Shown piece after piece: positions 1 to 64,000 of a DNA stretch of 64,000 bases (positions within the stretch are counted from its first letter, which is position 1; each line of letters begins with the position of its first letter). The notes under the pieces were generated by a model, which was given only the letters and a program-made list of their open reading frames with translations, was not told the origin of the DNA and did no database searches. The DNA is taken from positions 4,588,001 to 4,652,000 of the forward strand of contig CDRNST010000008.1 of assembly GCA_977016875.1 (NCBI GenBank). The letters run 5' to 3'. The position numbers and the translations under genes are program-made. The stretch is from Pavona decussata (lineage: Eukaryota).

Positions 1-121
1 AAACCGTCTGGTCAAGAAACCGGTCAGAAAACGGTGTAAAAGATGACAGGTTTCCCCCATCCCGCTCTTTGATATCAAGGTTCAACTTACAAATCTGCTT
101 TTCGTTCTTTTTCGTTTTTAG

Positions 122-1318
122 CCCAACTGCGTTGCTGAAGTGGTGACGTTCGAGAAGGAGCAGAAAATTATCATTATTTCAAACAGGAAAGTTGAGAAAG
201 GAGAAGAGGTACGCAAACGTTTATTTCCCCAACTGAAATATTTTAAGCGTTTGGAGAGGACACGTCGGTGAATTTGTCTGACCATTCGACCGCAAAGCAC
301 TAGAAATTCCAGTTGGCAAGTGAACTGGAACTATTTCGGAAACTGTGGTGTAGCTCTAGAGTCCTTGCTCGATATCCCTTAAACGAAAAACCGACCAAGT
401 TGAGAGTTTTAGAAATTAAGAATGCCAAACATTTTTTTGGGTGTAGATAACGAAATATGGGCCCGTCATTCTGGGTCTTTCGGAAAGCCGGCTAACCGTT
501 ATGTTGCCCCAAATTTCAGTTTGTGTGATGTTCTACGCGCAGTCCTTGTTGGTCCAATGGATGGTGCCGCCAAAAGCGCGAAGGCTGCACCAAAAGCCAG
601 TGTAATTATTTTTAATTCGGGTGTTCTCCGGTATTTTGTAAATAATCGAGTTCAGCTGTGTTCTTTTCGTGAGCCTGTTTATGGGCCACTTTTCTTCCCA
701 GGAAGCTAGCGCACTTGTCTTAAGCACCTCGCGAATGCACGGAAGGCCGCCTCCACCAGTCTGCAAAGCATAGCACGTTCACGCGCGAGTATTGTTCGCG
801 GAGTTTGCGCACTCGTCAACTAACTTGATGAAAACAGCCTCTACTGACCTAAGAATTCAGACGACACTTTCATTGATATTTCTTTTGGAATTGCGAATAT
901 ACACCGACCTCCCGGGCTACTGAAGTGTAGCCACCTGCACGTGTCAGTACACGCGTGTGCAGCCGAATGCCTTTACACGCGCGAGATCTCGTCGAGTTCT
1001 CTCCTACTCTGCAGACTGGCGCGTCCCGACTAAACTCGCTCAGAAGTGTTCGGCAGTAGGATTGCAAACGCCCCCTTTCCCATGTTTACATCTACGCTGA
1101 AAAGAGTGATATCAGCACAAATTTTCTTTTATGATCATCTGGGTTAGTGCGGTCCTGAGAAGGATTGTTTGAGGACCTTTGAGGTGACATTGACTGACAT
1201 TCATGTTACAACTCTTTTCTTGCAGCTCACTTACGACTACAAGTTTGACTTCGAAGATGAAGAAAACAAGATTCCATGTTTGTGCGGCGCACTTAACTGC
1301 CGAAAATGGATGAATTAA
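122..1318 (+). CDS. KMT2C: 3' end (last two coding exons: 122-208, 1226-1318) of a KMT2C/KMT2D (MLL3/4, trr-type) H3K4 methyltransferase; SET C-terminus and post-SET
   Basis: The exons splice in phase 0 with canonical AG/GT to give [29 protein letters not shown]|[30 protein letters not shown]. This closely matches the recalled KMT2C/D C-terminus ([10 protein letters not shown]...YDYKFDFED...IPCHCGA.NCRKWMN). The rest of the gene lies upstream of the window. KMT2C versus KMT2D orthology cannot be resolved from these two exons. Confidence 0.93.
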
Positions 1319-1731
1319 GACCAGGAAATACGCACAGTTTTTCACTGCAATTTATTTAATCGTTATTTATTTAACGCGAATGCTCTACACTTTTTGGCCG
1401 GTACAAATCCAGAATTTTCTTACACATAAACACAGCAAGAAATATTATATTATCTGATGTATAATTAATCATGTTTTAGTTCGCTTTTTTTCTCCAGTTC
1501 GTAGAGGTCAATTTGTCATGTCAGACATTTCACATAGGAATAAGTACATTTCATTCGGAAATATTGAATTCGCTAGGTTTTTGTTTCTTCTTTGCTTATT
1601 GTAAAGTGTCATGATAGTCTCGAAATATGTCCAGAGTTTTTAAAAATTTTACACGCACCAAATGCGTGTCTCATCAAATGTAGTGTATATAATGCTTTAT
1701 TGGCTGAAGTGAGGTTTTATTGAATACGGAG

Positions 1732-1741
1732 AATAAATAAA
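1732..1741 (+). terminator. Likely polyadenylation signal of the KMT2C/D gene (overlapping AATAAA x2)
   Basis: AATAAATAAA about 415 nt after the TAA stop, at the end of an AT-rich 3' UTR-like stretch. Confidence 0.55.
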
Positions 1742-4700
1742 ATATGCATATTGTGGTTACAATTTTCAGTGAGTGCAGTTAGAGAATTTCTTTGTGCTTA
1801 ACCTGTTTGATGAATCTTCTCTTGTGGCTCCAGTAGTATTATAAACGAAGGAAGCAATTAATCCTTCTTTGTTATAAATGTCTTGAACTTGGCGTCAGGA
1901 AAGCGTGCTATTTACGTTAATTAGAAACGAGCTTTTATTAGATCCTCTAGGTAGCTCAGTAAGCGGGAGCTCGTTATGGTTTGGCGGGGAAACTAGTTTC
2001 AGAAACAATGTGTTGTTTTCAAAACACGAACATGTTAATTCCAAAGTCCGTGAACTGTATTCTGGACTTAACTGAATTTCGTAGGAAAAAATCTACCTGT
2101 TAAGTTTTTAGCGGGTGGGTTTGTAAATTACGCGCCCCCTCTTTTAACATATAAACGCTTATTAGTGAATGAGCGAGTGGGAGGGGTAGTACTCTCCGCG
2201 CATTTGATCCGTATTTTTGAATCGCACGACTCAGAGTTGACGAATTGATCTGGTTGTTCTCCTGCCGCGCGCGGACGGTCCCTCGTAACTCGGTTATCCT
2301 GATTTGAAATGGTCCGAGTATTTTAAGTTCATTCATATCGGTGTTAGGAGGCTTCATGCTAATGATTTTGTTGGTGGCGAAAAGCGAACGAAACCAGCTC
2401 TTCGCGCAACAAAGGATTGGACGTGTGATAAGAACTGCTAAAAACTGGTGTTATTTGGCGGCTTATGTAAAGCAGGGACAAGCGCGGCACTCGAAAAACA
2501 TGTCTTGGTCGTGTGCAGGTGTTAGTGCAAAAATGATCGAGCGATATTTGGCGTTCCATAATCTGGGCGCCATATTGACGAAAGGAGATGTTGTGGAAGA
2601 CAAGTTGTCGCCACACATTTATCTCGATTAGTTTTGACAAAACAAATGACAAAGGTGGCAGAAATGTTGTCTTGGCAATTGTTGTTTTGTTGTAAGTAAT
2701 TAATTAGGCAGTTCTACTTCTTGGACTGTGAACATAACAACATCGAGGACATCTTCGTTTGCATTTGTCAGGGAACAAATTTGCTGTGTTCTCACGGCAG
2801 GGTATCAACACAGTCGGACAACGGACGCCACGTTGGAAGTACTGCATTTTTATTTTGTTCCGCTCAACTGTCCGCTCAAGAGAAGTGTTAATGAGCAAGC
2901 GGATCGACACTTGATGTGTCAAAGGTGTGCGCCTATGGGAGGTTTGACTGTGTTTTATATCGGCCATACATTTTTATTACATGTATCCGTGTTCGAACTT
3001 GTGTTGATACAGGATGCCATCTGCTAGAAACATCTCGTATGAATACCGATTTAAGTTTCCTTTGCTACAGCGAGCTGGAAAATAGTTTTTATGCCCGCGC
3101 GGTTTTTGCTTCTTTTTTAAACTTTAACAAAACGTGTTTACGGTTGAACTCCATCAAATTTTTATGTTCCTCAGTGGACGCCTTTGTGTGATCTAGTGTA
3201 GTCACCCGCAGCTAGATTGAAACACAAATATCACAATTCACTTCTTATCACAATGTCGAAATGAAAATGAAAATTATCCTTTTCGACAAAAAGGCGTGTG
3301 TCTAAGCAGCAAAATTTGTTGAAAGATTTCCCCGACCACTACTTGAGTATCGACCTCGCTAGTACAGTACCGGCGGCAGGCTTTCTCTTGCGTGATTGTC
3401 CTCGAAAACACGCGAAATACTATTTCCTATTCAACCTGCGAACATCTGGCTTTACTCTTCTTTTTCGTTCAACCGAAGATTTTAACCGCGGGCGATGCTA
3501 CTTTGTATTCTTTCAGTTTTGGCACACTCTCCGTACCTACTTAAAATGTCAATACTAATAAAAGTAATATAATTGTTTTTGTTGTTGCACTTGTCCAATT
3601 GCTAAGAGCAAAATGTTTGGAGCGGTTTTATTTGGCGAATTTGGAGTTTTGCATGAGATCAGGTTTTTTTTTCTTTTTTTTTTTGTGGCTCAGGGAGACT
3701 GATATTTTCCGAGTTTGTGCGAAACAATAACAATATGCTTTTATTTTAACAAAAACTCAACAACTTACAGGTTCATATTTTGAAATTAGATGCAATAAAT
3801 TTTCACAAAAATGCTTCTACAGGTACACAATTTTTTCTGAATCTTAAAAAAAGATAATAATAAAAGCATTTAATTCCCTGCAGCATGTTGAACTTTTTCT
3901 CAAGGCTGCTGTTGACAGTGTTGTGTTTCATTTTTTATCCGAAGTGACAGCGAGTTAGTTTTTTTTGAGGTGCCACTTCTCTTTTCAATACCCCTTAGGA
4001 AATGCAAGACAATCACATGCTGGAAATTCAATGCTTTTATTTGCGGTTGGTAAACTCGTAGGAAGAAAACTACCTTTGAAAACGTGACATGTACCTGCCT
4101 CTAGCCTAACACCTAGGACCGATCCAGGTCGCGCTCTTTCACTTTAGGACAGCGAGTGGTCCTGTACTTACTTTGTACATAAGCCGGAAGGAGGGGGGTA
4201 GGGAACGTTTGCGCAACATTTTACTCTTATTAGTCGTGGTCACGCTACACACTTTCAGCTGGGCGAAAATCATTTACCTTGGGCAAACTCACTCGTGTAA
4301 ATAAAAGGCCATACCGGTGAAGTCAACATCTGGGTTTCTCTTATACAAATTTAAATTTCACATCCGCGTAATGGAAGTTTTGGCAAGTAAATAGACTCGC
4401 TAACAGCACTATGCTCGGAGGCAAAGCCCATCAAAGAGAAGTTTTCTTCTTATATAAGTTTCCTGCTACTTCTCAAGTGCGAGTAGTATTCTTTTAAATA
4501 TTCTCTTTTTTTGTCTTGGAAACAACACCATCTGTCCGAACGCGTGGTATGGGTTCTTTGATCATTTTTGTGCGACTGTTTTACTTTAGACAACACGCGC
4601 TGCTTGCAAAATTAGTTTTGCAGAGTGATTATGATCCCTCCTCTGTCATCAACGCATTTGCCGACAAGGGCCTATTCGATAAGCTACCTTGGGAGGCTGT

Positions 4701-5412
4701 CAAGGGAAAAATTCCCTGGGGTAATTTTGGTCACAAGATTCGGTTTCCTTAGGGAAACTGTCAACAAGTCAAGTTTTCCTGTAGGCCAAAAGTGTGTGGT
4801 GTGACCACGGCCATTGACTCTAAAATATTGACAAAAGGATATTTTTTGCCCTCGGAAACGAAAACGGAATGAAAGAAAATGAGCAGGCCCTTTAACATCG
4901 CGCGAAAACTTTCTTTTAAAAAGGATGCGGTTTTGTAGTTGTTGTTGTTTCTTTGAAACGAAAGCATTTCAAGAAACTGAGAAGAATGAGGCGCTTAGTT
5001 GATTAGAATTTGCATTGTTGAATGCAAAAAGCGTGCTATGCATGGACTGCATGCCGAGGGCCCCTTTGGGTTTTCCTGAAAGGACAAAGCTATCTGAAAA
5101 GCGGAAACATTCACTTCCGGTGTACGTGGTGAAAAGAAAACAATACTGGAGATGAGAAGACAGCTTGTCGTTCTCTCTGACGACTGTATACGACTTGGTG
5201 CGAGTCAAACACGTACATCGCCGCTTTTTATAAAACGCTTTTCGAGATATTGAAAGATACTTGTCGGTTAGCCGCTCGACAAAAACCCGTACACGCAAAA
5301 AAAAAAAAAAAAAAATAAAATAGATATATGACTCCAAAGGAAATTGAGAAGTCTTTATTGCGCAAAAAAGGTATCCCCCCGCCCGCTGCCAGGTGCGGCA
5401 AGTTGATCCTCC

Positions 5413-5505
5413 CAGACAAATTCTTAGTATCCCATCGGGCGCGACGAAAACATGGCCGATTGCAGACATACTCGAATTCCAGACAGACAAACAAGGCGGC
5501 CAGAC
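5413..5505 (+). promoter_or_regulatory. Cluster of Smad-binding elements (CAGAC x5) with GC-rich elements, upstream of the MH1-PHD gene
   Basis: CAGAC at 5413, 5463, 5480, 5484 and 5501, with GGCGCG near 5438 and GGCGGC at 5495. Motif match only. Confidence 0.45.
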
Positions 5506-5900
5506 GTTAGTATTCGGAAGCATCATTATACCTCCCAGAAAAGCCATTATACGAGACAAATTTGACTACTTGAGTCTCAGTTCAGCGCGAATAAGGTTTG
5601 CGTGACTTGCTGTTTCACGGGGTCGCTGCCGTATTTATATTTTATACAATTTCGTTTAAAAGAGACCGCTACTGATAACACGCGGGTCACTTCTATTTGT
5701 GTTTCGCACCGTACAAAAGTAAATGAATTCAGTTCGAATTTATGCCTTGATATAAATAGAACAAGCATTTCAGAAAGGAGATTGAAAGGTCGTAATACCG
5801 CTTGAAAAATTTGGTTTGTCAAGGAGGTATTTACATTTAACTGAATTTTAAATTTAAATTTAGTTTTTTTTTCTCGGCAATTTTCAAAGCAATCCCAGCG

Positions 5901-5935
<35 letters not shown>

Positions 5936-6632
5936 GGAAGGCGTGGGTGGCGGATACATGCATGCTTTGAATTTGACAAGCTACTTGTATTCTTTTACTG
6001 CCCGACAGTTTAAAACCATCCGCAGTGAAAAATGTAATTTATTCGTAGTTTTTTTTTTAATAAACGGGACACATGTCAATCTCATTTAAGCGTTATTTTG
6101 AACTTATACGTGATAAATCTTACTTGAAAAGGTTGTAGAAATGTTAAAAAGTGGGTGTTCAACACAAACGTTTTTGACAGAATACACACTCCGGAACGTT
6201 CTCGACATTCGTGAACGTGAAAACGTGTCCCAACTCACCCTAACAGATCTGAGTTTCACTAAAGCAAATACCCGGGAATGTTTTATTTGAACAAACGTCG
6301 CTGGAAAGGTGTCAACTTCGTTAATGTCCTTAGCAAAAATTTTCGTGTCCTTTGCCTCGAAATTAACAACACACCAAAATACATTGTTTACCATTACCCG
6401 TCAATCAAAGTGATTGACAAGAACGCGTGTAAGAAATAATTGCTATCACCTTTTGAGGGATGTGATTGGACGAGAGGCTTGCTATGACATGACCGTACTG
6501 ATTCAATCTGAACCCTGTACTGCGCATATGGAGTTTGTTTGGGAAGGAACGTTTATGGGTGTTTGGCGGATTGATTCTTCTTGAAATTTTAAACTATCTA
6601 TGATGAAATGAGGACCATAGAAGGGGTCGGGA

Positions 6633-7080
6633 ATGGAAAAAAGCTTAGTGCAATCGGCTTCCCCCAAACGAGGACCGAGCTCCGCCGATGCGAACCTAAG
6701 CATCGTGTTGAATCTCATGTGTCATACAACTTGCCATCGCCAAGGAGGCGAAACTGAGAAATTCGCAAAGAGAGCCATCGAATCGCTGGTGAAAAAACTG
6801 AGAAAGAAGTCTGAAGAGCTAGACTCTTTGATCACCGCGGTCACAAGTAAAGGATCCAAGTCATCAAAATGTGTCACGATTCAGAGAACTTTAGATGGCA
6901 GACTTCAAGTTTGCGAGCGCAAGGGCTTTCCACATGTGATTTACGCTCGCTTGTGGCGATGGCCAGACATTCAAAAAATGGAGATGAAACATTTGGACTT
7001 TTGCCGATACGGCTATGATCTTAAGTACGAGAGTGTTTGTGTCAATCCGTACCATTATGAAAGAATTCGCAGTCCGGCAG
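6633..7080 (+). CDS. Exon 1: Smad4/Medea-type MH1 domain, copy 1
   Basis: Translation includes [22 protein letters not shown]...[35 protein letters not shown]...FC...[11 protein letters not shown]. The Co-Smad signature, beta-hairpin R/Q/K residues and Zn ligands (C,C,C,H) are intact. The ATG is in good context (ggaATGG), there is an in-frame TAG at 6618, and the donor is CAG|GTAAG (phase 1). Confidence 0.93.
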
Positions 7081-10000
7081 GTAAGAATTTATTTTTTCTT
7101 GTTGGAGTTAGTGTGTTGGGTCAATTGTGTGATGTCATGTAGCTAGCCAAAGGAACCAAATGAACGCACGCATTTCTTGTACGTGCTCTCACAAGGTACG
7201 TGATGACAAAATTTACACCAGCGCTATGGTATGTGACAATACTTCATATTGTGGCCGGATTAATCCAACTAACTCGGGTGAATTGGCCTTTGAAGCCCGT
7301 TTTTGTTTTTAATTTTTTTTATTTTTTACATGTCTATGTCACGGGGGAAGTTACTACAGGATTTATAACTTCTCAATCGGGGGTAATATTTTTGTAATTC
7401 GCTCAGGGACATTATTTCCGATCTAAATCATTCGAGCGTTTTGTCGTTGTATTATCGTCGTAACCTTTGGAAAAGCCTTGTGACAAGCGATCTGTTCGTG
7501 CGATATTTTGCGTTAAGACAGGTCGTGCTCGTTCGATTACAAGTACAGTATTTGCCTCACGAATTCATTATCGATAAAGATGTCAAAGAGCGAAATGCTA
7601 ATTTCCTCCTTGGGAGTGGGCAAGGCAGTGTTTTCATCTATTGCTTCGCCATTGTTTGGATAACGAGCGAGTCACTGTTTTGCATTTTTAATTTCTGCTT
7701 GAACGTCGCTTCGTTTTTTGGCCGAATTTTTTGCGCGATTCTTCTTATTGCGCTCTCCAGACTGTGTTTCAGACGTGTTGAGGTCCGAATCACGTCAAAT
7801 GACTGGCGATCGTTTCGTGTGGGGCGAGCGAATTATTTTGTCTGGGTTTTGTTTAAGTATTATTGTTGGTTAGTGCTCATTGTCTGGCTGGAGCGTTTCT
7901 TGTCTGAAAACGTCTGAAATGTCGTCTGCTTTCGCTCTAATTTATTTTGGGACCTGAATTTATTTTCGTCCGAGGCCAGAGCACGCGCGCGCGCTACTTG
8001 GAACCAAGTTTTGGGCTAAAAATCGCTGTTAGAACAGTGAATGTGGGTCGGGTAAAAGGTAAACACAAAACCTAATTAGTATTCAAAAGGGCCTTATTTG
8101 AATATATTTTTATTTCAGTCGGCTTCACTGTCTAGACGATAGCGTGAATTTTACCGCCACTACACGATCAGTTTAGTTATAGATTGCATTCACGCCATTT
8201 TTCCGAGCCAAGCGCACGCTATCCGTGTTCTTCACGGAACAGGTTTTCTTGTGTGGAATGTCTTTGAAATTTTGAATGTCATTTCTGACAACGTGTATTG
8301 TTCGTAATTGTATATCAATTCGAGGGTATTGCATTTAATCTCGAATTCTGTTCTTTCGATCGCCGAAATAACTACCCGAACTTTGATAAAAATCGTTTTT
8401 TAAACGACAGTAGCTTTAGAATAAGTCACCTGTACAGTTTTTCTTAACAGACCCCTATTAATATTTCTCATCTCCTGACAAACAAAACCACAAAAGCCAC
8501 GTAGATGCATTTCAATTGCTTCCTCTTGTCTTGTCACGTAATTAAAATTTCGTGTTCAGCCACGCAGTGCAAAACGTTTCTATTCTCTTCTGGTGGTTTG
8601 CTTTATTTTATTGATCGAATGTTGCTTTTTAAATCGTATTTTTTATGGTTGAAGTTCTCAACTGCTAACAAAGATTACACGGCGGCTTCTTTTGTTTAGG
8701 TCTTTTGCATTTTAAACCCCAGGGGATTGGAGCCACAAGACAAGACATACTAAACATACAAGTTTTCAATTTTTGTTTTAATTTTCGCGTTTTTTACATT
8801 TTTTTGCGATAGATACACATCAGCTTATAAGTCCCTTGAGATGACTTGTAATTTAAAGTGACTTTCACTATAAAGGAACACATTTTAATATTGTCAATGG
8901 TCTTGCTGAACATTCATCTGAGCCAAAAATGTTATTTGTATGTGCTTTAAAGCGTTTGCTTGTGGTTAAGGCAAATTAGCGTTATTAAATTATTACCATA
9001 TCCCTTAAAGGGAATTTTCAGAGGGAATAACAAAGTTTAAATATCTTATGTGAGAGAGAAAAAACTAGCTGAAATCCAGAGTAGCCAAAAATAAAATAAA
9101 GGAAGAAAATTCAACTTTAATAGTGGTGGACACGACAGTGTTTTTGTCTAAGCTTTGCCATTGTTTGGATAATGAACCAGCACAATTAACTTAAACAAAT
9201 TAAGAAATATGTGTTTTTGCACTCCTTTCTCCAATTGCTATTGGTAAATGTGGTGACTGTTGTGTACTTCACTGACTTTCTTGTTCATTTTTAAAAGGAA
9301 CATGGAAATGGTTTGCACATATTTCATTTCCATGGAGGATCATTTGTTGATTTAATTTAATTTTTGTTTCTGTGAAGATTGTCCTCACTAACAGGGAAAT
9401 TTTGGCTGGGGACAGAGATCAGTCCTTGATTTTTGGTGATAATTTCTTTATTTGGATCTATTTTATTTGTTTTCACTCCATCTGACCTGAGCAATGCTTT
9501 TCAATCGACAATGTGTATCAAAGGAAATGATATACTGTTATGATAATTTACAGACAGACAAGTGACCTGTAATGTCATTTTGATCGCTTGAGGGTGCACA
9601 ACGCTATTTCTGTTTTGCAGGTAGTTTCCTGAGATAAATCATAGTTTTGTCTTGTCAGAAATGTTATACAAACTTCTTTATTGTTCTATTTTATAAGATG
9701 ATTTTTTTCCAAGAAGTCTGTTTTATATGACAATTTTTTTCATGTGTGTGCGTACTATTAAAGAGTTGTTTAAGTGATATCGTCCAGGCTACATTATATA
9801 CTCATGGTTTTTTACATAAGCTTAATCCTTTGACATGGTTAAATACTAAACGTTGTTATCCATTTTGTTAGGCCGATATCTCTGCAATGCTTAGTAACTA
9901 TTTCACTTCCTTGACATGTTTTGCTTTTTGCTGAAATTTGTATCACAACAAACATTGCAAGGAAATATATTGCAATTTACACCGTATGTTGTAATAACTG

Positions 10001-13000
10001 GATTAAGTTTTATATTTTAGGTAATATTTTTGTCACTTTTACAAGGGTCTTACGGAAAAAAAGTGAAAGGGGCACATATGCTGTCAAATATTTTGCTGCA
10101 CTTTGGCGTCAGTGAATGTGATGTTACTACTATATGTGAAGTCATCCTCTGTATCTGTCAGACTTTTTTTCAAATTTTTTCATTATTTGATCGTGCCAGC
10201 AGCATCTGGCAGCAGTCCGAAAAAATGTGTTGAGTAATTCTCTGAAGACCATTTAGTTCTGTACATCAGGATATAATTTGGAATGGCTTCAAGTAATCAG
10301 TGTCTCTAATTCAATTAATAATAGTAACAAAGACAAAGTCCAATTCGGTCTGTAATCATATAATTGATTAACAAAATAGGACGACAGCATAGCGGGAGTC
10401 TGATTACAGACTGACTAAGCAGACATAAAGTCCTGTTACCAATTAAAGGGGAAGTATCATGAAAATTTGATGTAATTTCAAAACCCAAAAATGTTTGTCT
10501 GACAACAGAAACAAAAAAAAAAAATAGTTGTCTAGGTTTGTTATAAAATTAATTATAACCCCAGTGCAAGAAAACTGTCGATTAGTGCCTCTGGCCAGGG
10601 ACAGAGTAGGTCGCAATGGATTGAAACTTGAAAAATGTTAGGCTGATGTTTTTCAAGTTCTCGTATTTTGTCTCCAAAATGTGTTAGAACAAATCACGAG
10701 TCGTTCCTGTCAAGAATTTAGTTGACTTTTCTCCTCTCACTGTTCTAGAATTATTTTGTAGTAAAGTGAAGGTCTTATTTCACCATTTTTAACAAAAGAG
10801 GTCAATTAAACCCCATGATACTTCCCCTTTAATCGTGACCATTTCAAATTTTGAGAACGAACGGCTGTGACAAATAAACAGCATTTTTTATTGAGATGTT
10901 TCAGAGAATGTAAAAACAACTGCTTTATTTACAAATGCATTGGTAAAAGGACCCTGGTCAAGTGCAGCTATCCTATTACAGCATGCGTAAATGTCTACTG
11001 TCCAATTAGGTAGGCGTGAGGTGCATACACTGTCCTATTGATGCTCAAATCATGGCTGCTGATAGCCAATCAGATTCAAGAATTTTGTTATAGTTACGAT
11101 TAAAGCTGTTATCAGTGGAAAGGAAGGTAAAGTGATCTCAACCATGTTTTTTTTTGCTTTTACTTTAGGGGAATCTTATCATGTTTTCCAACAGTATTGT
11201 CTTTTCTTGGATTATAAAATGTTCTTGTGATAGGTTAGGTGGTAATCGTGATAGCTTCATCTGTTGTGTTTCAGCGCATAATATAACCAGTTCAGAATAC
11301 AAAGGTTTATAGATCAGGGCATTTGACGTTATTGATGGAGTTTCAATTTAATTGCCCGCTTCTGCTGTGTTTAGTTGAAGTCTGTGACCGCATGAATATC
11401 AGACGCATCAGCTCTTTGCTTTTGTTTATGGGCAGAGTGGATATTGATGCCTTCTGGTAATCTGATTATAAGTTCTGTTTTATTTGGAATCAATGTATTG
11501 TCTGTAAATGTATCATGACTTGTACATCAGTTGGAAAAACACTAGGAACTCTCAATGTCTCCTTTATAATTTCTGCAGGCTAAAAACATTTTGTTATCAA
11601 ACTGTCGCCCTCTGAACTCATTAGTCTCTTCTGAAACTAAGCAGAACAGGAATAATTTTTAAGAAAACCTTAAAATGGAAAAGTCTGGGTGAATTCTTGA
11701 ATACGAAACTTATTTATTTTTAATTATTCATGTAGATGTTATTAATTGTGTAATTTAGTGATTGTAATGATAAATTTTTTATGTAGTGATTTTTTAATCA
11801 TATCCTGTATTATCTTTGAAAATCTTCGTGGGAAAGATAAAGTATGTAAACTATGTATGTCTGTCTGTCTGTGTGATGTCAAAGAATACACTAGTCTCAT
11901 AAATCAAAGGTAGTTGATATGTTTCAGGATGAAGGGTTAGGTCTAAAGGTGCGGTGCTTCCCTTCCAAGTAGTTCAAGTTCTGATTATATTTTGCTTTGT
12001 CTCTGTGTTATGTTTTTTGTGGTTTTGTGACAGTATATAGTTGTAAAAATGGATGAGTAACCAGGATTATGCATATTAAAAGCTAAATGATGTTGTCTTA
12101 ATGTTTAAAAATTCTTAAAGAAACAAGCTTTCGGCTACCAGACTGCAGCCTTCAATGACTGATAAAAAGCTGTCGCAAATGTATGAATATGTAAACATGT
12201 CTGAGTAAGTGCAAAAACATAGCAGGATAAACATTACGAGTAGCTATTTTAAAAGAATCAAGTATTGCCTAGGTAACGGCATGGAATTGCTTCATTAGTC
12301 CTGGCATCATGCCTATTTTTTCGCACTCGGTGGTCACCTTTATCAATCACACTATTGTCTTGCATTTTCAAAGTCAATTGAGTGATTAATTATTGTTAGT
12401 CTGATTAGAAATGTTGGTCCTCTGTGGCAGCTCTTAACTTATTAGTATTAATAATTATAGTTGGTTAAGGCAAAAAATGTCTGAAGTTACATTTGTTTGT
12501 TCTTGTGGAAATTTGTCAACATCTGATAGAAATGCTTAAAATTTTTGAAAAAAATTTGCAGTATCCAGACATGTTTTTTATTTTTTTCATAGATTCATTT
12601 TTCGTTCTGGCAGACTGTCACATACATTTCATTTGATTTTATTATTATTTTTTTATTTATACTCTCCACACTTACTGTTACATAAGCGCAAAATACAAAA
12701 GTTGGAGGTATTAAAAACATAGGCTAGCATGCAGCTCAAAAATACAATTCAAATAGGGGAGAGGAGAGTAGAGGGGCACCTCTAGTAAAACTAATATTGT
12801 CCCCCTTTAAAGGAAGTAAATTGACAAGAAAAGTAACAAAGTAGAATAGAAAAAACAAGAAAGATATAGCGGAAGGAAAACAAAAAAAAAAACAAAGAGA
12901 AATGAAAATAATTGGTGTAAAGTATCATTGATAATGAGCAAGGAATGTATCATCAATATTGAGCAAAGGTAATATTTAAAGAGTGGTTTTCTAAACATTC

Positions 13001-16000
13001 ATTTAGTAGGTTTGTCCTTAACCGTCTGAGAAATGTTATTCAAAAAACATTTTCCTGTTACAGTTGGACAAAATCTCCTTAGATTTGTTATGAAAAGACT
13101 GTCACATTCTGTTGAAAAAGATGCAAACAAACCCATGGAAGAATTTTAAAATGTAACTAGAGTTTCTAGTGCTGTTTGCATTTCTCATTTTTGGTTAGTA
13201 ACACTTTTCCTGTTCACTTGGAGATTCATAGACACTGTATTAAGTGTTTAGGTGAAATAAAAAGAGCCTTATTATAACCTATCAGGGAAGTGGCTAGGAT
13301 GGCAAAGAAATCATGAGTTAACCTTAAGACCTGCTCAATGGTATGGGGAGGGGGGGGGTCAAATTTCATATACATTTAATCATTTAAAGGTGATCAATTC
13401 CTTTATTCTCATGAGAATACAGTGTAGTTATATTGTAACGAGAAATTACACTTAACAGGTTTAACATGTAATGGGGCCTCAACCTCAACCTGGGTGTCAT
13501 CCCAGGTCATGTGGTTTATGACTGCCATTGAAGAATATATTTTTTCTCTCTATACAGCTGCAACTCTCTCAGTCAAAACATCATCACCAAATTGTGACAA
13601 ATGTGCCTTATCTGTGTTGAAAGAAAGTCCTCCCCAACCAACGACAACATATGAACAGCCTAAATATCTAGAGGCAGGGCCTAGCAACTCTTTGCCAGGA
13701 GCCAGCAACATTCCTTGCTCGGCAGATCCCTGCCCAATCATAGTGAGGAATTTACTTTGGCATGCTGTCCTCCGACATCAGGGTGCTGATGCCGAGAGCT
13801 TTAGTCGAAGGGCTATTGAATCCTTGGTGAAGAAACTCAAGAAAAAATTTTATGAGCTGGACTCGTTAATTGTGGCTATCACCTCAAAGGGACGGCAACC
13901 CTCAAAATGTGTCACTGTTCAAAGGACAATGGATGGGAGATTACAAGTCGGGGATAAGAAGGACTTTCCTCATGTTATTTATGCACGGCTTTGGAGGTGG
14001 CCGGATGTGCACAAGATGGAAATGCGACATAAAGAGTTTTGTCAGAATGGTTATGATACAAAGCATGAAAAAGTCTGTGTTAACCCATACCATTATGAAA
14101 GAGTTCAACCACCAGGTATGTTAAACTTATATTAAATTTGTCTCGGGTGGTGGCCAGCTGTCTTGTGAGAGCAGTCCTGAAAAAGGTTGGAGTTATCAAA
14201 GGAATTCCAAAATACTTTTCATTTTTCCTTATTTGTGATTTCATTCCTTTATATTACTTTTACAGTTATCTGTCAGTAGACTGTTAGTACAGATTTGTGG
14301 GGAAAGTGTTCTTCAGTTAAACCGAAAGTTGAATTTTAAGTTTTGTCGCAACAATGATAGTACATGTAGAATTGGATATTAAGCAAATCACCTGGCTTGT
14401 TAATTCTGTTTCAAAGTTTTCGTCTTGTCACACTGTTAAAAAGAACACTCGGGCTTTTTTTAAATTTACAAGAACTTCATTCCAGTTCACTTACGCACTT
14501 ATGGAAATAAAAAAAAATTATGTATGCAATTTTCAATTTTGAGCAAGTTCATCTTAACCGTTTATGAGCATCCTTACTTTGCACACAATTCATGCCAGGA
14601 ATTAAAATGTAAACAGATATAACTCTTCAGGTGATTGTTTAAATAGTTTTTAAGTAAGATAAGTAAGAGAGTATCTTGGTAGTAACTTTGGAGTTGAGTG
14701 TGTGAAATTTGAATTGTTAGAACTGTTTTTCAACTCACTTCCCATCAAATTTTGCCTATTAACACCTTGGTTGTATTGGAGTTGCAAGACAAGTGTTGAA
14801 CTAGAAAGGATGGCTCAGTTTATGTAACTCTATAGCTGGACTGACTCTACACAAGTATTGTAACACAAAAAGTTTGTCTCCCAAGCAATCCATTTGCACT
14901 ATTTTTTAAACCATTAGCTAATAAGTCATTTGTTTTTCAAATTTGAATTCATGATGTTTTCTTTCTGTTTAATAGATTGGTTTAGGGCTTCCTTGTATGG
15001 GAATGCACACAAGTCGCATGGTATGTCAAATTTGCCTTGATAAATGAAAATTTTAACTTATTCCTGTATATATATAGCCATAATATTAATAATTTTAAAC
15101 CAATGAGGTCACGACATGGAAGAGTGCTTCTGATTTGGTAATAAATCTCATGTTGTACATTGCTTTAAGGTACACGTTTGTAGTCTATAAGGGAGGTTAA
15201 TGACACTATGTTCAAAAGATGATGTTAGGTGGCAAAAGTGAATGGTAACCTTGAGGCTTTGCAAGACAGATATTAGGTGGCAAAAGTGAATGGTAACCTT
15301 GAGGCTTTGCAAGACAGATGTTAGGTGGCATGAATGGAAACCTTGAGGCTTTTTTAGGTGGCAAAAGTGAATGGTAACCTTGAGACTTTGCAAGAGAGTA
15401 AGGCTAGTGCTTTCCTCTGCGAGCAATTGACTTCATGGCCTTTTTAAACACACGACTAAGACCTGGAGTTTTGTGACTGTGAGCCAGCTGAGAGCCTGAT
15501 AATTTTTTTAGCTTTAAAGTATTGCTGTAATAAACTAGTTCTTTCCTGAGACTTTCAGTGTAGCAAGAAGGAGAATCATATCTTACTAAGTTAATTTTTC
15601 AAATGGCCTTAGACAGTTCTGGGTTCAAAGTAATTGGGAATCGAAGTGTGTTTGACAAGAAAAAAGGACTTCCAAGACAATACCATTCAAACAGTGAGAC
15701 TACAAGCTTAAGACCTGTGAAATTACACCAAAATCTGGCAAGACTGGCATATGTTTTATTATTATTAGACCATACGCCAGGTGTTTCTCCATATGACATA
15801 TCAAGAATGAATAAAAAGTGGACTTTTCACCACAGAAAATTCCTTGAATTTTTTTATTTGACATTTTGTGTTTTTAAACTTAAATGTGTTTTGCTTTTGA
15901 TTTTGTGTGACATATTTTGCTAATTAATATTTTTTCCTGTACTTAAAACTCAAGCAGAAGCTGAAAACAGCCGTAAAAGTGATGAGGTAAGTTATTTAAT

Positions 16001-19000
16001 ATGAAAATCAGTTTTAGTTTTAATTAATTTATAGCTGACAGGAAATGAAAGGAACAGACAAAATAGTATATTTGTTCCATTTTCATCACTGAATAAGGTT
16101 GGATTTTTGTTTGTTAGCTACATTTTACCTCAGTTTCAGGTTTACAGTGATTTCAGTGATTTGCTGTATTCAGTGGTCACATGCTTTAGACTTTAACCTC
16201 CTTATTTTTCAAGGGTGTTTATATTACATTTGGTAAAATTGTCAAAGTAGAATTCTTTAGCGGGCCTTGAAGTGAAATTTATCACATCTGTAAATTAAAA
16301 TTCTTTACACTTGTCTATTCCAGCATTAGTGTTTTTTCCTTATTCAAGTTCATTCAATCCCTACAGAGGTCAGTTGGCATTTAGTTTGAGTCGACATGCT
16401 AACAACTTAAGGCTCTTCCATTGACAGTTTAGATTTACAAAGTTCCTTAATTTATTCCTAAGAATATAACAAATTTGGGTCTAAAAATATGATGATTAAA
16501 TTCTTGGCCTGTCATCTCTGAGACAAAATTACTCCTCACTTAATCCAAACAGATGTGCTCGTTTAGATTGGGATCCTGTTTTTCTAATCTTTTCAGTAGT
16601 ATTTGATTGTTAGTTTCCCCTTCCTGTAGGCTACTAGTTGGCCGGTTACCCCTCCAGTTAAATAGTCAACTATACATTATACATGAACCTAGTTTAATGG
16701 CCCTAGCTCCCACGAGTCTCCTGTGGCTCAGTAGTAGAGCATCCAAACTAGTAAATATTGGAAGGTCTTAGGTTCGACTCTTGATAGGAGCACTCTGATT
16801 TTTTCAGAGTATGCCAGTGTGTCTCACTGAATAATACATCGTTCTCTTATACACCATCTGTTCTCATGTTGTTTCATCAGGACTCCAATGGCGGCTCGCT
16901 GTCAAATGAAAATGACGTTGGTGAGAAAAACAGTTGCTACTGTACACACAGCAGTTCTTCTCAAGGAAACAGGAAGAGACAAGAACCTCAAGATGCAAGT
17001 TATTTCAACTCCAGGTTAAAACGGAAGCCTGATTTTGAGGGAGACAGGTATACTTTCAGTAGATTCTTAGGATGGGTAAATGCTCTTGCTCAATAATACT
17101 TTTCCTCTTGATCATTGATACATTCACTTATAAATACATGTACAGTACTCCTATTAAAACCTCACCACAGCGTGCAACTACGATGGTGGTATTTTTCTCC
17201 CAGTTGCTGATAACCTGGACTTCTTTTTGGATCTGAGTTTGGATAGGGGTGTGCTGCCCAGGCTCTGAAACCCTGACCCTATTTATGACAAAAATGTATA
17301 CAGTCGCACCTCTATTAAGCGGCCACCTATTAAGCAGCCACTCTACATTAAGCGGCCACTTTCCAAAGTCCCGAATTATTCATTTGTCAGTAAAGTGCTG
17401 TATTCGATACCTCTATTTAACGGCCAACCTCTATTAAGCGGCCAGTTTTCAAAGTCCCCAGGGTGGCCGCTTAATAGAGGTCCGACTGTACTTTCCCTTT
17501 GTGAACTGTTTAGAGGATAGATTTTATTATTCCCTGTTTAAACAATTACAAAGGTATATGCACTGCAATGTACCTGTATATAGCAAATGCTAATCGTAGG
17601 TTGACTTAAAAAGAAAAAGAGAAAAGTAGTAGTAGAAAAATATACGAATATTAAGTAACTAGCCAATAATGATTCAGTTGGAATAAAACAAAACAAAACA
17701 AAACAAACATGCTGTTTAAAACAGCACTATATTAATGGGGTCCTTTCAAAATATTAAAATTCGGCTTGAATGTGAGGTCTAGAGGACACAAACAACAGGA
17801 ATGAATAAACATGATTATTTAGTTTCCTTTGTTTGTGTCCTCTAAGCCTTATTGTAAAGTTGAATTTTAATATATGGAAAGGAGCCTTCATGAATTTGGA
17901 TGCTGGATTAAAAAAATATCAGGGAAAATTGTCAAGATACAATTGTACGGAAAATATTTCCTATGTACCATCTCTACAGACCTGTCTATGACATCTTGAA
18001 GCCAAAAACTGATACCTTATATTGATAACCATGGGCGGCACATTTCCACACAGGTTATGTATGGGCGTACCCCCCACCCTCCTTCCAGACTTTTTACCTT
18101 GGGTTAAAGAGTTTCTTTTTGTACTGACAGGGCAATGTCAGCTGCTGCATCATCAGTGAGTTATTCTAGCGACAGCGATGAAGATATTGACATTGAAACA
18201 GACTCACCCAAGAGAGTGAAGGTGAATTCATACAGGACTTAGTTTATTGAGATTTTATTCTGATGATAAGCCAATAGAACTTTGATTCAATTTGACCTTA
18301 GGTTGAAACATTCCTTTTTCTACAAAAAAAAAAAAATTAAGTCGCACTATGAGCCTAAGTGACCCACATGGCCAGAGCTTAACTTAGCTTCTGTAGCATG
18401 AAGCAACTACATTTAGCAGTCTGGATGGGATGCTACCTAGTCCATCACAGGGTTATCCCTAGCAGTATGTTGCCGGTAACCATTTATACACCTGGGTGAA
18501 GAGAGACAATGTGGAGCAAAGTTTCTTGTCTAAGGAAACAATACAGCAATTAAGAGTCCAATCTAGCCTTGAACCACTGGCCTTCAGATCTTCCAACCGT
18601 CCGATTAAACAAAAGTCTGTCATGCTAATCACTATACCACTGTGCGTCCTTTCTTTCCTAAGCCATGCTGTATTCTTAGATAGCTATGAAAGTTGTCAGA
18701 GCTTGTGCCTGTTGGTATCTTTGTATGAAGTGCTTACAGTGTACACAATTTCACTTTGTTTATTCCCATGTTCAGCACTGCGATGCTTACATTCATTTGA
18801 CACTTAATTGCTTGTTTTTATAATAAATTAGTTAATTTAATGTTATGCACAATTCGCTGTTGTCTAATTAGCATGTTATTAAACACTTTGTGGTTTAGCT
18901 TTCTCCAAGTGAAACATTGAGTGAGAAAACTGGTCCTAAAACGGATGAGAGGTTAAGCAATTCCCACAGCAATTCAAGAAGGTAAGTTGACTTTAAACTT

Positions 19001-22000
19001 AATTTTGGATATAAACAAATCAGATTTTTTTAAATTTTCTTTTGGTCCAGATCATGGTTATGAATCTGAGACAAAATAAAAAATCAGTCACCTCCTGGTT
19101 TGAAAATTATCTAAAACAAAATAATTTAAACAACAACTTAGATATGATCATGAATTTAAACTGGCTGAAGTTCGGTGGTAAAGGTGAGATTCTGATCTTG
19201 TTTTTTTGGGAATAAATTAGTAACTTCACCTGAATTACAGGTGTAGTTTGTACAGCAAGAGAAACAGGAAACAGATGAAGTAACAGTAATGTTTCCATCA
19301 GTTGTTGCCATGCAATAAGTTCAGGTTCCCAACAAAAATCAAGTTCATTTTCTGTACAAAAATCACATCTCACAACAAATTTTAAGTTTCACAGAATATA
19401 TTAAGACTAGCGGTTCCTAACAGAAGTGAAGTGCTGCAGGCAGATGCTCTTAGCAGTGAAGAGTACTGTAGCATTTGTTTGGCTAAACAGACACTTTTAC
19501 TTGTACAGAATACAATACATTTCCAAAGCATAGATATCAAGACTTAGATGTGTGTATATCCCTTCCTGCAATCATCGTGATAAGCTTTATCTAATCTCGG
19601 TTTTACTAACTATCTCCGTAAATGTTAGTACAGCTGCATGCGGTAACTTTAAAATAACAATATTTTAAAGAATGCCCTAAAAATTACAGTTATAATAAAT
19701 AATCAAAAATCTTGTAACACATATATACAGTGATTGATTCAAATAAAGGTAGTTTATAGTTCCAGTTGAAGTGGTTGCCATCTCTGTGAACAAGAAAATC
19801 ACTGAATCTGCTAAATCGTACATAGATCGGTCATGAAGCCAATGATATTAAACACCATCTGCATTATCTCCTTAAACACTGTACTTATTCAGTTGCTCCA
19901 CTTTACAAAATCCATAATATTATGAATTGATAAGAGAAATATCCTCTAAAACAAAAGATGGCAAAACAAGAATAAAATGTAACAAAGCATACTTCCTCAG
20001 TTTATTTGTCTTTGTTGGTTTTGGACCACATATTAATTTGAAACAATTTGGTGCATTAGCCACTGACAACATTTGTTTAGTTTGGTTTACTTGTAACCAC
20101 AAAACGGTGTGCTGACAACCCAGTTATGTGCTCAGCTATAGTTCAATTGTCTACCTCCTGGCTAACTAATAAACACAATGTGCATTAAATAAGAGAAGAT
20201 CATGTTTAAAATAAATCTTTTTAGAAGAACTTGGAGAATGAGTGCCTTTAATTTTGTAATTTATAGTGATCAAGATTGTTCATAAATTGCTGGGTGTATC
20301 TGAGATATTGTCTTGGCTCTGTGTGAATTCTTTTTTTTCTTGTTTTTGTTTGTTTGTTTCAGAGTACGCTGTGCTTTGTGCAATTGTGTGAACAACAGTC
20401 AGTTGGGGCAAGGTGATCTGATATGTTTTGGAAGAATATCTGGCTTCCCGAGACACTCAACAAGTCCACAGCAATTTCAACAGTTTCCGTCAGGTCACCG
20501 AAATACACATTACCCTGCTGTTAGTAGTTCACTTTCTTCCTATGGCAGGGGAAGCCCCCATGATGACGAATACCAAGACCACAGTCCTTATTCCTTGAAA
20601 TACAGGGCCAGTCAAGGGGAAGGCCCAGCCATCAGGTACTCAGATTTACAGGCTTTGTTAACTTGTTTGTAGCTATGTTCATAATTTTGAGCCTTTCCTG
20701 ACTAAAACTGAACAGTAGTAATTTTTTGTAATACGTCATTTGCGAAGAGTTTGCAGTTTACCATAACAGGCATGTGGCATTCGATTTGTTTTCAAGAGTA
20801 CCACTGTCTTGTAGGTTTTGTATGCATGATATTCTGGTTCAAAATTGTTTGAAAGATGTTATAAAGAACTTGTAGATTCAGAGGTGTTTGTAGTGACAAC
20901 ATAATCACTGCAGCAGCTGGTTCATACACTGCACCAGCAAATCAGCTGATTGGTCTCATCAGTAGTTTAAAATTTTAATATTAATTTTAATTATTTTAAT
21001 ATTTTAATTGATTTTTATTTTATTTTAATCAGTATTTTAATATTTTATTTAAAAATAAAGTTGTCATTATTATTACTATCAATTAAAATTTTCATGTCCT
21101 GCTTGTATTAACACACAGATCACTAACAGTAGATGTAATAAGATATGACAACTCCAATGTGCTTTAGTGTGATCCAGGTGTTCAAAATGTAAAGCTAACC
21201 ATAGTATTAACCAGGGCCCCATTGTTCAAAGCTTAACCTAGGATTTGTGTGAACTTTGGTTACTGTAAAAGTTGTTTAACAATTTAGTTAAGAGAGTTTT
21301 CCATACAATGTCTGCAGTTCAGTTTTGAATTAGACTGTCCTGATAACCTTAAAATGAGTGAGATGAAAAGCTTGGTTAACTGTTAATCGGCTTTGACAAA
21401 CAATTAGGGTCAGAGATAATGAACGATGCATATAAGAAGTGCCTAATTTATTTATTGAAACTTCAGGCCAAGGAGCCCTGATGGAAAATCTAATGTGGTG
21501 AACAGTTCCAGTAACAACAGGCTCACACCTGCTCCTCAAGAAGACATTTCCAATGTTGGCTTCAGAGAGGAGCCTGAGCTGGTTGATCTGTGTGACATGT
21601 CTGGTCACATATGGGTCCATGAGAGATGTGCGGCATGGACACTGGCTTCCATTGCTACCAAGTCTGCAGTGGAATTTACTGTTGAGTTAACAAATCAGAT
21701 TCTCTCAAAGGTACAACACTCATAATGCCAAGTGATTGAGATAGGATTATGTAATGTTCAAAAAACGAGCAGAGTGTTTAAAAAACGTTTTAGACCCAAT
21801 AAAACACGTGCTACCAGTTTTTTGAATGGCTTCAAAAACATTCCTGGAAAAGCGTGTGTCAAGAGAGTTCATAACAATTATGCTTTTGTGAACTAAAATT
21901 AGCATACGAGAAAAACATTTAACACTGCATACTAATAAGGAGGAGGTTTTATCGGGTTTTAAAACCACTGCACGTGATGTTTTATCGACCATTTCATAGG

Positions 22001-25000
22001 TCAATAGGCTTATAAATTATTAATGAGTTTTTGAAGTAATGTTTAAAAAACAAGCAGGATTGTTTTACCTGGTTTAAAACAGCTGCGAGTTTTTTGAACA
22101 GCTTCAAAAACATTCCTGGAAAAGCATGTGTCGATAGAGTTCATAACAGTTATGCCTAAATTGTGAACGTTGGAAATTAGCATACGAGAAAAACACCGCA
22201 TACTAATTAGGATTGTTTTATCAGCTGATAAAGCACCACATACTAATAAGGAGGGGGTTTATCAATGTAAAGTCACTGTACTGCATGAGTTTTGAAGTCA
22301 ACTTAATGCTCATAGCCCAAATGAAAGCTTGAATAAGAAAAATATTTTTTACTACATGTATTTAATGCAATTTAACTAGCCACTTGAAATATGGTGGGAT
22401 AATTATCCTCACAATCAGTGATGTTAGTTGGCAGCTGTAACCTCCTCTTAAAAGGTATAATGTGCCTTTGTTGTTGTGAGTTTTTACCTTGAGCCTGTCA
22501 TTTCAATTTGCCATCTTGTTTTCTTCAGCCCCATTTGTCTGGACCCAGTTCATTGCCCCTTTACTTTATTGATGCAAAGTGGTCCATTGGCCTTTTCCAG
22601 TGTTCCATTTGTTAAATAGTTGTGATCTTCTTTGCAGAAGTGCAGTTTTTGTGGCCGTTTTGGTGCTAGTGTTGTATGTGAGATGTCTGACTGCGGGAGG
22701 ATATACCACTACCCATGCGCAATGGTTGCAAGGGCCTATCAGGTGAGAATAAACAGATTAGAAACTAATTCAAAACTCCGGGGTAAGTTTTGGGTTTAAG
22801 GGAAAGCCAGGTTAATTTAATTTTCAGGTACAAAAAAGGTATGGGGTGTTTTGGGGTTTAGTTTTAGCCTGTGAGGATTTTTTGGGGTGTTAAAGATTAG
22901 CTTCATTTGCACCCACTACCACTGGGCCTGGGGAATCATCCCAAGATTATCCATGTACGTACCATGATCACTGGATAATTAGTTTTGATTAGCTTAGCTG
23001 CCATGGGATATCAGTCATTATTAAAAACTGAATCATTGTATAATGCAATTCGAGGGATTTGATTGCCTTAGCGGCCATGGTATATGAGCCATTATACCAT
23101 GGCCGAGAAATGGCGACCATAAAATTGTCTGCTGGTTGTTCTTGCCCAGCGAAATCAGTAAGATCTAGCAATATTTCGTGATTGTTTTTAATAAAACAAT
23201 TATTCCACTTGCGCTTGTTGGATGTGAGATGATTATAGCCAACTCGGCGCTACGCGTCTTGTTGGGTATCTATTATCTCATATCCAATGCGTGCTTGTGG
23301 AATAATATTGTTAATTATACCATGCCCAAGAAATAGCGACCATTAAATTGTCCTCTGGTCTTTCTTGCAAAATGAAATCAGCAAGGTCTAGCAAAATTTC
23401 TTGGTTGTTTTAATAAAACAATTATCCTGTTGGCACTTGTTGGATATGGGATAATCGTAGCCAACTTGATGCTATGTCCTAGTTGACTATTTTTATCTAT
23501 CATCTCATATCCAACGCATGCTCATGGAATAATTGTCAAGTATAATCAGAAACTAATTATTTTTAATTACCTTTTCTTTTTGATAACAGGACATAAAAAC
23601 AATGAAACTTTACTGTGTTAGTCATGATGACATTATAAGAAGAGTAGGTGAGTTTTCCCGCATGTTAACATTTCCATTCCTAAATGATAGGAGACAAAAA
23701 GATATCAGTAAAATAGGTTTGCTAAAATATCGAAAGTACTGTGCATGACTAAATAAGGTTTTGTTTGCAATTTACAGCATTTTGTGACAGATGCCATCAG
23801 GGAGGAGAATTATCACAGCTGTTACTGTGCACCAGATGCAACTGCCATTATCATAGTTACTGTTGCTCTCCTCCTGTGCGTGCTACAGAGACTGTAAGGG
23901 TGGGCTGGGAATGTGCACAGTGCAAATCCTGCCAGTTTTGCAGGTAAAGTTCAACACATGTTATTAATGCTTTAAGTTGTTTCTCACAATATCACATGAT
24001 CTTGAAGGCCAATGTTGCTGTGTGCTCAAGAGGGTGTCGGTGAACAACTGTATTTTTGTTTTGTTTGAAGAAGAATTGAGTTCTTGCTAGCCACATGTAT
24101 ACAGCAAAGGCTGCACTTGGCACAAAATGACTGTTTATTCTCTGTTAAAACGTGTTGCAGGGTTCACATGATCATAGAAAGATCATGGAATTTGAAATTT
24201 GTATTCGTTAGATCTGAAAAAAGTACTGGTAATGGAAGTTTGAAAAATTGTTTCCCAAGGGTCATGGAAAAGACAAAAATCATTACTATCAGTTTTTTAC
24301 CAAAGCTGTGTTGGAGTATTGTCAAAAAAATAAAGAAATTTGGCAAACTTTTGTGTGAAGCATCAAAATGTCAGTGGAGCATTTCACTCCTTTTGTCAAT
24401 TTTGAGGTCATGAAATCATCATGAAAGGTTCTCTCCCAGTTCAGTGTGAACCATGTGTTGTCGCCATCTTCTTTTGACCATTGATGGTCTGTCATTAGTC
24501 AAACTTTGCAACCTGGAGCTATTGACAAGAAACAAATTTGGTTTATGAGTTAACTGTGTCAATGCTAAAAGATTAACGTAAGCCAAGGTTGCAGTGCTGC
24601 ATGCCATACATTTCAGGATAAACTTTCAGTTTAATTTAATAATAATTATTAGTTTGAAATAACTTTCTCAAAATTGTTTTGTTTTAGGGTGTGTTTCTAG
24701 TTTCGTATTGTTGATGACTGGAATAAAATTAATTTATAATCGTGTAATGAATTCTGCAGACAATCTTCTCCCAAAGACAAGCTGTTAATATGCAGCAGCT
24801 GTGACAAAGGTTACCATCCACTGTGTACAGTACCTATCACCAATTCAACAGAAAAGTTAGGCTGGAAGTGTGAGGTTTGTAACCTTTTCAAAGGTCTCAT
24901 TGTTCCATTTGATGTGCCATGTGCCACATGAATTTTGTTGGTAATTTTGGCAGTGAAAACCTGTAATTATCAAGTGAATGTTAATTGATCATTCATTTAC

Positions 25001-26486
25001 TGTGGCAGTTGATGAAATTGTCCTCCATTTTAATAGTGATGTTGAGTTCACAGTAGATTATGGTCCTCATTAATGATAAGGGAACTGGGAACCCATGCTT
25101 GCTGCCTACATCTCTTATTATATTGCTTGCAGCTACAAAACATTTTGAGTGGGATGCAAGTGACTAAGTTGTGTGATACTTTAACACCAAAGTAAAGTTG
25201 CATCCATCATTTAACAGTATGTTCATTACCTGATTGTGTCTGTGCATTCAGATTTGTTTCCACTAACTGTTACATGGTCATGTTATAATTATTTTTATCC
25301 TGCTGTGACTTGGGGGAAAATGGAAGGACGTTGATTTGCTTCTGATCAGTGCAAGATACTTGATAATTAATTTAATACATTTTTACTTCCAAACAGAAAT
25401 GCCGTCAGTGCAGACAGTGCAGAACAAAAAAGACATCACGATGGCACATTGATTATACCTTGTGTGATGTGTGTTACCAAAACAAACATAAGACAAATCG
25501 ATGTCCGATGTGTAATACCGAGCAGGGCAATCATAGAGTGGTGCAGTGTGACTCCTGCAGTAGGTGGGTGTAGGCTTACATTTGAGGCCAAATCAAATTA
25601 TCAAGCCTGTTTTTTTTTTTATCACTGTTAAGTATGTGATGCCAAAAACATACCAAAAACATGCTAGTATTTTGCTTGATTGACAAGTTATCAGACAATT
25701 TTCAACTGGACACTCAAAAAGATTTGAAAAGGATATTTCATCCTTTTCACCCTGGAGACTTTTCAAACAACATTTCAAAACATTTACATGACGTATATGC
25801 CTTTATTTTGTTTCAGGTGGATTCATACAATGTGTGACAGCATCACGGATGACATTTACAGGAAACTAGAGAGAGATCGCAGCATTATCTACGTATGCAA
25901 GCTTTGCAGAGATGAAGTTGAAAAAATTAAAAAGGAGTGCAGAAGAGAGGTAAGTATTAATGGACAAGCTGACAGTGCATTAATGGATTGTGACTTTGTG
26001 AAGGTGTTGGGTGGGTGGGGTGGGTAGGGTTACAGAGAAGGGGATGGGGATGGGGATGGGGAAAGGAAAATTAAGTAATTCTGTTGACAGGAACTCACTC
26101 TTAAGAGTTATTCTTAAAATTTAGCGTGGTACATATGGGTCAAATATGTGATTCACACTCTCCCATTACCAGCACTCTTTCACTCCATGCATCTGTATAT
26201 GGTTGTTTAGTAATATACAGTCCTGACCTTCTGTATCTGTTGTTTGCAGATGAAAACAGATCCTGTGGAATTGGAGGAGGTATCACCAGTCACTACTATG
26301 GTGTTAGCACAAGAAATGCACAAGGGACACAACACCAAGCAAATCTCTAGCCTCACCACCAGCATGGCAACTACACCGTGTTCAATGACGTGGATGACGT
26401 CTGAGCCTGTCCAGTGGTCCAGATTAAGGATGACATATTCTTTTGAGTATTTCATTATGAAGCAGTATGGTAAAGTGTTACTTTAG
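6633..26486 (+). CDS. Multi-exon gene for a tandem Smad4-like MH1-MH1 plus KMT2C-type ePHD/PHD/PHD/PHD protein (~957 aa; no MH2, no SET)
   Basis: Fifteen exons, all GT-AG and phase-compatible: 6633-7080, 13558-14115, 15958-15986, 16881-17047, 18131-18221, 18899-18981, 20363-20635, 21467-21710, 22638-22742, 23590-23647, 23778-23943, 24760-24874, 25397-25563, 25817-25949, 26250-26486. The total is 2874 nt (958 codons) with no internal stop. The MH1 and PHD exons are secure. The small linker exons 3-6 and the last exon rest on splice signals and phase only. Confidence 0.8.
7758..8137. promoter_or_regulatory. Intronic Smad-binding element cluster (7 CAGAC/GTCTG in ~170 bp plus palindromic GTCTAGAC)
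   Basis: CAGAC at 7758 and 7770; GTCTG at 7840, 7882, 7902, 7912 and 7924; GTCTAGAC at 8130-8137. Motif match only. Confidence 0.5.
10443..10832. mobile_element. TTAA-flanked MITE (Kolobok-like AG...CT termini)
   Basis: TTAA-AGGGGAAGTATCATG ... CATGATACTTCCCCT-TTAA, a perfect 15-bp terminal inverted repeat (TIR) with no coding capacity. Confidence 0.8.
12636..13098 (-). mobile_element. Degenerate 3' fragment of a CR1/L2-like LINE
   Basis: The minus strand reads [40 protein letters not shown], resembling a CR1-type ORF2 C-terminus. It is followed by a T-rich 3' UTR and an ATAAAT/A-rich tail. Confidence 0.55.
13558..14115 (+). CDS. Exon 2: linker plus Smad4-type MH1 domain, copy 2
   Basis: Translation includes [22 protein letters not shown]...[35 protein letters not shown]...FC...[11 protein letters not shown]. 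Acceptor is ttttctctctatacag and donor is CAG|GTATG, giving a symmetric phase 1-1 exon of 558 nt. Confidence 0.93.
15221..15396. repeat. 48-bp minisatellite, about 3.5 copies
   Basis: Unit GAT(G/A)TTAGGTGGCAAAAGTGAATGGTAACCTTGAGGCTTTGCAAGACA at 15221 and 15269, truncated at 15317, and again near 15354. Confidence 0.9.
16683..16860 (+). mobile_element. tRNA-derived SINE-like repeat (copy A)
   Basis: A-box-like TGGCTCAGTAGTAGAGC and B-box GGTTCGACTC. A homologous copy lies at 41045-41240. Confidence 0.65.
17299..17490. mobile_element. TA-flanked Tc1/mariner(pogo)-type MITE
   Basis: TA-CAGTCGCACCTCTATTAAGCGGCCACC ... GGTGGCCGCTTAATAGAGGTCCGACTG-TA, with internal repeats of CTATTAAGCGGCCA. Confidence 0.85.
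17733..17890. repeat. Palindromic (hairpin) MITE-like repeat
   Basis: Nested inverted arms: CCTTTC..ATATTAAAATTCGGCTT / AAGTTGAATTTTAATAT..GAAAGG and AGAGGACACAAACAA / TTGTTTGTGTCCTCT. Confidence 0.6.
18340..18646 (-). mobile_element. tRNA-derived SINE with a conserved central domain
   Basis: On the minus strand, a tRNA-like head (GTGGTATAGTGATTAGC...GGTTCAAGGC) is followed by TTTCCTTAGACAAGAAACTTTGCTCCACATTGTCTCTCTTCACCCAGGTGTATAAATGG, a core resembling CORE-type metazoan SINEs. Confidence 0.7.
20363..25949 (+). CDS. Exons 7-14: KMT2C-like N-terminal ePHD, PHD, PHD, Zn-knuckle and PHD cluster
   Basis: ePHD: [14 protein letters not shown]...WVHERCAAW...[28 protein letters not shown]...LYCVSH. 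PHD: CDRC..CTRC..HSYC..GWECAQC. PHD: [23 protein letters not shown]. Knuckle: CRQC..WH..CDVCYQ. PHD: [23 protein letters not shown]. Order and motifs follow the recalled KMT2C N-terminus (CAFCYCGEKSSLGQGDL...WAHHRC...YHYPCA...CDKGYH...RWVHLECD). Confidence 0.9.
21760..22265. repeat. Dispersed repeat with an internal tandem duplication; a third copy lies at about 38345-38590
   Basis: TTTTTGAA..GCTTCAAAAACATTCCTGGAAAAGC.TGTGTC.A.AGAGTTCATAACA...AATTAGCATACGAGAAAAACA occurs near 21819, 22091 and 38357. Confidence 0.85.
23020..23540. repeat. Tandemly duplicated palindromic dispersed repeat
   Basis: Two ~220-bp copies (about 23093-23315 and 23318-23540), each with an inverted core ATTATTCCAC.....TTGGAT..GAGAT ... 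ATCTCATATCCAA....GTGGAATAAT. Confidence 0.75.
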
Positions 26487-29083
26487 GATACTGCATATTC
26501 AATGCAACCTCTCAAACTTGAAATTAATCTGTGGAAAAAATATCCTGGGGATTGTTCGTTTTCACAGCATTTTTCGTTGGACCCATCAGAAAAACCTAAT
26601 AAATTCTTCATTTAAGATTTGTCACTTTGTGATTTACAAGTCATACAACGTCAAGCAACTTGGGCATAATTTTATTCTCTTTTTGGCATTACTATGTGCC
26701 TTGAATGTTAGGCTCAATACATCTGCTTGAAGATTTTATTAGAGTGATTGTCGTAATTGTTGAAACACTAATGCATAGTGATCTTAAGTGTGTGAGTTTA
26801 GAAATATCAGTCACTAATATGTTCAGTAACACTGATTTACTGATTGAAATTTCTCCAAAATTTGTTGTTTTAAAGAGCTTTATATTGTTGCAGTAAATTC
26901 AGTATTGTATATATTAAATTATTGACATGTCAATATTTAAATAACTTGCATATATATGACACACATCCAATATTCAGTCTTGATGAAGCTTTGTCAAATT
27001 GCTTGTCACAAGAACAGATGTTGTGACAGAGCAAAGCAAGGACATTATTTTATGCCTTCCATATCAATCACATTAAAAAGGAAAATCATTAATGTATAAT
27101 TTATATCATGCAGACATTATTTTCTGGACTCAGACTAAATTCCCTAAGCATAACTTCTTTGAAATTGATATTTCTAAAATGAGTAATTCTCTGTTAAGTA
27201 TTAATTTGGTATCAGAGTATATAAAGATTGCATAACATCCAATTAAGATGTTAACTTCTGAAACTTCATGCTTTTCTTGTGGCATGAAAATTGCTTTCTG
27301 GTTAATCAAAGATGTCTTACTCTGCAGCTTGGTACAACTGAATTTAATTATTTAACAAAAACCACAGTTGATTAAAAAAAAATGTGACATCTTTCTAAAT
27401 TTATCACCAAAACCAGTTAAGCATATTGGGCTGGTTAATTTAGGTTAACAAGCTTTTCCAATAGAAATCTAAGGTTGCAGAAATTTATATTAATAATATT
27501 ATTGTACAAACATATATGCCGGTACATATATTCCAATCATTTTTATAGCTGTTGTTGACTGATTACTAATGTTGACGCTTTTTGATGCATATAGAATTTG
27601 TAGCTGTGGTAAGTTGAACAATAATTATTATGGTGTGTGTTCAATCCATATATACATGTTGATCATGATTTTTGTTATAAGAAGACAGCGGGATTGCTAA
27701 ACAGATTGTTTCATTTATAATATTACTGCTTTTTATCAGTGAGTGTTATTTGATATAATTATTGTTTTCTGTAACTTTAAAACTGGTATTGTGACTATTA
27801 TTTTGAAATTTATCTGGCAAGTTTGTGGTGAAAGATCGCCATGCTATAACATAATTTTTTTTCCCATAGTGATGACGTTGCTATTTCGTAACTTGGAGCC
27901 TGCTGATATGGGGCCAAGAAACTTTATTAAACCACTGCTATTTTCTATGTAAACATTTTTCTCTGTTCAGGTTGGAACAGAAGCCAAATAACTGTTTTCT
28001 TGGAAGACACCAGGATGAAAAAATCCATGGATTGCTCAAAATAATTTATTGCTTGAATAACAAATAACAATTTCTCATCTTGGTACAAAATTTTCCCATA
28101 CGAACATGTGATAAAAAAATTTGTGCTGTCTCCTGAAGGACCAACGTGGCAACAGTATTGGCTGAGACACTCCATGTGAACAGGCTCTAAGCATGATTAT
28201 TATCAAACTGGCAAACATTTAAATCAATACTATCAGTGAAATAATTTAGTAACTTGCAAGTAAGAGAGGAACAAGTTCCCTACTTTTCGTGAAAAATGGC
28301 ATTATTTTCAAGGGCTGGAACCCGGTAACTACAGATCTGTATTTTAGTAAATAATGAATTTTACTGACCTGAAATCAAATTAATTTTACACTCAGCAAAC
28401 TATCTGAGAATGGATAGTTATACATCCTACAGTCATTCATACATATCTGGACTATACATGTACTATTTATACTATTTACTATGGAATGAAATGATGATAA
28501 AAATTTACACTTTAACAGGTCCTCACCGAGAGAAACTGCTATTTTTACTGCTAGATATTTAATTTGATCTTGTAAAATATTATTTTATACCTCTGAAATG
28601 AACTGAAAGTAAATTACTATTTTATTGGCACTGCTTCCTGCAGCATACTTTAGTACTCAAACTTAATTTTACTGTAAGCTTAACAAAAACTAAACTTCAA
28701 GAAGCTGGCGACTTCTTGGTACTGTTCAGTAGCACTTCAGTTGATTGTCCCACTTTTTAAAAGTTGTGAGTTTTTGGCTTTAGAAAGACTGCAACCAGGC
28801 TTTTAAAGGCAATTTCTGATGGTGGTAGATAACAATGTCCTTTTGGGTCTTGTGAGAAGGTGTATTCTATATCATGGCAATTTGTTAGAGCTCCAGTGCA
28901 GCTCAATGGTCAAAGATTAATGAACTTTCAATAGAGAAAAAGTACTGGGTTGTGAGTGGGAGCTGTCCGTTCAACCAAACATGCCAGAATATGTGAGAGA
29001 ACTGGGAGCTATTTCTCAAAACTCCTGATAACAATACAGGCCCGCTAAGTATTTTTTGAAATCCTTCTATTACTAATTGGTGT

Positions 29084-29444
29084 TACAGTCAATCCATGTC
29101 AGGCGTGACGGGTATTTTTGAAATTTGAACGAAGTTTTGAAATTTACATGTCAGTTTTGAACATCGCCAACAAGATTTCAGAGTTCCCGTAGAAGTTTCC
29201 CCAGTTTATTGACGGTATAAAGCTATGAATTTTTCTTTACATTACAGCATTAAGTATTTCAAGAATAACAATTTTTTCCCAAGTATTTTGAATCTTTTTT
29301 TTTCTCTGTTAGTGAGTTTTTTTTGGAAAGATTTCCAGAGAAATGTTCAACATTCCATTCACATGTCGGACATTACAAAATAGAAATTCAAATGTTCATT
29401 TCATTCTTGGAAATACTGGTGACGCGTCACGTGAATTGACTGTA
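29084..29444. mobile_element. TA-flanked MITE
   Basis: TA-CAGTCAATCCATGTCAGGCGTGAC..GTATTT ... AAATAC..GTGACGCGTCACGTGAATTGACTG-TA, imperfect TIR. Confidence 0.7.
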
Positions 29445-32400
29445 TAACTATACTATTCTTAAGAGCATCTGACCAAAGAATATAGCTGAAATTCAGGCAA
29501 GACATTTCTGACAAAGTTTTCAGAAATGCCACAAACCGTTTTGTTACAAAAACATAAATCACTCAACTGAAAAATGCTGAAATTACAGGAATGGAATTGG
29601 ACTACTGAACATGCAGAGATTTCCCAAGTAAATTTCCAAAATTCGAGTACACTATTCAGAGTTGTCTTCTCTTTCCAAAATTTCTGTAAGAATAAAAAAA
29701 AATTGTTTTCCAATCCAATGTCTAAATGTTTTGAAACGTTTGGTTGAATGAAAAGCTCTATTATGTTTTGCCCACTGGCATGTAAAAAGGTGTGTAGCCA
29801 TTTCTGTAATGACTAAGCATCTTGAGTTCAACGGATTATCATTTGAAAGTCTGTTACATATAACAACAAGCGTTGCGTGGAAACCTGTATGTCTGTCAAA
29901 TTTTATCTGGATTTATATAACAAAGATGATCACTGTGTATTTATATCTAAAATATCAAAGCAATCAGCGGACAGAAAATAATTATTTTTATGAAATTATA
30001 GCGTGATCTTTGTACTTGAATATTTTAAGAAACCTGAAAATGCATATGATCAAAGCCACCTGTATATTAATAATATTTATTGAAAAACATGTTAATTCCA
30101 AACTGAAGTACATGTATTGCTACAGTACTACAAATGGTGGATTCCCACTTTCAAAATTGTCTCAGCTATCACAAATTATGTTCTCGTTTGCCTACTGGGT
30201 GACTATCCAGAATTTTACACAGCAAACCTAGCATTTGTGACTTTTAGTGGGATGATTGGATTCTGCCACAAAATATGTAAACTGCAAGTTCGTATCTACC
30301 CGGGAATGATAGCCTCCATCAATGATATTAAGGAGTTCTATCAGCTGCAACTGGTCATTAATATTTTGTATGTATACATGTATGCCCTGTCAGTTTGTGT
30401 CAAATAAACCACTCTAGATACATGAAGTTTGAAGGTCATATATTCAAGCCTTGTTGCATTTCATTAATTTTTTTATTCATTGTGGGCATAATTTATTACA
30501 TTTAGGTGCATTGTAATAATACCAACATTACTGCTGGTAACATTTTACTGTTAACTGTTAAATTGTTTCTCATTGTTAAACAACCTGATCAGCCAAATAT
30601 CACTTAATATTCTCGCTCTATTGTTAGTCTAAATAATTGCATAAAAAAGTGATATAATTTAAATGACGATATTGACTTAATGCATGATCATTACATTAAA
30701 AACACCAGGCTATCGCATATTTAAGATGGGAGTAAAACTATGTTAGAAATCTGCAAAGCAATGTTGTTATTGTCAGATATTTATTAAGGACTAACATTAT
30801 AAAGAAAGAGATACCAGTGTGGTCAAAACTCAAGTTACTCTTGTGTCTTTTACCAACATGAACTCTTGAGATCTAAATACAATTAATGGCTCATTTGACT
30901 TTGCTGTTGTTCATGTTACCACCTTAGTGAGGGAACTGGGAAGTATCAATTTAGCGAGTTCACGAGGTAATGTGCATGGGTTTTAATAACTGGATTTCCA
31001 TCCATTTTGTGTTCAGAGAACTACAACAGACAACAGCATTAAACATGATCATTAGTTGGGTTTCGAACATTGGGAGTTATGTGTTGGTGAAACCACACTT
31101 AAGGTTTAACGGACACCAACAGAACCACATTCAACTGTTCATTAATGGACATAAAGATTTGGCAAAACTGAATCAATGTTCTAGCCATATTCACACATTT
31201 CTTAATTTCTTACTAAAACGAATCTGTCACCATTCGTTTGGTAATTTGCATTATCCTGCCTGAAACCAGCACCCAAAATTGACAAGTTAAACAGATTATT
31301 TAAAATTCTGAATTACCTAAAGCCACATTTCCTATGTTCACAGCATTAACATGTGAATTAGCTTAAGCATAACATATTGAAAAATAACATATTTTTGCAA
31401 ATGTCAGGGTCCCAAAAAACACGGATGGAAGTGTATCACCTGCTTAGCAAAAGGTGGAAATAATTAGGGCCTTCCTTCTCTTTCCAGTGAAGAGAGGACT
31501 TCCTTTCCCTTCCCAAAGGGGAGAGCCCCCCTCTCCCCCACCCCTTGCCCATTAGGTACCCTGGCATGTGTTTAATTTTTGCTATAATGCCTGCAGCTAA
31601 TTAATGCATATTTGTTGCATAAATATTTAAAATTTTAAAAAATTCAATAAATGATTTGCTGTGCAATTGTGTCTCCTTGTCTTGGACTAAAGCTAAAACC
31701 TTGTCATCCCCCCGCCATCTTTTCCCGGAGTCCCCTGCAAGAAGAGCATAAAATTAATCGTTGTTTTGGCCAAAAGGTCAGAAAATGCTCCAAACCTGCC
31801 CAGTTTGAGAAAATTTGGATCAATGTTTGATAATTTATATGTTTCCAAAACTTCCTTTTACATATCCAAGAAAAACTTGAAGAACTTATAAATAATAAAA
31901 AAGAGTTTTCAACTAGAAAATATTAAAATCACTACCTAAATACTATCAAACATAAGATGTCATCCTTTAACTCCTTTTGTTTTTGTACCATTTTGTTTCA
32001 TTTTGTTCTTTCCTTCTTCCTTTTAGTCTTACAGTATTTATTGTAATGATACCCCACTTTGCCCTTTCCATACTTGTATTTCTAAAATTTAGCATGAAAT
32101 ACATACCGTAAATTCAAGCATTAAAGATGGTAAAACAATTCCTAATGTAAAACCAAAACAGAACAATTCAATAAAAGCTTTTTGCCTGAAGGCTGAATTT
32201 TGAAGGACTGATTACATTAAACTTCAGTGCATTAAAACTGAGACAAAATTCCTGGTAAATTAGGCTTGGACAATAAAATTAAAACCTACTTGGGTTAAGT
32301 CCTAAAATCTGCAGTACACGCTTAAAGTGGGCAAGCTTGGAGCGTTTTTCTGTTATTGTTGTTGTTGTTGTTGTTGTTGATGATTGATTGTTGTTGATGA

Positions 32401-32996
32401 TTGATGTTTTTTGGGGGAGCATAAAAGAGATTTATGCCCTTCTTGCAGTAACCCTTCAATTAACAAGTATAACCTGCACACCTCAAAAGTGCAAGAAAAT
32501 GTTCACGTGCCAGTAGAGGCTAACCGAATCTCTAAATTTATGTTAATTCCCCCTTTAGTGTCTGAACAGTGCACTAACAATCAGCACAGAACCCAAAACA
32601 TTGTTTCCTAAACTAAAACAAAACTTTCCCAATTTCCATGTGGAAGAAAATCTCTTGCGAAGGTAAGAGGTTTAAAAAAAAATTCAGTATTGCGTCCACC
32701 ATAAAATATTGTATTTTAGTGGTTGGGCAATAAGGGATCGATTTTACTCATGATCAAGTCTCCTTGCTTATTAACCATTATTGAAAATTTCATACCAAAG
32801 TAAAAAAGGAGGTTCTTTTTCATTGTGGTTAAATTCATGCCCCTCACAGAATTAGCAATCCCCTGTGTTCTTCTGTTTGGACATTTGCATGATTTAAAAA
32901 AGACATTTTTCACATTGTCAAGACTGTAAGTTCATGGCAAATAAATGCATGTATGAGTGATGAAGGCTTATCTTGTATGTTATCCCATAATCTTGA

Positions 32997-43462
<10,466 letters not shown>

Positions 43463-43837
43463 CTTGATTTCACAATATACTACACCTTCCCCCTCTCCGC
43501 TCCGTAGTGAGGCGTCTGAAGCTAACTGAAAACAAAGCACGAGTGGGGTAGAGTGGGTAGGGGGTAGGGTATATGTTTTTCCAACAAAAACCTAAGAACA
43601 TCCAAAACAATTTTTTTTTTAAGGAAGTGTTAAGGACGTATCCTAGGCCAAGGTTTTGTAAGAGGTTTTCCTGTAGAGTGAAAAAGCCTCGAATGACACC
43701 GTCCACTACCTTTTAAGGCCGAGGCTTTTGAAAGACCCACCCCCACCCGTATCCGTCCCCCAAACGAACGAAGAGGCCGAGGACCCAGTCTTTTTCGCTG
43801 CTGCAGGTTGCAGATTTATATCTCTTCCATTTTGAAA
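43463..43837. promoter_or_regulatory. Bidirectional promoter region shared by PHYHD1 and SOD2
   Basis: The divergent ATGs are separated by only 375 bp. The region is locally CpG-retaining, with G-rich and C-rich tracts. Confidence 0.75.
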
Positions 43838-46800
43838 ATGCTGTCTCGTGGTTGTGGAAGGTTTTTGTCCGTGAAAAAGGTATTCCCAGCTGTTGTTTCA
43901 GGAGCAACTAGAGCTAAGCACACTCTCCCTGATCTGCCGTATGATTACAATGCTCTGGAGCCGACAATCAGCGCGGAGATTATGCAACTTCACCACCAAA
44001 AACACCATGCTACTTACGTGAACAACCTGAACGTAGCAGAAGAGAAGTATGCTGAGGCTCAGGCCAAAGGTACAGAAAAACGATACCAAGATTAGAAGAG
44101 TATCGCTCGGCTAAAATTTACAAACTGATCAGCGAAAAATTACGAGTTGGTTTTTTAGTGTACCAATGGAAATCAAACCATATCATCCACATGAAGGAAT
44201 GAATATTTCCATTGATGATCATTGATTTCCGGGGGTGGGTACACATGATAGGATGTAAATGCCAGTCAACTGATTTGGTACCTCTTAGGGGTAAAATATT
44301 ATTCAGACCATGCCCACAAAACAGAATTCTGGTTTTTTTTTAGGGGTTCTTTTCAAAATTTCCTACGATCACCCCTGTCACTTTTATATGAGAGTGCTCC
44401 CCTGCCCCCCCCCCCCCCGGGGGGGGGGGCATTTGAGTGAACAGGCCAGAGAGGACTAGCAAGTTCAGATTGAAGGTTTCCCAAGCTCCCCCAATAAATG
44501 TATTATCGGAAATAATCAGTTTGTCCCAACCAATCACTGATTGATTAAAATCTATTTAATTCAGTACTGTACGTTTTATGCTTGGGAATCAGTAATGTTA
44601 TCAGACACCCTTATCAAACCAACTTCTCAAACTCATTAATAATTCAACAGCCAAAGACAAAGGAAATCATGCACTGTGACATGTTTGGATATCTGAAGAA
44701 AAACTCCTGGTTTTTGAATCCTTAATTTCACCTTCAAAATCAGTTCGTTTGAGAAGTTATGTCAAACACGCGTCACAGTGTTTCATCACAATATCAAAAA
44801 CCTCGAAGTTTGTCAAAAATACTCCGCTACGCATCATATTTTCAACTCTCTTCTCGGTGTTTGATATGTGGTGAAACACTGTGTCTCATGTTTGATATGT
44901 TACATGAAAGGCCATCCAAATAAGACAAACCTTAGAGAGGACCCTGGGAAATGACAGACCAGTTTCGTTCATTGACTTTATTGTAACATTGTAAGCTACC
45001 CTATTCTTCACTTCTCTTATTGACTTGTAGTCTCCTACCGAACTGTTCTTAGTGAGGAGGAGGGTTGCATGACGACGCTAAGAATGGCTGCACAGGAGAC
45101 TAATCTAGTGGCTCTCTCTCAAATGTTGAGTAGAGCAGCTAAGCGAAAAGTAGAGTTGAGTCACTGCTATGTGCCTTCTTGATACTGTTGTGTGGAAGCC
45201 AATGTTTAACTATTCAAGTAGGCTGGATTGAAGACCATTATTTTGTTAAACCCCACCTGTTGAAATAACTGGCCCAGTATGTTTATTTTGGGGGTTGGCC
45301 AAAATTTGGCTAATGGAAAGTTGGTGTTTTGAACAGGCTTTATTTGGTTCAACTTAGAGTGTTGGGAGTATTGTTTTTTTGTTTGTTTGTTTGTTTTTTC
45401 AGGTGATATCGGTGCCATGATAGCTTTGCAGCCAGCACTGAAGTTTAATGGTGGAGGGCACATCAATCACAGCATATTTTGGACCAATCTTTCTCCCAAC
45501 AGTGGCGGCGAACCAACAGGTACAAGTATGGTGACACATGAAAACATTATCTTTATTAAAACCCTGGAGCTAGACATTTTCATTAACATTGTTCTACAAT
45601 ATTTGCTTTTTTTTTTTTTTCACAGGTGACCTAATGGAAGCTATCAAGCGAGACTTTGGATCCTTTGAAAGCTTTAAGGAACGGTTCAACACAGCCACAG
45701 TGGCCGTTCAGGGCTCAGGGTGGGGTTGGCTGGTAAGTTGATACACAGGGCTCATGCTGCCAGGGCTGATTGATGAGAGGTTATGGTGCTACAAAGGGAT
45801 GTCTTTCCAGCATAGCATTGCAAGGTGACAACTGTCCTATCTGCAGACAGTCAACATTACACTTCCTGCTTTGTCAAACAAATTTTGGTTTCTTTTGAGT
45901 GTTTGGGTTGGTGTAAGGATACTGTACAACCTCTTTTTCCTTCAAACACATCTCAATAAATTTCCTAGGTTAATAGCACCACTTGAAAGCTAGGAAACTG
46001 TCTTTATTAGTCGCTCTCTCTTAATCTGGATGTTTCATCGTTTTTTTTATATATTTCCCTTGTCCTCAGTCTATGCTGAGGTCACTTCCACCAATGGATT
46101 CTATTTTGGTCAATTTTAGAAACGGAAAAAAATTTACCCAATGTTTTCTGGGTTTGAAGCTCACATGTAAACACATTATGATGGTGCCATTGAGTTAAAT
46201 TTCTTTTCAAGGTGTTGAGAGACTCAGCTCTAGTACTCAGCTTCTTCCCTCCACTCTCCCTGATGCTTTATTTGATGAGAGAAATCTTCCAGTTTTCTGG
46301 CATTTCATTTACTTGTTTTTTTTGTTGTTGTTGTTTTGTTTTGGTGTTTTTTTTTTGAATAAATGTTACTCCCTGTATTGTCCCCCCCCCCCCCCCACCC
46401 CCACCCAAATTAACCCCAATACTAGAGGAAAAAAACTAGTAAGAGATTTTCAATTGGAAATTATAGGAATAATTTGAATTCACATTCAGTATGATTGTCT
46501 TGTTAGGGTTATAACAAGGTGACCAAACGGCTTGTGATCCAAACTTGTGCCAACCAAGATCCACTTCAGGCTACAACAGGTAAACACACCCTCTTTTAAA
46601 TAGTCAATTTATTTCAATTTTTTTCTCAAAATTCTTTTGTCAAAACAAAAATGTCTGTTTCTTGGTAACTTCTATCCAGCCTTTATGCCAAAATAGAGTT
46701 GATTTGCAGCAATTTGGTTTTCAAGGCTAAAAACTGCACACATGGCTTGCTTACGCCAAGTTATTTCTTTTTGTTCAACTGAATGTTTCCATTTAGTAAA

Positions 46801-64000: not shown

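Follow-up and report, generated by a model that had tools for sequence, protein, structure and literature searches.

A Smad4-MH1/KMT2C-PHD fusion gene beside KMT2C/D in the coral Pavona decussata, probably an ancient partial tandem duplicate

The region analyzed in this work is a window of 64,000 nucleotides of the Pavona decussata genome (contig CDRNST010000008.1, here C8, positions 4,588,001 to 4,652,000), in which the 3' end of a KMT2C/D gene is followed on the same (+) strand by a second gene, referred to here as MH1-PHD. The penultimate coding exon of KMT2C/D, at 122..211, encodes part of the SET domain (tblastn to residues 4988-5017 of the coral KMT2C/D protein P0392, 97% identity), and the last coding exon, at 1223..1318, encodes the post-SET end of the protein (1223-1315; residues 5016-5046, 94% identity), which terminates in CRKWMN before a stop codon at 1316-1318 in the ORF listing. 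The MH1-PHD gene starts with an ATG at 6633, 5.3 kb beyond this stop, and ends with its own stop codon at 26484-26486. It encodes a protein of about 960 aa with the domain order MH1-MH1-ePHD-PHD-PHD-PHD, a spacer between the MH1 domains and the extended PHD (ePHD) and a conserved tail, and has neither an MH2 nor a SET domain. The same arrangement of KMT2C/D followed by MH1-PHD is found on the contig of the second haplotype (C200), which is 97-99% identical. Exon matches, Pfam searches and the second haplotype thus confirm the first-pass annotation, which had placed the KMT2C/D stop 5.3 kb upstream of a same-strand chimera carrying the N-terminal module of KMT2C. Its end coordinate, 25949, marks the donor site of the final PHD exon, and the gene has one further exon.

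The exons of MH1-PHD, all on the + strand, were assembled by hand and checked against RNA joints. Exon 1 (6633..7080) contains the start codon and the first Smad4-type MH1 domain (Pfam MH1, 1.3e-38), ends in a phase-1 donor and shows 95-97% identity to the Acropora and Montipora orthologues; exon 2 (13558..14115) encodes a linker and the second MH1 domain (1.1e-34), and its phase-1 donor coincides in position with that of intron 1 in the Smad4 gene of this genome. The spacer is encoded by five small exons, most of them placed by orthologue alignment in addition to RNA. These are an exon at 14976..15019 (DWFRASLYG...; joint 15019>15957 in runs X1, X4, and X8), a micro-exon of 28 nt at 15957..15984 (GT..AG joints 15019>15957 and 15984>16879 in three runs), an exon at 16879..17042 (RNA contig pieces and joint 17042>18126), an acidic and serine-rich exon at 18126..18221 (contig pieces and joints), and an exon at 18899..18980 which ends in phase 2 directly before the PHD cluster (contig pieces 18900-18980, which continue into 20362-20636 within the same contigs). 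Within the cluster, exon A (20363..20635; spliced contigs and orthologue alignment) encodes the first zinc knuckle of the ePHD (C-x2-C-N-C ... GQGDL) and a variable linker, exon B (21467..21710) the middle of the ePHD (WVHERCAAW; splice sites and 39% identity to the neighbor's exon where the two are colinear), exon C (22638..22742) its zinc finger (...YHYPCA; Pfam zf-HC5HC2H, 8.8e-08), with 58% identity to the neighbor's colinear exon and both flanking phase-0 introns shared, and exon Q (23590..23647) the end of the ePHD, again placed by shared phase-0 and phase-1 introns. Exon D (23778..23943) is the counterpart of MLL3/4 PHD2 (Pfam PHD, 1.7e-07; 41% identity to the neighbor's PHD2 exon; phmmer ranking) and exon E (24760..24874) that of PHD3, KMT2D/MLL3 PHD2/3 being the top PDB match of the two fingers. 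The last PHD finger is split by an extra phase-2 intron into exon F (25397..25563; 35% identity over 65 aa to the neighbor's single PHD4 exon) and exon G (25817..25949; orthologue alignment and splice sites). The last exon (26250..26486; orthologue alignment) encodes the C-terminal tail (EP..WSRL...YSFEY) and the stop. A five-sequence search also gave this tail a weak match (E=0.005) to coral KMT2C/D, in the region right behind PHD4.

The gene is expressed in Pavona, where spliced contigs from three studies link the spacer exons to exon A through five GT..AG introns (15019 to ~20362). The link from MH1 exon 2 to exon A rests on the length of the contigs, on the presence of the MH1 exon in the same runs and on orthologous contigs, among which the Acropora contig L020 (4327 nt) contains an unbroken ORF of 962 codons with the same architecture. 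The metatranscriptome run X13 gave only unspliced and more divergent pieces.

Both MH1 copies are closest to Smad4. They share 64% identity with the genome's own Smad4 as against 51% with R-Smads, carry a Smad4-like N-terminal motif and have in common with Smad4 a phase-1 intron after YHYER, and Smad4 also gives the best MH1 matches outside the family. Both copies have kept the zinc ligands of Smad4 and, in the DNA-binding hairpin, its R-x-Q...K residues; the hairpin tips, however, are CE and GD instead of the AG of Smad4, a pair fixed across Cnidaria. The protein also differs from Smad4 in the tandem arrangement of its MH1 domains and in having neither linker phospho-sites nor an MH2: the MH2 domain (PF03166) has six matches in the genome, none of them on contig C8, and the orthologues lack it likewise. 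To our knowledge, MH1 domains elsewhere are found only in Smads and NFI-type factors.

On sequence grounds the PHD module is a paralogue of PHD cluster 1 of KMT2C/D. It follows the layout of that cluster (PDB 9atn and 2ysm), an extended PHD and then three PHD fingers with the same zinc-ligand pattern, and matches KMT2C/D cluster 1 at 1e-33 to 1e-49 as against 1e-19 to 1e-28 for cluster 2. A maximum likelihood tree of the triple-PHD module, from which EukProt P0178 (third finger not delimited) and P0179 (truncated sequence) were left out, separates MH1-PHD together with KMT2C/D cluster 1 from cluster 2 with support of 100/100. All five introns inside the neighbor's cluster 1 are common to MH1-PHD in both position and phase (0,0,1,2,0), and the introns flanking the cluster agree in phase. 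The module differs from cluster 1 in two extra introns and in a very long branch (1.55-1.7 changes per site), and the tree groups it with cluster 1 only at the level of the whole group. The rest of KMT2C/D is missing from the gene: Pfam detects only MH1, PHD, and zf-HC5HC2H in the orthologue P0002, with no SET/post-SET, FYR, HMG, or second PHD cluster, the gene ends at 26486, and no KMT2C/D similarity was found in the interval from 26.0 to 43 kb.

The residues by which this cluster would engage its partner have changed. In MLL4, ASXL is contacted by the acidic residues D257, E272, D285, and E292 of PHD2/3 (MLL4 numbering), together with K274 and V290 (PMC11161652). Across 18 KMT2C/D sequences the four acidic positions are mostly conserved as such, the last two (D285 and E292) being acidic in 18/18, and the upstream neighbor has E, D, D, and D. 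The MH1-PHD gene of the window instead has S, Q, K, and S, keeps K274 and replaces V290 by I. In the anthozoan orthologues all four positions are non-acidic, two of them being basic in most corals. The replacement of all four acidic groove residues suggests that the copy has acquired a new function.

Orthologues of 930-990 aa with MH1, ePHD, and PHD domains are present in Acropora, Montipora, Porites, Pocillopora, Stylophora, Orbicella, Oculina, Nematostella, Hydra, and Hydractinia, and a shorter model of 744 aa with the same domains in Actinostola. The window gene fits this cnidarian MH1-MH1-PHD orthogroup by exon-by-exon alignment to P0002 and P0168 and by the C-terminal WSRL..YSFEY motif of the family alignment. 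Purifying selection on the gene is strong from corals to Hydra; dN/dS values against Acropora are 0.02 (MH1), 0.08 (PHD), and 0.06 (tail). Given orthologues from Acropora to Hydra, MH1-PHD is an old cnidarian family and not a local rearrangement. The family is represented in NCBI by automatic models only, named as uncharacterized, KMT2C-like or Smad4-like; LOC5509135 (Nematostella), LOC114947054 (Acropora millepora), LOC100199160 (Hydra), and the "histone-lysine N-methyltransferase 2C-like" predictions of Pocillopora and Stylophora are orthologues that agree in length, in the order of their domains and in the C-terminal motif. Literature searches on the fusion gene and its locus names returned nothing relevant, P0002 had no usable match in the ESM Atlas, and no MH1+PHD protein was found outside Cnidaria among proteins of 529-1683 aa. 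In Porites, Pocillopora, Orbicella, Nematostella, and Actinostola, too, MH1-PHD is preceded on its own strand, at a distance of 3-8 kb, by a KMT2C/D gene whose product terminates in CRKWMN, so that the adjacency seen in Pavona recurs in five further hexacorallian genera. It is absent in Hydractinia and was not detected in Hydra over a distance of 10 kb; the tandem origin is therefore deduced from Hexacorallia only.

Three other accounts of the locus have to be weighed against a duplication. A locus fission had been the alternative offered by the first-pass annotation, in which KMT2C/D would have been stripped of the PHD cluster at its N terminus, with the PHDs supplied in trans by the downstream gene. 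In Drosophila the MLL3/4 ancestor is split into trr (the SET half) and Lpt/Cmi (the PHD half), and the coral gene resembles Lpt/Cmi in being a separate, SET-less gene with an MLL3/4-type PHD cluster. Beyond this precedent and the adjacency itself nothing favors fission, and a reading of 120 kb upstream refutes it, because the SET-bearing gene retains both of its own PHD clusters. This gene is colinear by tblastn with residues 14-5046 of the 5046-aa P0392; its 3' exons, including those at 122-211 and 1223-1315, align to residues 4460-5046, covering the FYR and SET/post-SET regions and the CRKWMN end, while cluster 1 (C8:4555852-4560496) and cluster 2 (4561791-4564044) are colinear with residues 141-1000, and their exons show 84-97% identity to coral KMT2C/D. 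The upstream gene also has every ASXL-contact residue lost from the downstream copy. Unlike the situation in Drosophila, the SET-bearing gene of the coral is thus intact and the extra gene is a duplicate and not a fragment, which carries cluster 1 only, has no HMG box and adds MH1 domains; fission is so improbable as to be negligible. Derivation of the cluster from another family (DPF, KAT6, NSD, or KMT2A/B), with KMT2C/D adjacent by chance, is hardly more credible. Single exons do give weak NSD-type Pfam PHD matches, and DPF3 and KAT6 appear lower in the PDB list, but KMT2D/MLL3 PHD2/3 ranks at 2.6e-21 as against 1.8e-12 for DPF3. In a phmmer search of 1.84 billion representatives with the PHD2 exon, moreover, all full-length matches after the orthologues end in ..KWMN (nearly all in CRKWMN) and are KMT2C/D. 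The separation from cluster 2 and the five shared introns argue the same way, and homology, introns and an adjacency kept in six hexacorallian genera together oppose chance, as had been anticipated at the outset. It is also very improbable, if less extremely so, that the gene is a recent lineage-specific duplicate, a pseudogene or an annotation merging separate MH1 and PHD genes. The models of Acropora digitifera and A. cervicornis split or shorten it (159, 637, and 769 aa), and in Pavona the link across the whole gene is pieced together from several contigs; against this stand the full architecture in Hydra and Hydractinia, the unbroken Acropora contig, open frames throughout with the low dN/dS values given above, and spliced contigs that run from the spacer into exon A.

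We consider it probable that MH1-PHD, a separate and expressed gene, arose by an ancient partial tandem duplication of KMT2C/D, and it may act through the adaptor mechanism proposed below. The earlier suggestion of a truncated tandem KMT2C duplication that captured Smad4 MH1 exons is supported by the homology ranking, tree, introns, and adjacency, but not as a local rearrangement of one locus. We infer that the 5' part of KMT2C/D was duplicated in tandem at the DNA level, with an end just past cluster 1, and that the duplicate became fused with a copied first coding exon of Smad4, which then doubled. These events would have preceded the split of Anthozoa and Hydrozoa, and the copy would have been kept beside its parent gene in Hexacorallia. 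A duplication older than the cnidarian-bilaterian split with loss in Bilateria, or an adjacency held by shared regulation and not as a tandem relic, we regard as unlikely. PHD2 identity to cnidarian (41%) and bilaterian (38-42%) KMT2C/D is about equal and the tree does not group the module with the cnidarian cluster 1, as an older origin would have it; long branches may equally explain the similar distances, the AU test does not reject a grouping specific to cnidarians (p=0.31), and the lack of MH1+PHD proteins outside Cnidaria speaks against it. Retention of the microsynteny ever since Actiniaria and Scleractinia separated would fit shared regulation. Judged from the tree and the AU test, the date of the duplication is compatible with either side of the cnidarian-bilaterian split.

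With respect to function, the MH1 domains are predicted from their sequence to bind Smad-type DNA elements, and since the protein has no MH2 this binding would occur without the formation of receptor-driven Smad trimers. The remodeled PHD2/3 groove is predicted to no longer accommodate the basic helix of ASXL to which MLL3/4 binds. Taken together, these two properties would let the protein act at Smad sites as a chromatin adaptor or competitor that is independent of signaling and whose partner differs from that of KMT2C/D.

MH1-PHD belongs to an old and conserved gene family that has so far gone unstudied; it combines a tandem MH1 without MH2 with a chromatin-reader module and is the product of neither fission nor recent rearrangement. 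It offers a clean example of a partial duplicate which still adjoins its parent since the divergence of sea anemones and stony corals, and two natural experiments, one in the reading of Smad DNA elements outside the receptor-Smad pathway and one in the rebuilding of the MLL3/4 PHD2/3 groove following duplication. BMP signaling patterns the body axis in these animals. As a tentative and doubtful extension, the gene could be a cnidarian receptor-independent reader of Smad elements, made of a Smad4 MH1 exon plus repurposed KMT2C/D PHDs and located beside KMT2C/D since the Actiniaria-Scleractinia split. Such a reader may go back to the eumetazoan ancestor and have been lost in Bilateria, and at BMP/TGF-beta target sites it may act as a competitor or as a mark set in advance.

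The KMT2C/D gene upstream of the MH1-PHD fusion gene was examined in the 120 kb 5' of the window and is complete. P0392, a 5046-aa coral KMT2C/D protein from a 15.9-kb contig, is colinear with it from residue 14 (C8:4552763, C8 being the contig that carries the window at 4588001-4652000) to residue 5046 (window position 1315). The alignment takes in the first N-terminal PHD cluster (cluster 1; residues 141-556 of P0392, C8:4555852-4560496), the second (cluster 2; residues 761-1000, C8:4561791-4564044), long Q-rich exons, the C-terminal extended PHD, the FYR regions and SET. The gene ends inside the window on the + strand, with a SET-domain exon encoded at 122-211, the post-SET end (...[11 protein letters not shown]) at 1223-1315 and the stop at 1316-1318, and there were no N runs in the 184 kb read. 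The first-pass annotation had proposed either fission of KMT2C/D, so that the window gene would supply the PHD cluster in trans as in Drosophila, or a partial tandem duplication that acquired Smad4 MH1 exons. As the SET-bearing upstream gene keeps both of its own N-terminal clusters, fission is ruled out; the layout described there, a KMT2C/D end followed by a chimeric gene on the same strand, was correct save for one further exon (26250-26486). The whole region is repeated on contig C200 (G000:C200:1225427-1278930) at 97-99% identity and equal spacing. We take this contig to be the other haplotype, meaning that both haplotypes are in the assembly and that copy counts in the genome are doubled here. 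Just 5' of the last KMT2C/D exon lies a 46-73 bp element (1129-1201) with 75-93% identical copies on both strands of dozens of contigs, probably a short interspersed or MITE-like repeat.

The MH1-PHD gene starts with the ATG at 6633 on the + strand. Exon 1 (6633-7080) and exon 2 (13558-14115) each encode a whole MH1 domain (Pfam 1.3e-38 and 1.1e-34, respectively), and are followed on the same strand by a run of PHD and extended-PHD zinc-finger exons from 20363 to 25949 and by the last exon at 26250-26486. Searched on its own with phmmer, the PHD2 exon (23765-23947) retrieved the 962-aa Acropora orthologue P0002, composed of two MH1 domains, an extended PHD (zf-HC5HC2H) and three PHD fingers. 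P0002 is encoded by a single open frame without interruption (L020:774-3662) in a 4327-nt Logan contig from an Acropora-type run; the contig is evidently a cDNA since the genomic gene has 17 introns. It should be said that P0002 begins with three residues added in error by the gene caller (GTG start), the true start being the ATG matching window 6633. The gene model was obtained by mapping P0002 and a Montipora orthologue exon by exon onto the window, with about 25 residues on each side of candidate splice sites used for junction scoring; window exons were searched and compared singly, and database proteins (P0002, P0392, the orthologue P0168 and others) stood in for full-length products.

Splicing in this organism was seen in contigs of 2002, 957 and 2119 nt, from three runs of three studies, which skip the introns 15019>15957, 15984>16879, 17042>18126, 18221>18899 and 18980>20362. 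The small spacer exons that follow MH1 exon 2 are thus spliced together with the first PHD exon in a single RNA. Clean GT..AG ends were found at four of these five introns; the fourth (18221>18899) has an ambiguous end, with one letter between the sides, and was read as an exon start at 18899 plus a C>A difference. The 2002-nt contig extends about 1.1 kb 5' of the exon at 14976, as much as the two MH1 exons together with a short leader would occupy, and the same runs contain 82-89% of the words in MH1 exon 2; we infer that the MH1 exons are joined to the spacer and PHD exons in the transcript. Intronic stretches 17241-17840 and 18441-18640 showed contig depths of hundreds to thousands with many odd joints in all runs, and are expressed repeat families outside the gene model. 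A tRNA-like sequence in another intron (16717-16792, +; Rfam RF00005, 36.3 bits, E 2e-05), with summed contig depth of 3,000 to 100,000 in the bin 16641-16840 in all four runs, points to a tRNA gene or to a SINE family derived from a tRNA.

Five lines of evidence, from homology ranking, cluster match, phylogeny, structures and exon organization, agree in pointing to KMT2C/D cluster 1 as the source of the PHD module. Among the best 150 matches to the PHD2 exon, out of 1.84 billion representatives, all full-length non-orthologues end in ..KWMN (nearly all CRKWMN) and carry a SET motif; among ten whose records were consulted are KMT2C or KMT2D of Strigamia, Anneissia, Branchiostoma, Pleurodeles and Pelobates. 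Against 18 KMT2C/D proteins, the triple-PHD part of P0002 scored 1e-33 to 1e-49 with cluster 1 and 1e-19 to 1e-28 with cluster 2. A maximum likelihood tree (46 rows, 192 columns, LG+C20) separated cluster 2 from cluster 1 plus MH1-PHD with 100/100 support. The best single-module PDB matches were KMT2D PHD2/3 (9atn) and MLL3 (2ysm) at 2.6e-21, the next family being DPF3 (1.8e-12). The best match to each PHD exon of the window is the exon at the colinear position in the neighbour's cluster 1 (35-58% identity), and all five introns inside that cluster are common to the MH1-PHD gene in position and phase: before CxxCGRFGAS (phase 0), before DIK (phase 0), before PHD2 (phase 1), between PHD2 and PHD3 (phase 2) and between PHD3 and PHD4 (phase 0). 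The cluster-flanking introns are of equal phase (2 and 0) and lie within a few codons. Introns common to both genes argue for duplication at the DNA level rather than a retrocopy. The MH1-PHD gene has two additional introns, in the extended-PHD linker and inside PHD4; the latter (25563/25817) has AGGTGG at donor and acceptor junctions alike, a very short repeat compatible with intron gain by small tandem duplication.

The MH1 exons resemble those of Smad4, which in this genome is on contig C177 (MH1 and a split MH2), with R-Smads on C93 and C199. MH1 copy 1 shares 64% of its residues with the Smad4 exon, against 51% with the R-Smad exons, and has the Smad4 N-terminal motif (S.DA.LSIV..LMCH...RQGGE); a phase-1 donor ends the MH1 exons at the Smad4 position, exactly in copy 2 and one codon later in copy 1.

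A gene on the + strand ending in CRKWMN was found 5' of the MH1-PHD gene, in the same orientation, in Porites lutea (3.9 kb), Pocillopora verrucosa (4.6 kb), Orbicella faveolata (5.0 kb), Nematostella vectensis (2.9 kb) and Actinostola (about 8 kb). This recurring order upholds, for Hexacorallia, the proposal that the adjacency is not due to chance. In Hydractinia the upstream neighbour is HAT1, and in Hydra there was no KMT2C-like gene within 10 kb, a pattern that fits a tandem origin followed by separation in hydrozoans. The duplication took place no later than the split between anthozoans and hydrozoans and, as hydrozoans have both MH1 copies, that of the MH1 exon is old as well. In the tree the MH1-PHD sequences sit on long branches (1.55 in anthozoans, longer in hydrozoans), with no supported placement inside the cluster-1 group; neither monophyly of the module (AU p=0.48) nor a clade with cnidarian cluster 1 (AU p=0.31) was rejected. 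Downstream, a minus-strand PhyH-domain gene follows in all three of Porites, Pocillopora and Orbicella (L015, L018, L025); in the window its place is taken by a likely retroelement remnant (38895-39724, +; open frames with reverse-transcriptase-like sequence) and SOD2, the first exon of which (mitochondrial Mn-superoxide dismutase, [16 protein letters not shown]...) is at 43838-44092 (+). These, like exons of an enoyl-CoA hydratase/HIBCH-like gene at about 55100-58400 (-), were recognised by eye.

The same architecture, in 930-990 aa, is present in the corals Acropora (four species), Montipora (two), Porites lutea, Pocillopora (three), Stylophora, Orbicella and Oculina, in the sea anemones Nematostella (LOC5509135) and Actinostola (a shorter 744-aa model), in the hydrozoans Hydra (LOC100199160) and Hydractinia, and in three EukProt entries. 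Among proteins of 529-1683 aa no MH1 plus PHD protein was returned from outside Cnidaria, the next matches being ordinary Smad4. Public annotation already has the gene, as automatic models only, named "uncharacterized protein", "histone-lysine N-methyltransferase 2C-like" or "Mothers against decapentaplegic-like protein 4"; no description of the protein or its loci was found in a full-text library that is incomplete, so one may exist elsewhere. In the family alignment the MH1 domains are near-invariant, including the hairpins [13 protein letters not shown] and RLQVG[DE][KR]KDFPHV, and zinc ligands are conserved in all fingers. The C-terminal tail (26250-26483 and orthologues) had no Pfam match, and its motif EP..WSRL...YSFEY is conserved from corals to Hydra; a weak similarity (E 0.005, five-sequence search) links the first 44 residues of the tail to the stretch that directly follows PHD4 in coral KMT2C/D. 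Against Acropora cDNA (dS about 1-1.5), dN/dS was 0.02 in each MH1 domain, 0.14 in the spacer, 0.24 in linker exon A, 0.08 in PHD exons B-G and 0.06 in the tail, values which indicate that the gene is functional and strongly constrained.

The MLL3/4 PHD2/3 module binds ASXL1-3 through a basic helix of the latter, which sits in a groove lined by D257, E272, D285 and E292, with K274 and V290 also required (PMC11161652). In 18 KMT2C/D sequences these four positions are mostly acidic (D285 and E292 in 18/18), and all four are acidic in the three cnidarian KMT2C/D sequences and in the neighbour (E, D, D, D). The window gene has S, Q, K, S and most other coral orthologues S, Q, K, R, with no acidic residue at any of the four in anthozoan MH1-PHD orthologues. 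Judged by these residues, the copy has lost the electrostatic basis of ASXL binding yet is under strong constraint, which we read as a new binding specificity of its PHD2/3 module. With two intact MH1 domains, no MH2 and an altered groove, our best guess is that the protein would work at Smad DNA elements independently of signal, as an adaptor or a competitor.

What the first reader, a model, noticed from the sequence alone, without database searches (positions are those of the whole stretch)
6633..26486. Chimeric gene joining tandem Smad4 MH1 domains to the KMT2C PHD cluster, with no MH2 and no SET
Seen in the sequence: 15 GT-AG exons join in frame into ~957 aa, in the order MH1, MH1, Ser/acidic linker, ePHD, PHD, PHD, Zn-knuckle, PHD, short tail. 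All Zn ligands and the MH1 DNA-contact residues are retained, so it does not look like a decaying pseudogene. Established: Smads pair MH1 with MH2, which mediates receptor coupling and trimerisation. This PHD array normally sits at the N-terminus of KMT2C/D, where it is a chromatin and protein-interaction module (in mammals the PHD region contacts the ASXL/BAP1 complex). I know no characterised protein with this architecture, though I could not search. Inference: it is a signal-independent factor that binds Smad elements and hard-wires TGF-beta/BMP target DNA to COMPASS/BAP1-type chromatin machinery, acting as a primer or as a competitor of Smad complexes. Automated pipelines would probably label it just Smad4-like or KMT2C-like.
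Basis: partly seen in the sequence, partly recalled or inferred. Interest (0 to 1): 0.97.

Follow-up and report, generated by a model that had tools for sequence, protein, structure and literature searches.

The report
Cnidarian double-MH1 plus PHD-cluster gene
A real, expressed coral gene joins two Smad4-type DNA-binding domains to a copy of the KMT2C PHD-finger cluster, with neither the signal-receiving MH2 domain nor the SET enzyme domain. The same unstudied gene is conserved in sea anemones, jellyfish and Hydra, so it is an old cnidarian chromatin or transcription factor and not a local accident.

Summary
Window 6633-26486 (+) holds one gene of 16 GT-AG coding exons (973 aa). The order is two Smad4-type MH1 domains, a Ser/acidic linker, an ePHD-PHD-PHD-knuckle-PHD cluster colinear with the KMT2C N-terminus, and a short tail. 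There is no MH2 and no SET.

RNA contigs of the same species join exons 1 to 7. A second assembled haplotype keeps every exon and splice site (dN/dS 0.08). Transcript-derived ORFs of other corals cover the whole model.

It is not a local chimera. The same architecture occurs in Acropora, Porites, Nematostella, Actinostola, Rhopilema, Sanderia, Hydra, Hydractinia and Clytia, labelled uncharacterized, Smad-like or KMT2C-like. In hexacorals it lies directly downstream of the full-length KMT2C gene, the likely source of its PHD cluster.

The base-contacting MH1 residues and the Zn ligands are conserved. The best reading is signal-independent binding of Smad motifs by a covalent MH1 pair.

The proposed ASXL/BAP1 link is weakened. 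The four acidic groove residues that bind ASXL in MLL3/4 PHD2/3 are lost here but kept in the coral's own KMT2C. I found no paper describing this family.

The parts
6633..7080 (+). Coding exon 1: start codon and first Smad4-type MH1 domain (MH1a). The donor is CAG|GTAAG in phase 1.
   Evidence: Pfam MH1 E 1.3e-38. Best PDB match is human Smad4 MH1 5mey at 217 bits, against 138 or less for R-Smads. Borders. An RNA contig joins it to exon 2 (X3 record 16).
13558..14115 (+). Coding exon 2: inter-MH1 linker and second Smad4-type MH1 domain (MH1b). It is a symmetric phase 1-1 exon.
   Evidence: Pfam MH1 E 1.4e-34. PDB 5mey 183 bits. Acceptor. RNA joint 14115|14976 in runs X1, X2 and X3.
14976..15020 (+). 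Coding exon 3 (45 nt): the conserved DWF motif that follows MH1b.
   Evidence: tblastn of P0001, sequence, RNA joints on both sides.
15955..15986 (+). Coding exon 4: a micro-exon of 32 nt, or 29 nt from the alternative NAGNAG acceptor at 15958.
   Evidence: Frame requirement and orthologue alignment. RNA joints 15020|15955 (X1), 15020|15958 (X2, X3) and 15986|16881 (X1-X3).
16881..17047 (+). Coding exon 5: variable linker.
   Evidence: tblastn of P0001 and P0165. RNA joints 15986|16881 and 17047|18131.
18131..18221 (+). Coding exon 6: Ser/acidic linker.
   Evidence: Splice scan. RNA joints 17047|18131 and 18221|18899 in X3.
18899..18981 (+). Coding exon 7: linker. The donor is AAG|GTAAGT in phase 2, which fits exon 8.
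   Evidence: Alignment to P0001 and P0165. It lies in X3 record 17, which runs on for 487 nt beyond 18981, outside the laid stretch.
20363..20635 (+). Coding exon 8: first Cys pair of the ePHD (CxxC) and a variable insert.
   Evidence: C480 and C483 of P0001 are invariant in 13 orthologues.
21467..21710 (+). Coding exon 9: ePHD middle part (WVHxxCAAW).
   Evidence: Colinear with canonical KMT2C at C8:4556179-4556277, 39% identity.
22638..22742 (+). Coding exon 10: ePHD (zf-HC5HC2H).
   Evidence: Pfam PF13771 E 5.8e-08. 57% identity to canonical KMT2C at C8:4557014-4557118.
23590..23647 (+). Coding exon 11: end of the ePHD (C..H).
   Evidence: C681 and H684 are invariant.
23778..23943 (+). Coding exon 12: PHD finger corresponding to KMT2C/D PHD2.
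   Evidence: Pfam PHD E 1.3e-07. 40% identity to canonical KMT2C at C8:4558520-4558678. PDB best matches are 9atn (KMT2D) and 2ysm (MLL3).
24760..24874 (+). Coding exon 13: PHD finger corresponding to KMT2C/D PHD3.
   Evidence: Pfam PHD E 7.4e-08. 41% identity to C8:4559634-4559744..
25397..25563 (+). Coding exon 14: Zn knuckle and start of the last PHD-type finger.
   Evidence: 41-42% identity to canonical KMT2C at C8:4560191-4560334.
25817..25949 (+). Coding exon 15: end of the last PHD-type finger.
   Evidence: In canonical KMT2C the same segment is continuous with the previous one.
26250..26486 (+). Coding exon 16: tail with the family-specific C-terminal motif (W-S-R ... Y-S-F-E-Y) and the stop codon.
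   Evidence: The motif is 100% identical to Porites and 89% to Nematostella, and its core is kept in Hydra and Rhopilema. No counterpart exists in canonical KMT2C.
122..1318 (+). Context: the last two coding exons (SET end and post-SET, then stop) of the full-length KMT2C/D-type gene. That gene starts about 32 kb upstream of the window on the same strand. It is the likely source of the PHD cluster.
   Evidence: The same tandem order occurs in Porites and Nematostella.

Best explanation
Shown: this is one intact, transcribed gene of a pan-cnidarian orthologous family. It encodes two Smad4-derived MH1 domains in tandem, a disordered Ser/acidic linker, a copy of the N-terminal ePHD-PHD2-PHD3-knuckle-PHD cluster of KMT2C/D, and a short tail ending in a family-specific motif. 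It has no MH2 and no SET.

Inferred origin: in the cnidarian stem lineage a Smad4 MH1-coding exon was copied twice, and all copies share the same phase-1 donor at the same codon. These exons were joined to a tandem duplicate of the 5' part of the neighbouring KMT2C gene. In hexacorals the gene still lies 3-5 kb downstream of KMT2C.

[quoted passage not shown] The covalent MH1 pair replaces in cis the MH2-driven oligomerisation that normally brings several weak MH1 domains onto paired sites. Binding should therefore not depend on receptor phosphorylation. The PHD cluster and the C-terminal motif then connect the bound site to chromatin or to partner proteins. That ligand is unknown and is probably not the ASXL helix bound by MLL3/4.

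My odds: one real gene with this architecture 0.97; sequence-specific DNA binding by the MH1 pair 0.65; action at BMP/TGF-beta target elements 0.45.
For: Gene model and frame.

RNA, same species: GT..AG joints 14115|14976, 15020|15955 or 15958, 15986|16881, 17047|18131 and 18221|18899. One contig carries the exon-1 tail joined to exon 2. One contig runs on 487 nt beyond exon 7.

Second haplotype: C200 is colinear and keeps all splice sites, with 36 synonymous and 12 non-synonymous differences, dN/dS 0.084. Introns are 86-94% identical and carry indels.

Full-length uninterrupted ORFs on 4.0-4.4 kb contigs of public runs, which I take to be transcript assemblies (P0001, P0165, P0166, P0168), and RefSeq models of Acropora cover all exons.

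Same Pfam architecture in Nematostella, Hydra, Hydractinia, Rhopilema, Sanderia and Clytia.

Identity to this gene: MH1a and MH1b are 88-89% identical to Nematostella and 63-70% to Hydra and Rhopilema, while the linkers are 10-27%.

Smad4 type: 217 and 183 bits to human Smad4 MH1, against 138 or less for R-Smads. In the tree all family MH1s fall on the Smad4 side (100/100), and the MH1b clade (100/99) spans Anthozoa and Medusozoa.

Hairpin and zinc residues are conserved (residue roles from PMC5727232).

The PHD part is best matched by KMT2D and MLL3 structures. It is colinear with the neighbouring KMT2C at 39-57% identity.

The tandem KMT2C-then-this-gene order is found in three hexacorals.

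The MH1-exon donor has the same phase in canonical Smad4.
Against: No DNA-binding, localisation or partner data exist for any member, so the function is inferred from domains only.

The hairpin tip differs from the otherwise invariant Smad hairpin. Positions 85-86 are C-E in MH1a and G-D/E in MH1b, and G89 is D in MH1b. An acidic tip could lower affinity or change specificity.

Exon 7->8 and the downstream junctions were not seen directly in RNA of this species, because read laying was limited to 6 kb and one call. They rest on orthologous transcript ORFs and on the unplaced 487 nt of one contig.

The full-length AlphaFold model was poor (mean pLDDT 47.7; only the PHD region reached about 75-90), so it says nothing about domain contacts.

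The ligand of the PHD cluster is unknown.
Confidence: 0.6

Rival explanations
1. Competitor or decoy. The protein occupies Smad-binding elements but cannot recruit MH2-dependent co-activators. It therefore acts mainly as a signal-independent repressor or buffer of BMP/TGF-beta target genes. This is a sub-case of the best explanation with the opposite sign of effect.
For: MH1 hairpins are intact and Smad4-type, and there is no MH2. A dense CAGAC/GTCTG cluster lies in a conserved part of its own intron 1, which would fit feedback.
Against: A simple decoy would not need a 400-aa PHD cluster and a C-terminal motif conserved from corals to Hydra. There are no functional data.
Confidence: 0.2
2. The PHD cluster contacts ASXL/BAP1 (PR-DUB) or COMPASS, so Smad motifs are hard-wired to that machinery.
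For: The PHD-PHD pair is the closest relative of MLL4 and MLL3 PHD2/3 among solved structures (82 bits). PHD2/3 of MLL3/4 binds the ASXL MBH helix (PMC11161652).
Against: The four acidic residues lining the ASXL groove (D257, E272, D285, E292) are S, Q, K, S here. They are S, Q, K and R or S in the coral orthologues, T, M, P, M in Nematostella, and variable in medusozoans. D285K and E292K are the kind of change that weakens or abolishes binding in the human protein. The coral's canonical KMT2C keeps E, D, D, D. No SET, FYRN/FYRC or other COMPASS-docking region is present.
Confidence: 0.1
3. The MH1 domains no longer read DNA. They serve as protein-interaction or nuclear-import modules, and the protein works as a soluble mimic of the KMT2C N-terminus that titrates its partners.
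For: The hairpin tips are altered with an added acidic residue in both copies. The gene lies next to KMT2C and may share its regulation.
Against: Arg81, Gln83, Lys88 and Asp79 equivalents and the zinc ligands are invariant or nearly invariant over the whole phylum in both copies. That is hard to explain without DNA reading.
Confidence: 0.08
4. Artefact: two or three separate genes (MH1-only and PHD-only), alternative first exons, or a mis-assembly read as one gene.
For: Exon 2 is phase-symmetric, so skipping exon 2, or starting at it, would stay in frame. A. digitifera and A. cervicornis annotations split or truncate the gene.
Against: RNA contigs join exon 1 to exon 2, and exon 2 to exons 3-7 and beyond. 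Uninterrupted 958-979-aa ORFs with both MH1s and all PHDs lie on 4.0-4.4 kb contigs of public runs from other corals, which I take to be transcript assemblies. Two haplotypes and three other genomes show the same order.
Confidence: 0.02

Closest known systems
Smad4 (co-Smad; human SMAD4 MH1, PDB 5MEY/3QSV; this coral's canonical Smad4 on contig C177)
   Same: Both N-terminal domains are Smad4-type MH1. They score 217 and 183 bits to human Smad4 MH1, keep the same zinc site and base-contacting Arg/Gln/Lys, and keep the KKLKK-type basic helix. The intron phase at the end of the MH1 exon is also the same.
   Different: There are two MH1 copies in tandem. There is no linker SAD region and no MH2, so no R-Smad trimerisation. 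The hairpin tip is changed: A85-G86 becomes C-E in MH1a and G-D/E in MH1b. The C-terminal half is a PHD cluster.
KMT2C/KMT2D (MLL3/MLL4) N-terminal PHD cluster (PDB 9ATN, 2YSM, 9YL3; the coral's own KMT2C-type gene immediately upstream)
   Same: Same order of ePHD, PHD2, PHD3, knuckle and PHD, exon-by-exon colinear with the neighbouring KMT2C at 39-57% identity. Best PDB matches are KMT2D and MLL3.
   Different: It lacks the second PHD cluster, the Q-rich regions, FYRN/FYRC and SET/post-SET. The ASXL-binding acidic groove residues are not kept. Two extra introns split segments that are continuous in KMT2C. The C-terminal motif is absent from KMT2C.
Drosophila Lpt (Lost PHDs of Trr), recalled from my own knowledge and not tested here
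   Same: It is a precedent for the KMT2C/D N-terminal PHD clusters existing as a separate polypeptide without SET.
   Different: Lpt is a gene-fission product that replaces the N-terminus of the only KMT2C/D gene and works with Trr. Here the full-length KMT2C is retained next door, only cluster 1 is copied, and it is fused to MH1 domains.
Nematostella 'smad4-like', called 'truncated' in PMC11846459 (NV2.15308) and NvSmad4-like (JGI 248037) in PMC3531958
   Same: It is a Smad4-related cnidarian gene said to lack part of the protein, and it is the only literature mention of an unusual cnidarian Smad4 paralogue that I found.
   Different: The published NvSmad4-like primers encode M-A-N-A at the start and F-H-Y-E-R-V-V at the MH1 end. 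These do not match the Nematostella orthologue P0170 (M-E-K-N..., Y-H-Y-E-R-I-R and Y-H-Y-D-R-V-Q). It therefore appears to be another gene. No paper mentions PHD fingers or a second MH1.
Database entries for the family itself: XP_029179571.1 (A. millepora LOC114947054), XP_001629655.3 (N. vectensis LOC5509135), H. vulgaris LOC100199160, A0A7M5X184 (Clytia, 'SMAD family member')
   Same: These are orthologues with the same length (931-974 aa), the same Pfam architecture and the same C-terminal motif.
   Different: They are only predicted and unnamed. None of the locus names occurs in the paper library.

Membership tests
Smad family (co-Smad/Smad4) | MH1 domain of Smad4 type with the beta-hairpin Arg/Gln/Lys and the C-C-C-H zinc site | tested here: met
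   Pfam MH1 in both copies. Best PDB match is Smad4. The tree places both inside the Smad4 side, 100/100 against R-Smads. Residues.
Smad family (co-Smad/Smad4) | C-terminal MH2 domain | tested here: not met
   The whole-genome MH2 search gives six matches, none on C8 or C200. The ORF ends in exon 16. No MH2 is found in any orthologue.
KMT2C/KMT2D (MLL3/4) methyltransferases | N-terminal ePHD-PHD2-PHD3-PHD cluster | tested here: met
   Colinear with the neighbouring canonical KMT2C. Best PDB matches are KMT2D and MLL3.
KMT2C/KMT2D (MLL3/4) methyltransferases | SET/post-SET catalytic domain and FYRN/FYRC | tested here: not met
   The stop is at 26484-26486. Orthologues end at the same place. SET, post-SET and FYRN are found only in the upstream gene.
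KMT2C/KMT2D (MLL3/4) methyltransferases | ASXL MBH-binding groove of PHD2/3 (D257, E272, K274, D285, V290, E292 of MLL4) | tested here: not met
   Here the residues are S, Q, K, K, I, S. The family is variable at these positions. Canonical coral KMT2C has E, D, K, D, V, D (PMC11161652).
Cnidarian double-MH1/PHD orthologous group (unnamed; LOC114947054, LOC5509135, LOC100199160) | Two MH1 domains followed by ePHD and PHD fingers in one protein of about 930-980 aa | tested here: met
Cnidarian double-MH1/PHD orthologous group (unnamed; LOC114947054, LOC5509135, LOC100199160) | Family-specific signatures: Q-V-C-E-R-K-G hairpin in MH1a, Q-V-G-D/E-K/R-K-D in MH1b, D-W-F after MH1b, and the C-terminal W-S-R...Y-S-F-E-Y motif | tested here: met
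   Alignment of 11 and of 13 sequences.
Cnidarian double-MH1/PHD orthologous group (unnamed; LOC114947054, LOC5509135, LOC100199160) | Position directly downstream of the full-length KMT2C gene on the same strand (hexacorals) | tested here: met
   Window, Porites and Nematostella. Not seen within 10 kb in Hydra or Rhopilema.

The most novel reading that the evidence does not exclude
Cnidarians carry a receptor-independent branch of the Smad system. A covalently paired, Smad4-derived DNA reader sits permanently on paired Smad-binding motifs. Through a re-purposed KMT2C-type PHD module and a private C-terminal motif, it sets the chromatin state of BMP/TGF-beta response elements. Its own conserved intron-1 Smad-motif cluster and its fixed position behind KMT2C would reflect feedback and shared regulation.
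Probability: 0.3. Interest if true: 0.8.

Novelty: new variant of a known kind. Interest (0 to 1): 0.62.

Why it matters
Smad proteins are taken to need MH2 for everything that makes them signal transducers, and their DNA-binding hairpin is regarded as invariant across animals. This family is kept under strong constraint in the phylum that is the sister group of bilaterians. It uses two Smad4 MH1 domains without MH2, has a changed hairpin tip, and is fused to a chromatin-type PHD module copied from KMT2C.

If it binds Smad motifs, published cnidarian BMP/Smad target maps and motif analyses may include sites occupied by a factor nobody has looked at. The gene would also be a natural experiment on how far MH1 pairing alone can replace MH2-driven oligomerisation.

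It is directly testable in Nematostella, Hydra, Hydractinia and Clytia, which all have genetic tools.

It is also a clean case of domain shuffling by local duplication, with the donor gene still adjacent in the three hexacorals examined.

Tried and rejected
Searches used single exons by reference and the database orthologues (P0001 and others). The joined model was built only inside scripts, for frame, length, alignment and dN/dS.
- Read laying (one call, 6 kb) could not span exon 2 to exon 8 (6.25 kb). I laid 13400-19399, so exon 7->8 and later joints are not shown directly in this species. The metatranscriptome run X5 covered only intronic repeats.
- The full-length AlphaFold2 model from a 13-sequence alignment was poor (mean pLDDT 47.7, MH1 and tail below 50). 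It gave no information on tail docking or domain contacts, and I ran no fold search on it.
- The ESM Atlas look-up of the C-terminal tail gave no usable hit. tblastn of the tail against the canonical KMT2C region found nothing.
- The look-up of encoding contigs had no record for P0170 and P0154. P0305 served for Nematostella instead.
- The whole-genome FYRC search found only one match on C303 and none in the upstream KMT2C, although FYRN and SET are there. This is probably exon splitting, and I did not pursue it.
- The search for relatives of the PHD half with other N-termini found only cnidarian family members plus partial or hypothetical proteins of Lymnaea and Cichlidogyrus carrying only ePHD/PHD families (my reading: KMT2C fragments) and two weak hits. 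There is no sign of the family outside Cnidaria, within that tool's length and word limits.
- Complex prediction was not used. I claim no binding partner, and a failed run would not count against one.
- Separate genes, alternative first exons and an assembly chimera were considered and rejected.

Full report
**What is in the sequence**

On the + strand between 6633 and 26486 there are two large exons that Pfam calls MH1 (E 1.3e-38 and 1.4e-34). Downstream lies a series of small Cys/His-rich exons with PHD and PHD-like hits.

I worked out borders and phases from the sequence and from alignments to orthologous proteins. The result is 16 coding exons, all with AG/GT borders, joining into one ORF of 2922 nt (973 aa) with the stop at 26484-26486.

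- A micro-exon at 15955-15986 is needed to keep the frame between 14976-15020 and 16881-17047.
- The exon at 21467-21710 is used in its long form.

I did not send the joined model to any search tool. Searches used single exons by reference or database orthologues.

**Is it one transcript, and is the assembly right?**

- Second haplotype. The whole genome holds a second copy of the locus on contig C200. It is colinear with the window. Introns are 86-94% identical and carry indels, while the exons have no indel, no stop and unchanged splice sites. There are 36 synonymous and 12 non-synonymous differences, dN/dS 0.084. This looks like the other haplotype. It excludes a join made by the assembler and shows purifying selection.
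- RNA of the same organism. Contigs of three runs show GT..AG joints at 14115|14976, 15020|15955 and 15020|15958 (a NAGNAG pair of acceptors), 15986|16881, 17047|18131 and 18221|18899.
- Exon 1 to exon 2. One 946-nt contig carries the end of exon 1 joined to the start of exon 2. The aligner placed the exon-1 tail on the paralogous end of exon 2, hence the reported 'goes back 552'. The nine letters between and the loose end are exon-1 sequence.
- Beyond exon 7. One 1029-nt contig runs from exon 2 through exon 7 and has 487 more letters beyond 18981, outside the 6-kb stretch I was allowed to lay.
- Other corals. An exon-2 search of the 1.8-billion representative library returned P0001, a 962-aa ORF on a 4327-nt contig of a public run, with two MH1 matches. 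I take such contigs to be transcript assemblies, because they carry the whole ORF without introns. P0001 and similar ORFs from other corals map onto every exon of the window in order.
- Not shown directly here. Exon 7->8 and later joints rest on these orthologues and on the unplaced 487 nt.

**It is a family, not a local chimera**

- Acropora. P0001's cluster holds RefSeq models of A. millepora, A. muricata and A. palmata (958 aa, 'uncharacterized'). It also holds A. cervicornis 'Mothers against decapentaplegic-like protein 4' (769 aa). In A. digitifera the gene is split into an 'uncharacterized' piece and a 'histone-lysine N-methyltransferase 2C-like' piece.
- Other cnidarians. A search with P0001 finds the same Pfam set in Porites lutea, Nematostella vectensis (LOC5509135), Actinostola, Hydra vulgaris (LOC100199160), Hydractinia, Clytia, Rhopilema and Sanderia. 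Pfam scans of representative members, including those of Nematostella, Hydra, Hydractinia, Clytia, Rhopilema and Sanderia, each show two MH1 domains.
- Conservation by domain. Against the window protein, the MH1 domains are 98% identical in Porites, 88-89% in Nematostella and 63-70% in Hydra and Rhopilema. The linkers are 10-27% identical outside corals. The last 29 residues are 100% identical in Porites and 89% in Nematostella, with a W-S-R...Y-S-F-E-Y core kept in medusozoans.
- Outside Cnidaria.

**Origin**

- MH1 type. Both MH1 copies are Smad4-type. They score 217 and 183 bits to human Smad4 MH1, against 138 or less for R-Smads.
- MH1 tree. All family MH1s fall with Smad4 against the coral's R-Smads (100/100). 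The MH1b clade (100/99) includes anthozoans and medusozoans, so the internal duplication predates the cnidarian radiation. The coral's canonical Smad4 (contig C177, which has an MH2) groups with bilaterian Smad4.
- Exon structure. The MH1 exon of canonical Smad4 ends with the same phase-1 donor at the same Gly codon as exons 1 and 2. This points to exon-level DNA duplication.
- PHD cluster. The nearest paralogue in the genome lies about 50 kb upstream on the same contig and strand. Reading that region shows a full-length KMT2C/D-type gene: ePHD, two PHD clusters, giant Q-rich exons, FYRN and SET. Its last exons (SET end, post-SET, stop near 1318) lie inside the window, 5.3 kb before exon 1.
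- Colinearity. The window's PHD exons are colinear with PHD cluster 1 of that gene at 39-57% identity.
- Microsynteny. The same order, KMT2C and then this gene on the same strand with 3-4 kb between them, is found in Porites and Nematostella. It was not seen within 10 kb in Hydra or Rhopilema.
- Simplest history. A tandem duplicate of the 5' part of KMT2C became fused to duplicated Smad4 MH1 exons before the cnidarian classes split.

**How it most likely works**

- What the MH1 domains keep. In Smad4 the hairpin residues Arg81, Gln83 and Lys88 read GTCT and GGC(GC|CG) motifs, and Asp79 holds Arg81 (PMC5727232). Both copies keep all four and the zinc ligands, across the whole family.
- What differs. 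The hairpin tip is A85-G86 in Smads, C-E in MH1a and G-D/E in MH1b. G89 is D in MH1b. The cited paper describes the hairpin as otherwise invariant in metazoan Smads, so this change is conserved and may tune affinity or specificity.
- The inference. The two MH1s are tied together by a 55-residue linker and there is no MH2. I infer that the protein reads paired Smad motifs on its own, independently of receptor phosphorylation.
- The PHD pair. It is the closest relative of MLL4 and MLL3 PHD2/3 among solved structures (82 bits; next is DPF3 at 53). In MLL3/4 that module binds the ASXL MBH helix in a groove lined by D257, E272, D285 and E292. D285K nearly abolishes binding, and D257K, E272K and E292K reduce it 14- to 40-fold (PMC11161652). 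I mapped these positions through the 9ATN alignment.

| Protein | D257 | E272 | D285 | E292 |
|---|---|---|---|---|
| This gene | S | Q | K | S |
| Coral orthologues | S | Q | K | R or S |
| Nematostella | T | M | P | M |
| Medusozoans | variable | variable | variable | variable |
| Coral's own KMT2C | E | D | D | D |

- Consequence. The ligand of the PHD cluster and of the C-terminal motif is unknown.
- Model quality. The full-length AlphaFold model was too poor to help.

**What is known**

The paper library has no description of a tandem-MH1 or MH1-PHD protein and no mention of the locus names.

Nematostella papers list a '"truncated" smad4-like' (NV2.15308) among BMP effectors (PMC11846459, PMC13193452). 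They also list an NvSmad4-like (JGI 248037) expressed in the blastula central domain (PMC3531958).

The published primers of NvSmad4-like encode M-A-N-A and F-H-Y-E-R-V-V, which do not match the Nematostella orthologue P0170. It therefore seems to be a different gene. I could not check NV2.15308.

**Verdict**

The gene is real, expressed, constrained and old.

Signal-independent reading of Smad motifs is the best inference. The COMPASS/BAP1 wiring is not supported.

The architecture is an undescribed variant built from known domains. It already sits in public databases as unnamed predictions in at least a dozen cnidarian species.

Noticed in passing
window 1-1318 (+), continuing upstream to about G000:C8:4555765: The full-length KMT2C/D-type gene of this coral ends in the window, with a SET exon at 122-about 220 and a post-SET exon with its stop at about 1316-1318. 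It has two giant Q-rich exons of about 1400 and 1500 codons upstream (L006, L007).
   Followed up: partly
window 7107-8556 (intron 1): The first 1.45 kb of intron 1 aligns to intron 1 of the Porites lutea orthologue at 74% identity over 1482 bp, while the rest of the intron does not align. The part around 7717-7914 is about 88% identical when translated, but the frame is broken in Porites, so it is non-coding. Within it, 7758-8137 holds 7 CAGAC/GTCTG (window mean 0.73 per 380 bp, the maximum in the window) and one GTCTAGAC. Porites has its densest cluster (8) at the matching place. This could be a Smad-responsive or autoregulatory enhancer.
   Followed up: partly
window 15955/15958: There is a NAGNAG tandem acceptor at the micro-exon. 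RNA contigs of one run use 15955 and those of two runs use 15958, giving isoforms that differ by one codon.
   Followed up: yes
window 16682-16800 (+), tRNA-like at 16717-16792: An intronic tRNA-derived repeat (Rfam tRNA, 36 bits) has over 1800 first-look candidates in the genome, including tandem arrays on C402. It accounts for the very high RNA-contig depth there. Further high-depth repeat spots lie at about 17400-17600 and 18400-18600.
   Followed up: partly
window 39119-39724 (+); 43697-45626 (+); 57968-58366 (-): Downstream of the gene lie a reverse-transcriptase remnant, exons that look like a Mn-superoxide dismutase, and an enoyl-CoA hydratase/HIBCH-like exon. I named these from their translations alone, not from a family search.
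   Followed up: no
P0066, P0074, P0095 (Pfam scan of P0066 and P0074): Other proteins with two MH1 matches come from metagenome or ENA assemblies of unknown organisms. One (P0066, 650 aa) carries a C2H2 zinc finger and no PHD or MH2. Tandem MH1 without MH2 may have arisen more than once.
   Followed up: no
G000:C93:6353110-6373168 (-): Two R-Smad-type genes (MH1 plus MH2 each) lie in tandem about 13.7 kb apart on contig C93, a recent duplication of an R-Smad in this coral.
   Followed up: no

Follow-up and report, generated by a model that had tools for sequence, protein, structure and literature searches.

The first intron of a coral gene that encodes two MH1 domains and a set of PHD fingers contains a 95-nt non-coding block, at positions 7834-7928 of the window (the whole 64-kb stretch of DNA analysed), in which the word GTCTG, the reverse complement of the Smad word CAGAC, occurs five times in the same orientation. 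Alignments, blastn searches and column counts delimit the block as a conserved non-coding element (CNE) that is single-copy, located at an orthologous position and conserved beyond neutral expectation. It is this deep conservation, not the word count, that is decisive, and the sequence comparisons therefore lend good support to a functional element composed of Smad-type words. With a little better than even confidence, we read the block as part of a composite cis-regulatory module with Smad words of the CAGA-box type, at which MH1 proteins, together with other proteins, would dock and so set the transcription of the gene.

The CAGAC/GTCTG cluster and its setting

A first-pass annotation of this DNA had reported seven CAGAC/GTCTG words within about 170 bp. 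An exact-match search and the sequence itself confirm seven words in 171 bp (7758-7928), with CAGAC on the + strand at 7758 and 7770 and GTCTG on the + strand at 7840, 7882, 7902, 7912 and 7924, and the palindrome GTCTAGAC that had been listed with them is present at 8130-8137. The description of the region as non-repetitive holds: it contains no repeat detected by Tandem Repeats Finder, and no other part of the window matches the 1-kb region. The window also has no N runs, and nothing in it resembled human DNA. The region is CpG-rich, as had been claimed, with observed/expected ratios of 1.39 in the cluster and 1.46 over 7001-8400 versus 0.53 for the whole window, and this richness belongs to the whole 5′ domain, positions 1-9000, not to the cluster alone. 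This CpG-undepleted domain (observed/expected about 1-1.5), which contains the promoter and exon 1, is presumably unmethylated in the germ line; past 9000, the gene body is CpG-depleted (observed/expected 0.1-0.5). Placement of the cluster in intron 1 is likewise borne out, as ortholog mRNA contigs (L026, L027 and L030) join 7080 directly to 13555.

At Markov-1 rates, 0.19-0.25 words are expected per 171 bp, in agreement with the earlier estimate of well under one. A Poisson scan at these rates, a model than which real DNA is clumpier, gives a probability of about 1e-5 for at least seven words anywhere in 64 kb, and 3e-4 at the inflated observed rate. The count alone is nevertheless notable and not decisive. 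Within the 64-kb window, 34 of the 512 pentamer pairs reach at least seven occurrences in some 171-bp window and, when ranked by own-rate tail, CAGAC/GTCTG is 16th of 512. As the 15 pairs ranked above it, mostly homopolymer, AT-rich or CpG-containing, cluster as strongly, the count is only suggestive.

Conservation of the intronic block

Positions 7834-7928 are the only intronic stretch that can be aligned between the window and the lineages represented by contigs L007, L008/9 or L010/11. Identity to these in the block is 86-95%, versus 74-78% for the adjacent exon; in the blastn comparison of the window with L008, the values are 94.8% for the block and 76% for the neighbouring exon. Because the non-Acropora lineages are metagenomic contigs, the depth of this conservation is known only through the synonymous sites of exon 1, which, over 149 codons, are saturated between the deep lineages (pS 0.86-0.95); exon dN/dS is about 0.03 among near lineages. 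The core 26-mer matches 12 metagenome contigs and has no other copy in the window. In all 11 contigs that are long enough on the 5′ side, an MH1 exon ends about 0.75 kb upstream of the core; the twelfth, L015, ends short. The Acropora-type locus was reached through ORF fragment P0280. Within 10 kb, contigs L012 and L013, reached from P0014, lack the block as well as a second MH1 and an MH2 and, as all three are absent, do not provide a clean negative control.

From 7834 to 7888, 54 of 55 consecutive bases are invariant in fifteen distinct sequences plus the Acropora-type locus, the one exception being the window's own base 7876. Bases 7889-7928 vary more, between the words. Each GTCTG word in the block, read on the - strand, is CAGAC followed by A or G, and the spacings of 42, 20, 10 and 12 bp place the sites on roughly one face of the helix, a phasing that was noticed after the fact. 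Site 1 (7840-7844, reading ACCCAGACA on the - strand), site 2 (7882-7886, AGCCAGACA on the - strand), 42 bp from site 1, and site 5 (7924-7928, - strand) are invariant in all lineages. Site 3 (7902-7906, - strand) is retained in all lineages except L010, L011 and L023, in which one 10-nt unit is deleted; in L010, exactly one such unit is gone and four words remain. The base 5′ of GTCTG at site 3 varies (T; C in L007 and in the Acropora type) and the word is unchanged. Site 4 (7912-7916, - strand) is GTGTG in L008 and L009 and is retained elsewhere. Conservation in orthologous introns, proposed in the first-pass annotation as a check on the motifs, thus extends to four of the five GTCTG words in every recovered coral lineage, but the two 5′ CAGAC words and GTCTAGAC are found only in near relatives.

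Sites 1 and 2 are separated by a 37-nt spacer that has no GTCT or AGAC and is no less invariant than they are. The Smad words are therefore only part of the constraint, and additional factors are implied. Column counts show no separation of word positions from other positions in the 5′ half of the block. In the variable 3′ half, substitutions occur at 1 of 15 word positions versus 10 of 27 other positions (one-sided p=0.033), in what is a weak and post hoc test. Outside the deep block, the CAGAC words on the + strand at 7758-7774 are kept in the Acropora-type locus; the first is TAGAC in the L001 group, and both are absent from L008 and L010. The palindrome, with about 10 nt after it, is kept by a near group (the window, L001, L016/17 and the Acropora-type L032) and is absent in L007, L008 and L010. 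The alignment also reveals a second, weaker conserved block at 8064-8105, about 135 nt 3′ of the CNE, which may be part of the same module.

The host gene and an upstream partner module

The host gene is coral-specific, has 13 exons, and encodes an MH1-MH1-ePHD-PHDx3 protein without an MH2 domain. LOC114947054 of Acropora millepora is an ortholog. The full-length architecture comes from database orthologs (P0121 and Acropora members) and from the mapping of their mRNA contigs; the exons of the window were searched singly by reference. On the + strand, the coding part of exon 1 (6633-7080) encodes the first MH1 domain, of the Smad4 type (Pfam MH1 1.3e-38; PDB 5mey and 3qsv; mRNA mapping), and mapping of the ortholog mRNAs places its donor at 7080/7081. 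Intron 1 (7081-13554, + strand) separates this exon from exon 2 (13555-14115, + strand), which encodes a linker and the second MH1 domain (Pfam MH1 1.1e-34; PDB; mRNA mapping). The 5′ ends of the mapped ortholog mRNAs lie at about 6521-6547, with one reaching further upstream.

Compared with the Smad4 MH1 structures 5mey/3qsv, the two domains, MH1a and MH1b, give E values of 1e-63 and 1e-52, and they are about 72% and 60% identical, respectively, to vertebrate Smad4. Alignment to these structures shows that the hairpin Arg, Gln and Lys and the Cys/His zinc ligands of Smad4 are intact in both. It is the hairpin Arg, Gln and Lys of MH1 that make the GTCT contacts (PMC5727232). With these residues intact, the host product has a DNA-binding domain that appears suited to CAGAC/GTCTG words, as autoregulation would demand. 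No MH2 domain was found in the 962-aa ortholog or across the 64-kb window. The C-terminal half of the ortholog consists of the ePHD and three PHD fingers, and one Acropora model is annotated as KMT2C-like. Literature searches returned nothing on a tandem MH1-PHD gene or on the Acropora locus names.

An upstream module with five CAGAC words on the + strand, identified by exact match and as an island of alignability, is located at 5413-5505, 1.13-1.22 kb 5′ of the ATG, and includes three 5GC words (at 5438, 5454 and 5497). Its counterparts in other lineages have 4-9 words at -1.08 to -1.55 kb, except for L007, which has only 2, and in L008 and L010 the order of the sites is changed and their orientation is mixed. 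In each ±10 kb locus, CAGAC is at its densest in the intronic and upstream modules, again with the exception of the 2-word upstream module of L007, and outside both modules only 2 windows with at least 4 words are present in about 215 kb of coral DNA. With this second cluster about 1.1-1.5 kb 5′ of the start codon, two clusters flank the promoter and exon 1, and both are inside the CpG-undepleted 5′ domain. The upstream cluster lies 5′ of every recovered mRNA 5′ end and has words in both orientations, which speaks for recognition at the DNA level.

Proposed docking by MH1 proteins and alternative explanations

As we envisage it, 7834-7928 would be the core of a single-copy module in the 5′, presumably unmethylated portion of intron 1, with its four or five CAGA-box-type words serving as a docking array. 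MH1-domain proteins would dock on the intronic and upstream arrays, other factors would read the invariant spacer alongside them and, together, these would set transcription of the host gene. The docking proteins could be canonical Smad4/R-Smad complexes or the MH2-less double-MH1 protein that the gene itself encodes, or both of these, and MH1 docking at its own gene would provide a feedback or autoregulatory input. Binding itself, the identity of the bound protein, whether the effect is positive or negative, and a BMP/Activin link are what we infer. The observations are that a GTCT-core word is present, that its homotypic clustering is above background and that the sites are conserved in orthologous loci. 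The first-pass annotation had read the gene as a TGF-beta/BMP target, as bound by its own tandem MH1, or both; what stands of this is a conserved element of Smad-type words and intact MH1 contact residues, but the palindrome and the 5′ words are shallow. No BMP-type composite (a GGCGCC or GRCGNC box 5 bp from GTCT(G)) was found in a reading of 7800-7930, and there is no 5GC word inside 7834-7928. As there is no GC box with a GTCT at 5 bp, the BMP-target part of that reading is without specific support. A narrower version, which we hold only tentatively and think rather improbable, is that the CAGAC arrays dock the gene's own tandem-MH1/KMT2C-like-PHD product, which would then be a signal-independent chromatin reader, tethered at Smad-binding elements (SBEs), that regulates its own gene by way of an ultraconserved element in the intron and either competes with canonical Smad complexes or marks sites for them.

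The same conservation could reflect a composite enhancer or silencer that is read mainly by other transcription factors, with GTCTG being part of longer motifs and having no Smad-family role, as in TTGTCTG over Sox-like ATTGT/ACAA cores, and with a Fox-like TGTTTA in the spacer. The full invariance of the 37-nt spacer fits such an explanation, as do the TT that precedes three of the five words in the window and the rarity of CAGAC clusters in vertebrate Smad ChIP peaks, of which 1-6% have three or more and in which GC-type sites dominate (PMC5727232). It accounts less readily for site 3, at which the preceding T is replaced by C in L007 and the Acropora type with the pentamer unchanged, and for the upstream module, where CAGAC occurs in other flanks and orientations, and we regard it as unlikely. 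Constraint at the level of RNA, with the block acting in the pre-mRNA as a platform for RNA-binding proteins (in splicing or retention of intron 1) or being transcribed as a small or long non-coding RNA, would be consistent with the orientation of all five words in the direction of the host gene, with a sense strand that is strongly T+G-rich and with base-by-base invariance, which is common in RNA-level elements. Folding energies are, however, no better than those of shuffled sequences on either strand (z +0.8, -0.1, +0.4 and -1.3), the RNAalifold consensus is -5.5 kcal/mol without a compensatory pair, the best Rfam match has E=3.9, and a cluster of the same word, in both orientations and in several lineages, precedes all the mRNA 5′ ends recovered. 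An RNA-level explanation is consequently quite improbable. A structured non-coding RNA in particular (miRNA precursor, snoRNA or Rfam family) was rejected, as there is no stable structure and no family match.

That the block is an alternative or poison exon of the host gene is very improbable. The sense frame is open from 7834 to 7914, with a TGA stop at 7915-7917, and several substitutions are at third positions of this frame, but the three mRNA contigs that define intron 1 join exon 1 directly to exon 2, and a further three (L028, L029 and L031) carry the same complete 960-963-aa coding sequences. Neither a conserved AG acceptor nor a conserved GT donor is found at the edges of the block, an ATG is missing, Pfam gives no match to the ORF, and the 54 of 55 invariant bases include third positions, as compared with 76% nucleotide identity in the adjacent real exon. 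Hardly credible is a functionless product of chance and composition, in the form of T+G-rich DNA with small local duplications, or a remnant of a miniature inverted-repeat transposon. At its two ends, the 171-bp span does carry a 25-nt inverted repeat with 76% identity, the three 3′ words (sites 3-5) fall into a loose 10-12-nt periodic unit, and fifteen other pentamer pairs have equally unlikely clusters in the window. Orthologous position and near-identity have, however, been held across saturated divergence, the block occurs just once in the window and in each of the 12 metagenome matches, conservation of the inverted repeat's 5′ arm stops at near relatives, and there is no obvious target-site duplication. 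Within the reach of sequence comparison, this explanation is already refuted. As a candidate miniature inverted-repeat element, the span has only the 76% repeat, with no flanking duplication and with no dispersed copies in the window or among the 12 matches.

Docking of MH1 proteins on the block would have parallels in known systems. In CAGA-box arrays, such as that of the PAI-1 promoter and the synthetic (CAGA)9-12 reporters, there are, as in the coral block, several CAGAC words followed by A or G within about 100 bp. The - strand of site 2, AGCCAGACA, matches what we take to be the CAGA-box form of the PAI-1 promoter, a sequence reportedly described by Dennler et al. in 1998, and the coral host gene has kept the MH1 hairpin residues by which GTCT is read. 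The coral array, as a putative counterpart, differs in its host, in being intronic and in belonging to a block whose spacer is no less constrained. Feedback enhancers of inhibitory Smads include the GTCTAGAC element of the Smad7 promoter, the GC-rich BMP element of Smad6 and the intronic enhancers of Drosophila Dad. The coral gene, also of the Smad family, likewise has Smad-type sites by the promoter and in the 5′ intron, an architecture that would be expected of pathway feedback, and GTCTAGAC is present 200 bp further 3′ (8130), in near relatives only. In contrast to the inhibitory-Smad genes, however, the coral gene has two Smad4-type MH1 domains and PHD fingers without an MH2, and the block shows no BMP-type GC-box-plus-GTCT composite. 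Ultraconserved and conserved non-coding elements near developmental regulators, most of them described in vertebrates and insects, resemble the block in being sharp-edged, single-copy and more conserved than an adjacent exon, and the block also adjoins a putative chromatin or transcription regulator; it differs in its length of about 95 nt and in being dominated by a single repeated short word.

If bound by MH1 proteins, the 95 nt with five words would provide a precisely delimited, tractable Smad-type enhancer for corals, one that would be older than the divergence of lineages now saturated at synonymous sites. The gene to which it belongs is uncharacterised and would combine DNA binding of the Smad4 type with PHD fingers that read histones. 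Such an enhancer would also permit a test of self-feedback by an MH2-less double-MH1 protein and, were the gene's own product to dock there, would point to a coral-specific, undescribed branch of the TGF-beta/BMP transcriptional machinery. Even without Smads, the block is among the most constrained non-coding sequences near the gene and, for coral developmental genetics, it offers a candidate marker or regulatory element.

The parent of the host MH1 domains is Smad4, the co-Smad, to whose MH1 both MH1a and MH1b are most similar. The coral gene departs from it in having the MH1 in tandem, no MH2, and a C-terminal ePHD followed by three PHD fingers. P0011-P0019 form a group of their own in a tree of MH1 protein fragments that is unfinished and, given the intronic read-through in the ORF fragments, noisy.

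The tandem-MH1 host gene

The host gene lies at 6521-26482 on the plus strand and has 13 exons, as defined from ortholog mRNA contigs. Exon 1 (plus strand, ATG at 6633, donor at 7080/7081) encodes an MH1 domain (Pfam, 1e-38), exon 2 (13555-14115, plus strand) encodes a second (1e-34) and the exons further downstream contribute an extended PHD finger (ePHD) and PHD fingers; these domains were called by searching each exon individually, and the full-length architecture is that of database orthologs. In the ortholog mRNAs exon 1 is spliced straight to exon 2. Intron 1 therefore spans 7081-13554 and contains the Smad-type word cluster, as the first-pass annotation had proposed. Most ortholog mRNA 5′-ends map to 6521-6547, and a colinear leader of 773 nt is present in one mRNA. 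Full-length Smad4-like queries detected no MH2 exon within the 64 kb.

The protein matches to exon 1 are ORF fragments with 99, 98, 91 and 85% identity, followed by generic Smad4 sequences with at most 73%. Among the 150 matches listed from an exhaustive search of a 1.84-billion-protein library, P0121 (962 aa; two MH1 domains, an ePHD, three PHD fingers, no MH2) is the only cluster representative with two MH1 stretches and PHD fingers. Its 90% cluster includes Acropora millepora XP_029179571.1 ('uncharacterized protein LOC114947054', 958 aa) and models from A. muricata, A. palmata, A. cervicornis and A. digitifera; the orthologs in these five species are annotated just as uncharacterised, Smad4-like or, for one fragment, KMT2C-like. 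Two Smad4-type MH1 domains with an ePHD and three PHD fingers, lacking an MH2, constitute a coral-restricted architecture, and literature searches found no mention of the gene. In alignments to the Smad4 MH1 crystal structures 5mey and 3qsv, both MH1 domains of the gene retain Arg, Gln and Lys of the hairpin as well as the Cys/His zinc ligands; the residues that contact GTCT are Arg81, Gln83 and Lys88 (PMC5727232). Tandem MH1 architectures also occur outside this family, as library proteins P0151, P0166 and P0182 (627-663 aa) have two MH1 stretches at ~44% identity and no PHD, and one of them carries a C2H2 finger.

Content and composition of the word cluster

Exact-match searches and direct reading located all of the words previously claimed: CAGAC at 7758 and 7770 on the plus strand, GTCTG, read on the plus strand, at 7840, 7882, 7902, 7912 and 7924 (sites 1 to 5), and the palindrome GTCTAGAC at 8130-8137. 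The cluster was also described as non-repetitive and CpG-rich, and it has neither a tandem repeat nor a second copy within the window, with a CpG observed/expected ratio of 1.39 versus 0.53 for the whole window (1.46 for 7001-8400). As 1-9000 is undepleted throughout, the cluster sits in CpG-rich DNA and is not itself a CpG island. At ~9000, inside intron 1, the ratio falls abruptly from ~1-1.5 to the 0.1-0.5 seen beyond. This boundary looks like the transition from an unmethylated 5′-domain to a gene body that is methylated, as in the mosaic methylation typical of invertebrates. Immediately 3′ of the GTCTG sites, a short (CG)n tract at 7984-7994 is present in the near group only (L001-type, L016/17-type and Acropora-type loci) and generates the window's fourth most extreme pentamer cluster.

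A first-order Markov model predicts 0.19-0.25 words per 171 bp, in agreement with the earlier estimate of well under one. By Poisson scan, the probability of at least seven words anywhere in 64 kb is ~1e-5, or 3e-4 at the window's own inflated rate (1.95 per kb); the 125 words in the window exceed the counts in all 100 shuffles (mean 89), with the excess concentrated in 5.4-12.6 kb. Seven occurrences in some 171-bp window are attained by 34 of 512 pentamer pairs, among which CAGAC/GTCTG ranks 16th by own-rate tail, behind mostly homopolymer, AT-rich or CpG-containing pentamers. The word count alone is notable but insufficient to carry a functional claim, because words clump more in real DNA than such models allow and this one was sought after the MH1 domains had been seen. 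A third cluster, with five words in mixed orientation, is present at 10348-10501, where intron 1 is CpG-depleted, and no counterpart was found in any of the other loci compared.

Conservation of the intronic block and the upstream module

Orthologous loci were collected as contigs encoding the exon 1 ORF fragments, with more added by a later scan. They comprise near relatives (L001-L006, dS 0.22 to the window), loci from the later scan (L016-L025, dS ~0.4), an Acropora-type locus (L032-L034) and three deep lineages (L007, L008/9 and L010/11/23) with saturated synonymous sites (pS 0.86-0.95 versus the window) and protein identities of 91% and 85%. Exon 1 dN/dS is ~0.03 in near comparisons. The window's exon 1 is 86% identical in nucleotides and 98-99% in protein to Acropora-type sequences, which places the window in a stony coral outside Acropora but close to that genus. 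In L008 and L009 the second MH1 exon falls beyond the 10-kb flank because of a pogo/Tc5-like transposase insertion within intron 1 (BrkDBD, HTH_Tnp_Tc5, DDE_1; 18643-19749 and 18643-19748, respectively).

Within the 5 kb surrounding exon 1, the window and each deep lineage share a single alignable non-coding stretch, which falls on the block containing sites 1 to 5: 7809-7951 at 86% with L007, 7833-7929 at 94.8% with L008 and 7833-7921 at 88% with L010, versus 74-78% for the adjoining coding exon. The edges of the block (7834-7928) are sharp in the multiple alignment, and 7834-7888 is unchanged across 15 distinct sequences and the Acropora-type locus, save for base 7876, which is C in the window alone and G in all others, a mismatch that may be lineage-specific or may stem from sequencing or assembly. 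Sites 1, 2 and 5 are invariant in all sequences aligned, site 4 is GTGTG in L008/9, site 3 keeps its pentamer with a variable preceding base and exactly one 10-nt unit has been deleted in L010. In the variable 3′-half, substitutions occur at 1 of 15 word positions and at 10 of 27 others (one-sided p=0.033). Absence of conservation, which the first-pass annotation named as grounds for abandoning its reading, is clearly not what was found: every lineage keeps at least four GTCTG words, but the CAGAC words at 7758 and 7770 and GTCTAGAC are confined to the near group, the Acropora type included, and may be lineage-specific additions. A core 26-mer matched 12 metagenome contigs; in all 11 that reach far enough (L015 is shorter) the MH1 exon ends ~0.75 kb upstream, which identifies the block as single-copy and orthologous and not a dispersed repeat. 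Some 135 nt 3′ of the block, at 8064-8105, is a second conserved segment, weaker and AT-rich, that contains a TAATTA-like word and ATTTGAATAT and is partly retained in L007, L008 and L010.

The window's second densest cluster, designated the upstream module (5413-5505, plus strand), has five CAGAC words 1.13-1.22 kb 5′ of the ATG, together with three GC-type Smad (5GC) words. Its counterparts have six words in L001, five in L017 and L021, four in Acropora-type L032, six and nine, in mixed orientation, in L010 and L008, and two in L007. Except in L007, the block and this module are the two densest word windows in each ±10 kb locus, and only two other windows with at least four words exist across the ~215 kb of coral DNA compared. 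In near comparisons the module is an island of alignability amid unalignable DNA (88% over 66 nt between window and Acropora type, 90% over 164 nt between L008 and L010). Between deep lineages the cluster persists without alignable sequence, the pattern expected if selection maintains cluster density while individual sites turn over. As the module lies 5′ of every ortholog mRNA 5′-end seen and its words occur in both orientations, the word is taken to be read at the DNA level.

Possible functions of the block, and neighboring genes

A fortuitous cluster is ruled out by the conservation. As for a structured RNA, the block folds no better than shuffled sequences on either strand, the alignment fold (-5.5 kcal/mol) has no compensatory change and Rfam returned no match below E=3.9. 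An overlooked exon is contradicted by the absence of the block from the three ortholog mRNA contigs mapped (L026, L027, L030), of conserved splice sites and of an ATG, and by the invariance of third positions. A transposon is suggested by a 25-nt terminal inverted repeat, but the repeat is a weak one with a non-conserved 5′-arm, no target duplication accompanies it and each genome has one copy.

Sequence comparison thus indicates that the block is very probably a functional, deeply conserved non-coding element. We favor, by a small measure, the reading that it works in partnership with the upstream cluster as an MH1- or Smad-bound cis-regulatory module. There is no BMP-type GC-plus-GTCT composite in the block, and in vertebrates CAGAC clusters occur at a minority of Smad-bound regions (PMC5727232). 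Sites 1 and 2 are separated by a 37-nt spacer that is no less invariant than the sites themselves and carries no GTCT/AGAC, so other factors, or some further constraint, must act there; Fox-like and Sox-like cores were spotted in it by eye and provide only a lead. The word offsets (0, 42, 62, 72, 84) deviate from a single helical phase by no more than 1.5 bp. This regularity, noticed post hoc, would be well suited to multi-MH1 complexes that dock cooperatively, or to a two-MH1 protein with a ~90-residue linker. The host gene's own product is a putative binder of its own locus, as the autoregulatory loop first proposed would have it, although we consider this unlikely. Smad-site clusters near Smad-family genes are already known; this one has unusually tight conservation and an uncharacterised host gene.

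Elsewhere in the window, 43808-44095 and 45387-45629 (plus strand), together with 42334-42492, cover exons of a gene for iron/manganese superoxide dismutase (Pfam Sod_Fe_N) and the CpG-rich region before them, in which G/C homopolymers form a dense run. An exon at 57965-58297 (minus strand) matches enoyl-CoA hydratase/isomerase (ECH_2) and is probably the start of a minus-strand hydratase or hydrolase gene. A 191-aa ORF at 39152-39727 (plus strand), with DUF6451 as its sole match and located amid strong GC and AT skew, is probably a mobile element fragment.
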